64,000 bases of DNA, from contig NC_043006.1 in assembly GCF_006345805.1 (NCBI RefSeq), positions 5,642,001 through 5,706,000 of the forward strand, written 5' to 3'. Source of the stretch: Octopus sinensis (Eukaryota). The notes below the pieces were generated by a model. It was given only the letters and a program-made list of their open reading frames with translations, had not been told where the DNA came from and ran no database searches. The position numbers were made by a program, and so were the translations under genes. Of this stretch, positions 1-64,000 are shown piece after piece. The stretch's first letter is position 1. Each line of letters begins with the position of its first letter.

Positions 1-1745
1 CTTCAACAGATGCTATATGACGTACTTCAGCAGATGCTATATGACGTACTTCAACAGATGCTATATGACATACTTCAACAGATGCTATATGACATACTTC
101 AGCAGATGCTATATGACATACTTCAGCAGATGCTACATGACGTACTTCAACAGATGCTATATGACGTACTTCAGCAGATGCTATATGACGTACTTCAACA
201 GATGCTATATGACATACTTCAGCACATGCTATATGACGTACTTCAGCAGATGCTATATGACGTACTTCAGCAGATGCTATATTACGTACTTCAACAGATG
301 CTATATGACATACTTCAGCAGATGCTATATGACGTACTTCAACAGATGCTATATGACGTACTTCAACAGATGCTATATGACATACTTCAGCAGATGCTAT
401 ATGACATACTTCAGCAGATGCTATATGACGTACTTCAACAGATGCTATATGACATACTTCAGCAGATGCTATATGACGTACTTCAACAGATGCTATATGA
501 CGTACTTCAACAGATGCTATATGACATACTTCAACAGATGCTATATGACGTACTTCAACAGATGCTATATGACGTACTTCAGCAGATGCTATATGACGTA
601 CTTCAACAGATGCTATATGACATACTTCAGCAGATGCTATATGACGTACTTCAACAGATGCTATATGACATACTTCAGCAGATGCTATATGACGTACTTC
701 AGCAGATGCTATATGACGTACTTCAACAGATGCTATATGACATACTTCAGCAGATGCTATATGACATACTTCAGCAGATGCTATATGACATACTTCAGCA
801 GATGCTATATGACGTACTTCAGCAGATGCTATATGACGTACTTCAACAGATGCTATATGACATACTTCAGCAGATGCTATATGACGTACTTCAGCAGATG
901 CTATATGACGTACTTCAACAGATGCTATATGACATACTTCAGCAGATGCTATATGACGTACTTCAGCAGATGCTATATGACGTACTTCAACAGATGCTAT
1001 ATGACGTACTTCAACAGATGCTATATGACATACTTCAGCAGATGCTATATGACATACTTCAACAGTTGCTATATGACGTACTTCAGCAGATGCTATATGA
1101 CGTACTTCAACAGATGCTATATGACGTACTTCAGCAGATGCTATATGACGTACTTCAACAGATGCTATATGACATACTTCTGCACATGCTATATGACGTA
1201 CTTCAACAGATGCTATATGACGTACTTCAGCAGATGCTATATGACATACTTCAGCAGATGCTATATGACATACTTCAACAGTTGCTATATGACATACTTC
1301 AGCAGATGCTATATGACGTACTTCAACAGATGCTATATGACATACTTCAGCAGATGCTATATGACGTACTTCAACAGATGCTATATGACGTACTTCAGCA
1401 GATGCTATATGACATACTTCAGCAGATGCTATATGACATACTTCAACAGATGCTATATGACATACTTCAGCAGATGCTATATGACGTACTTCAACAGATG
1501 CTATATGACATACTTCAGCAGATGCTATATGACGTACTTCAACAGATGCTATATGACGTACTTCAACAGATGCTATATGACATACTTCAGCAGATGCTAT
1601 ATGACGTACTTCAACAGATGCTATATGACATACTTCAGCAGATGCTATATGACATACTTCAGCAGATGCTATATGACGTACTTCAACAATAGCTGTATGA
1701 CGTGCTTTAATAGTCGATATATGATGTACTTCAGTAGCATATCAT
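1..1745. repeat. 24-bp minisatellite CTTCA(A/G)CAGATGCTATATGAC(G/A)TA, about 70 copies, runs off the left edge
   Basis: Exact 24-bp periodicity over 1-1688 with two dimorphic positions; degenerate copies to about 1745. It explains the 560-aa and 580-aa ORFs. Confidence 0.97.
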
Positions 1746-2190
1746 ATTGCAATGTTTAATCATATACCAGTACATTATACACCAGCGAAACGTTCCTAGC
1801 TGGACACTCGATGATATTCGAAGTGCAACAAAGTATTTCTTTAGAACATATAACGGCGTCCGTTGTGGTGTAGAATCCATCTCCGACCACAACTGATTTC
1901 ATAGGATCTTTACTGGAACTTGAGCCTTATGACAGTTTACATGTTAGAAATTTGTCCAAAAAGTGAATTGGCTGCCATAGGAAAAGAGTCGAAAGACCAA
2001 CAAGAGGAACGGACAATGCAGATAAATTTGTTAAAGGGACTCGAATTTCGGATTTTATGTCATCGTCCGATTCGACTCGAGGGTTCGTATTACGACTTTA
2101 AGTAATCAAAACTAATCTTTTGAATATGAGAATCTCAATGAGTCATACGACAGGTGGAGGTGAAAGTATATAATGATTCTAGTTGGAATG

Positions 2191-2250
2191 GAATGTGACG
2201 GAATGTGACGGAATTTGACGGAATGTGACGGAATGTGACGGAATGTGACT
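2191..2250. repeat. 10-bp tandem repeat (GAATGTGACG)x6
   Basis: Six consecutive units read directly, two with a single substitution. Confidence 0.95.
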
Positions 2251-2800
2251 AGCAAGCGTTCATTCGTAACGAGTTGGTGGACGAGTCGCGAAATCTGAAG
2301 TAAGAGAAAAGTTAACTAAAATCATTTTTATCTACAAGATAAAATGAAGCTGTGACAGTATTTGGTTAAAATGGAGACAGCCTATCGTGATCTGGCAAAA
2401 ATCTTTGTATTAGCAGCTCAGAGATGGAAAGATTAGCTTGTTTTGTTGAGTTGTGTTCGGCAATATTAATGGAGTTTGACACTACTGCAGAAGAGATGGC
2501 GTTAACAATGCAAATATCTCGCATTGTTTCATAAATGTTTGTCTTTGTGTCTGTCCCTCGCATTCCTCTCACACCGACGTCAAATGTGGCTGAATATTCC
2601 GCTCAATAAGGTGATGTGCCCCACATACACTGACGACAAAAGTACTAAGATTTACATAGGACACAGGTCTACATTTGCTGCAAACATAAAAGATACGATA
2701 AAAGAAAAGGCAAAATTAGACACAAACATATTTAAAGCAATCACAAGTACAACATTTAGCCAAAAGAAACAACACTCTACAAACAATACATTGGATACAC

Positions 2801-4120
2801 CTATTTCTTTACTGCCCACAAGGGGCTGAACACAGAGAGGACAAACAAGGGCAGACAAATGGATTAAGTCGATTATATCGACCCCAGTGCGTAACTGGTA
2901 CTTATTTAATCGACCCCCAAAAGGATGAAAGGCAAAGTCGACCTCGGCAGAATTTGAACTCAGAACATAACGGCAGACGAAATACCTATTTCTTTACTAC
3001 CCACAAGGGACTAAACACAGAGAGGACAAACAAGGGCAGACAAACGGATTAAGTCGATTATATCGACCCCAGTGCGTAACTGGTACTTAATTTATCGACC
3101 CCGAAAGGATGAAAGGCAAAGTCGACCTCGGCGGAATTTGAACTGAGAACGTAACGGCAGACGAAATACCTATTTCTTTACTACCCACAAGGGGCTAAAC
3201 ACAGAGAGGACAAACAAGGGCAGACAAACGGATTATATCGACCCCAGTGCGTAACTGGTACTTATTTAATCGACCCCGAAAGGATGAAAGGCAAAGTCGA
3301 CCTCGGCAGAATTTGAACTCAGAACATAACGGCAGACGAAATACCTATTTCTTTTACTACCCACAAGGGGCTAGACGCAGAGAGGACAAACAAGGACAGA
3401 CAAACGGATTAAGTCGATTATATCGACCCCAGTGCGTAACTGGTACTTATTTAATCGACCCCGAAAGGATGAAAGGTAAAGTCGACCTCGGCAGAATTTG
3501 AACTCAGAACATAACGGCAGACGAAATACCTATTTCTTTACTACCCACAAGGGACTAAACACAGAGAGGACAAACAAGGGCAGACAAACGGATTGAGTCG
3601 ATTATATCGACCCCAGTGCGTAACTGGTACTTAATTTATCGACCCCGAAAGGATGAAAGGCAAAGTCGACCTCGGCGGAATTTGAATTGAGAACGTAACG
3701 GCAGACGAAATACCTATTTCTTTACTACCCACAAGGGGCTAAACACAGAGAGGACAAACAAGGGCAGACAAACGGATTATATCGACCCCAGTGCGTAACT
3801 GGTATTTATTTAATCGACCCCGAAAGGATAAAAGGCAAAGTCGACCTCGGCAGAATTTGAACTCAGAACATAACGGCAGACGAAATACCTATTTCTTTAC
3901 TACCCACAAGGGGCTAAACACAGAGAGGACAAACAAGGGCAGACAAACAGATTAAGTCGATTATATCGACCCCAGTGCGTAACTGGTACTTAATTTATCG
4001 ACCCCGAAAGGATGAAAGGCAAAGTCGACCTCGGCGGAATTAGAACTGAGAACGTAACGGCAGACGAAATACCACAAAGCATTTCGCCCGGCGTGCTAAC
4101 GTTTCTGCCAACCTACCGCC
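2801..4120 (-). mobile_element. Tandem array of 7 Nin/Deu-like SINE bodies with one complete tRNA-derived head
   Basis: Units start at 2801, 2986, 3170, 3345, 3530, 3714 and 3889. Minus-strand motif GCCTTTCATCCTTTCGGGGTCGAT..AAGTACCAG. The 5' part of the head occurs only at 4071-4120. Flanking 17-bp repeats AATAYATTGGATACACC at 2785-2801 and 4125-4141. Confidence 0.9.
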
Positions 4121-4494
4121 TTAGAATATATTGGATACACCGTGGACTAAGTCCATTCGAGCTGGCTCCTAATTTCTTCACAACAAACTACAATATACTA
4201 AAAGAACACAAATCAGTAGATTTCGTATCATCGCACATTACACACAGACCAGCAACACGATGAAACAGGAAATGAAAGACCTCTTGGACATGCAAGGAGT
4301 ATAGTTCAACAATCAAAGAAGAATGAAAAAATCGAAAGTAACCCTCTAAGTAACATGAAAAGTCGACTCCCCAGAAGCAACATTCTTGAGCTCTACAACT
4401 CAGTTCACTAAAAATGTTATTTCACCCACCTTACTTAGAGAAACATTTTTAAAAAACGTGCTCAGAAATAGCTACCTCCATCACGAATTACGCA

Positions 4495-4815
4495 GAGGCG
4501 CAATGGCCCAGTGGTTAGAGCAGCGGACTCGCGGTCGGAGGATCGCGGTTTCGATTCCCAGACCGGGCGTTGTGTGTGTTTATTGAGCGAAAACACCTAA
4601 AAGCTCTACGAGTTCCGGCAGGGAGTAGTGGCAACTCTTGTTGTACTCTTTCGCCCCAACTTTCTCTCACTTTTTCTTCCTGTTTCTTGGGTAACGCTGC
4701 GATGGACTGGCGTCCCGTCCTGCTGGATGGGGGGAACACATACGCCATAGAGACCGGGAAACCGGGCCCATGAGCCTGGCTAGGCTTGAAAAGGGCGCAT
4801 AAATAAATAAATAAA
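4495..4815 (+). mobile_element. tRNA-derived SINE with V-like domain and (TAAA)n tail
   Basis: A-box TGGCCCAGTGG, B-box GGTTTCGATTCC, CTGCGATGGACTGGCGTCCCGTCC motif, TAAA tail; sister copy at 63138-63452. Confidence 0.85.
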
Positions 4816-5075
4816 CATGACTGACATTATTCCTATGTGCTGGGCTGGGATGAATACTCGTAATAAGTACAAAGTGACGACAACTGTTGCGCTTTCACCA
4901 AGTTCCCTTTTACCCGTTCTCTACCAAGGCCTGCAACCGTGTAAGAATAAAGTGAACCGTGGTGATAGTGCAGCATATCCAGACTCCAACTTTACCTATA
5001 CAATTAACCATTGCGTATTAGAATATACAAGAAGGTTGTCAGATATGTTAAAAGCATGGAGAACAAATATATATA

Positions 5076-5306
5076 CCTATTTCTTTACTACCCACAAGGG
5101 GTTAAACACAGAGAGGACAAACAAGGACAGACACGCGGATTAAGTCGATTATATCGACCCCAGTGCGTAAGTGGTTCTTATTTAATCGACCCCGAAAGGA
5201 TGAAAGGCAAAGTCGACCTCGGCGGAATTTGAACCCAGAACGTAGCGGCAGACGAAATACCGCTAAGCATTTCGCCCGGCGTGTTAACGTTTCTGCCAGC
5301 TCGCTG
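5076..5306 (-). mobile_element. Nin/Deu-like SINE, monomer
   Basis: Same body and head as the 2801-4120 array. Confidence 0.9.
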
Positions 5307-5432
5307 CGAACAATATAAATATATACCACGACCCACACTTCAATGTGAGTGTCGATACTCCAGTGCTAACCCTATTCACACCAGTTCCCAATCTTTCTCC
5401 GTCAATAATCTATCCTAATTTATAGAAACGGG

Positions 5433-5683
5433 TTACATACATACATACATACATACGTGTCCCATACATACATACATATATACATACATACATACATATA
5501 TACATACATACATATATACATACATACATACATATATACATACATACACACATACATACATACATGCATACATACATACACACACACACACACATACATA
5601 CATACATACATACACACACACATACATACATACACACATACACACACATACATACATACATACATACATACACACACACACAT

Positions 5684-5714
<31 letters not shown>

Positions 5715-5761
5715 TACATACATACACACATACACACATACATACATACATACACACATAC

Positions 5762-5803
<42 letters not shown>

Positions 5804-5885
5804 ACATACACACACACACATACACACATACACACATACATACATACATATAGACATTCAGACAGACAGACAGACAGATAGATGG
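5433..5885. repeat. Compound microsatellite (TACA)n/(CA)n/(GACA)n
   Basis: Seen directly; source of the His/Thr/Tyr and Cys/Val/Met ORFs. Confidence 0.97.
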
Positions 5886-5894
5886 ACAGGCGAA

Positions 5895-6072
5895 GAACCT
5901 CTCCCATCCTGACAATTATATCATTATCTTCCTTAATTTCAGCATTTCAATGTGATAGATACAGGATTTAAACAATTATGCCCCTTATTAGCTCGAGTTC
6001 CTCCTAAATGGCACCGATACGATTTCTTTGGAGCCGAGTTTACCGGACATTTGCTCTCCAATGTCACTCACT
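5895..6072. repeat. About 180-bp segment repeated at 8235-8417
   Basis: GAACCTCTCCCATCCTGACAATT...CTCCAATGTCACTCACT present in both places. Confidence 0.9.
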
Positions 6073-6189
6073 AGATGTCTCTCGCTGTCTAGAAGTCTGA
6101 CGAAAGTCATGATGTTGTTCACGATGTTAAAGTCTTTGACCATATCTGGCCTTTAATATAAGTGATCATATATTATTATTACTATTTAG

Positions 6190-6530
6190 GCGTGGCATCT
6201 TGGGCAAGTGTCTTCTGCTATAGCCTCGGGCCGACCAAAGCCTTGTGAGTGGATTTGGTAGACGGAAACTGAAAGAAGCCCGTCGTATAATATGTATATA
6301 TATGCGTGTGTGTGCTTGTGTGTCTGTGTTTGTCCTCCTAGCATTGCTTCACAACCGATGCTTGTGTGTTTACGTCCCTGTTATTTAGCGGTTCAGCAAA
6401 AGAGACCGATAGAATAAGTACTGGGCTTACAAAAGAATAAGTCCCGGGGTCAAGTTGCTCGATTAAAGGCGGTGCTCCAGCATGGCCACAGTCAAATGAC
6501 TGAAACAAGTAAAAGAGTAAAAGAGAGTAA
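6190..6530 (+). mobile_element. CORE-like SINE, 5'-truncated
   Basis: CTTGGGCAAGTG motif, central (TA)(TG) tract, tail GGCGGTGCTCCAGCATGGCCACAGTCAAATGACTGAAAC. Confidence 0.88.
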
Positions 6531-6532
6531 GA

Positions 6533-6740
6533 GAGTGAGCTGGTAGAATCGTTAGCACGCTGGGCAAAATGCTTAGCAGCATTTCGTCCGTCTGCACGTT
6601 CTGAGTTCAAATGCCGCTGATGTCGACTTTGCTTTTCAGCCTTTCGCAATCGATGAAGTACCATCTAAAAACTGGGAATCGAGGTAATCGACTTAAACTC
6701 TCCCTTGAATTTGCTGGCCTTGTGCCAAAATTTGAAACCA
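6533..6740 (+). mobile_element. Older Nin/Deu-like SINE subfamily with a different 3' tail
   Basis: Head GAGCTGGTAGAATCGTTAGCAC, GAGTTCAAAT, tail TTGCTGGCCTTGTGCCAAAATTTGAAACC; relatives near 12714-12918, 18648-18781 and 22150-22352. Confidence 0.75.
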
Positions 6741-6755
6741 AAATATAATGCTACT

Positions 6756-7147
6756 GGATGGATGGAAGCACTCCGTCATTTACGACGATGAGGGTTCCGG
6801 TTGATCCGATCAGCGGAACAGCCTGCTCGTGAAATTAACGTGTAAGTGGCTGAGCACTCCACAGACACATGCGCCCTTAACGTAGTTCTCGGGGATATTC
6901 AGCGTGACACAGAGAGTGACAAGGTCGGCCCTTTGAAATACAGGTACAACAGAAACAGGAAGTAAGAGTGAGAGAAAGTTGTGGTGAAAGAGTACAGCAG
7001 GGATCACCACCATTCCCCGCCGGAGCCTCGTGGAGCTTTAGGTGTGTTTTCGCTCAATAAACACTCACAACGTCCGGTCTGGGAATCGAAACCGCGATCC
7101 TACGACCGCGAGTCCGCTGCCCTAACCACTGGGCCATTGCGCCTCCA
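6756..7147 (-). mobile_element. tRNA-derived SINE, same head as 4495, alternative tail B
   Basis: Head at 7070-7147 matches the 4495 element; 6756-6950 is unrelated to its tail; ATGCTACT flanks both sides. Confidence 0.85.
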
Positions 7148-7542
7148 CATTATGCTACTATATACACAACAACTGTTAACTTCTTAAAGCTTTCTGATTG
7201 ATTAACAGAGACTCATGCAACATCCACTTGCTCAACAGACCCTGCACTAAACAATACACACCAAATTCTTGCTTCATAGAACTTCAATACTCTGAAATGA
7301 AATACCCCACCCTCCCTTTTCTTTACTTTACTTGTATCAATCGCATTATTTTCGACTGTCTGTGGGAAGGAATTTGAAAAAGTCAGTGGTGTACTACCCC
7401 TCTTTAGGAAGATGAAAATTTGACGTGCCATTCTCTTCTTGTTCTTTCTTTCTTTTTATTGTGTTTCAAAGAAATTTGAGGACGACTCTATAATCCAAAC
7501 TATAAAAGTAGTCGTTGCCGTCAACAACAACAGCAAATTGTA

Positions 7543-7746
7543 TACTCTTTTACTTGTTTCAGTCATTTGACTGCGGCCATGCTGGAGCACCGCCTTTAAT
7601 CGAGCAACTCGACCCCGGGACTTATTCTTTTGCAAGCCCAGTGCTTATTCTATCGGTCTGTTTTGCCGAACCGCTAAGTAACGGGGACATAAACACACCA
7701 GCATCGGTTGTCAAGCAATGCTAGGGGGACAAACACAGACACACAA

Positions 7747-7781
<35 letters not shown>

Positions 7782-7952
7782 CATATATACGACAGGCTTC
7801 TTTCAGTTTCCGTCTACCAAATCCACTTACAAGGCTTTGGTCGGCCCGAGGCTATAGTAGAAGACACTTGCCCAAGGTGCCACGCAGTGGGACTGAACCC
7901 GGAACCATGTGGTTGGTAAACAAGCTACTTACCACACAGCCACTCCTGCGCC
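7543..7952 (-). mobile_element. CORE-like SINE, full length
   Basis: tRNA-like head, CORE-like motif, central TA/CA tract and shared tail. Confidence 0.92.
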
Positions 7953-8234
7953 TTATCTCAAAGCAGTGTAGCGATGCTTTCCGCATTCTCTAAAACTAAA
8001 AGCATTTTCGCTCATATTCAAGTTGTATTGGTGGGCTTAGAACTGAGTATTTATTGTGCAACACTTCAAGAGAATTCAATCATGAAGCAGAAACGGCTAA
8101 ATACGCCAATCATCTTCAGCTGATCGAAGCCTTTGTGATCGATATCCTCGCAGATGCAGCGTTCTGTGTTTATATTAAGGACAACACTTGATGCTTCACT
8201 TACGGTAAAAGCAGGCACCACTTGTTTATACTCG

Positions 8235-8428
8235 GAACCTCTCCCATCCTGACAATTATATCATTATCTTCCTTAATTTTACAGCCTTTCAATGCGATGG
8301 AAACAGAATTTAAACAATTATGCCCCTTATTAGCTCGAGTTCCTCCTAAATGGCACCGATACGATTTCCTTGGAGCCGAGTTTACCGGAGATAAATTGCT
8401 CTCCAATGTCACTCACTGCGACGTTGTA
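8235..8428. repeat. Second copy of the 180-bp segment, bounded by 14-bp direct repeats
   Basis: GTTTATACTCGGAA at 8224-8237 and 8429-8442. Confidence 0.8.
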
Positions 8429-8539
8429 GTTTATACTCGGAAGGACATTCAACATTCAAGACATGTGCACAAAAAAAAACTGATTTGAATTTGTAAAGCT
8501 AAACGAAAACAGAAGAAAATAAAGCAAAGTGAATGCATC

Positions 8540-9503
8540 GTGATGGTAGAGGCGGGTGGCGGAGATTGCAGAGGTGGTGTTACTACGGCTGCGGCTGCTG
8601 CGGCGGCGGTGATGGTTATTGCTTTCATGTGTAAAAGTGTAGCTTAACTGTCATACGTTCTAGAAAATGGTCAGCTTTGAGTCACAAGTATGTAATTCGA
8701 ATAAACCAAATATGTCGCTTGTAAATCTAACACGATGAATAAAAGAACAACATTTCAAGTGTTTCGTCGTAAATGTTATTTTTTCTTGGCCGTTTCATTC
8801 ATTCATTCTTTCTTCTCCGCCTTTCTTTCATTCCGTATTTCATTTTAACCATTTTCTTTCCTCCGCTCTTTTCTTCCTATTTAGTTTCTTTCATCGTTCT
8901 TGACACTTTTGTTTGTGTGTGCGTGTGTGATTCTTTCTGTTTTCTTTCCTTCCCTTATACTCTCTTTTTTTTTCCCTCCTTCTTTATTCTATATCCTTTT
9001 TCAATGCTGATAATTGAAACTTCTCTTTTCTCTTTTCTCTCTCTCTCACTATCCCTACAGTCACGCCCACACTCGCATATTTCCACCGTAACTCAAGCCA
9101 ACCTTCACTATCAGTCCAGTCAACTGTTATCTTGAAGCTAAGCCCCTGTCTCCGAGGCTCCGTTACTTTGATAATAGTAGTTGCAGCATTCCGCCCATAT
9201 TTTCTTCCTCTTCCCTCCTCTCCAACCGCCAGCGAAGCATTCGATGTTATTACTTCTTCGCTGTTGCCGTGTTCACTGATTTTCATTTCCCATTCAAAGT
9301 AGCATGGCACTACCAGTTTGCAGAAAACGACAGCTGTCTCCTTACGACACGATATATCTCTAAAGAAAAAGGAAATTATTCATATTTGGCTCGGGCACCT
9401 GCCTGAGCTGTCCCAACTTGGCCGAGCTAACTTCACAACTAATATACACCCAGTGACATAAGTGTTGTTGTCTCTGTCGACACAAAAACCACCCAACAGA
9501 AGT
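8540..9503 (+). promoter_or_regulatory. Probable promoter/5' UTR region of the myosin I gene
   Basis: SINE-free and relatively CpG-retaining, with GGC/GCT and pyrimidine tracts, directly upstream of the ATG at 9504. The TSS cannot be located from sequence. Confidence 0.4.
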
Positions 9504-9601
9504 ATGGCAGCAATTCACGAGGGACCCGAATATGGAATCGGGGATTTTGTTTTACTATCCGACCTCACGTTGGATAGCTTTATGGACAATTTAAAAACTA
9601 G
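9504..9601 (+). CDS. Myo1D: Unconventional myosin ID-like, coding exon 1 (MAAIHEGPEYGIGDFVLLSDLTLDSFMDNLKT-R)
   Basis: ATG at 9504; G-x-x-DFVL...F-M-x-NL motif of myosin I N-termini; donor AG|GTAAGT at 9602; phase 2 matches the exon at 53880. Absent from the ORF track. Confidence 0.9.
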
Positions 9602-12035
9602 GTAAGTTCATTGAACTTGTATTACTATCGAGTGACATTCCTCCATTTCTTTTCTTTCTTTTGTTCTAAGTTAAAGAGTGGTTTCCAGAGAAAACAACTG
9701 GACTCCAAAATAGTTTTATTAATGATTTATTTTATACGACTATTATCGAAATTCTTTTATGTTGCAACAGGTAATTTACTCGACATTCATAACGAATGGA
9801 AATCTCTCATTTAATTCGGGTGGGTTTCAATGTCGTAATTTTCGGAATATCATTTCAAGTTTGAATGCCCATTTCAATGATTGTCGAAATACAGGTTTTT
9901 AAGGAAGTATTTACATATAAAAGCATGCATAGGTAGACACCTGCTTAGTTTATTGGTTCAAAGTTTATCTCCGCTGTTTGCTAGCCAGGTTGAAGTAAAG
10001 ATATTTAGGCTATGATAGCAAAAAGGCCTTACCATTGTATTCTTCCTGCAGCTGGCCCATCCAGCTGACCTCTACGGAAATGGTCTTGACAATTTAACTA
10101 GTGAAACTCCTGCATGTAAAAAAAAAAGCAAACTTATTTAATTAATAATGTTGTTAATTAATATGGAACTCATTCAAGTTTGAATACTGCAAGCATTGAT
10201 TGTGAGGCTAGAATTATTTGGCAACTGTTGAATTCACTCAATTCGTTATATTTTTGTTGTAAAATCAGTTTTGTTTATAAATAAATTCCAACAAATTCCG
10301 TTAATTTTATAGCAAATATTCTTGGGACTATAATATCATTATGTTGAAAGGGAAAAAAAGCATTTAAAATATCGCTTTTGTTGACGTTCTTTTTTTGTTT
10401 GTGTGTGTGTGTGTGAAAATTTCAAACAAAACGTTTATTTGGGCGCCTAACTCTTTAATAGTCAGTCACTTGAAGTGGCACACCTTGCCTTTATTGAAAG
10501 ACTTGAATAACGATCACAAATGTAGACTTGAAAACAATAAATAAGCGGATACGATTGTGGAGGGATGCAGTTGTGGTTGCTATTTCGCTAACCGAGGTTT
10601 TTTTTTTTTAGAATTCTATCTTCATTTGTTAGACGTAGCTATAGTTTCATAAGACGGTGACATGTCACCAACGGCAAGGTCATATGTCCTGGGGCGATGT
10701 CAAGTTGGTGTTACCATAGACAGTTCGATGATTATCTTACGACCGTTCATTTCTTTTGAGATACTACGACTAAAATCTGTAATGCTTCACCTAGATCTTG
10801 TGCATATATTTATGTCAATAGCAGACTATAAATGTAAAGGAGAAAGAGGAGAGAGAGAGATGCTAGGTACACGTGAGTCTCTCGTTCGTATAAATGCGTG
10901 CTCTGCAGTATTGATACAGCATCGTTGCCTTCTAAGGTTGCACATCACACACAGATGCACGTGTATTTATTTACTTAACTCGACCTCCTTTACAATTCAT
11001 ATTCTCACCATATTACCATTTTTAACATCCTTTTCTAGGAATGCATTCTATTTCTGACCTTAGTTTTTCTTTCTAAAATAACACCATCAAAACACTGGAA
11101 TTGTCCTCCTCCTCCTCCTCCTACCCACCACCACTACCTCTCCATATCATCGAATAAATAATCAATATGTAGACAGAAGGAGAGGGGACACGCATTCACA
11201 CACGTGCTGTCTCGTATTTTTGGTGTCAAGTTCCTCCTATTTTAGCAGCGATCTCTTAATTACACCTTCAGACTGTTATCGGAAGAAAATATCGTTGAAT
11301 CGAAACCAATGTCGACACGAACCGATCTTCTGAACAATGATTACGACTCTCTTCTTTACTGGTATCGGTTTTTATAATATCAAAGGTTAAACTAACCTTA
11401 TGAAAAATGTAACCTTATGATAAATGACTGAACAAACTTTGAAGATTTCCGGGATTTTTTTGTCTTTTTGTTTATTTTTGGTGCTTTTTGTCACACCTGT
11501 TCAAACACGAATTTTCTCATTGTCGTGAAATAACACGGTTATCAAAGGAATAGTCTTAACTGCTATGACAGGATGCATTGCTTTAAAATATTTATCATGG
11601 TGTTATTGTCGAAGTGGTCAGTTACACCTTGACCACTTCAACATTTCTCATAAATTAAATTCGATAAAATAAATTCGTCAGAACTCCCAGACCATATCAA
11701 AACATATGTTATTGCCTTTTGAACACCTTTACTTTTAGTTTTCTTTGCTATTAAGATCTAAATAAGTTGGAATCGCTCAAGAATTTGAACACTTAAACTC
11801 TGTATGGCAAATTAGTATTTCTTCAATTTTGTTTAGATGTTGGAGGTAATTTACCATTAATTGGGATTTTTTTTAATGTCATTTATTAATTCACCAGAGT
11901 GTTGATTTTTTTAATATAAATAAGCATTCCTAAACCTGTTTTTTCTCCTCACATAGTTAAATAAATGAATAATAAATCAACAATATGAATCTTAAATGAT
12001 GAAAGTTAGAGGTCGTTACAAACGAATACAAATGG

Positions 12036-12231
12036 TACTCTTTTATTCGTTTCAGTCATTTGACTGTGGCCATGCTGGAGCACCGCCTTTAGTCGAGCAA
12101 ATCAACCCCAAAACTTATTCTTTGTAAGCCTAGTACTTATTCTATCGGTCTCTTTTGCCGAACCGCTAAGTTACGGGGACGTAAACACACCAGCATTGGT
12201 TGTCAGGCGATGTTGGGAGGACAAACATATG

Positions 12232-12269
<38 letters not shown>

Positions 12270-12692
12270 CACATATATATATTTCTTTACTACCCACAAG
12301 GGGCTAAACACAGAGAGGACAAACAAGGACAGACAAACGGATTAAGTCGATTATATCGACTCCAGTGCATAACTGGTACTTATTTAATCGACCCCGAAAG
12401 GATGAAAGGCAAAGTCGACCTCGGCGGAATTTGAACTCAGAACGTAGCGGCAGACGAAATACCTCAAAGCATTTCACCCGGCGTGCTAACGATTCTGCCA
12501 ACTCGCCGCCTTTATATACACATATATACGACGGGCTTCTTTCAGTTTCCGTCTACCAAATCCACTCACAAGGCTTTGGTCGACCCGAGGATATAGTAGA
12601 AGACACTTGCCCAAGGTGCCACGCAGTGGGATTGAACCCGGAACCATGTGGTTGGTAAACAAGCTACTTAACACACAGCCACTCCTGCGCCT
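12036..12692 (-). mobile_element. CORE-like SINE with a nested Nin/Deu-like SINE (12281-12510) in its TA tract
   Basis: Tail half 12036-12230, nested element, head half 12525-12692. Confidence 0.9.
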
Positions 12693-13527
12693 GTACGATG
12701 GTGTTATTTATTAATGGCAGAATCATTACCATTCCAGACAAAATGCTTATCAGCATTTGTTCCAGCTTCGGAGTCTGAGTTTAAATGCTGCTGAGGTTGA
12801 CTTTGCCTTCCGTCCTTTCTGTGTCAATAAAATAGGTACCAGTTGAACACTGGAAGCAATGTAATCAACTAACCACTTCCCACTAAAATTGCTGGCCTTG
12901 TGCCGAAATTTGAAACCATTCTTATCATTGTTATTTGTTAAAATTAGCAAGCTACATTCATCAGGGGTTCAACAGAGCTGAGTTTTCTCTCTGTGAAGAC
13001 CATAATGATTGATTTTGTCCCATTTTATAGCACTAATCTATCAGCTGAGAAAGGAAAGTTTGAAGATACAGCTACAATTGATTTAACTGTAGGAAAATAA
13101 ATAAAAACCTAAAAGAGTATTAAGAAACGTGAAGAATTTTTAATGGATAAATTTAGCTTGTCTACTCTGTCGGAACAATTGTTAAAACAACAGATTAAAA
13201 CTTGTTTGGCCAAAGCTGTTGAGCAAACACTGGTAGCTTGTGGTAAAAGAGCCAGATTAGATAATGTTAACATGAATGTGGAAGACAGTGACAAGACAAT
13301 CACCCAAAGGAGAGAGTGTAGCAATGTGGGAGGAAATAACAGTATTTACTTTCAGACAAGGAGAATTTGCTAGAGAATGTAATTATCTGGTTTAAATTGA
13401 ATTATAGACGTAACGATTTGTGCTGACTGATAGCCGTCTTACCCATGAATAAAGTTCAGTACCTGGGACAGGAATATAATTCTTTGTAATCTACTTCAAG
13501 ACAGGGTTGTTGAAGCCAGCAGTATAC

Positions 13528-13924
13528 CTCTCTTTACTCTTTTACTTGTTTCAGTCATTTGACTGCGGCCATGCTGGAGCACCGCCTTTAGTCGAGCAAC
13601 TCGACCCCGGGACTTATTCTTTTTGTAAGCCCAGTACTTATTCTATCGTTCTCTTTTGCCGAACCGCTAAGTAACGGGGACGTAAACACACCAGCATCGG
13701 TTGTCAAGCAATGCTAGGGGGACAAACACACACACACGCATATATATATATACATATATATGACAGGCTTCTTTCAGTTTCCGTCTACCAAATCCACTCA
13801 CAAGACTTTGGTCGACCCGAGGCTATAGCAGAAGACACTTGCCCAAGATGCCACGCAGTGGGACTGAACCCGGAACCATGTGGTTGGTAAACAAGCTACT
13901 TACCACACAGCCACTCCTGCGCCT
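13528..13924 (-). mobile_element. CORE-like SINE, full length
   Basis: Nearly the same sequence as 7543-7952. Confidence 0.92.
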
Positions 13925-13984
13925 GTTTACATACTGAAAGGTTGATGGTTCATACTCCACTAAATTCTGTTTCCCTGGTTATTT

Positions 13985-14490
13985 TATTCCTTTATTTGCT
14001 TCATTCATTTGATTGTGGCCATGCTGGAGCACTGCCTCAAAGGTTTTAGTCAAATAAATCGACCCCAGGACTTATTTTTTTTTTAATGCCTAGTATTTAT
14101 TCCTGCCATCTTTTTTGCTGAACTTCTAAGTTATGGAGATGTAAACACACCAACACTATTAAGTGGTTAGGGTTACACTTATATACGATGGGTTTCTTTC
14201 AATTTCCGTCCCCCAGATCCAATCACAAGGCTTTGGTCAGTCTGAGGTTATAGTAGAAGGCGGTGAGCTGGCAGAAACGTTAGCACACCGGACAAAATGC
14301 ATAGCTCTATTTCGTCTGCCGTAATGTTCTGAGTTCAAATTCCACCGAGGTCGACTTTGCCTTTCATCCTTTCGGGGTCGATAAATTAAGTACCAGTTAC
14401 GCACTGGGGTTGATATAATCGACTTAATCCGTTTGTTTGTCCTTGTTTGTCCTCTCTGTGTTTAGCCCCTTGTGGGTAGTAAAAGAAATA
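13985..14490. mobile_element. Decayed CORE-like SINE (-) joined to a full Nin/Deu-like SINE (+, 14259-14490)
   Basis: GGCGGTGAGCTGGCAGAAACGTTAGCAC head at 14259 abuts a diverged CORE-like body. Confidence 0.82.
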
Positions 14491-14695
14491 TATAGTAGGT
14501 GTTGTCTCTCAAACCTTTATCAAATATATGAATGAAGAGGTATTCCATAAATGGCAGTAAACTCCTTGTTTAGTTGACCTGTTATTGACGGGTATTGTAT
14601 TTTGTAGCCTGTGCCCAATCGACTCTCAACAAACCAGTATGTGAACCCTACAATGTTGTTGCCAGTTTTGTCACCAACAATCCAACTATGAAATT

Positions 14696-15087
14696 ATCAT
14701 CATCATCATTTAACATCCGCCTTCCATGCTAGCATGGGTTGGACAATTTTGACTGAGGGCTCCAATCTTGATCTGGCAGAGTTTCTACAGCTGGATGCCC
14801 TTCCTAATGCCAACCACTCCAAGAGTGTAGTGGGTCCTTTTTATGTGCGACCAGCACGGGGTTAGTCAGGCGGTACTGGCAATGATCTCACTTGAATCTT
14901 TTTACACATGCCACCAGCACAGGTGCCAATAAGGCAACATTGGTAACGATCACGCTCGAATGGTGCCCTGTTATGTGCCACTGGCATGGAGCAAGTTGGC
15001 TGCTCCGGCAACAATCATGCTCGGATAGTGCTCTTGGCACCCTACTAGCACAGGCACGAGTGCCAGTAAGGCGACACTAGTAACGAT
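14696..15087 (-). mobile_element. Meta-like (GAT)n-tailed retroposon
   Basis: (CAT)n end, CAGCTGGATGCCCTTCCTAATGCCAACC motif, GTGCCA-type internal repeats. Confidence 0.85.
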
Positions 15088-15747
15088 AAATAGGTACTGT
15101 TAATTTAAAGGACTGATTGTAGCATTTCATTTTTGATCTGATCTGACACAAGGATATTTCATAATGACCAAGGACTTTCTACCACTGTATCATTACTATA
15201 TATACAGCTACAAACATAAAATTTGATACAGTTCTTGCTGTCAACAGTGGAAGCATTGTTACTGTGTGCATGCATTGCTGAGGCTCAATGTTCCCATGGG
15301 CATTGATGCAGTGAGGTGGAGCCATTTTTGTCTATCTCCTTTTGCATTTCAAGCAGATGACACTCATGTTTACTATATAACAAACAATTACTCGGTTTTC
15401 TTGATTCAATAATGGTCAGATGAATTCCACTAGTATCTTTGAACAGATTACAAACATTTAAGTGACAAAAAATGATGAAAATTAGATGCAAATATATTAA
15501 GATGTATCAGAGATAATATATTGATAGATCAAAATGGATTATGACTAAATGACCTGCAAATCATTAAAAAATGTCAAGGTTACCTTAAGGACTCTTCATT
15601 ACATGACAATAGAATGATTTCTGTAGAGATTGGCAACTTCTAAAAGTCATGCAGTGGTGCACAGCTTTGTTTATCATCAAAATGTATCCTGGTAGATAAG
15701 TTTGCAAACTGAGAACAAAATAGAACTGAGGACAATATTGGTTGTGA

Positions 15748-16195
15748 TGGTGCCTTAAAGAGCACCATCTGAGTGTGATCGTTACCAGTGTCGCACTACT
15801 GGCACTCGAGCCCCATGCTAGTAGGGTATTAAGAGCACCATCCAAGCGCGATCATTGCCAGAGCGACTATCTGGCCTCTGTGCCGGTGGCACGTAAATGA
15901 CACCATTCGAGCGTGATTGTTACCAGCATCGCCCTACGGGCACCTGTGCCAGTGGCATGAGTAAAAGATTCGAGTGAGGTCATTGCCAGTACCGCCTGAC
16001 TGGCTCCATGCCGGTGGCACATAAAAGCACCCACTACACTCTCGGAGTGGTTGGCATTAGGAAGGGCATCCAGCTGTAGAAACTCTGCCAAATCAAGATT
16101 GAAGTCTGGTGCAGCCATCTGGTTTGCCAGCCCTCAGTCATTTGTCCAACCCATGCTAGCATGGAAAGCAGACGTTAAACGATGATGATGATGAT
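15748..16195 (+). mobile_element. Meta-like (GAT)n-tailed retroposon
   Basis: GGTTGGCATTAGGAAGGGCATCCAGCTGTAGAAAC...GACGTTAAAC(GAT)n. Confidence 0.87.
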
Positions 16196-16716
16196 AATAA
16201 ACATTGAGTTTAGTTAACTTCAGCATTGTTCCTCAGTTGCGTAAAATCCGCTTTTGTTTTTCAGAAAATCTATGCTACCATAAGGAAACTATCAGAAACA
16301 TTTTTGTTAAACAATTTGTACTCTCTTACTTCAACCACCCTTTGTTTGGGGTTCAAAAAATCCTTTATCCATTTACTCAGTTTAAAAAAATATTTTAATC
16401 AATGACATACTTGAAATTCTGACTAAACTAACATCTCTGGAATGCCAAAGCACTGTAAAACAGACATTGTTTATTTGGAAAGTAAATGTACAACTTTGTC
16501 ATTCTGTTATCCTCAGTTAACTAACATTCTGGTCATGCTGGGGCACCATTTAGTTTTGCTCAAATAGACTGACTCCAGTTCTTCTTTCATCATTTTGTAT
16601 TTAACTGCGAACGTTAAAGGGTATAAAGCTACACAACATAAACACCACCACCAGAAATTAGAGCTATGTAAATGTAAACATACAAGCAGTAAAAAGAAAA
16701 TCACAATGTTAAAATA

Positions 16717-17626
16717 CAGGGTGTCCATAAAGTCTATTTACAATTTTAAATTTTTTTTACAAGGGCAGTTGACGATATATCTTAACCAGATTTGTTTTAT
16801 TGTAATAATTGTTTATTAAAGTTTTTTTAGCTGTTATTTAATAGACCTCAGTATGGGCACCATTAGTTGCACGAAGCACATCAAGATAGTACTCGATTTC
16901 TTGCCATGTTCGCTGTAGGATAGCCTCATCAACTGTGGCAATGGCATTACGAATCCTTTGCTTCAAGTCAGCAATGTCCCGTATCTTTGTTTAATACATG
17001 ATATCTTTTACACAACCCCATAAAAAGAAGTCCAAGGGAGTGACATCAGGCAAACGTGGTGGCCATGGACTTGGCCCATCCCTTCCAATCCATTAATCTG
17101 GAAATGTTTGATTGAGGAACTGATGAACATGCCGTCCCCAATGTAGTGGTGCACCATTTTGCTGGAAAATGATGGTTGGTTATAAATCAATCAGTTGTGG
17201 TGCCACATATTCGGTCAGAAGGTCGAGGTAAACATCTGCAGTAATTGTTGCCTCGTTGAAGGAAAATGGACCAATTATTCGATTGCACCTGATTCCACAC
17301 CACACATTCACTTTTGGACTATCCCGTTGAAGCTCCCTAGTCACATGGGAGTATTCTGATCCCCAGATTCTCACATTGTCTGAACATCCGATTTTGTCTC
17401 AATAAACCAGGATACACATTGTACCTTTTCATGAGGAGTAGCCATTTTATAGGGGTTCAGTGAATCAGTTCCCTTCCATCAACAGAGTATCTGAAATACA
17501 AAAATTTAATATCAATAAAAACTTTAATAAACAATTATTAAAATAAAAGAAATCTGGTTAAAATATCTCATGAACTGCCTTTCTAATAATTTTTTTAAAT
17601 TGTAAAGGGACTTTATGGACACCCTG
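16717..17626 (-). mobile_element. Internally deleted Tc1/mariner element, DD41D (rosa/Visitor-like)
   Basis: TA duplications; TIRs of about 110 bp starting CAGGGTGTCCATAAAGTC; transposase remnant inside. Confidence 0.92.
16838..17374 (-). pseudogene. Transposase C-terminal remnant with in-frame stops
   Basis: My translation: SPKVNVWCGI...IIGPF...FQQNGAPLHW...WIGRDGPSPWPPRLPDVTPLDFFLWGCVK; 41 residues between the second and third catalytic positions; 3 internal stops. Confidence 0.9.
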
Positions 17627-17831
17627 TATTTCCATAAAAGAATTTTACAGAACTATTTTCTTTTAATATTTAATACAAGCAGATATGAAAACATACACAT
17701 ATGCAGACACACTACAGATTTCTGTATCTTTTCCATCTACCAAATTCCACTTCAAAGATATTGGTTATCTCAGTAGCTACAATAGAAAATATTTCTGAGA
17801 TGTAGACTAAATCACTCTCATGGTTTAATAC

Positions 17832-18062
17832 CTATTTCTTTATTACCCACAAGGGGCTAAACACAGAGGGGACAAACAAGGACAGACATAGGTATGAAGT
17901 CGATTACATTGACCCCAGTGCATAACTGGTACTTAATTTATCGACCCCGAAAGGATGAAAGGCAAAGTCGACCTTGGCGGAATTTGAACTCACAACGTAA
18001 CACAGACGAAATACCGCTAAGCATTTCGCCCGGCGTGCTAAGGTCTCTGCCAGCTCGCCGCC
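17832..18062 (-). mobile_element. Nin/Deu-like SINE, full length
   Basis: Complete head and body; TTTAATAC flanks both sides. Confidence 0.92.
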
Positions 18063-19423
18063 TTTAATACAACTACCAGTTGACTTTTGAGCTTGTTTAT
18101 CAGGGAGTCCACTCTGTTGCAAATATTTAGGCCAGTTCTCTGGTTTGAAGATGACTACTTTCTGTCCTTCACTTTAATTGTGGTGGCTTTGAAATAAATC
18201 AAAGACACTGCTTTGGTTCTTCTAAATCACTATGGCAGAATGCATCAGTTTTCAAGATTTATATATGATCACATGTTTAAAACATTTTTCATAAGCAGAG
18301 GAGAGCTTAATTATAATTATTTTGTGAAAATAAGTCACTTGTATAAGGATTGTTTGTCAGGAAATAATGGTGTCAGAACTTGCACCATTGAGTCTGTGAA
18401 GGAAATGAAGTTTTACAAACTAAAGATACGAGACTAAAGTTAGATGCTATAAGCACACACATATCTTCATTGAATTCCAAAGTAAAATGTTCTGATTCTG
18501 ACTATGTACTCCCTTATTTCCCTTATTAAGTACAATTAATGTAAGCGCCCAGCAATCAGGTCAAACCACTGAATCACTTCCTTCTCAGTGATATTTCATT
18601 TAATGGCAATGCTCTTGAGAAAGACATGACCCTCACACAATCATGTTCCTCCGAGGTCGACTTTGCCTTTCATCCTTTCAGGGTCAATAAAATATGTACC
18701 AGTTGAACACTGAACTTGATGCAATTGACTTAACCCACTTTCCACTAAAATTGCTGGCCTTGTGCCAAAATCTGAAACCATTACTAAATAGAAATCGTAA
18801 ACTACTCTGATAAACAGATAGTCCTGTCTGCTTGACAATAGGTTATTTTATGCAGCTATGATTCAAGTATTATCACAATAGAACATAAACCTTTTTGATT
18901 TTCACTCTCTTCCTCTCTCTGTCTCGTATCAAATTCACAAAACTTTGTGGAAATCTTTCCAGTCGGGTGCACACCAACACCAGTCTCATTAGTAATGATT
19001 TCTTTCTTCGTTGATATATTCTCAGAGGAAAGGAAATAGAAAATGTGAAGTTGTTGATACTTCTCCTAAAGCATTTAACCATATACCTATGTAAATCAAA
19101 GCCAGCAGGTACACTCAGGTAGCTGTGAGTTTCTACATGGTCATGTAATTCACAAAGTCTCCAGAAACTCTTATTTAAAAAATACTAACCATGCAAATCT
19201 AATAACATAACTATAATAAATACAGGATTATCTTACCTAGATCAATATACACCATTGTCATTATTTCATATAACATTCTGCCTTGTTTAAGGGCAAAACA
19301 AGTTGGTTTCGGGAATTGAAGCCACAACCTTATGCTTGTACATCCAGCAGCTTAATGCAAGGTCATGTCCCTTCACTATAATATATATATATTTACACTC
19401 ACACACTCGTACATTCACTCACT

Positions 19424-19832
19424 ACATCAAAGTGGTTGTTCCATGTTACTACTAGTTTAACCCCAGGTAGATCTTCCACCAGCTGGCTATTGGTGCAGTA
19501 CTGCACCCTATGTGTGTGTGTATATATATATATATATAAAATACAAAATGGGACAAGAACGCAAAACATCCAGATAGACGATACAAAAAACACGGACGGG
19601 TCATTCGAAGCCTTTAATCTTCAGTCAAGAACCGGATCATCTTCGCAATTTCAACTGATTAACCTTGAGATTGCTCCAATCTGGCCAGCCCCAAGGAAAA
19701 ACTAAGCTAAGAACATTAGATTCCTTGGAAAAAAGGCTTCAAATGTATATGAAACAAGGACGGAAAAATGGACGATGTTACACGAATATAAATACAAAAA
19801 TAATACAAAAAAATAATAATAATAATAACAGG

Positions 19833-19876
<44 letters not shown>

Positions 19877-20470
19877 GATATTGCTAGCTGGGTAGCAAAC
19901 CCCTACCATCCTCTGGCAGACAACAGGATCACGAGTCTGACTCAGTTTCAAGCTGGTTGAGTTAGTCTCAGGATCCTGTTGTCTGTTAAAGGATGATAGA
20001 GGTGTGCACCCCCTGCTAACAATATATATGTATATACAGCATGCAGTGCTGCACTGATAACCAGCTGGCAGAAGATCTGCCTAGGGTTAAACTAGTAGTA
20101 ATGTGGAACAGCCACTTTGATGTGACAATTAACTTGTTAGTATAGTTATTACTCTGATTTCTTTTTGAGATTATGCAAAGTCAGTGACTGAAGGTCACTT
20201 TGTTTACAATATATTGCTGGCTGGAGCGGACCCTAACTATTGCTCTGGTGACCAGGTACTCGTAATGGAAGATGAGCCAACCACCTGAAAACTGAGTCAG
20301 TCTCGTGGTCTTGTTGTTTGCTAGAGGATGGTAGGAGTTCACTCTCCCTGCTAGCAATCTATATGTATATACAGGGTGCAGATTTGCCTGGGGCTAAACT
20401 GGAACAGCCGCTTTGATGTGGCAATTAACTTTACTTGTTAGTATAGTTACTGCTTTGATCTCTTCATGAG
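19424..20470. mobile_element. Composite inverted plus tandem repeat, Penelope pseudo-LTR-like
   Basis: 19424-19509 and 19880-19945 are inverted against 19957-20123; 20292-20470 is a direct repeat of the right arm. Confidence 0.7.
19538..19832. mobile_element. Unclassified TA-embedded interspersed repeat
   Basis: AATACAAAATGGGACAAGAACGCAAAAC...; reverse copies at 34925-35078 and 43262-43398, all flanked by (TA)n. Confidence 0.75.
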
Positions 20471-20533
20471 ATTTTGCGACTAGCTGTTTTGCTTATATAT
20501 ATATATATATATATATATCTATATATATATAGT

Positions 20534-20899
20534 AGGTGCAGGAGTGGCTGTGTGGTAAGAAGCTTGCTTCCAAACCACATAGTCCTGGGTTCAGTCCCAC
20601 TGCATGGCACCTTGAGCAAGTGTCTTCTATAGCCTCAGGCCAGCCAAACTCTTGTGAGTAGATTTGGTAGACAGAAGCTGAAAGAAGCCCGTCGTATGTA
20701 TACGTATTTCTGTGTCTGTGTTTGTCCTCCCACCATCGCTTGACACCAATTTTGATGTGTTTACTTCCCTGTAACTTAGCGGTTCAGCAAAATAGACCAA
20801 TAGAATAAGTACTAAGCTTACAAAGAATAAGTCCTGGGGTTGATTTGTTCGACTAAAGGCGGTGCTCCAGTATGGCCACAGTCAAAGAACTGAAACAAG
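20534..20899 (+). mobile_element. CORE-like SINE
   Basis: Head AGGTGCAGGAGTGGCTGTGTGG through the shared tail. Confidence 0.9.
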
Positions 20900-21042
20900 C
20901 ATATATCTATAATGGCTAATAAAACAAATGGTTTACACCTGTTGTTGAGTGTCCCACCCATGAGGAATTGATGGTAGATGTGTCGAAACATTATCTACAA
21001 TGGTAGATAATGAATTCTCGTATATTCCGTCTTCCGTCTGCC

Positions 21043-21077
<35 letters not shown>

Positions 21078-21089
21078 CGTGTGTGTATA

Positions 21090-21391
21090 TCACCGTGACC
21101 GACCAGGCTATCAGATGATGCTACACATCGCTGGTCACAATACGCTTTGCATTGTTTTAGCCTTCAAATGAGGCCACCCCGCTGGCTAAGTGAGCAGGCC
21201 AACAGAAGAAAGAGTGAGAGAAAGCTGTGGTGAAAGAGTACAGCAGGGATCGCCACCACCCCCTGCCAGAGCCTCGTGAAGATTTCAGGTGTTTTTGCTC
21301 AATAAACACTCACAATGCCTGGTCCGGGAATCGAAACCGCGATCCTATGACCATGAGTCCGCTGCCCAAACCACTGGGCCATTGCGCCTCC
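21090..21391 (-). mobile_element. tRNA-derived SINE, head as 4495, alternative tail C
   Basis: Tail CACCGTGACCGACCAGGCTATCAGATG...; also at 42960, 49437 and 55071. Confidence 0.85.
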
Positions 21392-21894
21392 ACACACATA
21401 TATATATACTTATAGTATAAACTTATTTCATCACATACATAGAAGAAGCTTGGCTCTCAAACAAATGCTACATTACACAATAGTTCTATAGTTTTATTAG
21501 GTTTGTTTATGTGCATTAGTATGCCAAGATGTCTGTTTTTCTAACTTGCAAAAGAACTACCATGGTCAATCAGCCATGCGTATTGGTCAGTAAACCCTTT
21601 GGTAATAATTCTTAATAAAATGACATTATAGGACATAAAAATATAAATACAAAAACTATGGAAAGATGTGAAGTTATGTTTCCAAAGTAGGTTGGAAAAT
21701 ATTCTTCAATTATAGCCTATTGAGAAAGAGTCAGGGTTAGCTGAAGGGTCATAGTTTTAACCTGATTTTCTCCTGTCAGGATTTGGGATTAGAATCCCTC
21801 ATTTTTGAGCAAGGCTAGATATGTCTTGTCTATAGTAAAAGAATTCAAGAACAAAAAGACTATTATATATCTGGTTGTTATTTTATTGACAGAA

Positions 21895-22150
21895 TATATA
21901 TATATATACATGTGTGTGTGTGTGTGTGTATATGTTTGCGTGTTTGTGTTTATCCCACCAACATTGCTTGACAACCAATGCTGGGATTTTTACATCCCCA
22001 TAACTTAGCAGTTCAGCTAAAGATAATGATAGAATAATAAATACTAGGCTTACAAAGAATAAGTCCTGGGGTCGGTTTGCTCGACTAAAGGTGGTGCTCC
22101 AGCATGGCCACAGTCAAATGACTGAAACAAGTAAAAGAAAAGAGAAAGAG
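21895..22150 (+). mobile_element. CORE-like SINE, 3' half only
   Basis: Begins in the TA/TG tract and ends with the shared tail. Confidence 0.82.
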
Positions 22151-22670
22151 AGAATCCGTAAAACATTATGAAAATGCTTTGGTAGTATTTGTTTCAGTTC
22201 TTCAATTTCTGAGTTCAATCTCAACTAACATCACCTTTGCCTTTTATCTTTCTGGGATTAATAAAATAAAATACCAGTCAAGTATAAGAATTAATGGTAT
22301 CAACTAATCCCTTCCCTTCAGTACTGCTGGCCTTATACCTAAATCGGAAACCATTATATACCTGGTTCAGTTCCTATGGTAATCCTTTTATACTCTCTTC
22401 TTTGTTATGAATAATGATTTCTTGTATAGCTAGAGAGCCAGTAATTGAGGCCCAAGGATGTAATTGATTTTATTAATACTTATTTAATTGATTTCAATGG
22501 CATAAAAAGCAAAGAAGATCCAAGTGTGTGAACCCAGTTAAGAGGATTGAGACAATCTATGCGTTAGACAGGTTCTCTTGCATCTCGTTTGATCTACATT
22601 CATCTTCATGGTTATAAAATAGTTAAGGCATATAGATATATCAGAACTACAAGAAGAGATTGGTTGAAGT

Positions 22671-22991
22671 CATCATCATCATTATCGTTTAGCCTCCGCT
22701 TTCCATGCTAGCATGGGTTGGACGGTTCAACTGGGGTCTGGGGAGCCAGAAGGCTGCATCAGGCCCAGTCTGATCTGGCAGTGTTTCTACGACTGGATGC
22801 CTTTCCTAATGCCAACCACTTCGTGAATGTAGTGGGTGCTTTTTACGTGCCACCCGCACAGGTGCCAGACGGAGCTGGCAAACAGCCACGAACGGATGGT
22901 GCTTTTTACGTGCCACCGGCATAGGGGCCAGGTGAGACTGGCAACGGCCACGATCGGATGGTGCTTTTTACGTGCCACCGACACGGGGGCC
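22671..22991 (-). mobile_element. Meta-like (GAT)n-tailed retroposon
   Basis: (CAT)n end and GGTGCTTTTTACGTGCCAC repeats. Confidence 0.87.
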
Positions 22992-23049
22992 GGTGGAACT
23001 GAATAATGGTTATGCTACGAAGTATTAAATCAGAATTATCAGTTATTTA

Positions 23050-23249
23050 TGTTCTGTACGAATACTTTTTTTCAGCCCTAAATATTTATGATTGAATATA
23101 AATTCATTATTTACTATAATTTATTAGTTTCTTTTGCATATTCTTAGTTTATGCATGTGTATGCAAATATAGTATTGGTATATCCCATTTATGTTCATTA
23201 GAAATTAAATAAAGAATTTTGACATGTACGAATATTTTTTTCCCCCCAC

Positions 23250-23252
<3 letters not shown>
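23050..23252. mobile_element. Solo end of a Tc1-like element (IR/DR type)
   Basis: Ends CCCCCCACTG; TGTACGAATAYTTTTTT occurs twice (about 23055 and 23225). Confidence 0.5.
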
Positions 23253-23288
<36 letters not shown>

Positions 23289-23289
<1 letters not shown>

Positions 23290-23442
23290 CCAGAGTAAAC
23301 ACATAAATGTGAAACAAGGTGGAAAAAAGAGTACTCAAATACCAGAGGTACAGTAATATGCTTTATTTAAAGTCCAAACAACGGGAACGTGAAACTCCGA
23401 GTAACAGCTTTTGTTAAATTTCTGCTGCTTTTAAATAAAGTG
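23289..23442. mobile_element. TA-embedded element, deleted sibling of 33927-34152
   Basis: Same left end (GAGTAAACACATAAATGTGAAACAAGG) and right end (AATAAAGTG); keeps ACGGGAACGT-GAAACTCCGAGTA-ACAG. Confidence 0.85.
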
Positions 23443-24892
23443 TATATATATATATAAAAATTATATGTACAACATTTAAAGCATATAAATTATGCATAAA
23501 ATAGTTAAGACAAATTATATATAAAAGAGAAAAGATATGAAATAGTTAAGGCATACAAAAGTTACTGTAAACGAAATCTGCACCACTTTGTCTTCAATGA
23601 TAGTCAACTACTTTTTTGTGGATTTAAAAATAAGAATAAGTATCTCCCAGCAAAATTTAATTATGCCTATATATTACTAGGTCTCTGATGTAATCCTATA
23701 TGAAGTTAATGTCATGTAAGCAAGTTTGTTAAAGGCAAACACTTGTTTAACATGTGTGTATAGACATAGTATAAAGATATATATATTTTAACAGAAAGCT
23801 ATCTGTAGCTGAGATGTGTTGGTTTCAGCAACTTCTCAGATCTGACAGGACATAAATAAATAATGTTATAATTTAAATTAGGAAGCAAAGCAACTGAAAT
23901 AACAGACACTTGCTTCAACTTTGCTATGTTAACTTCACATTTAACCAACCACCACCTGACCAAACTGAATACAAATGATTCATAAGGTTAATTTTAAACT
24001 ACAATTTAACCTAGTTTAAACTTTTCATATCATTGTTATCCCTGATTAGTTTCTAAAAGAGAATATTAATGTCTCTGCTTAGAAATATCAAAAGCTGGGC
24101 GTTTTTATTTTACCTATCATTTATTTGGTTGGTAAAAACTCAATGAAGGAATTAGTTTTGACACTGTAGTTGATGTTGTTGACCTACTTAGAAATTACCA
24201 TTTCTCTCTTTTTTTTTTTATATGTTTAAATATTTTCGTTAATGGAGATGTTTATTATTTGTTAATTGTAATTAAAATGGGCCAAAGCTGGCAGCATCAT
24301 TAACACACTGGATAAACTACTTAGTGGTATTTCATGTCTCTATGTTCTGAGTTCAAATTCTGCTGAAGTTGACATTACCTTTCACCAATGAAATAAATAC
24401 CAGTAAATCATTGGAGAATCAATGTAACTGACTAGACCCCCACCCACACTCTGCTAACATTTCAGCCCTTGTGTCTGTAGTAGAAAGGATTACTAACTAA
24501 TCATGTGAGTATATGGGTTCATTCTGCCATTCCTTAATAGCCCTTTTTGTAATTTTGTACCTGAAGCAGGGATACACTTTTATCATATTCTTCCACAGAA
24601 GCCACTTTTGTTGCTGAATCTGTTACATTAAACAATTAAGTGAAACTGATAAAGTTTTTTATTAGTCTTAGAAACAATTGTCCAAAATTGTTGATAGTAT
24701 AACAAGGTTGATAATTCAAAATGGGGAGGTCTTAAAGTTTAAACCCCAGTGGCATTATGTTATTTACTTTTATTGCCATCCTTTAGGCTTCATGTATTTT
24801 TGGTAAATCAGGTTATTGAGGGCTAAATTAACATCTCTTGAATCGGTTAACCTTTTTAGAATCGAGTCAACTTCACTAGATATTTACAATGT

Positions 24893-25034
24893 AGGCGTAG
24901 GAGTGGCTGTGTGGTACATAGCTTGCTTACCAACCACATGGTTCCAGGTTCAGTTCCACTGTGTGACACCTTGGGCAAGTGTCTTCTACTATGGCCTTGG
25001 ACCAACTAAAGCCTTGTGAGTGGATTTGGTAGAC
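24893..25034 (+). mobile_element. CORE-like SINE, 5' portion
   Basis: Head and CCTTGGGCAAGTG motif, then truncated. Confidence 0.85.
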
Positions 25035-26069
25035 ATTTGATTTTTTGATGTTGATGTAATTGACTCAATAGGTCTCCTCAAGCACCTAATGTCTGGAAAA
25101 TTTAACTTTCAATACTAGTAACATAATTATAATGGGTGATTGCTAGAAATACCTGGAATAATGGTGTTGGCGATCAAAGGATAAATCAAAGAAAGCAATC
25201 AGTTCTATAATTTAGAAGGTTCTGAAGACTTAGTCGTAAACTATTAAAGAATCCACTTTAAACTTGATATGTCTTCATTGATAATGTTAAGCAATGCAGC
25301 TACCATTTCTTTCTAACTAGTATTGAACTAAAACTATGGCAAATAGAACAAGCTTTCTTGAGAAACACCTAAAAATCATCACCACCATTCTTTCGGAAAC
25401 ACATTTTCCCTGCTGCCACTTGTCTCATTAGTTAGGTGCAACATGCATCCTCTCACATATTCCTTGGCTTTTCACTTCCACAATTACTCTCCTCTCCTCA
25501 TCCATTTATTGTACAGATCCATAGTGATATGGTTGTCTTTTCTGTAAGCAATACTTGACCCCATGTGCGTGTTCTTTGGGCCAGCAGTACTTCTCTCTCC
25601 TGCCTCCCTATTCTTTGTATAAAACAGGTGAAACTAGTACTGTACTACTGAGCCATTGATATTGACTTGAAGTATGGTGTATATAATCGTAACCCATAAT
25701 TCCATTTAATTTTATGCTATTACTATTTTATTTTTAATTGGTATTTTCTCTCCAAGGAATCAGGTCAAGTAAAATCTATTTCAAGCACTTTTAAGAATAA
25801 GAATTTATTATGAATAACACCCTCATCAATAACATCTTTATGTGCTTCAGAAATTAAATCTAATTGTTTTGACTCAATGGCTATAAAGAGATTTGATTAC
25901 TTCTTTCATAGGTCTAGTGGTGTAGCAGATGTTGTCTCTGTACTCCACACAGTCAACTAGTGTGTAACAGTGGACAGTTTAGTCTTAGACAACACTGGAG
26001 TACAACAAATTTCAATGTTGAAGCAGTGAATTGCTCCATAAAAAAGAAAAAAAAAGCTGCCTCCATTTT

Positions 26070-26839
26070 ATGACTAAATATAAAGTTCAACTGAGATAGA
26101 GTTGTTATCTCTTCTCCAAATGTATTCCACTTTCTCCGTAGCATTTGTCTGAATACAAAATAAAAAGTAGATGCCATTAGGAAATGAGAGATATATTAGA
26201 GAAGCAGATTTGACTGAGACTACTTTAATTGCTAGCACCTTCAAGCACTTAATAGGGAAAAAAGAACCTTTTTCAGTCTCTGTCATTTTCTATACTACTG
26301 ACTGTTATATAAAAATGATATATTTCAAAGAAATTATTCAACTGTTGTTAATTTTCATTTCTGTCATATATTGTTCTATTGATCTCACTTTGGTGCTTCC
26401 TGCATTAAATTTGTCTTGCCTGACTCCCAGATTCTACTGAATAAGAATTAAGACAAATATCTTGGGACTCCGTTGAGAAATGCTGAAGGGAAATAAAACA
26501 ATGCCAGTTTTGTCCTCTTTGAATCTACTTCGTCATCATCGTATGATTTATTTTTGTTTTTGAAGGAAGTTGTGTCAGAAGAGACTATCTTAAGCAAAAA
26601 GAATGGACTCTCTTTATTTCACACCTACACATTGGAAACTGAAAATAGATGTTCTTCAATTATCTATAGGCGTAGGAGTGGCTGTGTGGTAAGTAGCTTG
26701 CTTACCAACCACATGGTTCCGGGTTCAGTCCCACTGCGTGGCACCTTGGGCAAGTGTCTTCTACTATAGCCTTGGGCCAACCAAAGCCTTGTGAGTGGAT
26801 TTGGTAGAAGGAAACTGAAAGAAGCCCATCATATATATG

Positions 26840-26870
<31 letters not shown>

Positions 26871-27490
26871 GTGTGTGTGTGTGTGTGTGTGTTTGTATGT
26901 GTTTGTCCCCCCAACATCGCATGACAACCGATGCTGGTGTGTTTACGTCCCTGTAACTTAGCGGTTTGGCAAAAGAGACCGATAGAATAAGTACTAAGCT
27001 TACTAAGAATAAGTCCTGGAGTCGATTTGCTCAACTAAAGGTGGTGCTCCAGCATGGCTGCAGTCAAATGACTGAAACAAATAAAAGAGTAAAGAGTATG
27101 ATATAAGCAAATCATTCTCAAAGACAAGCATGTCTGTTCTTAGAAGAAGAATCTCCATCATTTTACACCACAAAACAATGTTGGTAAAACTTAACATTTG
27201 TGATATTGTTCCTGATTATTTTTTTGTCTCTACGAACTTACTCTGTAATATTACAGTGTATCCACCCAACTAATAAGTACAGTCTTCTAAAACATTAATG
27301 AAAAATCAATACTGGAAATTGATTTCTACCCGAAACAATTGTTTTTGTCCAGTATTTGTTCTAATATATCTCTCATTTCCTAATGGCATCTACTTTTTAT
27401 TTTGTATTCAGACAAATGCTATGGAGAAAGACGAATACATTTGGAGAAGAGATAACAACTCTATCTCAGTTGAACTTTATATTTAGTCAT
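26070..27490. repeat. 131-bp inverted repeat pair (26070-26200 and 27360-27490)
   Basis: Arms are reverse complements with only a few mismatches. Confidence 0.88.
26668..27097 (+). mobile_element. CORE-like SINE, full length
   Basis: Head, CORE-like motif, TA/TG tract, tail. Confidence 0.92.
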
Positions 27491-27752
27491 TACAGCTAAA
27501 GCCATGCTGGAGCTCTACCAAACGGACTAGTTAACCCAGTTTGTAGTTACTTTTCCGAAATATCATCTCAAATATCCCTAGAGAGCTAGAAGTATTTGAA
27601 ATGCTCCAACATATTACATCTTCACAACCTGTAATTTAATATCCATATATTAGCCCTTACGATTGTAGTCCCTCATAGACCTTCAACAGGCTATCATTTT
27701 TTCTTCCAAAATGTTTAATCAGTTTGCTTCTTTCACATAGAGACAGATTAGA

Positions 27753-28261
27753 ATCATCATCATCATCATCGTTTAATGTCCGCTTTCCATGCTAGCATGG
27801 GTTGGACAGTTCAACTGGGGTTTGGGAAGCCAGAAGGCTGCATCAGGCCCAGTCTGATCTGGCAATGTTTCTACGGCTGGATGTCCTTCCTAACGCCAAC
27901 CACTCCATGAGTGTAGTGGGTGCTTTTTACGTGCCACCCGCACAGGTGCCAGACGGGGCTGGCAAACGGCCACGGACGGATGGTGCTTTTTATGTGCCAC
28001 CGACACGGGGGCCAGGCAAGGCTGGCAACGGCCATGATCGGATGGTGCCTTTTACGTGCCACTGGCACAGAGGCCAGTTGGGGTGGCGCTGGGGGCCAGG
28101 CAAGGCTGGCAACGGCCACGATCGGATGGTGCCTTTTACGTGCCACTGGCACAGAGGCCAGTTGGGGTGGCGCTGGGGGCCAGGCAAGGCTGGCAACGGC
28201 CACGATCGGATGGTGCTTTTTACGTGCCACCTGCACGGAGGCCAGTCGGGGCAGCACTGGC
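27753..28261 (-). mobile_element. Meta-like (GAT)n-tailed retroposon with expanded 5' repeats
   Basis: Near-identical internal repeats at about 28010-28230. Confidence 0.88.
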
Positions 28262-28711
28262 AGAATATGGATAAATATTGAATGTTGTGTAGTGGAACTA
28301 CTTTCTTCTGGTGTAGTGGTCTTCCATCTATGTGTGATGTGGTTAGTTTGTGGCCTGTCGTATTGTCTTGCGCAGAGACGCACAACTCGCCGTCTCTACA
28401 AAAGAAAAGAGAGCGTACCTTTTGGCAATCAGTCAGCACAAGACCTCGATGCCACAGCTGTCAGTGAACAGATCTCCAAGATCATCAGCAAAAAGATCTC
28501 CACAACCTTCAGCAGACAGATCTTGACATTTCATACCAGCTTTCATACCATTATTTACTACCTGTTCGTCTTTTTTACATCCATAGCACTGCAAACTTCT
28601 AACCCACTTGAGCAGAATAAATTTTTTTCAAAGCTGTGGGTGAAACTCACTGAAAAAGTTATTTCTTTAGCGCAGTGACTTTTTATTTTCAACTTTGTGG
28701 CACAATGGAAA

Positions 28712-29153
28712 TCATCATCATCATCATCATCGTTTAACGTCCGTTCTCCATGCTAGCATGGGTTGGACGGTTCGACCGGGGATCTGGGAAGCCAGAAGGC
28801 TGCACCAGGCTCCAGTCTGATCTGGCAGTGTTTCTACAGCTGGATGCCCTTCCTAACGCCAACCACTCTGTGAGTGTAGTGGGTGCTTTTTACGTGCCAC
28901 CTGCACAGGTGCCAGGCGGGTCTGGCATCGGCCACGGTTGGTTGGTGCTTTTAACGTGCCACCGGCATGGAAGCCAGCCAAGGCGGCGCTGGCATCGGCC
29001 ACATTCGGATGGAGCTTTTTATGTGCCACCGGCACAGAAGCCAGTCGAGGCGGCGCTGGCATCGGCCACGTTCAGATGGTGCTTTTTATGTGCCACCAGC
29101 ACAGAAGCTAGTCGAGGCGGCGCTGGCAATGGCCACGTTCAGATGGTGCTTTT
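28712..29153 (-). mobile_element. Meta-like (GAT)n-tailed retroposon
   Basis: (CAT)n end, Meta-like motif, internal repeats. Confidence 0.88.
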
Positions 29154-29987
29154 TAATTACTGGTACACTTCACATGGAAAGTTAAAATTGTTTTAAAGCT
29201 AAAAATATAAAAAAAGGGGGGGGGACCTATTATTTACTTTGTTTTATTAGTCATATTTCTGTTTAACAAAATTCTAACTCATTTAACAGGATACTCAAGC
29301 ATTATGAATTTTCTAAAGTGTTAAATTACATCCTTCATCCGGAGTGCACCTAGATATTCCTTACAGTGCATCATTGCAGCACAGTGTGTAATATGAAAAA
29401 CAAAACTCATGGTTTAAAACAAGTCTAAGAGCTGATAAGTCCTATAAATTAAAATACTAATTTTCTATGATTCAATATGTGTCTATCACTGTCGTTATTG
29501 TAATTAGATTTTTGATATGAAGAGCAGCTATATTCCAAACATTTCCATTTTCTTCATCAATTACTTCTTTCTGTCATGTCTGACCTGATAACACCACATC
29601 CTATTCTCCAGTTTCACTCTAGTAGTCATCAATAGAATCTTTAACTTCTTGTGTCTGCCCACACACCCATTTCTAATATAAACTCGTGATGTTACACTAT
29701 ACTACTTAAATAACACCAAAACCCAAACATTATTCCTCTCCATAGTAGCAAATTTTCTGTTATCATCTTACCACCTTTCTTCACTCTATATTTGATAGTT
29801 TCTTGTGACTTTTCCAGGGTAGTCATATCTTCAGCACAGCTACAATTACATTAGGACTATTGGATGCTATTTTCAGATTCAACAAAAGTGATACAATGTT
29901 TCTCATCCAGTTGTTTCGTTATTTTAAAGTATTCTGCAAACAAAAGTGTATACATTTTTATGCAAAATTTAAATTGTAAATTATCTT

Positions 29988-30348
29988 CATCATCATTGTT
30001 TAATGTCCGCTTTCCATGCTAACATGGGTTGGACGATTTGACCGAGGGCTAGCAAACCAGATGGCTGCACCAGGCTTCAATCTTGATCTGGCAGAGTTTC
30101 TACAGCTGGATGCCCTTCCTAACGCCAACCACTCCGAGAGTGTAGTGGGTGCTTTTTACATGCCCCAGCACAGGGGCCAGTCAGGTGGTACTGGCAATGG
30201 TCACGCCCAAATGTTTTTACAGGTGCCACCAGCACAAGTGCCAGCAAGGCGATGCTGGAAACGATCCCGCTCAAATGCTGCCTTTTACATGCCACCGACA
30301 TGGAAGCCAGTTGGCCGCTCTGGCAATGATCACGCTCGGATGGTGCTC
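29988..30348 (-). mobile_element. Meta-like (GAT)n-tailed retroposon
   Basis: Same family motifs. Confidence 0.85.
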
Positions 30349-30742
30349 TTATTCATTTCTTTTTTTCAAGCAGCTTGTCAAAATATTAGTAATTTTTGTC
30401 TAAGTCTTGTTAATTCTATTCACAAATTGCGTAACATCTGACAAAGACTGTAAACATTGACAACATCAACTTACAAAATACTTTCACTCACAACAAATTT
30501 TTATTAAAAAACCTAGTCAAAATGTCCAAGTCTACAACACCTAATTTCATGCATATAACATTGCTAAACTAAATAAATAGATCTTGACTCCTATCGCTAA
30601 CAACAGTAACAGCTGAAATATTTTACAAAGCCCATAGTATACCAATGTAAATCATAAACTAAAAGTCCTTTCAAGTTATGTAAGTAACATGCAATCATTT
30701 TAAAACCATCATATGCAATATACTCATTCGTATTTCAAAATA

Positions 30743-31158
30743 TATTTCTTTACTACCCACAAAGGGCTAAACACAGAGGGGACAAACAAGGACAGACAAA
30801 CGGATTAAGTCGATTTTATCTACCCCCAGTGCGTAACTGGTACTTAATTCATCGACCCTGAAAGGATGAAAGGCAAAGTCTGTCTCGGCAGAATTTGAAC
30901 TCAGAACGTAAAGACAGACGAAATACCTATTTCTTTACTACCCACAAGGGGCTAAAAACAGAGGGGACAAACAAGGACAGACAAACGGATTAAGTCGATT
31001 ACATCAACCCCAGTGCGTAACTGGTACTTAATTCATCAACCCCGAAAGGATGATGGGCAAAATCGACCTTGGCGGAATTTGAACTCAGAACATAATGGCA
31101 GACGAAATATGGATACACATTTCGCCCGGCATGCTAACGTTTCTGCCAGCTCGCCACC
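30743..31158 (-). mobile_element. Nin/Deu-like SINE dimer
   Basis: Two bodies, one complete head, junction GACGAAATACCTATTTC identical to the 7-mer array. Confidence 0.9.
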
Positions 31159-31830
31159 TGAAGCAATGATGCATCTTTCCTTGTTACATTTGTCACTGGT
31201 TTCATGTTATTTCATTTTATGCTTGCATGGTTTTGACAAATACGTTACTTGAGACATCGTTTTACAGCAGGATGCCCTTTCCAATGCTAACCCTTCATTG
31301 ATTTTCAAGTAAGGGATCTCTTATTCCACACAATTTCAAAGGTATGAAATAACAGAAAGATTTTTTTGACACAAGAAACTAACAACACTGCTTACTTCAC
31401 TTCCATGATTGCAAGTATATACAAGCACACACAAACACACACACACATATTCATGTATGTATATACGGTCTTCTTTCAGTTTGTGTCTACTAAATCACTT
31501 GCAAGACTTTGATGAACGTGAGGTTGTAGTAGACAACGTTTACCCAAGGTACCATCAAACCCAAAACCACATGGTTGGGAAGTGACCTTATCCACACCAC
31601 CATACCTGTTTATTTTGGAAAATAAGAAATTAAATAACCATGTAATTAATACATCTCAGAAAACTTAGAAATAATCTTCACAAACAGCCCAAACCTAAAA
31701 GATCAACTTGCAACACTAAAACATAAAACTTTATAAATATTCTAAGCTACAGATGAATATCCATAAATGAAAGAAGGTTTGAGCTGGGTTACTTCCAAGA
31801 AGGTTCAAATTTATGAGAATGAATGTACAT

Positions 31831-32002
31831 AGGCGTAGGAGTGGCTGTGTGGTAAGTAGTTTGCTTATGAACCACATGGTTCTGGGTTCAGTCCCACTGT
31901 GTGGCACCTTGGGCAAGTGTCTTCTACTATAGCCTTGGGCCGACCAAAGCCTTGTGAGTGGATTTGGTAGACGGAAACTGAAAGAAGCCTGTCGTATATA
32001 TG

Positions 32003-32039
<37 letters not shown>

Positions 32040-32247
32040 TTGTGTCTGTGTTTGTCCCCACAACATCGCTTGACAACTGATGCTGGCGTGTTTACATCCC
32101 TGTAACTTAGCGGTTCAGCAAAAGAAACCGATAGAATAAGTACTAGGCTTACAAAGAATAAGTCCTGGGGTCGATTTGCTCGACTAAAGGCGGTGCTGCA
32201 GCATGGCCACAGTCAAATGACTGAAACATGTAAAAGAGTAAAGAGTA
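31831..32247 (+). mobile_element. CORE-like SINE, full length
   Basis: Head through tail. Confidence 0.92.
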
Positions 32248-32790
32248 CCTTTCCTCCCACACTGAAATATTCATTTTCTCAAAAGCATAAGATACCTTTG
32301 TTTATCAGAACTGTTTCCAAAAATGTCACTTGGTGTTTATCCATTAATTAGTTTTGTAAAGTTTGACTATCTGCTTCCAGGTTTTAGAATGTAATCATTG
32401 TGGATTAGCTCTTCAGCTAAGCCTTTTGTACTTCCTGTCATTGTACCCTACAGCTGAGAGCTTTCAACAATTAACAAAAGAAAATAAGGTGTTACTAACT
32501 CGTCTACATTATGAAAAGCTATTAATCCTGTCATGCTGTAGTCAGATATTTTATAATTCTCTAAGTGGTCGTAATTATCTCGAAAGCATGCTCTCAGTGT
32601 GTGTATCTCCATTAAACAGTCCGACTGTTTACACATTTCTTGTCAGTCAACCAACTTTCGGTCGTAATCTAGGTGTCTGGTGTGTAAGTTTCTGGGAGCC
32701 ATGAAACTGTTGCTTGAATCTGATGCTTTTTTTTTGGCTTTTTTCTCTTTTTTTTTTACCACAAAGGAATTTTCACTATCCATTCATTTT

Positions 32791-33422
32791 GTGCCGGTGG
32801 CACGTAAAAAGCACCATCCGAACGAGGCCGATGCCAGCGACGCCTTGACTGGCTCCTGTGCCGGTGGCACGTGAAAAGCACCAACCAATCGTGGTCATTG
32901 CCAGCCTACCCTGGCACCTAAAAAGCACCATCCGAACGTGGCCGATGCCAGCGACGCCTTGACTGGCTTCCGTGACGGTGGCACGTAAAAAGCACCAACC
33001 GATCGTGGCCATTGCCAGCCTACCCTGGCACCTGTGCCAGTGGCACGTAAAAAGCACCATCCGAACGTGGCCGATGCCAGCGACGCCTTGACTGGCTCCT
33101 GTGCCGGTAGCACGTAAAAAGCACCATCCGAATCGTGGCCGATGCCAGCGCCGCCTCGACTGGCCTCTGTGCTGGTGTCATGTAAAAAGCACCAACCAAT
33201 TGTGGCCACTGCCAGCCTCCCTTGGCACCTGTGCCGGTGGCACGTAAAAAGCAGTCACTACACTGACAGAGTGGTTGGCGTTAGGAAGGGCATCCAGCTG
33301 TAGAAACACTGACAGATCGGACTGGAGCCTGGTGTAGCCTCATGGCTTCCCAGACCCCGGTCAAACTTTCCAACCCATGCCAGCATGGAAAACGGACGTT
33401 AAACAGTGATGATGATGATGAT
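32791..33422 (+). mobile_element. Meta-like (GAT)n-tailed retroposon with about 8 5' tandem units
   Basis: GTGCCGGTGGCACGTAAAAAGCACC recurs about 8 times before the Meta-like motif. Confidence 0.9.
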
Positions 33423-33869
33423 TTTTACATTGCATGATGTTGAAATGTGGTGTCAAATGTAATGGCTAAAATCTACTGGAAATTATCAGTACTGATAAGC
33501 CTAGAACATACAAATATTTCTCAGAGCAGCAAGCTATTACAAAGCTTATCAACAAAGACATTTGAATTTATTATCATAAGCTCTGTAGTTATCAGTTCCT
33601 TCGGAGTTGTTATGTGACTCATAATGGTAACTGTGTACAGAATTAGTTGAGAGACCTATTGAGAGTTACTCTTTTACTTGTTTGTCATCTGACTGTGGCC
33701 ATGCTGGAGCACCGCCTTTAGTCAAGCAAATCAACCCCAAGGGCTTATTCTTTGTAAGCCTAGTACTTATTCTATCGTTCTCTTTTGCCGAACCGCTAAG
33801 TTACGGGGACGTAAACGCACACCACCATTGGTTGTCAAGCGATGTTGGGGGGGACAAACACATAAACAT

Positions 33870-33928
<59 letters not shown>

Positions 33929-34030
33929 GGAGTAAACACATAAATGTGAAACAAGGTGGAAAAAAGAGTACTCAAATACCAGTGGTAGAGTAATATGCTT
34001 TATTTTAAGCAGCAGAAAATTCAACAAAAT

Positions 34031-34068
34031 CTGTTACTCTGAGTTTCTCGTTGCCGTTCATCAGACAG
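34031..34068 (-). ncRNA. Minimal type I hammerhead ribozyme motif
   Basis: Minus strand CTGT-CTGATGA-ACG-GCAA-CGA-GAAA-CTC-A-GAG-TA-ACAG; stem I CTGT/ACAG; GUA site; stem II base mismatched (A-A). Confidence 0.8.
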
Positions 34069-34080
34069 TTTTTGCTAGAA

Positions 34081-34117
34081 TGTCTGATGAACGGCAACGA
34101 GAAACTCAGAGTAACAG
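34081..34117 (+). ncRNA. Minimal type I hammerhead ribozyme motif (inverted twin)
   Basis: TGT-CTGATGA-ACGGCAACGA-GAAA-CTCAGAG-TA-ACAG. Confidence 0.78.
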
Positions 34118-34884
34118 ATTTTGTTGAATTTTCTGCTGCTTAAAATAAAGTGTATATATATATATACATATATATACACGACAGGCTTCTTTCAGTTTCC
34201 GTCTACCAAATCCACTCACAAGGCTTTGGTTGGTTCGAGGCTATAGTAGAAGACACTTGCCCAAGGTGCCACACAGTGAGAATGAACCCAGAACTATGTG
34301 GTTGGTAAGCAAGCTACTTACCACACAGCCACTCCTGCACCTATAATTTAGCCTTTAGTTTTCACTGTTGCTGCAGATTATGAACATGAAATAGTATACT
34401 TCTGTTGAAATGAGTTCAAATATTGACCCTAGGTTTTATTACTTCAATCTAGTTTTAAAATTGACAGATGTATTGTTGTCTAGTTTCAAGTCAGTGCAAT
34501 TCAGGAATTTTATATCTAGAAAATTTGAACTAAACATATAGCGATATCATCATCCTCATTTAGTGTCCCATGAGTTGGACAGTTTGACTAGAGCTGGCAA
34601 GCTGGTTCCGGTCTGATTTGGCATGGTTTCTATGCCTGAATTTCTTTCCTAATGCCAACCACTTTACAGTGTGTGCTGGGTGCTTTTTATGTGGCACTAG
34701 AACAGGTGATTTTTGCATTGCATTGGCTTGGGTGTTTATTATGCAGACTGGTACAGGTGCATTTTTCATGGACCAATACAGGTGTTTTTCATGTGAATTA
34801 GCACAAGGGAGCTTGCAAGGCAAAAACCTCTTCAGATTGGAGAAGAGTCTAATAACGAGACAACATATGTGTGAGTATGTATTA

Positions 34885-34926
<42 letters not shown>

Positions 34927-35101
34927 CGAGGATGATCTGGTTCTTGACTGAGGATAGAAAACTTTGAATGACCTGTCCTTGTTTTCTTTGTATCGTCTGT
35001 CTGGATATTTTGTTGTCCCCTTTTTGTAACACCTGGTTGTCTGGATGTTTTGCGTTCTTGTCCCATTTTGTATTTTATATATATATATAAATATATATAT
35101 A

Positions 35102-35302
35102 TATTTCTTTACTACCCACAAGGGGCTACACACAGAGGCGACAAACAAGGACAGACAAACGGATTAAGTCGATTACATCGGCCCCAGTGCGTAACTGGTA
35201 CTTAATTTATTGACCCCAAAAGGATGAAAGGCAAAGTCAACCTCGGCGGAATTTAAACTCAGAACGTAACGCCCGACATGCTAACATTTCTTCCAGCTCG
35301 CC
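35102..35302 (-). mobile_element. Nin/Deu-like SINE between TA tracts
   Basis: Family body; head with an internal deletion. Confidence 0.87.
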
Positions 35303-35303
35303 T

Positions 35304-35390
<87 letters not shown>

Positions 35391-35480
35391 TAATGTATGT
35401 ATATGCAGGTGTGCATATGTATCTGGTATATATATGTATGCATATATTATGTATGTACATATATATATTTCTGTATATAT

Positions 35481-36335
35481 TGTGGTCTGATTAATAAGTA
35501 TCTGAACTGTTGCCATGGTAATGAAGCTAAAGCATACGGTGAAGCTGCTTGGCAGAGATTGACCTTGCATTCTGCAGTGCATGTGCACTGAGTTTTAACG
35601 TTCCAGCTCCCTTCTGCTGTTTACAGCAGTGCTTGGAAGGAACATGTGTAGTGCATGATCATCGCATTGACCATGACAAGGAAGGTTGAGCAGAGCATCT
35701 GCATCAAATTTTGCAAAAAGCTTGGCGATACCTGCTCAGAGGCCTACACAAAGTTTACAGAAAGTTTTCATCGTTCCCGACACAATCAAGGAGATCTTGT
35801 GCAACTGAAACCTGAGTGTTTCTTTGGTCAGCTGAAAGCAGTTTTTGGCACAGAGTTGGCAGACATGCATCTCATACCCAAATCTTCAGTGGTAATGGAC
35901 TGAACTGCAACTAATCTGCACATCCTCTGATAACTCAAGGGTGGTGATTCGACGTTTTCCCCTCACAGCTGCATGCAATGTTTTCCTCAGTTCTTCTGGT
36001 TGCAGGTCTCCAAGAACGTTCGTTAATATCGACATTTTTTTGTGCCACCTTGAAAACATCAGAACCACTTGTGAGCGGCTCATACACTCCTCTCCATACA
36101 CTTTCTGCAACCTTGCATGGGCCTTTGGGCAACTTTGTCATGGTCAATACGATGATCACACGCTACACGTTCCCTCCAACCACTGCTGTTAAACAGCAGA
36201 AGTGAGTTAGAATGTTAAAATTCAGTGTGAATGCACAGCAGAGTTTAAAGTCAGTCTTTGCAAAAGCGGCTTCACTCTACATGTTCTAGCTTCGTTGTAA
36301 TAGCAACAGTCCGGATACTTATTGATCAGGCCTTG
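35481..36335. mobile_element. Mariner-derived foldback element (two left ends in inverted orientation)
   Basis: Ends GGTCTGATTAATAAGTATC and GATACTTATTGATCAGGCC; + strand EQSICIKFCKKLGDTCSEAY; - strand QKVYGEECMSRSQV...RRITTLELSEDVQIS. Confidence 0.85.
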
Positions 36336-36344
36336 TTTGTTATA

Positions 36345-36718
36345 TTCTTTTTATTCTTTTACTTGTTTCAGTCATTTGACTGTGGCCATGCTGGAGCACC
36401 GCCTTTAGTCGAGCAACTCGACCCCGGGACTTATTCTTTGTAAGCCCAGTACTTATTCTATCGGTCTCTTTTGCCGAACCGCTAAGTGACGGGGACGTAA
36501 ACACACCAGCATCGGTTGTCAAGCAATGCTAGGGAGACAAACACACACACACAAACACACACACATACACATATATATATATATACATATATATGACAGG
36601 CTTCTTTCAGTTTCCATCTACCAAATCCACTCACAAGGCATTGGTAGGCCCGGGGCTATAGCAGAAGACACTTGCCCATGGTTAGCAAGCTACTTTCCGC
36701 ACAGCCACTCCTGCGCCT
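36345..36718 (-). mobile_element. CORE-like SINE
   Basis: Family match, deletion in the head. Confidence 0.9.
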
Positions 36719-36832
36719 ATACGTATCGTAAATAATCTTATCATGAGCACCATATCATTATACAACTCTTTTTGTTATGAGTTGACTTTAAAAAGTTTGC
36801 CATTACAACTTTCTGCTTGCTTTAATATATGT

Positions 36833-37063
36833 ATTTCTTTACTACCCACAAGGGGCTAAACACAGAGGGGACAAACAAGGACAGATAAACGGATTAAGTC
36901 GATTACATCGACCCCAGTGCATAACTGGTACTTAATCTATCGACCCCGAAAGGATGAAAGGCAAAGTTGACCTCGGTGGAATTTGTACTAAGAACATAGC
37001 GGCAGACGAAATACAGCTACGCATTTCGCCCGGCATGCTAACATTTCTGCCAGCTCACCGCCT
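36833..37063 (-). mobile_element. Nin/Deu-like SINE
   Basis: Complete head and body. Confidence 0.9.
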
Positions 37064-37560
37064 TCAATATACGGTTGATCAGCTATATTTTGTTGGGGTG
37101 GTGTTTCAGTTTAGCTTACTTAGTAATTTTTAGCCCATTGTGATTTGTAGAGTGGCTTTGGATTACAGATATTCTTTTGGTAAAAAATGAAATATGTGCC
37201 TTGAGATGTCTACATCCAAATAAAAACATATTAGGCCTTAACTAATATTTCTTTTGCAATGTGTAGGAATTGAAATGTGTAGGAATGTCCTATTCATTAA
37301 ATATATCTTCACCAAATTAGCAGTCTAATTATGATATGGACTGTCTGAAAGGAGGCAAATTTAGCCATGTCACTGTTTACCTTCCCCATTCCAACAAATG
37401 TATCATCATCATCATCATCATTGTTTAACATCCGTTTTCCATGCTAGCATGGGTTGGACGGCTCAACCAGGGTCTGGGAAGCCAGGAGGCTGCACCAGGC
37501 TCTAGTCTGATCTGGCAGAGTTTCTACAGCTGGATGCCCTTCCTAATGCCAACCACTCTG

Positions 37561-40504
37561 TGAGTGTAGTGGGTGCTTTTTACGTGCCACCAGTACAGGT
37601 GCCAGGCGAGGCTGGCAACGGCCACGATCGGTTGGTGCCTTTTACGTGCCACCAGCACGGAGTCCAGTCGAGGTGGCGCTGACATCTTCACGTTCGGATG
37701 GTGCTTTTTACGTGCCACTGGCACTGGTATCCGTTAGTATAATTGATATCACAAGTTACTTGCGATGACTAAGTAACAGAAAGTTTATGTTTTTGCTGAA
37801 AAGCCTTCAAGATAACGAGAATACATCAAGAGAGAGAGAGTAAAAGTTATTAGTCATCAAAAAGAAAAAAAAATAAATGTAATATTCCTTTAGTTGCTTA
37901 ATGGTCTAGTCATTAAATGTGTAACATGAACTCATTTCCACATTAGAATTTGCCCTGCCTAAAAAGCAGTATTAAAGCAGGTATTGTCAAGTATTTGTAT
38001 CATACAGTTGTGGTGGTCAAGTGATATTTCAAGGAAATGACTAACCAAAGATAGTGTTTTGATGCCTTTTTTTATTTTTTTATGAAATCATGTCATACCA
38101 AAAATATTTTGTAAAAAAATACAAAAATGGCGACACTGGTTATGACCTCCATTTTATGAGTTTATCTCGGTAATTAATATTATTTGCAAGTGAGAGACTT
38201 TTCTGATGTTAAAAAGAGCAACTGAAATGACCCTCATTCTTTATTGGCCAACACCCAAGTGATAAGATTGAACAATAATCATAACTAAATGCTATCTCAG
38301 CTGAGGAAAGTCAGACATCAGGTTTAGTATAAAAGCATACAACACTCAATTGTTTCATTGGATTATGATTAGAGAAGTGTATTATCAGTAATTGCATTTA
38401 TACCTCATATCTTTAATGAGCAGATAACTACGAAGCAGGTAAAACAGGTAAAAGTCAATGGTCATTAAAAAAATGTTGCTCAATAAACTGAGACACCATT
38501 TAATTAATTTGTTATATTTCTTGAGAAATGTGACATAAAACCAAGAGAGCAAAGAAAAATTAATTGCATCATCGTTTAACGTCCGCTTTCCATGCTAGCA
38601 TGGGTTGGACGTATGACTGAGGGCTGGCTGCACCAGGCTTCAATCTTGATCTGGCAGAGTTTCTACAGCTGGATGCCCTTCCTAGTGCCAAACGTTATAT
38701 CAGTAGAAAAGGCGTAGGTAGAAACTCTATAAGATGCACCAAGTGTAAGCTATGGACACATAAGAGGTGCAGCAATATCAAAGGAAGGCAAACTGGGAAG
38801 ATAGTTTTTGAATGTGGCAGATGCTCAGGAGCAATAAACACTGAAAATGTGCAGAGAACGACTTCCGCCACATTCATCATCATCATCATCATCGTTTAAC
38901 GTCCGTTCTCCATGCTAGCATGGGTTGGACGGTTCGACCGGGGATCTGGGAAGCCAGAAGGCTGCACCACGCTCCGGTCTTATCTGGCAAAGTTTCTACA
39001 GCTGGATGCCCTTCCTAACGCCAACCACTCCATGAGTGTAGTGGGTGCTTTTTACGTGCCACCAGTACAGGTGCCAGGCGAGGCTGGCAACGGCCACGAT
39101 CGGTTGGTGCCTTTTACGTGCACCAGCACGGAGTCCAGTCGAGGTGGCGCTGACATCTTCACGTTCGGATGGTGCTTTTTACGTGCCACTGGCACTGGTA
39201 TCCGTTAGTATAATTGATATCACAAGTTACTTGCGATGACTAAGTAACAGAAAGTTTATGTTTTTGCTGAAAAGCCTTCAAGATAACGAGAATACATCAA
39301 GAGAGAGAGAGTAAAAGTTATTAGTCATCAAAAAGAAAAAAAAATAAATGTAATATTCCTTTAGTTGCTTAATGGTCTAGTCATTAAATGTGTAACATGA
39401 ACTCATTTCCACATTAGAATTTGCCCTGCCTAAAAAGCAGTATTAAAGCAGGTATTGTCAAGTATTTGTATCATACAGTTGTGGTGGTCAAGTGGTATTT
39501 CAAGGAAATGACTAACCAAAGATAGTGTTTTGATGCCTTTTTTTAATTTTTTTATGAAATCATGTCATACCAAAAATATTTTGTAAAAAAATACAAAAAT
39601 GGCGACACTGGTTATGACCTCCATTTTATGAGTTTATCTCGGTAATTAATATTATTTGCAAGTGAGAGACTTTTCTGATGTTAAAAAGAGCAACTGAAAT
39701 GACCCTCATTCTTTATTGGCCAACACCCAAGTGATAAGATTGAACAATAATCATAACTAAATGCTATCTCAGCTGAGGAAAGTCAGACATCAGGTTTAGT
39801 ATAAAAGCATACAACACTCAATTGTTTCATTGGATTATGATTAGAGAAGTGTATTATCAGTAATTGCATTTATACCTCATATCTTTAATGAGCAGATAAC
39901 TACGAAGCAGGTAAAACAGGTAAAAGTCAATGGTCATTAAAAAAATGTTGCTCAATAAACTGAGACACCATTTAATTAATTTGTTATATTTCTTGAGAAA
40001 TGTGACATAAAACCAAGAGAGCAAAGAAAAATTAATTGCATCATCGTTTAACGTCCGCTTTCCATGCTAGCATGGGTTGGACGTATGACTGAGGGCTGGC
40101 TGCACCAGGCTTCAATCTTGATCTGGCAGAGTTTCTACAGCTGGATGCCCTTCCTAGTGCCAAACGTTATATCAGTAGAAAAGGCGTAGGTAGAAACTCT
40201 ATAAGATGCACCAAGTGTAAGCTATGGACACATAAGAGGTGCAGCAATATCAAAGGAAGGCAAACTGGGAAGATAGTTTTTGAATGTGGCAGATGCTCAG
40301 GAGCAATAAACACTGAAAATGTGCAGAGAACGACTTCCGCCACATTCATCATCATCATCATCATCGTTTAACGTCCATTCTCCATGCTAGCATGGGTTGG
40401 ACGGTTCGACCGGGGATCTGGGAAGCCAGAAGGCTGCACCAGGCTCCGGTCTTATCTGGCAAAGTTTCTACAGCTGGATGCCCTTCCTAACGCCAACCAC
40501 TCCA
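37561..40504. repeat. Tandem duplication of a 1,472-bp unit (37561-39032 and 39033-40504)
   Basis: About 5-6 differences by eye; bounded by Meta-like elements at 37402-37727, 38875-39198 and 40346-40727. Confidence 0.95.
38699..38875 (+). mobile_element. RTE-type LINE fragment encoding a PHD-like zinc finger (second copy 40171-40347)
   Basis: My translation: ISRKGVGRNSIRCTKCKLWTHKRCSNIKGRQTGKIVFECGRC. Confidence 0.72.
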
Positions 40505-41154
40505 TGAGTGTAGTGGGTGCTTTTTACATGCCACCTGCACTGGTGCCAGGTGAGGCTGGCATCGGCCACGGTCGGATTGGTGCATTTTACGTGCCACCTG
40601 CACAGAAGCCAGTCGAGGCGGCACTGGCTTCGGCCACGATTTGGATGGTGTTTTTATGTGCCACTGACATGGAAGCCAGTTGAGGCAGCACTGGCAACGG
40701 CCACAGTTCGGATAGTGCTTTTTACGTACTATCACTATCCGAATCCAGGGAGAAAAACTTGCTTGACGAACTTTTGGGGTCAGATGGTGATGATTGTAGC
40801 AATTTTGAAGGATTAAATGTTTGAAACATATCTAAATAACAAAGTGTATGTGGTATGTTTAATTTTTTGTATTTTTATCAAAATTGGTAATCTTGGTTTA
40901 ACATATTTTGTAATACTCTTTATTAAAATTGATAATCTTAGTGAGAAATAAAAGGTTTTCTGTGGATTGTAAATTTTTAGATAATGGCAGTTCTATTACA
41001 TTATTAGTGTCGTATATTAATGTGAATTGTTTTAAATACAAGTACTTACAGCGGTAGTTACTGCACAGAGACTGTCGTCAGTATTAAATTAAGATTAGAC
41101 CTGGTTTTCTGTACAAATAGACCACAAGATGTAAAGTTCGCTTTTTGTTACTGT

Positions 41155-41228
41155 TATATAAGATGACCCTCAGTTTTGGTGTGATTTTTCGGCTCTAAAA
41201 GGTCATCTTATACACCGAAATGTACAGC
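41155..41228. mobile_element. Possible decayed end of a Tc2/pogo-like element
   Basis: TATAAGATGACC...GGTCATCTTATA inverted pair followed by CACCGAAATGTACAG. Confidence 0.4.
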
Positions 41229-41235
41229 ATATATA

Positions 41236-41593
41236 CTTTTTTGTAGTTTCAGCTCAGAGCTGTGGCCATGCTGGGGCACCGCCATTTTGCTATACTGTTA
41301 TTATTGAGAGCCACCTCTAATATGTAGTATTTGGTGAATAAGGGAGTTTGATGTTACTACCCTCATTTGCACCTCTTGCCACGAGGTAGGTTCATCTGGG
41401 ACTTTCGACATGAAAAGATCCAGTTTTTATTTGAAAACAACTACATAGGCGCAGGTGTGGCTGTGTGGTAAGTAGCTTGTTCCGGGTTCAGTCCCACTGC
41501 GTGGCACCTTGGGCAAGTGTCTTCTACTATAGCCTTGGGCCGACCAAAGCCTTGTGAGTGGATTTGATAGACGGAAACTGAAAGAAGCCCGTC

Positions 41594-41630
<37 letters not shown>

Positions 41631-42021
41631 TATGTGTGCTTGTGTGTCTGTGTTTGTCCCCCTAGCATTGATTCACAACTGATGCTGGTGTGTTTACGTC
41701 CCCGTTACTTAGCGGTTCGGCAAAAGAACCGATAGAATAAGTACTGAGCTTACAAAAGAATAAGTCCCGGGGTCGAGTTGCTCGATTAAAGGCAGTGCTC
41801 CAGCATGGCCACAGTCAAATGACTGAAACAAGTAAAAGAGTAAAGAGTACATCCACTTTGTGTAGGTCCCTCAGGCTCTTTGGGAGAACATTAAAAAGCT
41901 GTGCATCCCTGAATCCCAGGCTATTGCAGTAACTGGTCCTGAAGCATGATGGCATTGCTGGGGTCTTTGGCACTGTACAATGTCATACCGTTCTGGCATT
42001 TGTGTAGCTTACAATGCCAAA
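41236..42021 (-). mobile_element. 3' end of a CR1/L2-group LINE, interrupted by a CORE-like SINE
   Basis: Translation after removing the SINE and one TACAT copy: NSLGFRDAQLFNVLPKSLRDLHKVDVVVFK*KLDLFMSKVPDEPT...SNSLIHQ. Confidence 0.85.
41447..41847 (+). mobile_element. CORE-like SINE with TACAT target-site duplication
   Basis: TACAT at 41442-41446 and 41848-41852. Confidence 0.92.
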
Positions 42022-42959
42022 TTACTGCATACCTATCCAGTCTTCACTCCAGGGAGTAGAGTCTTAGTGGTTTCAGCCTTTCCCAGTAGCTGAGCTGTTG
42101 CAATGAGATGATCTTCTTTGTGAAGCTTCACTGTTTTACATTGTTGGGTGACCGTAGATGGGTCTTATAAATTATATTTCTTAATACGACAGGCAGAAAG
42201 TAAATAATAAATTTTAATGGAAAATATAGTATTGTACGGGTTGAAGCAAAATTTGTCACTCAGTGAACCAAGGAACCAGTATGGAAGGAACCAGAGAGAA
42301 ACTGTCAACAACAGAAAAACAAAAAACGGTATGGATTGAAGTGAAATTAATGAAGATGCTTCTGTCAGTAAATTATGAAATTACTTACATCAGTAATTGT
42401 AAACTTCTTTCTGTCAGTAATTTGTTGTTTGTTTGTAAATAGCGATTCAAAACTTAGACTTAAAGTGAAAACAATAACATGAAAGTGAGTCAATGGCGCA
42501 TGAAAAGAATAGCATCTGAAAAATGAAAATGAAAACAAGAGATCATCATCATCATCATCGTTTAACGTCCGTTTCCGTGCTAGCACGGGTTGGACGGTTC
42601 GACCGGGGTCTGGGAAGCCCAGGCCTGCACCAGGCTCCAGCCCCTATATAGATACATAAAGAGATGTTACATTACGGATGGTAGAAAACCAAAAGTAAAT
42701 ATTTAAAAATCTTTGAAAAACATGAATGTAATATAAAAAGCGAAATTTTTTATTTTGAAAAAAATTTTAATAAAAATATCAAATGAAGTCCCTATTATAT
42801 GTCCAAGGTCAAATTATTCAAGCATCAGAAGTATGGAAGTTTTTGCCTTAAAAGTGAATGTGCACACATCTCTATTTTATATAATATAACATATATATAG
42901 GCACGTGCACACACACATATACATACACACATTCACACACACACATATATATATATATA

Positions 42960-43246
42960 TCACCGTGACCGACCATGCTATCAGATGTTGTTACACATCG
43001 CTGGTCACAATGCGCTTCACAAATGACGCCACCCCGCTGGCTAAGCGAGCAGGCCAACAGAAGAAAGAGTGAGAGAAAGTTGTGGCGAAAGAGTACAGCA
43101 GGGATTGCCACCACCACTCCCTGCCGGAGCCGTGGAGCTTTGGATGTTTTCCCTCAATAAACACTCACAACGCCCGGTCTTGGAATTGAAACCGTGATCC
43201 TACAACCGCGAGTCCGCTGTCATAACCACTGGGCCATTGCACCTCC
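42960..43246 (-). mobile_element. tRNA-derived SINE, tail C
   Basis: Matches 21090-21391. Confidence 0.87.
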
Positions 43247-43394
43247 ACACACACACATATATAGCCGAAATTGCTAAGATGATCCGGTTCCGACTGAAGA
43301 TTAGAGGCTTCGAGTGACCCGTCTGTTTTTTTGTGTCGTCTCTTTGTGTGTTTTTGCGTTCTTGTCCCACTTTGTAATTTATATTTTATATTTA

Positions 43395-43455
<61 letters not shown>

Positions 43456-44408
43456 TTCACACATATATATATATATATGGCATTTAAAAGCAGCAACTAT
43501 AGCATTACAATGTTAAAAAGCAGAAAGAGTAAACCTGATCAAAGTATGTATAGCATTCTATAACTACATCATGGACTCAAAACAGATGCTGTAATTCTCT
43601 TTTATTTAACTTTTATGTCAATTACTTATTCTACTTTATCAAGTTCACATTTCAACACAAGCGTTCTTCTTTACAATTACAGTTGAAAACCTACTTAAGA
43701 TTTTGCTCCAGTCTTTGCTTGAAGGGATGGAGATTTGACATCATGTAAAAGCAGTAATAACCCCCACTGCCCTCGCCCTGCCTCGAATCTGTTCTCTTCA
43801 CCAAATGACTCATATCTTTCTCTGGATACTTAAACTGTGTCAGAATTGTTTTCTTTTTGTTGCAAACCTATTCAGAAAATAAAGCATTCCATTATTTTTT
43901 AATGTAGATTTCTGTAAATTAAAAATAAACTTACATAATTAATTATGTCATGCTCTTTGCTTGGTCTTAGTACAGCTATAGCTTAAACAATAAGCACTTT
44001 GAAATATAAGATATCTGCTATTTATTTTAGGCTGACTAACATCTCAATTTACCTGTTTCCACATTCTGTAAAATGGTCTTATTTTGCCCTAGTTCCCTTC
44101 TCACTTCTTTCTTTCTTGTCTGTGCCGTACTTCTTCCTACATATTCTTCCTGTGTCACATTGTACATTTTTTTCCCATGACCATGTTCTGTCACAACTTG
44201 AGTATTCTCCTCTATCATCTATCTGACCCTTTTTCTTCCCCTACCACTTGCTATTTTTACATCAACCATTTCAGTGCTAGAACTAGCAATATGGTTTACC
44301 AAATTCTTGAACCAAGTCCTACATATTAGAACACTATTCTTTACTTTAACTGGAAAAGAATCTATTTTATGGGAAGATGAAGTGAAGTGAGTCAAGTTTC
44401 ATGTAACT

Positions 44409-44730
44409 GTAACATATATCTTCAATCCCAGAGCTACGATGTAGATCCCATTATATTCTATGAATATTAATGCTGCCATATAGTCAGGTCTATGGTAATC
44501 AATATTGCCAAATCATTAGGTTATCAGTTAATAATTTAACATTAGCTAAGTAACATATATCTGTAACATATCTTTAATTTCAGTACTATCATATAGATTT
44601 CAATAATGTTATTTGATGATTAATACAACCTTATATCAACTGTAGGTTAGCTGAGTAACATATATCTTCGATTTCAATTCTGTGATGTAGATTTCATAAT
44701 GTTGCTTCATGCTGCCATCTAGTTAGGTCA
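44409..44730. repeat. Degenerate direct repeats, about 3 copies
   Basis: GTAACATATATCT...TAGAT...ATGCTGCCAT recurs. Confidence 0.55.
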
Positions 44731-45644
44731 CCATTCAACATTAATAGAAGCGAGCAGTGTTTTCTCAAAGACCTCATACAATAACTTGAGCAGAATAAAG
44801 AATTCTGATTCTTATGTTGACCGTTCAGTGTTTATGCACTGTTGTCTCTAAGACTAGCATGAATAATCTGTTATAAGGATGTTCCAAATTTAATCTTGTT
44901 CTGTAAATAAAAGATAATAGCACTTTTAAGTTTTTCTCTATAGATTTTCTATGGAATTCAGAGCCAGCACTACAAGTTATGACCTCTTGTATACAAATAT
45001 GTCTGTGAAAACAATGTGATTGAAGATAGAAAAAAAATATAATGGGTGTATATACATATTTTAAAAGTTATTGCTCTTTCATCAGCACCACATCCAACCT
45101 GTCGACTATCTATGAATGCATTTCTTAAATACTTACTAAGCTTAGCAATTTAACACAACTGGATAGACCAATTTACATATTAAACACACTCTCGATAACT
45201 GGTATATATGTAAGCAATTAAAAGCTAGTTAGATATTAAATGATATTGCTGATGTTGTTAAGTATGTTATGTCAATTATTTCTGTTAAAATTAGGATAGA
45301 GTGGCTGAAAATGTAGAACACTAGGCTAAATTCCTTTCAAATTTTTAATTCATTCTGCTACAGTGAGTGTAGTTTTCGGTATGTTCTACATACTCTCTTG
45401 TTAGAGTTGGTGAAGCAACATACAAGTACTGGAGGTCATTTTAGTTAGTTTAGCATATTTTTAAAAAGTGTCCTAAAGATCACCATTCTGTTGGAATTCT
45501 TTGTCATATTGAATCATGAGAGAATAGCACAATAATATTCACTGTTCAACTAAGTCCTAAGCCATAAACATGAATCATGATCCTGCTTTATTTGTATTTA
45601 GAATTTGGCATAATATCGTACAAAGATGCATGTATTTCGAGTTC

Positions 45645-45882
45645 ATAAAAAAAGCACCGACCGATCGTGGCCGTTGCCAACCTCCTCTGGCCCCTGTGCC
45701 GGTGGCACATAAAAAGCACCCACTACACTCACGGAGTGGTTGGCATTAGGAAGGGCATCCAGCTGTAGAAACACTGCCAGATCAGACTGGAGCCTGGTGC
45801 AGCATCCATGGCTTACCAGACCCTGGTCGAACCGTCCAACCCATGCTAGCATGGAAAACAGACGTTAAACGATGATGATGAT
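45645..45882 (+). mobile_element. Meta-like (GAT)n-tailed retroposon
   Basis: Family motifs and GAT tail. Confidence 0.87.
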
Positions 45883-46328
45883 GTTCTATATGAAATAGAT
45901 TTAAAAAGAACTGGATCAAGAGGTATCGCCATTGATTTCAGATGTCCTTCCTCAAGTAACATAGCTATCTTGTGTGGAAACTCTTAGTCTTTCTATTTCA
46001 TGGAGAAATAAATTTGTAATTTAGAAATAAATCCTGCCAAATCAGGATAATTTATAATGCATAATACCAATGCTTTAGATTACTATTTTCTAAGTGAAAA
46101 CAATAGATTGAGTGAAATTTTAAAATGTTAATACCTGCAATGGTCAGCTTTAGTTTCATGTGTTACTGAAATATGTTCACATGTTCACTTTGTAATTATC
46201 AAGTTCTTAGCTGGATTCATGTGTGTGGTGCATTGGGTAAATGACTCACTTCAGGTGGACCAATACTTTGTTCATAGAATTTAGTCAAAGGAAACTATGT
46301 AAGTGCTATATATATATATAGATAGATA

Positions 46329-46546
46329 GATAGGTTTAAGAGACAGAACCATCTTCAAGCAACCCAATCAACATTGAACGACATTATCATGAAATGCACG
46401 TAGTCTATATAATTTAATATAGGATTCAGAATAAAAATTGTAGATGTTAGTTTTGATAAAATTTAATCTTATATATCTCTATCATAGATAATGTCATTCA
46501 ATGTTGATTGAGCTGCTTGAAGGTAATTCTGTCTCTTAAACCTATC
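46329..46546. repeat. 60-bp inverted repeat around a 98-bp AT-rich spacer, in TA context (MITE-like)
   Basis: 46329-46388 against 46487-46546. Confidence 0.8.
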
Positions 46547-46902
46547 GATATATGTATATAATACAGTAATTCATTTTAGTACCACTCAATTGAATTTCTC
46601 TCCCCTGTGGACCCAGAAATAACCTCCCTAATATTAATAATTATATATATATAATCATTGTACATCGTATTTTCCATGTCATGGGTTGAATGGTTTGACA
46701 GGATCCAATGGGTTGGAGGTCCACATCTTGCTCTAATGTCTTTTCTCATGGATTCCATGCTGGTGGGGGGGGGCTTCTCAAAACTAGCCACTTTCGAGTG
46801 TACTGAGTGCATTTAATTGTGGGGCCAGCGCAGTAGAGGTTGCCTTAACATCAACTATACTAAAGAGCCTTCTTAATCCCAGCATCACAACTGAAGTCAA
46901 TT

Positions 46903-47130
46903 ACCTATTTCTTTACTACCCACAAGAGGCTAAACACAGAGGGGACAAACAAGGACAGACAAAGTGATGAAGTCGATTACATCGACCCCAGTTCGTAACT
47001 GGTACTTATTTAATCGACCCCGAAAGGATGAAAGGCAAAGTCGACCTCGGCAGAATTTGAACTCAGAACGTAGCAGTAGACGAAATACTGCTAACCATTT
47101 CACCCGGCATGCTAACATTTCTGCCAGCTC
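46903..47130 (-). mobile_element. Nin/Deu-like SINE
   Basis: Family match. Confidence 0.88.
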
Positions 47131-47766
47131 AGGGTGTACTGAGGCTTTATCACAGTTCTCTGACTGTTTACAGCAGAGTTTTTTTTTTTTTTAAATTGAC
47201 AAAAATGGATAACTACTAAACTGAATAAATACCAGATTCAATATGTTTGCTTAAAAATCCTTGAAGGTAATAGCATCAAGTATGGTCACATTCCATTGAA
47301 AGAATTAAAAGCAAAATAAAATAAACACTAAACTCTGACTAGTAACATTTTTAGATCTGACACCTAAATGGTAAACTTCATGGTTTTAACCATCGTCATA
47401 GCAATAGAATAAAACCTTAGCAGTAGAGTTCAACTTGAAGAATTATTTTGCAAAGCATTCAGCTATTTTGATGAACTTATATTAAAAAACATTGTTCTGA
47501 TCAATCAAAACTCTTACATGTACGAATGATGGTGTTCCGACTGCAAAGAATATTTATGCTATTGATATTAATGGAGAACGGCAAGATGTGTTTGTGGTTA
47601 TAAAACAGAACTTGGCATGGCAACATTTGGCAACGCACCAACTCAATCGAAGTCTGCAGCTCTGTCAGTATAGAATACTATTTATCTTCAAACCTAAAAT
47701 GGAAACAGAGGAAAAATATATAAATGAAGAGTGTAGTATTAATAAAGCCCATACGTATGAGAAAGA

Positions 47767-47818
<52 letters not shown>

Positions 47819-49257
47819 GTGCATGTGTGTATATACATACATACACACGCACACATGCACACATTTTTGATTTGGTTTGCAAAATTCTTTATATGTGAAT
47901 TCGTATGTTGAAGCAAATCTTGTCTAGGGAGGGTCATTATGCCAATAAAAATTCAAATAAACACACACACTGGTTCAATACCACTTTATTTTACCAACTC
48001 AAAGTTTGCTTATACATTTTATTATTTAAATATGTGCATACATACATACATACATACATACGTACGTACGTACGAACGTATGTATGTATGTATATATATA
48101 TATATGTTGCCATGATAGATCGGTAGCCACTACACACATTTTTTTCTCTCCTTGTTTCTTTCTGTGTTCCTTTCTGTAGAAGAACATAGGCTCGAAATGC
48201 TAAAGATTTTTTCAATTCCCAAGCATTATACTAATACATCTGTTTGTTTTCTACACCACCTGTCTTCGTCTTTTGTTTTTTTCGTGAATTCTCTACATGC
48301 ATGCATACATACATACATACATATCAACCTAGTCTAATGTTTTTTTATTTAGAATTTTTACTAATTGTAAATAATAAAATGTATAAATCCGACTCGGTTG
48401 GAATTTCATTCATTAATAGATTCTATACACAAACTCATGTGTGTGTGTGTGTGTTGCTTTATATGTTGTAATACGTTGGTCTTTTAAAATAACCACACAA
48501 TCAATCATGTTAGTTGAAATTCTAATGAGTTATTCTGACAAATTTAGAGTTTCAAACGAGTAGGAAGTCTGGATTAATGAAGTGTTTGTTTTACTAATCT
48601 TCCTCAATCCTATAAAGATCCACAGGTACAACTACATGGTGACACACACACACACACACACACACACACAACACACACACACACACACACCCTTACTGAC
48701 TGTTTTTGAAGGGTAGTGTATAGATTAACATCATTTTGGTGTCCACTTATTTTATGCTTCCGTGGTTCAGATGGAATACTGTGAGGCAGATTTTCTGTGA
48801 CTCTTCTTACCTGTTTCAAAGCAAGGTAACATTTTCCTCACAGGGCTTGTTTTTTTTTGCGGGGAAGGTTAGAAATTAAAATGGTTTTATGATTGTTTCA
48901 CTCTTTTACGACTATCACATGATGTCAACACAAGGAGAGAAACATACACACACACACACACACAAGTAACAGGCTTCTTTCAGCTTTTGTCTACCAAAAT
49001 CCACTCATAAGGCATAGACTATAGTACAAGACACTTTCTCAAAGACCCATACAGTGAGACTGAACTCAAAACTACATGGTCAGGAAACAAACTTCATAAC
49101 TGCAAAAAAAAATTTAATAAAAAAGCCCCCCCCAAAAAATCATTTGCCTGACTTGTCAGAAAGCCATGAATGTCACCCACTCAGGGTGCCTTATAATTTG
49201 TCTTTCTGTTTAAATACGTTCACCAGTCTGTTCTTTAAAAAAATATTTTTCATCATA

Positions 49258-49555
49258 GGTGCAGGAGTAGCTGTGTGGTAAGTAGCTTGCTTACCAACCA
49301 CATGGTTCCGGGTTCAGTCCCACTGCATTGCACCTTGGGCAAGTGTCTTCTACTATAGCCTTGGGCCGATCAAAGTCTTGTGAGTGGATTTGGTAGACAG
49401 AAACTGAAAGAAGCCTGTCATGTATATATATATATATCACGTGATCACTTGACCGACCAGGCTATCAGATGTTGCTACACATCACTGATCACAATGCACT
49501 TTGCATTATTTTAGCCTTCGAATGACGCCACCCCACTGGCCAAGTGAGCAGGCCA

Positions 49556-49591
<36 letters not shown>

Positions 49592-49775
49592 TTATCCCCC
49601 TCAACATCGCTTGACAACCGATGCTGGTGTGTTTACATCCCTGTAACTTAGTGGTTTGGCAAAAGAGGCCGATAGAATAAGTACTAGGCATACAAAGAAT
49701 AAGTCCTGGGGTCGATTTGCGGTGCTCCAGCATGGCTGCAGTCAAATGACTGAAACAAGTAAAAGAGTAAAAGAA
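49258..49775 (+). mobile_element. CORE-like SINE with a tail-C fragment (49437-49556) in its TA tract
   Basis: Head, inserted fragment, tail. Confidence 0.88.
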
Positions 49776-50882
49776 TAAGATCAATAACAAGAAGAATTCA
49801 CCTAATTTTCGCAAACACTCAGACTGCATAGAGCTACAAGACTTCATTGCAAGAAATGGTATTTCATAAAAGCAAAGCAGATGTTCTGCATAGAATTCAG
49901 ATATCGTTTTCTATATGGCATTAGCAGCATCATAAAATGGTTATTGTCAAAAATCAACAACTTAAACATTTACTGCCGCTTCAAATAACTTTAGACTATG
50001 TGACATTCATGACTTACTCAATACAAGGAATATTTTTCCAATGAAAAATCACATTTGAAGTAAAAGGTATTAATTATTTTAACCACTGAGAGTTGATGGC
50101 AGATTGCCAATTATTGTAGAATGCTGCTTCTCTTTCCATTATAATCTTGTATAAGGCCAGCATATTGACCACAAAATAACATACTTTAGGGAATTTTTAG
50201 TTATTTAATGGAATAATATTGATTGTTAGCAGGAACAACTGACAGACTTCTTTCTCTATGATCAGGAATTATACTTCAAACAAAACACTGGACTTGAGTG
50301 AAAAGTAGGGAGTATTTAGATTCATCCATCTACATCCCAAGTTCAAATACTATTGGAGTCAACATTCATTTTTTTTCCTTCCAAACTAATTATTTGATCT
50401 ACAGAAGATTATTCAATTTAACCTCTCCCTTAAAATTGGTTACTGAATTAAATAAACTAATATTGTGAGTGTCTGTCAATCAATGATTGATGGTATGTGT
50501 GAAAGAAGTATTAATGCATGATCAGTGTGATCAATTTCTTAAAATTAGTTTTAAATTTACAAAGCAAATTTTGGGTTTACTAAAACTTCATTATTGACAA
50601 TTATATTTATAATTCAACATATCTAAAAGCCAGTTTACACACACATACATATATGAACTATACTGGGAATGCAACATGATATGATGGATTTTACGTATGA
50701 ATGTTATTTATGGATTACTGAAGAAGAATAACTAAGGAAGTATATATGGATTTAAAGACTCTCATCAAAAGTAGTAATTTTAATTTTTATTTTATATTTA
50801 AAAAAAAACACCATTTTACAATTTTACTCCAAATTTTTTTTAAAAAACTATCATTCGATATATTATACAACATTCATATTTA

Positions 50883-50974
50883 TATCTCTGAAGAGCAGCA
50901 GTGTTGTCTATAAATGCTTATCAATATAGGATTTCATTATAGGGACAACTCTTTTGTGAAACGATCGTAAGATG
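50883..50974 (+). ncRNA. Type I hammerhead ribozyme motif with long stem II
   Basis: ATCT-CTGAAGA-GCA...GTTGTC...GACAAC...TGT-GAAA-CGATCG-TA-AGAT; all core nucleotides present; palindromic stem III ACGATCGT. Confidence 0.75.
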
Positions 50975-51426
50975 CTTTAAATAATTAATTCAAAACTTTT
51001 AAACTATCAAATATTTGTACATTATATTTATATTTTTATATTTATTTATTTATATATATTTTTAATACAATAAGTTCTTTCACACGGGTACATCTTTATG
51101 ATGAGTTGGATATTAATTTCCTTATATTAATAATAATAATATATTATTAAAAAATATATGTATATATTGCTCATATTGAATATATAAATACTTTAATAGT
51201 ATTGATATTTTTATACAATAGAGCACATATAAATTCAGTACATAATATTCTTATTGAATATATTTACCTAGAGATTTATATATATTTATATATATATATT
51301 TATATATATAGTACTACTCTGACCAAATACACACATTTTGAGGTAGACTATGAAATTTGATGCATATATATTCGTGGTATTTGTATGTAATTGCAGCTTT
51401 GTGTTTCTTTTTCTGTGGGTATGTAT

Positions 51427-51835
51427 ACTCTTCTACTTGTTTCAGTCATTTGACTGCGGCCATGCTGGAGCACCGCCCTTGGTCGAGCAAATCAACCCCG
51501 GGACTTATTCTTTGTAAGCCTAGTACTTATCCTATCGGTCTCTTTTGCAGAACCGCTAAGTGACAGGGACGTAAACACACCCGCATCGGTTGTCAAGCAA
51601 TGCTAGGGAGACAAACACAAACACACACACACATACATACATACATATACATATATATATATATATACATATACAACAGGCTTCTTTCAGTTTCCGTCTA
51701 TCAAATCCACTCACAAGGCATTGGTCGGCCCGAGGCTATAGTAGAAGACACTTGCCCAAGTTGCCACGCAGTGGGACTGAACCCGGAACCATGTGGTTGG
51801 TTAGCAAGCTACTTACCACACAGCCACTCCTGCGT
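51427..51835 (-). mobile_element. CORE-like SINE, full length
   Basis: Family match. Confidence 0.92.
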
Positions 51836-52725
51836 ATGTCTCATTTTGCTCAGTATTCTTTACTGATGAAGGAAGAGTTATCAAACTAATCCAGGAATTA
51901 ATCAATCCAAACCTATCTGAATCATTTTATGAATTTCTGTCAGTCTACTTCTTACTTTCAACATGTGTGTAATCATAAAGTGATAATTGAGAGTGGTTGG
52001 ACGATTTAGCATCTATTTTCAGCATATAGGTATGGTCCACTCTGTGCCCTTAATTATAACTGTATTTTATATTATTATAAATCACACACACACACACACA
52101 CGGATAGATAGAGATATAGCGGATTCTCCCATTGTTAATGACAGATGAGCATTCCACAAATTGTTGCTGAACAACCTCCTACACAGATGGTTTGTTTGTT
52201 TGCAGTGATCAAATGAATGTGCTGTACATTAGCCCACTCTGTCAACTCAACATTCCTTATGCAGGTCCACGATGGGACACATGTCAGATACTGAAATGAT
52301 CACTGGTGTTTTGCTCAAAGCACAAAGCAAGAAAGGAAACCATGATCCTATAAGTGTGAGGCTAACATCCTAAACACTAGGGGACTTTCGTTTTATATCT
52401 GTTTTTTTTCCAATGCCAGTATGGGTTTGACAAATACATATTACTGGAGCATTGTTCTATTACTAGATGTTCTTCATGCAGCTAGCCCTTACCTCATTTT
52501 ACTTTTTATTTTCTTAAGCAAGGGAGTTTTCCTTTCCACTCATCTTCAAAAGAGCCAGTCGATGATTTTTTGATGGGGAATTGTTAACATACAGCATTGT
52601 TAGTAGCTTAGTATATTTTCATGCAAAGTGCAGAATGTAAACATTTGCACAGGCACACACACACACACACACACAGGTATCTGTATGTGTGTGTATGTTT
52701 ATATATATATATATATATACATACA

Positions 52726-53133
52726 GCAAGAAGGAAATAGAGGGGATCCAGAGGTGCTATGCATCAACTGTTAGACATTATATTATGTCTATTTATTTTA
52801 AACAATTATGAGAATATATATACATGTGTAAAGATTGTGTTCTACATATATAAAGTACCAGAAACTTCTAGAATAGAGAAAGAAGAGCAGTTTCTTACAG
52901 CTGTTTCTGTCAAGAGGTCGCAGTACCCCACATGTCATTTCCATCTTTTCAGTGGGGTGAACCTCTTGGCAGAAACAGCTGTAAGAAACTGTTCTTTCTC
53001 TATTTTAGAAATTACTGGTACTTTATATATGTAAAACACAATCTTTACACATGTATATATATTCTCATAATTGTTTAAAATAGACATAATATAATGTCTA
53101 GCTGTTAATGCATCCCCTCCATTTTCTTCCTGC
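52726..53133. mobile_element. Long inverted repeat (arms about 155-190 bp) carrying hammerhead 3' halves
   Basis: 52759-52918 against 52961-53113; GAAACAGCTGTA at 52972-52983 and its complement at 52896-52907. Confidence 0.8.
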
Positions 53134-53879
53134 CACATGAATTAAGGGTAAAACCACATATTACCCTTGCCCATTTATTATGCTCAGTTGTGTAATTGCC
53201 ATGAGAGAATGAGTCAGAAGTACCAATACAGCTAGGTTTTTATGCAAAGTAGAATAGTATATATGGCAGGCAAATTCATTATGTACAAAATAGGCATTGG
53301 GTCAAGACTAAAAATGTGAAGACTTGGCAATAACTCAAGCAAATTTTACTGTGAATCTGTTGTTATTGGTAGATTTTACTGTAATATATAACTAATTTTT
53401 GTATTCTGTTTATTGTACTAACTAATTATGTACTATGATTATTTCATAACCTATTTTCAAATTTCTAATTATTATTTAAAAAAATTAATTTTTTTGAAGT
53501 GCAAAAAATATTTTGAGTTATTTTTAATAAAAGTAACAAGTGCAATAAAAGTAACAAATAGAAGTAATAACTTGAAATAAAATTTTTAGTTTAATAAAAA
53601 CTAATATTTTCTAAATCTAAATATTATATTTGAAGTTTTATCCTTAGCTGCAATATTTCAAGTAAAAATCTTCTTGTTCTGTACTTTACCAGATGTAATG
53701 AATTGTCCTGAACTTTTCCAAGTGTAATAACCTGTCCTATGCTTTTCCAGGTTTATAATCTTTAGAATATTATTTCTTTAAAATGATATTTAAAATATTA
53801 TTTTTCCATGTAATAAATACATGCATACATACACTCATACATACCAACCTGGCCATTCACACATTATTTTGAATTTCAG

Positions 53880-54088
53880 GTTTCAGAAAAATCGAGTTTA
53901 TACTTACATTGGTGAAGTGGTTGTTTCATTGAATCCTTACAAATCCATGGAAATCTATGGAGAAAGCTATATATCAGAGTACAAAGGCAGAGAGCTATAT
54001 GAGCGTCCACCCCATATATTCGCCCTTGCAGACAGTGCTTATAAAACGATGAAACGCACAAACAAAGATACTTGCATTGTGATATCAG
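53880..54088 (+). CDS. Myo1D: Myosin ID-like coding exon 2 (motor domain)
   Basis: TTTCAG|G acceptor; [20 protein letters not shown]...[26 protein letters not shown]...DTCIVISG; G|GTAAGT donor; 209 nt. Confidence 0.96.
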
Positions 54089-54350
54089 GTAAGTGATTGT
54101 TATTTAGCACCAGTGAAGCTACTAAAATGGTAAACTGTCACCCCATAATTTAACTCTATTCAGGTGTATCTTTCAATACCTGAACACAACACTTAATTCC
54201 ACTTCAGTCAACATAATTCAGTGGTTCTTAACCATTTTCTGTCTATGGGCATCTTTGATTCCTATTTTACTCTTCTGAACCTTTGTAGACATTCAATGCT
54301 TAAACAAAACCCTACTGCATTTTGATAATTAAATATTATTAGGAAATGTA

Positions 54351-54750
54351 TCACTGCCAGAGCAGCTGTCTGGCTTCCGTGCTGGTGGGCACATAAAAAG
54401 CACCATTTGAGCGTGATCGTTACCAGCGTCGCCTTACTGGCACATGAACAAAACATTCGAGCGAGGTCGTTGCCAGTGCCGCTGGACTGACTCCTGTGCA
54501 GGTGGCACATAAAAAACACCATTTTCATGTGTGGCCATTGCTAGTACCGCCAGACTGGCCCTCGTGCCGATGGCATGTTAACGCACCCACTACACTCTCG
54601 GAGTGGTTGGCGTTAGCAAGGGCATCCAGCTGTAGAAACTCTGCCAGATCAGATTGGAGCCTGGTGCAGCCATCTGGTTCGCCAGCCCTCAGTCATTCGT
54701 CCAACCCATGCTAGCATGGAAAGCGGATGTTAAATGATGATGATGATGAT
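54351..54750 (+). mobile_element. Meta-like (GAT)n-tailed retroposon in intron 2
   Basis: Family motifs and GAT tail. Confidence 0.87.
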
Positions 54751-54968
54751 AACCCTTTAGCATTTAAACTGGTCATATCCAGCCGTAATATTCTACCTGT
54801 TTTGTGTTGAAATTGACCAGATCTGACTTCTCACACCTGCTTTACTATGTCATTCTAAAAATATACAGTCACATGATTGAAATCTCAAAGCTACAAGATA
54901 ATACATGATTAATTCAAAACAATGAGATTAATAAGCATTGCATTTGACAATTAATCTGAATGCTAAGC
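54751..54968. mobile_element. Probable MITE with CCCTTTAGCATT end (piggyBac-like)
   Basis: AACCCTTTAGCATT at left, partial AATGCTAA at right. Confidence 0.45.
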
Positions 54969-55070
54969 AGACCATTTTGATATAACAATGCTATGTTTTA
55001 ACTTGATATAATGTTATCTATAAATGTGATTTAGTATTGTTACATATAATGTTGATGTAATGTTATATAT

Positions 55071-55378
55071 CACCATCACCATGACCGACCAGGTTATCAG
55101 ATGTTGCTACACATCGCTGGTCACAATGCGCTTTGCATTGTTTTAGCCTTCAAAGGATGCCACACCACTGGCTAAGTGAGCAGGCCAACAGAAGAAAGTG
55201 TGAGAGAAAGTTGTGGTGAAAGAGTACAGCAGGGATCGCCACCACCTCCTGCTAGAGCCTCGTGGAGCTTTTAGGTGTTTTTGCTCAATAAACACTCACA
55301 ACGCCCGGTCTGGGAATCGAAACTGCGAACCTACGACTGCGAGTCCGCTGCCCTAACCACTGGGCCATTGCACCTCCA
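55071..55378 (-). mobile_element. tRNA-derived SINE, tail C
   Basis: Matches 21090-21391. Confidence 0.87.
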
Positions 55379-55863
55379 TGTAATCTATAATATAAATTGA
55401 ACATGGGCGAGTTTGTATTCTTTCTTGTCTTGAGGTTCACAGCCAAACGACTGGGTGAATTCGCATGAAAAATGGCACACATGTGGAGATGGGTGCATAG
55501 ATTGGAATGCAGTTTGTATTTTTACCTAGCCCCCATACTTACCGAGAAAATCGATTAAAACTTTTTATAATGGAATGCCCCTCTTTCTTCCATAAAACAG
55601 GGGACCCAAAACAATAAGATTATAGACTATGCCTCATCAAAAACGATCACAGCCACATCATCCAAACAGACCAGATGAAACCGGACTTAGCTGCTAGTGT
55701 TATATATAAACTTGATAAAATAATATTATAAATAATGCAAGATATAAACTTGATATAGTAATGTAATTTTTCTCGCAGCCATTGTGCACCTTAGATTCTT
55801 TCAAGACTCAATGAACATGTTCTTTTATCTTTATAATGAATGTTGCTTTAAATTGTCTTTCAG

Positions 55864-55957
55864 GGGAAAGTGGATCTGGGAAGACTGAAGCCTCAAAGAT
55901 TATTATGAGATATATTGCAGCTGTAACAAACATTAGCGGGCAACAAGAAGTGGAACG
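55864..55957 (+). CDS. Myo1D: Myosin ID-like coding exon 3 (P-loop)
   Basis: TCTTTCAG acceptor; (G)[30 protein letters not shown](R); CG|GTAATT donor; 94 nt; phase matches exon 2. No exon 4 found in the window. Confidence 0.96.
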
Positions 55958-56513
55958 GTAATTAGAGTTAATGATATCATACCCTTTTCGTTGAAATACA
56001 TTAATTAATCTGTTATGCCTCTTTTAACGATATGTCATACAATTCGGGGAAACTGTACAGGGGATAAAAAAGTTAATGATGCTTGAATTTTCAACTGATT
56101 CAACAGTTCTTTCTCCAAGAAAGAATTTCGGTTCAGTGCTACAGGCTTATGTAATACTTTGTAATTATACACTAAACTTGCTGCCTTCACCATTAAGGTA
56201 TACACTATGTATTTACTGCTCGGTAGACTGACATCTCCAGTGCAGGTTACTAAAAATTTTACAGTTTAACCTGTTACTGGGTATTTTGTTGATATGATTC
56301 AAAGTGTAAACATAAGGCCAGACTGAAAGATTTTATTTTAAGTTTTTTTCTGAATCTTCTAATTGACCTTTCAAATTTAATTGTTTTTGTCTGTGCAGTA
56401 TTTTGATAAGGAGCCAGCAGTATCTCCAATGTGTGTGTGTATACATACATTCATACACACATATCCAGCTAGACATTGATATCTCTAGTTATATATATAT
56501 ATATATATATATA

Positions 56514-56832
56514 TGTGCCGGTGGCACATAAAAAGCACCATCCGAACGTGGCCGTTGCCAGCCCCGCCTTGGCTGGCTTCCGTGTCGGTGGCACATTAAA
56601 AGCTCCAACCGATCATGGCCGATGCCGGACCCCCTGGCACCTGTGCAGGTGGCGCGTAAAAAGCACCCACTATACTCGCGGAGTGGTTGGCGTTAGGAAG
56701 GGCATCCAGCTGTAGAAACTCTGCCAGATCAGACTGGAGCCTGGTGCAGCCCCTGACTTCCCAGACCCCAGTCAAACCGTCCAACCTGTGCTAGCGCGGA
56801 AAACAGACGTTAAACGATGATAATGATGATGA
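56514..56832 (+). mobile_element. Meta-like (GAT)n-tailed retroposon
   Basis: Family motifs. Confidence 0.87.
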
Positions 56833-57604
56833 TATATATATCAATGTTTGTATTTTATACTAGCATGGTTTGCATGATTTGACAGGATCCAACAAACTAG
56901 AATCCTGCCTTATGCTTCAATGTCTGCTTTGGCAAGTTTTCTAGTACAATCTGCCCTCTGAACACCAACACTCTACAGTATGTACTGGGTGCTTTCTTCA
57001 TGGCACCAGCACAAGTGAGGTTACCAAATAACTCACAAGACAATGCCCTTTGACAGAGTGGTGGTGCAGTATTGGGGGAGGTGGAATTGCGTCAGGTGTT
57101 GAGATGCAAAATATTTTAAATAGGTATCATGGAGAAAATGCCAGCTTCCAAATCCCGCTTTCTGATTGGGTAAAAATTATCATACTTTAAACCTCTGTAG
57201 CATTCTTCTAAAATTTTTATAGAACAAGTGAATAACATAATCAGCTTCAGCATGAAAAATGACATCAATATACCAAGTTTGAAAATTTTCACTTAAACTT
57301 AAAATTTCCAAAACTATGACAGCAACAGAAAAGATCCAAAGATAAAGAAAACAAAAAACTGTTCAGATAATGGAGGATCGTAGTTTCAATTCTGTTTGTC
57401 ATCTTCACCGTTCCCAGTTGACTAAAGTAAGCTGTAAGATTTAGGGATACAGGAATTAGATTAGATATAAATTACAATATTTCAAGTGTAAGACAGATTG
57501 AAGTAATTTGTTAAATAAAGTATGATGTTACCATAAAAACAAATTTGTTAGCCATGGGAAATGTTATTTTACAAGACTCCATTTTGTAATGGAAATTGTA
57601 GTTG

Positions 57605-57761
57605 TGGTACCAGTGCCGGTGGCACGTAAAAAGCACCATCCGATCGTGGCCGTTGCCAGCGCCGCCTCAACTGGCTTCCGTGCCAGTGGCATGTAAAAAG
57701 CACCAACCGATCATGGCCGTTGCCAGCCTTGGAAAACGGACGTTAAATGATGATGAAGATG

Positions 57762-57807
<46 letters not shown>

Positions 57808-58052
57808 TGCTGGTGGCATGTAAAAACCACCAACCAATCATGGCCGCTGCCAGTCTCCCCTGGCACTTGTGCCAGTGGCACGTAAAAAGCACCCACTGCA
57901 CTCACGGAGTGGTTGGCATTAGGAAGGGCATCCAGCTGTAGAAACTCTGCCAGATCAGACTGGAGCCTAGTGCAGCCTCCTGGCTTCCCAGACCCAGGTC
58001 AAACCGTCCAACCCATGCTAGCATGGAAAACGGACGTTAAACGATGATGATG
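57605..58052 (+). mobile_element. Two adjacent Meta-like elements separated by (TA)n
   Basis: The first lacks the central motif (repeats joined directly to the tail); the second is complete. Confidence 0.8.
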
Positions 58053-60253
58053 TATACTTACAATCAACAAGTTGTACTTGCTTGGTTACAAACTCTTGAT
58101 GATAATGATTTCTAGTTCCTAGGCAAGATGGTTACATGCTCGCTAACATGTTCGCTATTAGTATACATATTGATTCTTTTGAAACTGATTTTGCTTTCAT
58201 TTTAATATGATGATAATGAGATTGTTGTATACAGTACTCAGGTGTTGTTGCTGTGTGTTAGATGTCGAAAATAGTAAAAAAATGATTTTTTTCTTTTTGT
58301 TTCGGATGTAAAATAAATCTGACATCAAGCCAAATAAATCAAGAAGTATATTGTTTCACAATTTGTCAGAGAGAAAAGTATATTTTGTAATCTAAAAAGA
58401 TGGTTGTTTGTAGACACTCAGGGTGTTGATTTTCTGGGAATCAGAGTTAATTGGGCGAGGTTAGTCTACTTAATATTCAATATGACCCTTTGCAGTCTGG
58501 TGATTGGAAATTATATATGGAAAAGAAAAGAACTCTTGGGAGATTCAATTCTTAGGAAACAGTCTTGGGAAAAATATCCTGCATTTTATATGGGAGGGAA
58601 AACGTGGGTAGGTAAGTGCTTTACATACAGCATAATTCACATTACACAGACTGGTATTCCTAACATTATATCACACTCAAGTGATATCTCAGGTCCCTAG
58701 TGAGATGTGTTGCTTACATCGATTGAAATAGTACACATAATTAATACACAATATTCCTGGATACATATTTTTTGTATTCATGGCACAACATAATGATATA
58801 TATTTGAATAAGTGCTGTCATACCTGCTTTATAATAACGATGGTTGCTCTGTAGCTATCTTTATCTCATCTTGATTTAAATTCACCAAGACACCTGTAAG
58901 TGGGAATATAAAACATTATTTATAAACCTGTCTTCTTGTAAATTATACAGCTTTTTCAAGTGTCAAAGACTATTGATTGTCACAGAGTGCAAGCATAAAT
59001 TTCCATTTCCTTTCTAATCAGGGGTTACTGTTTCTATGGGTAATAATTCTGATAATCTTAGATGACATTGTACTAACTAGCAGAAAGACTGCCCTCCGGG
59101 TGGTTTTCTGCTAGTTACTTCATAATATTTTTGCATTCAACTCCAAATTCTAATAATTTTTATGATATTTTACATCTAATTATTTCTTTGTATAATAGTG
59201 CCCACTTGCTTAGTAAATATTGCTTTCATTATTTTATCAGTAATAATCTCTCTTTTTTAAACAAACGTCACAGTAGTCCAACAACAGAGGGAGGAGCAGT
59301 TTGTGAAGTTTTACCTTCCCCTCAGAGCAACATAGAGATTTCAATTCAGTAGCCTATCTGTAAGCTTTGCAGAGGGGTGTGGTGTGTGAGAGAGAAGAGG
59401 GGGAGAGGGAACATTGCCAAAATGAAGGAAATAAACGTAATAAAAAAATCATAAATAAAAGAGCATTACTACAGATGTATATGCCCCTGACTTTGTTGCC
59501 TCATAACATCCAGAGAAATGGATACTTTTTAACAAAATTTTCTAAAAATACTACTTAGATGTCGTGGCTTCAGAGTATATAGGGATTTATGAGAAAGAAT
59601 TTTTCCGAGGGGGTGGTGAGAGGAGTTTTGGAAAATTCACACAATCCACCTTATTTCCCTGTGGTAAATTATACTTTGAACATGTTATCTTCTTCTTACT
59701 TCATTCATCTCTGATAAAGCACATGATGGGTGTGTATCTTGGTGTATTATGATGTTACTTTGAGCAGTGAAATGCCTTAGCTATTTATATTTCATATATA
59801 AAAGGGCTCTGTGTTCAATAAATTATTCAGAACACAGCTCAATGTTTGGACATAGGACCAATGTCATTATCAGTTTACAACAAAGCAGGGAATCCTATGT
59901 AGCTTAGTTCATCAGCATTTGGTTTATCAGCTGATGCTGGCATGGGTTGGTTAGTTTTCTGAGGCAGTACTTAGTGGTTAGATGACCTACCTGTGGCCAA
60001 AATTTCTAGTCTTCTCTTACAGCACACAGATGTAATAAGGTGGAATGGTTAATAAGCTTGTTTTGCATTTAAGAAGTCCTAATTTTGATATCACTGTATG
60101 GATCCTTGGGCAAACATCAATTTCTATACCTTTAGATTGACCCCCTAAGTTTTGGATGAAATTGTAAAGGTAGAAACTGTATAGAATTCAGTCAGGTGGA
60201 TTGTACTTGTAATTCAAAAGGCACAGCCTTGCCTTACATTGAGTCACTCTGAT

Positions 60254-60700
60254 TCATCATTATCATCATTTAACGTCTACTTTCCATGCTGGCATGGGTT
60301 GGACGAATGACTGAGGGCTGGCAAACCAGATGGCTGTGCCAGGCTCCAATCTGATATGGCAGAGTTTCTACAGCTGGATGCCCTTCATAATGCCAACCAC
60401 TCCGAGAGTGTAGTGGGTGCTTTTACATGTCAGTCTGGCAGTACTGGCAATGGCTATGCTCAAAATGGTGTTTTTTACGTGCCACCTGCACAGGAGTCAG
60501 TCCAGCGGCACTGGCAACGACTGCGCTCAAACGTTTTGTTCGCATGCCACCAGCACATGTACCAGTAAGGCAACACTGATAACGATCACACTGAAATGTT
60601 GCTTTTTACATGTCACTGGCATGGAAGCCAGATAACTGCTCTGGCACTGATCCTGCTCAGATGGAGCTGTTAGCGCTCCCCTGGCACAGGTGCCAGTCAT
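60254..60700 (-). mobile_element. Meta-like element inserted into an older SINE (about 60100-60850)
   Basis: The flanks read as a CORE-like motif plus tail B, split by this element. Confidence 0.78.
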
Positions 60701-60994
60701 CGAATTTGATTCAATTTTGATTTCCTGCTTGAAAATTATGACAAGGACACATCTGTGGAATACTCAGTCACTTACATGTTAAGTCGGGAACAGGTAAGCC
60801 AGTTAGTTGACTGAGCAACTGAATCTTCATTGTCAAACAACAGAATTCCACCATCACAACATAGAGGAGAAATGTGGTCATAAGGCGTGGATGGTTAAAA
60901 ACACTGATTTGAAAAAGTGATACGTGTTGAGAGATAAAGACCCAGTTTTAAATGAGCCAAAAAATTTTGTTTAATTTCACAGATTTTCTATGAC

Positions 60995-61225
60995 TGCAAC
61001 TGGGTTAACAAAGAGCTGTTGCACAACTATCTTGTGAAAAAAAAAATGGTTATGACATCAGGCATGTTTGTTGGGGGCCAGTCCTTTTAGTGTTAGATGT
61101 TATTGGTACCTTAGTGATTTTATCTTTGAGTCACCAGGGTTCCATGAATATAACATGAAGTATTAGTTCCACCCATATCAAGAATACCCTGAACAATGCA
61201 GCATCTTCCTTACTTACAACTAAAA
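60995..61225. repeat. About 230-bp direct repeat, second copy at 63528-63763
   Basis: TTTGAGTCACCAGGG...CATCTTCCTTACTTACAACTAAAA shared. Confidence 0.85.
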
Positions 61226-62086
61226 ATGACAAAGTGTATCAACAGCTTTCCAGTTTCTTGCAGATTTTTAAGTCTGAGATGAGATACAATCACAGACAGG
61301 TTTAACTGTGGTAAATAAGTCAGTCTAATAAACTAGACTATGACTGTATAGTCTTAAGCTAAGACTAACATGAGAACTTTCTAGCAAAGTTACTCTTCCA
61401 GAAGTTCCATTCCATCTTTCACCTGTTACAGCAGAAGTTACCTGTCAGATTGCAACACTTCACCATTTGTTAACCCAGCTATGGTCCACACTCTGTTAAT
61501 TTTGATAGCCCTCTGGATTTAGTTATTTTCCATGCATCTGTCTGTCTATAAATGACTCCTTATCTGTCAACTGTCACCATACTTCATAGATAATACTACC
61601 TTTTCACTCCATTGTAATTTGCACCCAGTTGTTCTCTTAGCGACCTCACCTTAGATATTCTATGAATAGATATCCTCAATAAATCCTGTAACCAGAGACC
61701 TGACAATCTAGTCTCATTCAATGACATCAAACAAATGCATGTTAACAATCATAAATTCAGCTGTTGATAAGCAAACCTGCAGGATAACATTTGACAATGG
61801 CTTTATTTACATTGTCTCCTGGTCAATAAATCAATGCAGCTGTGACAAGTTATACGGGCCATTATAGATTGTACTTACGTTCATTATAAATAGTATGTAC
61901 AATGCTGACAAGAAGAATATAATGCAGAGAAACAATGTGTGCACACAATGTATTATTTCTGTGCTGACTGTAAGATGGATGTTATACAAATAAACTCAAA
62001 TAAGTGAATGTTACAAAGATGAAGATGGACACACTGTTTATGATTATGGAGTTTATATGTGTGTGTGTGCAAGCGCACACACACAA

Positions 62087-62415
62087 TCATCATCATCATC
62101 GTTTAACGTCCGCTTTCCATGCTATCATGGGTTGGACGATTTGACTGTGGGCTGGCAAACCAGATGGCTGCACCAGGCTCCAGTCTTGATCTGGCAGAGT
62201 TTCTACAGCTGGATGCCCTTCCTAATGCCAACCACTCCGAGAGTGCAGAGGGTGCTTTTACGTGCCACCAGCATGAGGGCCAGTTTGGTGGTACTGGCAA
62301 CGGCCACGCCCAAATGGTGCTTTTTATGTGCCACCTGCACAGGAGCCAGTCCAGCGGCACTGGTGACGACCTTGCTCGAATGTTTCACATGCCATCAGCA
62401 CAAGTGCTAGTAAGG
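62087..62415 (-). mobile_element. Meta-like (GAT)n-tailed retroposon
   Basis: Family motifs. Confidence 0.87.
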
Positions 62416-62424
62416 CAAGTCATT

Positions 62425-62780
62425 AACTTCCAAATCACTTGGCTTCAAGTCCAGTCCTGTCACATGGCATCTTGTATGAATATGTTCTACTACAGCTCTG
62501 GAATGACCAAAGCCTTGTTAGTGGATTTGATGGACAAAATCTGAAAGAACTCTGACAAATATGTATATATGAGTGTCTGTGCATGCATGCTTTTGCTTCC
62601 TTGTCTTGATATGAAGCAACAGTCGTAAACGAGTGTCACCATCATACAAGCAGTATCCTTTGTTCCCAGTCTTTCATGAAACCATTTCCAGCCATGGGGA
62701 AATATTACCTTATTTGATGACAGGAAAGACATCCGGCCACAGACAATTTTCCTAAAAGAATGCCATCTGATTCAAGTACA
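62425..62780 (+). mobile_element. Old SINE combining a CORE-family head with a Meta-like motif
   Basis: GACCAAAGCCTTG..GTGGATTTG, then GACAGGAAAGACATCCGGCC. Confidence 0.55.
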
Positions 62781-63137
62781 TGTGTTTATACACAAACGCA
62801 TGCACACACACATTCCTATATGTGTATCTATGCTGCTCAGGTACATATTAATGCAGCTGTACTATTTAGGAAGGAGAAAACACAGGTAAAAAGATTTGTT
62901 GCTCCTGATAAAAAAAATGTTGGTTATGATTAAAACTGGTAGATACTCTAACAATTGCTACCTTCACTATCACAACCAGTGTACTACAACCTGGTCCTGT
63001 GTCTCTGGGTTGTATCAATTGACCCTTCCACTCTGGCCTTGGTTGCATGCCCAATGACCACTACATACAATTTCACTTAGTTAGTTCCTCTACGATATCT
63101 CTTCTCCTGGGTGACCAGAGACATCTATTAATATAAT

Positions 63138-63452
63138 TTATTTATTTATTTATGCACCCTTTTCAAGCCTAGCCAGGCTCATGGGCTCGGTTTCCCAGTT
63201 TCTGTGGCGTATGTGCTCCCTCCAGCTGAACGGGACGCTAGTCCATCACAGCATTACTCAAGAAACAGGAAGAAAGAGTGAGAGAAAGTTGGGGTGAAAG
63301 AGTACAACAGCTCCCCCCCCCTCCCGCCGGAGCCTCGTGGAGCTTTTTAGGTGTTTTTGCTCAATAAACACACACAACGCCCGGTCTGGGAATCGAAACC
63401 ACAATCCTCCAACTGCAAGTCTGCTGTCCTGACCACTGGGCCATTGCGCTTC
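63138..63452 (-). mobile_element. tRNA-derived V-like SINE with 14-bp TSD
   Basis: TCTATTAATATAAT at 63124-63137 and 63453-63466. Confidence 0.9.
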
Positions 63453-63929
63453 TCTATTAATATAATAGCTTATTTAGGTCATTACCTAGTCTGAAAGGAG
63501 ATGATGTAAGATATCTGTTGATGCTGGTGCATCTGGGTTTTAAAGGGTTGTTGTGCATCTATCCTATAAAAAAAAAATTCGGTTATGACACCTGGCATAT
63601 TTGTTCGTAATAGTACTTTTAGTGTTAGATGTTATTTGCACCCTAGTGACTTTAGTAAAGCATTTGAGTCACCAGGGTACCATGAATATAACATGAAGTA
63701 TTAGTTCCACCCATATCAAGAATACCCTGAGTAATGCAGCATCTTCCTTACTTACAACTAAAATCTTCTCAAACATTTCCAAGGCTGAGTCTCATAATCT
63801 CTACTAAACTCAGCTGGGACCCATACTGGAATATCATTCATATATTTGTGATGCTAGAAACTTTATAAAAAAAAATATTTCAGATCACATTCCACTATGT
63901 CATCTGAGCTTCAACCAAAAAAATTTCAT

Positions 63930-64000
63930 CAATTGCTAGCCTCCCCTGGCACCTGTGCCGGTGGCATGTAAAAAGCACCCACTACACTCATGGAGTGGTT
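63930..64000 (+). mobile_element. Meta-like element, runs off the right edge
   Basis: GTGCCGGTGGCATGTAAAAAGCACCCACTACACTC. Confidence 0.8.

Follow-up and report, generated by a model that had tools for sequence, protein, structure and literature searches.

A window of 64,000 nt from Octopus sinensis contig NC_043006.1 (positions 5,642,001-5,706,000; GCF_006345805.1), which is the whole stretch of DNA analyzed, contains five repeat families with predicted hammerhead ribozymes, designated here A to E. We consider, with a probability of roughly 85%, that the families are unrelated, that A, D and E, and likely C as well, represent the 3' ends of protein-coding Penelope-like elements (PLEs) left after truncation, and that B is likely a non-coding family of the retrozyme type, each with a predicted type I hammerhead that would cut only as a palindrome-paired dimer. 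The original prediction had described a single non-autonomous, ribozyme-bearing system derived from PLEs. The PLE origin is borne out by the joining of A, D and E to ORFs for reverse transcriptase (RT) and GIY-YIG endonuclease, and there is likewise support for targeting of (TA)n, for inverted pseudo-LTRs and for type I hammerheads in which stem III is palindromic. The single system is not supported, as A, D and E are the ends, truncated on the 5' side, of protein-coding PLE families that are unrelated to one another.

Repeat families and motifs in the window

All five elements sit, as predicted, in one intron of ~44 kb that is flanked by exons of a class I myosin, which may be the Myo1D named in the original prediction (Table 1). 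Scans of the window recovered the palindromes of all five families where they had been placed; that of B was absent from the window-wide list of GAAA-palindromes and was found by other scans. The five motifs proved to represent five distinct families, each motif lying in a dispersed multi-copy repeat family, and inverted repeats were confirmed at A (I6; 75 nt, 97%), B (I3, I10 and I12) and C (I2, I16 and I22).

Table 1. Coordinates of the five families and the host exon in the window
Feature	Position	Strand	Remarks
Family B, direct and inverted pieces of a 335-nt monomer, retrozyme-like, old	19424-20477		whole monomer 20031-20365
Family B hammerhead remnant	20260-20308	+	stem III (palindrome) 20291-20301 kept; core and stem II mutated in window copy
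Older family A subfamily copy	23290-23443		GAAA-palindrome-UH 23391-23403; 5' core decayed
Family A, inverted pair of 3' pseudo-LTR ends, young Hydra-clade PLE	33927-34155		66-nt tail left; between (TA)n tracts; palindromes 34101-34113 (+), 34047-34035 (-)
Family A hammerhead, full motif	34026-34073	-	core 34064-34058; stem III 34044-34036; A17 at 34035
Family A hammerhead, gene strand	34081-34116	+	stem I shortened to 3 bp by inversion
Family D, 3' end of zinc-linker (Neptune/Nematis-like) PLE	48106-48295	+	core 48174-48180 with U6; motif 48174-48201
Family E, 5'-truncated 3' UTR and pseudo-LTR of PLE with Hydra-like GIY-YIG, ends at (TA)n	50651-51276	+	
Family E hammerhead, long stem II	50883-50974	+	stem I 50883-50887/50970-50974; core 50888-50894; stem II 50895-50957 (63 nt); GAAA 50958; stem III 50961-50968; A17 50969; palindrome in window scan 50958-50969
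Family C, 5'-truncated end and inverted duplicate	52724-53135		right half of ~99-nt stem II, GAAA, palindrome and UH kept; 5' core absent; palindromes 52972-52983 (+), 52907-52896 (-)
Host class I myosin exon, closes intron with all five elements	53881-54088	+	upstream exon near 9500-9600

The loose motif, GAAA followed by a palindrome and UH, occurs 31 times in the window versus 13.3 +/- 3.7 expected, and is by itself poor evidence of a hammerhead. When CTGANGA is required no more than 32 nt away, two occurrences are found versus 0.04 expected. The full hammerhead motif is kept in the window only by E and one arm of A, and no hammerhead was present among the 102 Rfam matches obtained for the window at E<=5.

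At the family level the cores are complete. Families A, B, C and E have CUGANGA and GAAA cores, A15.1-U16.1, H17 and stems I to III, and a G at position 17 was found in 0/69 A, 0/30 B, 0/27 E, 0/21 C-like and 1/80 D copies. The motifs had been described as occurring with or without an upstream CTGANGA; E does have one (CTGAAGA, 63 nt upstream of GAAA), and C has a family core ~99 nt upstream of GAAA that was lost only from the window copy, by 5' truncation. The description of the hammerheads as minimal applies to D and not to A, B, C or E, in which a stem III of 2-4 bp is possible in monomers. Adjacency to (TA)n was scored by a crude measure, within 40 nt of a 3'-end probe, with a background of 3-11% and with the E and B probes placed off their true ends; so scored, it was found for A (27/28), D (19/30), C (15/27) and E (8/21) and not for B (1/24).

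Links to PLE coding regions

The anticipated association with PLE ORFs was found for A, D and E. The pseudo-LTRs have tandem or inverted layouts, an optional tail and 5' truncation, as in endonuclease-containing (EN+) PLEs. In 19 of 20 loci, the family A pseudo-LTR lies downstream of a Hydra-clade RT-endonuclease ORF, in the same orientation and 0.7-1.2 kb past the endonuclease. For example, one locus (L212) has, in order, an inverted pseudo-LTR, a 703-codon open frame, a 3' UTR and a pseudo-LTR; another (L190) has 246-nt tandems. The family A ORFs are ~95% identical and partly open, and their translations contain DKT, RWK, a CxCX5C linker (intact in some copies, mutated in others) and CxxC and CxH in the endonuclease, with no CCHH, all of which are features of the Hydra clade (PMC8557442). 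Judged by eye, A resembles Hydra-1_Obim. Two short peptides of its ORF were absent from the supplement of that paper, and A is therefore not the octopus family listed there. Four contig sets of guessed kind yielded no usable ends, strand or splice joints for family A. In the window, the minus-strand A hammerhead has an 8-bp stem I with one mismatch and a 2-bp stem II with A.A at its base, and the plus-strand hammerhead is predicted to be trapped within a hairpin of 75 bp. C4 is found in about one third of A copies.

Family D hammerheads lie 3' to a GIY-YIG domain on the same strand in 13 of 20 loci, mostly at a distance of 645-778 nt, and in one locus (L252) RT, endonuclease, UTR and D occur in order. 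A tie between D and an abundant 781-aa Neptune family was rejected; the two share (TA)n targeting only, and the body of D has another ORF. For E, a GIY-YIG domain was found upstream in two of five extended loci: L314 has an inverted pseudo-LTR, a GIY-YIG match above the Pfam cut-off, a UTR and the hammerhead, and L313 has the same endonuclease tail. Several other identities were considered for E and rejected. It is not an exon with a splice donor, being a repeat with at least 40 copies at 95-100% among the matches listed, nor is it the pseudo-LTR of a Neptune-type ORF (L211), whose family ends in its own U3-A8 hammerhead and lies near E in only 1 of 25 loci, as a separate insertion. A Tx1-like LINE of which E might have been the 3' end is inserted in the E UTR, where it has produced target duplications; the empty site is also found.

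Hydra-type fragments were found in 3 of 28 C loci, one of them as a direct inverted junction (L216), and no ORF was found beside C-like loci in 30 further loci. C is likely the 3' end of a PLE too, its ORF link resting on that one direct junction; a type II or III hammerhead was rejected for C, as there is no downstream core. Family B consists of partial tandems of a 335-nt monomer in which no ORF was seen. A PLE ORF was absent from 29 of 30 B loci and lay on the wrong side in the other. The B hammerhead has a 6-bp stem I, a 4-bp stem II and a 6-nt loop 2, and two exact full cores were found in this old family. In its ~330-nt tandem monomer, one type I hammerhead and lack of an ORF, B has the layout of non-LTR retrozymes (Cervera and De la Pena 2020, PMC7229834; Li et al. 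2026), but it differs from them in its short arrays of 1-2 units, frequent inversions, age and use of an 11-nt palindrome as stem III. Of the five families, B alone looks non-autonomous and is likely a retrozyme-type derivative.

Long stem II and the U6 core

The covarying stems that had been proposed as a check were found in long stem II. In folding, the E insert forms a rod that closes at the core (z -4.7 in L124, -2.0 in the window copy). Changes on both sides were seen in 9 of 15 stem II pairs (16 cells versus 7.2 shuffled, 0/500) in a set hand-picked for diversity (20 of the 100 matches listed and 4 others), with part of the signal coming from one divergent copy (L363). A sister long family gave 6 of 11 pairs (31 versus 13.1), and in both cases the copies are related, so that independence is overstated. 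Family C has, at the family level, a complete core and a stem II of ~97-99 nt. The full core is spaced at 96-101 nt in 21 of 30 C-like copies, 19 of which close at the core (mean z -3.7); stem I reaches at least 3 bp in 13 of the 21 and is thus weak.

Genome-wide, patterns with a spacer of 40-70 nt gave 11,697 matches versus 9 in reversed controls and those with a spacer of 71-101 nt gave 9,452 versus 268, or ~21,000 exact long-spacer matches versus 277, these being pattern matches in which inverted pairs are counted twice. Short forms gave 16,019 matches versus 909. Among the first 12 matches with a 71-101-nt spacer, six fold with z <= -3.4 and five have a stem I of at least 3 bp. The predicted hammerhead dimers of E and L181 are at most 0.3 kcal/mol per strand above the best dimer fold, and their monomer hammerhead forms 2-3 kcal/mol above the best monomer fold; the hammerhead dimers of C, D and B are 5-7 kcal/mol above the best fold.

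The D motif had been called decayed. The window copy is indeed decayed, having lost U16.1 and one stem II pair, but its departure from CUGANGA is family-wide, with U6 in 83 of 85 copies and in 99 of the 100 genome matches listed. The D pattern has 15,223 matches genome-wide. Position 6 is fixed as U and position 7 is freely variable; apart from U6, all positions and stems fit a type I hammerhead. Since an A6C mutation lowers hammerhead activity in published tests (PMC3088659), the U6 form may be a dead ribozyme carried along.

Comparison with known elements and alternative explanations

The original prediction left open whether such elements had been described for this taxon. For octopus, hammerheads of PLEs at (TA)n with a palindrome as stem III have already been published: Craig et al. 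2021 (PMC8557442) list Hydra-1_Obim, which prefers (TA)n and whose hammerhead has a palindrome of 9 nt as stem III. PLE ends of this dimer type in (TA)n are in that sense ordinary. What may be new is the long stem II found in C and E, together with the U6 that D has throughout the family; literature searches listed no paper dealing with a long stem II for the hammerheads of animal PLEs, with U6 or with permuted forms in Naiad elements. Family A resembles other Hydra-clade PLEs, such as Hydra-2_aMil and Hydra-1_oBim: they insert at (TA)n, include a 5'-truncated copy in inverted orientation, and have a hammerhead whose stem III is a 9-nt palindrome and whose stem II has additional nucleotides at its base. 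With Hydra-2_aMil, A also shares the 4-bp stem I, A17 and a stem III that is the same except for the middle base (PMC8557442). It differs from the examples listed there in having a stem II of just 2 bp, at the base of which A.A or A.G is found. The metazoan examples listed in the same paper have a short stem II, unlike the 63-99 nt of C and E. A precedent is provided by two predicted single examples in endonuclease-less plant elements, PLE-X1_sMoe and PLE-X1_sTam, with a stem II region of ~45-55 nt flagged as deviating from canonical and listed there without covariation or abundance (PMC8557442).

The min-HHRs of metazoan PLEs are type I hammerheads located in pseudo-LTRs, mostly as single truncated copies, with a palindromic stem III, an extra nucleotide after A9 and G10.1-C11.1 (Cervera and De la Pena 2014, PMC4209133); family D shares this shape. 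Their descriptor calls for a stem II of 3-7 bp, a loop of no more than 10, CUGANGA and a 2-nt palindrome (PMC4209133), and published descriptors have a stem II ceiling near 25 nt. The 8-11-nt palindromes of A, B, C and E lie beyond the stem III limit of this 2014 descriptor, the 63-99-nt inserts of C and E lie beyond its stem II limit, and D fails on U6. PLE-linked variants with a short palindromic stem III are reported to cleave as dimers (Lunse, Weinberg and Breaker 2017, as cited in PMC6765202).

From known PLE biology, the RT-GIY-YIG protein would nick (TA)n and copy the RNA from its 3' end, and this copying may often stop early or fold back to leave short, inverted ends. Two hammerheads in a tandem transcript, or two RNAs, would pair their palindromes, and the paired hammerheads would cleave after GUA, GUC or GUU to trim the precursor RNA, possibly with help from the element protein. 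A 60-100-nt stem II would be a rod that stabilizes the fold; it would be tolerated since this stem projects away from the junction where catalysis takes place, and since contact between loop 1 and loop 2 is seemingly unused. Little cleavage of the myosin pre-mRNA would be expected, because the window copies are mostly dead or single.

It is extremely improbable that these motifs are chance palindromes in AT-rich repeats with a coincidental distant CTGANGA. The number of loose motifs expected per window and the Rfam result would agree with such an origin, and individual matches may indeed be chance, but at the family level it is refuted by genome-wide counts that exceed those of reversed patterns 35- to 1,300-fold, by 190 matches in the examined loci versus 1-3 in shuffles, and by spacing that is fixed within families with stems that covary. 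We regard as quite unlikely one multi-family, non-autonomous retrozyme system spreading as small RNAs with PLE enzymes supplied in trans. The partial tandems of B, with their canonical-looking hammerhead and general lack of PLE ORFs, would suit it, as would short A copies with recurring ends, the pure 246-nt A tandems and the argument of a 2026 preprint (10.64898/2026.07.22.740005) that animal retrozymes are non-autonomous PLE derivatives arising from PLE pseudo-LTRs. Many D copies also begin at one place, but the D queries were biased to copies with the 5' end of the window copy. Against such a system, A, D and E are continuous with RT/GIY-YIG ORFs and variably 5'-truncated, and the A ORFs are ~95% identical and partly open.

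Somewhat unlikely, in our view, is the proposal that the long-stem-II and U6 forms are dead relics, with the hairpin retained as a structure to which the PLE protein binds or at which it primes, and with recent descent alone accounting for the survival of the core. PLE hammerheads are known to cleave poorly (PMC4209133), cleavage was not needed for in vitro insertion by an Anolis PLE, which catalytic mutants left unchanged (PMC11167929), and the harmful effect of A6 changes and the weak stem I of C are in keeping with relics. Nevertheless, both halves of the core are retained, together with the G10.1 pair, a palindrome and a position 17 that is not G, in several families whose stem II sequences are unrelated, and compensated cores (U3-A8, A3-U8) occur at further PLE ends of the genome; cores thus kept and compensated point to selection on catalytic geometry.

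Beyond truncated PLE ends with dimer-dependent hammerheads, the reading preferred here, a wider proposal can be made tentatively, at less than even odds: octopus PLEs may harbor an active, overlooked radiation of hammerheads, with about ten thousand dimer-dependent ribozymes having a 40-100-nt stem II rod, a working U6 family of 15,000 copies and, at the 3' ends of Naiad elements, a permuted, pseudoknotted form with its chain break between A9 and G10.1. Naiad elements were published as lacking canonical hammerheads. Naiad 'half cores' were unsupported as long-stem-II forms for Naiad_Ovul, where GAAA precedes CUGAUGA, and one alignment of the permuted motif, out of register from family to family, did not enter the counts. 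If the radiation is real, much of what animal genomes contain by way of ribozymes would have gone unseen owing to descriptor limits, and PLE clades regarded as 'hammerhead-less' would merit re-examination.

If ribozymes with a 60-100-nt stem II cleave, searches restricted to ~25 nt would have missed a class about as abundant here as the short forms, and the natural long inserts would be ready scaffolds for testing recognition by PLE proteins. Family D is a natural 15,000-copy test of the need for A6 in a dimer, and the young, partly intact Hydra-clade ORFs of family A make the role of PLE hammerheads testable in a second clade.

Placement of the five elements

Exons of a class I myosin were found on the forward strand near 9500-9600, at 53881-54088 and at 55860 in the window, and their best matches among solved structures are to myosin-Ib. 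These flanking exons place all five elements, one from each of repeat families A to E, within a single intron of about 44 kb. The palindromes of the five hammerhead motifs lie where the original prediction had put them, as a motif scan and family tallies agreed, and repeat analysis of the window likewise recovered the three elements described as inverted repeats. The loose motif (GAAA, a palindrome and UH) was found 31 times in the window against 13.3 expected and by itself proves little. CTGANGA within 32 nt of it was seen only in the two arms of family A (2 in the window vs 0.04 expected), and an Rfam search of the window gave no hammerhead match. The case rests on the multi-copy families: each of the five is present at many places in the genome (2.72 Gb searched, 40 candidates scored per similarity search). 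The window also contains 72 tandem units of 24 bp (1-1734), a SINE-like unit in a 184-bp tandem (2799-4073) and a segment duplicated directly at an offset of 1,472 bp (about 38200-40700).

Locations of the hammerhead-bearing repeat families in the window and of the permuted motif at other genome loci
Feature	Location	Further copies
Family A	33927-34155	older sibling, 23290-23443
Family B	19424-20477	
Family C	52724-53135	
Family D	48106-48295	
Family E	50651-51276	
Permuted motif	L388-L421	e.g. L396:1495-1582:-, L390, L410

Association of the families with PLE coding sequences

Among 69 distinct family A copies, the core is CTGATGA in 43, with C4 in most others; stem III is ACTCAGAGT in 60, and position 17, the cleavage site, is A in all 69. 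At its base, stem II carries A.A in 47 copies, A.G in 16 and A-U in 6. Longer copies continue into a fragment of GIY-YIG, the endonuclease of Penelope-like elements (PLEs). The original prediction had asked for adjacency to PLE ORFs, and at 20 loci retrieved with this fragment, which include two pairs that are arms of single insertions, the family A end lies downstream on the same strand in 19. One locus (L212) has the order inverted pseudo-LTR (pLTR), 703-codon open frame, 3' UTR, pLTR. Pfam assigns the family A protein to no family; it carries DKT, RWK, CxCX5C, CxxC and CxH, which are given as marks of the Hydra clade in PMC8557442. The endonuclease link and this open frame thus identify family A as the terminal part of a young protein-coding element. 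Its hammerhead motif is nearly the same as that of Hydra-2_aMil in Craig et al., who also list Hydra-1_Obim, which prefers (TA)n and whose stem III is a 9-nt palindrome (PMC8557442).

Family D had been taken for a decayed case. The forward-strand copy in the window has indeed lost U16.1; the departure to U at position 6, by contrast, is a trait of the family, present in 83 of 85 copies and in 99 of the 100 genome matches listed. Any of the four bases can occupy position 7, 55/85 copies have ACGT as stem III, and G is found at position 17 in one copy of 80. The exact motif matches 15,223 times genome-wide against 0 in the control, and a related end (L216) has A6. Family D copies extend upstream through a C-rich UTR into reverse transcriptase (RT) and a zinc-linker GIY-YIG, and the adjacency sought for PLE ORFs holds here at 13 of 20 endonuclease loci, where the family D end lies downstream.

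Family B is built on a monomer of 335 nt, which occurs in partial tandem and inverted arrangements. At family level its hammerhead combines CTGARGA and an additional U with C17, stems I and II of 6 and 4 bp, and a palindrome of 11 nt; exact full cores number only 2 genome-wide, and both copies in the window are broken. No linked ORF was seen at its loci, and it is the sole retrozyme-like member of the five.

Long stem II and rearranged cores

In the window copy of family E, CTGAAGA stands at 50888, 63 nt upstream of GAAA, and is kept in 26 of 27 copies; the insert is predicted to form a rod closing on the core. Across 24 copies, including 20 chosen for diversity from 100 listed matches, changes on both sides were seen at 9 of the 15 pairs in stem II, giving 16 cells vs 7.2 when shuffled (0/500); related sequences can, however, surpass the shuffle in the absence of any structure, and much of the signal comes from a single divergent copy. 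The coding body of family E was found in L314, with an inverted pLTR, GIY-YIG, UTR and hammerhead; the GIY-YIG is above the Pfam cut-off and 34% like the family A endonuclease, and its tail recurs in L313. A link to the Neptune-type ORF in L211 was ruled out by further loci of that ORF. PLEs of the Neptune type, which have an open frame of 775-781 codons preceded by another ORF, are present in many near-identical copies (L176-L178, L180, L181).

Tx1-like LINEs (APE, RT, zf-RVT) lie at one fixed site in the family E 3' UTR (L312, L313, L314 twice, L371, L378), with 12-14-bp target duplications and differing 5' ends; L315 is an empty site, and 5 of 20 LINE tail junctions examined fall within family E. 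Transposon-targeting Tx1 elements are already known (PMC4494074); no PLE target was found in the text of that paper as available. An abundant SINE-like repeat, at 14 places on the minus strand of the window (e.g. 46929, 35125, 12303), has a tail similar to the 3' terminus of the Tx1-like LINE; this LINE may be its partner.

The window copy of family C is cut at its 5' end and duplicated in inversion, and so lacks the first core half. This half stands 77-103 nt upstream, mostly 99, in 12 of 31 copies, and loci found with the family C 5' half have a full core 96-101 nt apart in 21 of 30. In the predicted folds of these 21 full-core copies (mean z -3.7), the core is closed in 19, and only 13 have a stem I of 3-4 bp. 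Family C-like copies share up to 400 nt of upstream sequence, with no ORF within 1.5 kb of the 30 loci; Hydra-type fragments were found at 3 of the first 28 family C loci, one as a direct inverted junction. A PLE origin of family C is likely, though not shown.

A relaxed scan of 0.96 Mb of collected locus sequence gave 190 matches, with spacers from 8 to more than 100 nt, vs 1 and 3 in shuffles. Genome-wide, spacers of 40-70 nt matched 11,697 times (control 9) and those of 71-101 nt 9,452 times (control 268), counts that overlap slightly and include inverted pairs twice; a short spacer with a 9-nt stem III matched 16,019 times (control 909). In one alignable long-spacer family (17 of 30 sequences), covariation was seen at 6 of the 11 pairs in stem II and at one pair in stem III (31 cells vs 13.1 in the control), and Hydra-type endonuclease fragments lie upstream at several loci. 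Of the first 12 matches with 71-101-nt spacers, 6 fold strongly and 5 have a stem I of at least 3 bp. Long stem II is thus common in the genome, and some pattern matches are unconvincing. Variant or compensated cores (U3-A8, A3-U8, C4) occur at other PLE ends (L146 ~2210, L176 ~4650, L220, L296; L222 ~3073; L216 ~4229), and tandem long-stem-II hammerheads with a period of about 600 bp, at G000:C1:18221705-18225984, form a candidate retrozyme-type array.

The 2014 descriptor allows a stem II of up to 7 bp with a 10-nt loop (PMC4209133), and the 2021 core search spacers of 7-17 nt; a precedent for long stem II exists in two PLE-X hammerheads of plants (Craig et al., PMC8557442). Our literature search, with Lunse 2017 outside the comparison, found neither long stem II nor U6 reported in animal PLEs.

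Naiad "half cores" were also considered as long-stem-II forms; this reading was not supported for the published octopus Naiad end, which shows the opposite block order. In this permuted order an upstream stem II strand is followed by the cleavage block, the GAAA block, and a stem I strand with CTGANGA; the pattern has 403 matches genome-wide (control 44) and no copy in the window. By eye, the 52-nt motif of one family corresponds to the 3' terminus of Octopus Naiad consensuses in the literature, which are marked 'HHR_half_core'. The 34 copies examined represent two or more diverged families. A stem I of at least 4 pairs is present in 22, and the strand preceding GAAA pairs with the upstream strand in 21 but with the strand after CUGANGA in only 2; stem sequences differ between families and pairing is retained. 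This putative ribozyme motif resembles type SGC (PMC10085705), but with block C split.

Insertion, cleavage and the host transcript

PLEs are established to insert into (TA)n, where their copies become truncated at the 5' end and fold back (PMC8557442); the elements here would have inserted in this way, which agrees with their flanks. Cleavage would depend on a hammerhead dimer, following the model published for PLE hammerheads (PMC4209133) and computed fold energies. For family E and for L181 of the long-stem-II family, the predicted energy of the hammerhead dimer differs from that of the best dimer fold by no more than 0.3 kcal/mol per strand, and the hammerhead monomer is predicted 2-3 kcal/mol above the best monomer fold; the corresponding predicted gap for B, C and D is 5-9 kcal/mol. 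For an Anolis PLE, the ribozyme is reported to require the protein, and insertion in vitro did not depend on the ribozyme (PMC11167929).

The pLTRs of PLEs are known to overlap introns. The predicted cleavage triplets of E and C overlap a 5' splice-site-like GTAAGA (50966-50972 and 52980-52986). On the gene strand, family A is predicted to be trapped within a hairpin of 75 bp, the B, C and D hammerheads in the window are broken, and E has no partner there; the myosin host transcript is therefore probably spared from cleavage.

Follow-up and report, generated by a model that had tools for sequence, protein, structure and literature searches.

A palindrome with hammerhead motifs on both strands in an octopus myosin intron is almost certainly an insertion of a young Penelope-like retroelement

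The insertion units of EN+ Penelope-like elements (PLEs) are known to include an inverted, 5′-truncated copy and a tail at one end (Craig et al. 2021, PMC8557442, Fig. 2; Arkhipova et al. 2013, PMC3846280), and their junctions have been read as self-priming on an antisense template (Arkhipova 2013, PMC3846280). The RWK, DKT, CxCX5C, CxxC and CxH motifs define the Hydra clade, which also targets (TA)n (Craig et al. 2021, PMC8557442). Hammerheads on opposite strands have likewise been described, since dual minimal ribozymes lie about 100–700 bp apart in this way in Schistosoma (Cervera and de la Pena 2014, PMC4209133). The protein of PAc, a Poseidon element described from the green anole, is a predicted dimer that in vitro cuts both target strands and extends them, starts at two internal sites bounding the tail, and needs no ribozyme cutting to do so (Frangieh et al. 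2024, PMC11167929). Related literature is found in PMC6765202, PMC13282606 and bioRxiv 10.64898/2026.07.22.740005.

The palindrome described here lies in a 64-kb stretch of octopus DNA (the window, numbered from its first letter). It shares with the published EN+ units a head-to-head inverted copy, a one-end tail, a palindromic or microhomology junction and a microsatellite target, but both copies are cut to their last 70–156 nt with the ORF gone, the tail is 71 nt long as against the 30–40 nt given in those papers, and such miniature units (mini-palindromes) make up a third of the young insertions sampled. With Hydra-2_Amil, Penelope-13_HM and Hydra-1_Obim, as entered in Files S1 and S2 of PMC8557442, the parent of the palindrome has in common all five clade motifs, a C-terminal endonuclease and the (TA)n target. 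The hammerhead listed for Hydra-2_aMil agrees with the present one in the 4-bp core of stem I and in the arms of helix III, and the entry for Penelope-13_HM gives an inverted copy along with hammerheads on both strands (File S2). The present unit differs from the clade in its 3.36-kb length with a 1-kb 3′ UTR, and in a stem II of 2–3 bp, shorter than most of those listed. The octopus family Hydra-1_Obim has another hammerhead and is therefore distinct from the present family; two 11-letter motifs of the latter are absent from the supplement text of PMC8557442 that was searched, and it may already be catalogued.

Like the minimal PLE hammerheads of PMC4209133, the ones in the palindrome are of type I with a palindromic helix III suited to dimers, but their cores are 20 nt apart, stem I of the parent has 15 bp, and the minimal stem II lacks the G10.1–C11.1 pair. 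The resemblance to PAc lies in two internal reverse transcription starts that bound the tail just downstream of the hammerhead, and in an AT-rich target of which both strands are extended; PAc, however, belongs to another clade and has its start sites inside the ORF, whereas here they would fall in the 5′ UTR, and in the available text of that paper the inverted arm is not traced to two-ended priming. Our search for a published model of two-ended priming in PLEs, which reached few subscription journals, found none on the topic beyond PMC3846280. As far as these sources go, the inverted copy, the tail and the opposite-strand hammerheads have all been published before, and the insertion appears to be of a known kind from an additional family.

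Anatomy of the palindrome and its parent element

The two 70-bp arms (33998–34067 and 34081–34150) are exact reverse complements separated by 13 nt, as the first-pass annotation of this DNA had described, and sequence comparison showed that the pairing ends at the outer edges on both sides. The 13-nt spacer, which had been taken for a loop, is additional parent sequence and part of a longer arm. The folding energy of the element (−132.8 kcal/mol) is far below that of 200 shuffled sequences (−44.1 ± 4.2 kcal/mol, z = −21). The insertion measures 224 bp (33927–34150) and sits within (TA)n (33886–33926 on the left and 34151–34175 on the right), in which a target-site duplication is unreadable. 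The last two bases of the previously given range of 33927–34152 look like flank.

For describing the arms we have numbered the parent from the C of CATTCTAG, which is position 0 and corresponds to window position 34082 on the minus strand. The palindrome is asymmetric, with a 71-nt tail on one side only (33927–33997, minus strand), and this tail is the stretch of parent sequence bounded by the two fixed points at which 3′ ends fall; where parents stand in tandem, it continues into the 5′ UTR and then into the ORF start at about +223. The long arm (33998–34082, minus strand) covers parent positions 0 to +84, including the full 15-bp stem I and AATAAA, and reaches +155 together with the tail. 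The short, tail-less arm (34081–34150, plus strand) covers +15 to +84 and ends just past AATAAA (34144–34149), and the two arms overlap by 2 nt (TG/CA microhomology, 34081–34082). The short arm places its AATAAA on the sense strand of the myosin gene discussed below, without the U-rich downstream stretch of the element. Each strand carries CTGATGA...GAAAC...GTA, so that the earlier claim of a hammerhead on each strand is borne out at the level of the core motif: the core of the long arm lies at 34064–34058 with a predicted cut between 34035 and 34034 on the minus strand, and a minimal type I hammerhead is predicted from sequence and folds at 34084–34116 on the plus (myosin) strand. Rfam searched at the gathering score gave no match anywhere in the 64-kb window.

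The palindrome is far from unique. A 226-bp query covering it yielded 81 matches, from 40 scored candidates, and an arm 25-mer matched exactly 3,097 times in the 2.72-Gb genome (reversed control, 0). Many near-identical copies are 215–250 bp long, and the 30 best copies all lie in TA-rich repeats and have the same one-sided 71-nt extension at the start, with differing centres. Elsewhere, arms 3–5 kb apart enclose a coding element: the arms are 97–100% identical to the ends of seven such loci (L071–L077) and co-linear with the 3′ end of a 3.36-kb parent, which by its motifs encodes a reverse transcriptase (RT) and a GIY-YIG endonuclease (the frame of L075 has YRDD and a C-terminal VVY..YTG segment). 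No match was obtained in Pfam with two parent frames or in the PDB with one. The parent protein of about 710 aa is similar in length to its homologues, of which 2,592 were found among 7,996 scored candidates; nearly all are without a name, and one bears PF01541. Tandem or partial-tandem copies (pseudo-LTRs) at L073 and L153–L156 give a unit of 3,360 nt in the order ribozyme, AATAAA, tail, 5′ UTR, ATG (+222 to +224), ORF and 1-kb 3′ UTR. An intact ATG-to-stop copy was not seen among the long copies examined.

The parent protein contains RWK and DKT as well as the CxCX5C linker, CxxC and CxH (CNCKSESSC, CKLC and CRH in L075; L073 and L072 have CNF at the second C of the linker). As in Hydra elements, the target is (TA)n and a hammerhead lies close to the 3′ end; the 3,360-nt unit exceeds the length of under 3 kb that is general in that clade. 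From these motifs the parent would belong to the Hydra clade. A metagenome relative with 45% protein identity (L157) is laid out in the same way, but the hammerhead in its two ends is a different one; in L157 (positions 265 and 3024) and in another such relative, L158 (position 246), the hammerhead stems differ while the 9-nt palindromic helix III is identical.

Judged from the RT/GIY-YIG protein, the pseudo-LTRs, the inverted truncated copy and the one-end tail, the insertion is that of an EN+ PLE, and by sequence the palindrome is two 5′-truncated copies of the ribozyme-bearing end of this element, head to head. That it is a single insertion of a young PLE with Hydra-clade motifs is thus almost certain. 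The first-pass annotation had missed that it was looking at the stub of an abundant retroelement. An artefact of assembly, which that annotation had named as fatal to its reading, is unlikely, because the same junction occurs at 11 loci and short-read contigs of another run carry head-to-head joints with different junctions. When other individuals were compared for presence of the insertion at 33927–34150, the contigs stopped at the flanking repeats and left out the TA runs.

Sampled insertions of the family

We have collected the 75 loci that contain the first 100 of 2,401 matches of a young-subfamily 41-mer, all on one contig; the exact match from +15 to +55 that was demanded hides shorter arms. 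They comprise 25 mini-palindromes, 19 longer head-to-head pairs, 28 loci with one arm only and 3 others, which by rough scaling would correspond to about 600 young mini-palindromes genome-wide. Exactly one tail is present in 43 of the 44 head-to-head pairs (the alignment of the remaining pair stopped early) and two tails in none. The arms end at two fixed 3′ points, 71 nt apart: AATAAAG is followed directly by TATATA in 50 of 102 cases and by the tail in 41, and the tail by CGG and then TATATA in 34 of 45. Outside this sample, one locus (L031, 5961–6608) contains three 246-nt head-to-tail units with an inverted arm.

The junctions, on the other hand, vary between copies, and there is a continuous size series up to full-length arms. 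Among 34 close junctions, 20 overlap by 1–6 nt, 5 abut and 9 have extra bases. The exact junction of the window is found in three subfamilies, with the tail on the long arm at 6 of its 11 loci and on the short arm at 5. Over the 44 pairs, the longer arm is the one with the tail in 10 and the tail-less one in 11, the two start within 3 nt of each other in 15, and 8 could not be resolved. A second, older insertion of the same family in the window (23290–23442, minus strand) has the stem II of the oldest subfamily, and its tail arm is cut just past AATAAA and joined to a tail-less arm beginning within the ribozyme core. The central base of its helix III is C instead of A, as expected if this base is an unpaired mismatch in the dimer. 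In four loci of older subfamilies (L162, L164, L165 and L209) a second hot spot of joining surrounds a short palindrome about 20–30 nt upstream of the ribozyme.

For arm identity we have used 59 insertions, one pair each, after removing 20 locus ids that denoted repeat places; the set is biased towards likeness to the window. Arms of one insertion differ by 1.03 substitutions, compared with 2.66 for shuffled partners (minimum 2.10 in 2,000 shuffles), and they agree at the three commonest subfamily sites in 57 of 59, 57 of 58 and 54 of 55 pairs. Identical arms occur in 27 of the 59 insertions, 42 of 116 other arms are identical to that of the window, and 61 substitutions are confined to one arm as opposed to only 2 private changes shared by both (L015 and L026). 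Likeness within pairs together with these one-arm substitutions therefore shows that both arms of an insertion come from one source and then drift apart, the perfect identity in the window reflecting youth. Of the two explanations offered earlier for this identity, a young insertion is the one that survives; arm homogenisation does not agree with the one-arm substitutions. The three subfamilies (L001–L087) are distinguished at arm positions +19, +22, +29, +34, +52 and +76, the oldest having CCGACGA with A-U closing stem II, the middle one CCGATGA with A-G, and the youngest CTGATGA with A-A; a canonical core together with a closed stem II was almost never seen.

The positions at which arms begin are also strongly clustered. 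Out of 119 arm starts, 56 fall at 0 to +20, spread over 17 positions and stopping at +1, with only 3 at −20 to −1 and 4 at +21 to +60. Genome-wide, 41-mers starting at +28, +15, +4 and −4 have 2,578, 2,401, 1,622 and 1,029 matches, counts that combine truncation with mutation and sequencing error, and a 35-mer at +50 has 2,967. The 41-mer at −4 was used in place of another upstream one with 264 matches, whose first base differs among subfamilies. Microhomology shapes the peak of starts, because 12 of the 56 lie on CTAG, a 4-bp palindrome at +4. As a possible trace of a cap, a G before +1 was looked for; it is present in 17 of 35 young rows (from the first 100 of 672 matches), but for the majority of the inspected cases it comes from the partner arm. 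The A of CCATTCT in the parent, a sequence that we take to resemble an initiator, falls at position +1 (34081, minus strand); such motifs occur 4–6 times in 310 nt of the parent, so this match alone is weak.

Origin of the head-to-head arms

The reading that we prefer, and that probably gives the full best explanation, is a single insertion made by priming from both cut ends of the target. The element mRNA would start at about +1, 223 nt upstream of the ATG; the enzyme would cut both strands of (TA)n, and cDNA would be initiated at two internal sites, +85 and +156, one per target end. If these sites were used near the mRNA 5′ end, both cDNAs would come to the end of the template within 85 and 156 nt at most, be trimmed and then anneal by microhomology into a mini-palindrome, while their use one unit downstream on a tandem transcript would give the long arms. 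The hammerhead would be a passenger in all this. Either arm can be the longer one and the arms stop abruptly at an initiator-like site, a combination that would favour priming from both target ends near the mRNA start; the 28 of 75 loci at which a single arm was seen count against the mechanism. We hold two-ended priming by itself with nearly the same confidence as the whole explanation, whereas an RNA start at about +1 is only a little better than an even bet, and the chances are evenly balanced that the mini-palindromes are a direct genomic record of one mRNA, two priming sites 71 nt apart and run-off with microhomology sealing.

The published self-priming model would have one cDNA, or an antisense RNA as proposed by Arkhipova (2013), fold back on a short inverted repeat so that the second arm is copied from the first. 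This is the reading favoured in print (PMC3846280), and it explains the common subfamily of both arms, the two private changes found in both, and the 15 of 36 resolved pairs whose arm starts are at most 3 nt apart and often fall on a short palindrome. Its difficulty is that a copy cannot exceed its template at both ends, while in 11 of the 36 resolved pairs the arm without a tail extends further 5′ and the tail sits on the other arm; the identical junction occurring both ways round at 11 loci is a similar difficulty. Some of these cases could be accounted for if recombination had later inverted the spacer; we regard fold-back as improbable overall. The near-identical 215–250-bp copies, the junction common to 11 loci and two palindromes in tandem at one locus (L055) might instead point to a palindromic mini-element in its own right, resembling a MITE or retrozyme and copied as a whole. 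But junctions that differ between copies, the continuous size series to full-length arms, the asymmetric ends and a common junction that crosses both subfamilies and orientations make this scarcely credible. A MITE was also rejected as such, as symmetric terminal inverted repeats and a fixed interior are absent, and so was a non-LTR retrozyme: the arms are the co-linear ends of a coding parent, and 3 of the 75 loci are neither simple head-to-head nor single. The two mini-palindromes at L055 (1374–1897) lie 299 nt apart.

Concerning the cluster of arm starts, RNA structure or joining preferences, instead of an RNA 5′ end, might produce the pile-up from +1 to +20. Stem I spans +1 to +17 and coincides with the cluster, and the stretch, which forms the 5′ strand of this stem, is rich in short palindromes, with CTAG alone accounting for the 12 starts mentioned above. 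A polymerase moving 3′ to 5′, however, would first run into the 3′ strand of stem I, at +65, and few arms end there; the 41-mer counts drop by only 7% from +28 to +15, and the starts are spread over 17 positions and then stop at +1. We therefore consider this explanation rather unlikely. Stalling of the polymerase at stem I, our first reading of the cluster, was demoted because the polymerase meets the other strand of the stem first.

If priming from both target ends is correct, the tail, the inverted arm and the mini-copies would be explained in one step, replacing the antisense self-priming model; the promoter of a Hydra element would have been mapped from DNA alone, and the parent family would give rise to hundreds of perfect RNA duplexes within introns. 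The family bears on the open question of how PLEs produce inverted, one-tailed insertions. With its fixed 3′ ends, sharp 5′ limit and symmetric arm lengths it constitutes a large natural dataset on Penelope insertion, and its hundreds of near-identical independent events give exact predictions for a test-tube assay of a Hydra-clade enzyme, namely that the start is at +1 and that priming occurs at +85 and +156.

Predicted ribozyme and host gene

According to the folds, stem I of the long arm can reach 15 bp and stem II has 2 bp capped by a GCAA loop; helix III is a palindrome of 9 nt, which pairs with itself (−7.4 kcal/mol) and suits dimer folding. Stem II and helix III are of the same form in the copy on the myosin strand. 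The hammerhead fold has an energy of −8.8 against −13.5 for the minimum, which itself is only about one standard deviation below shuffles. Both arms have the core CUGANGA, GAAA and UH (the older subfamilies start with CCGA), but stem I has 15 bp on the minus-strand arm and just 3 bp on the plus-strand arm, which starts at +15 and has its predicted cut at 34113/34114. The purine-pyrimidine 10.1–11.1 pair that closes stem II is absent in the window, where an A-A mismatch is found at the stem II base (34091/34100 in the myosin-strand copy); among about 118 arms, 18 have A-G and 8 have A-U. A mismatch at this base is present in L157 and in many of the Hydra hammerheads listed in File S2 of PMC8557442, so it need not mean decay of what is a predicted hammerhead.

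In the full palindrome the pair probabilities of stem I fall below 1e-44, compared with 0.43–1.0 in the isolated long arm, so the hairpin would mask the predicted ribozyme. Burial of the fold, as the first-pass annotation had supposed, is thus reproduced in the model, but the myosin-strand ribozyme, with its 3-bp stem I, leaves little to mask.

The gene itself, which the first-pass annotation had called Myo1D, is a class I myosin gene on the plus strand. Its first coding exon (9504–9601) matches myosin-Ib residues 10–33 weakly (E 1.4–1.5) and the next exon (53880–54088) matches residues 34–101 (E 1e-19); these residues are consecutive, and the 44.3-kb intron between the exons contains the palindrome, in line with the intronic location proposed before. 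It might therefore be asked whether the host has selected the hairpin for silencing a ribozyme in the myosin pre-mRNA, or for feeding ADAR or Dicer to regulate the gene. The location in the intron and a 70-bp duplex that would form from either strand speak for this. Against it stand the distance of about 20–24 kb to either exon, an arm that is the commonest young arm sequence (shared by the 42 other arms noted above), membership in an estimated 600 young mini-palindromes, and a sense-strand ribozyme without most of stem I. We consider such selection extremely improbable. Any host role is unlikely, because the myosin-strand ribozyme retains just 3 bp of stem I and lacks the upper 5′ strand of that stem, and the regulatory role suggested for it is left unsupported. 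Use of the hairpin by ADAR or Dicer is plausible, as it would be for any such hairpin. A T-to-C change inside one arm, in contigs guessed to be RNA, is a subfamily variant that is present in DNA too, and one raw-read run, sampled at 3 in 100 reads, gave 8 reads, all on the tail. As a locus the palindrome is of little importance, a young transposon scar; it also serves as a caution that such palindromes resemble designed twin-ribozyme switches yet arise mechanically.

The surroundings of the insertion are themselves rich in repeats. Two very high-copy short repeats lie on either side of the palindrome (33650–33880 and 34175–34345), the left one having an inverted copy at about 32000–32220, and a tandem array of 62–68-nt units occupies 32775–33253, further copies being present in other parts of the window. 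Local tandem duplications are suggested by identical stretches at 38301 and 39773, which lie 1,472 nt apart, and at 3008 and 3552, which lie 544 nt apart.
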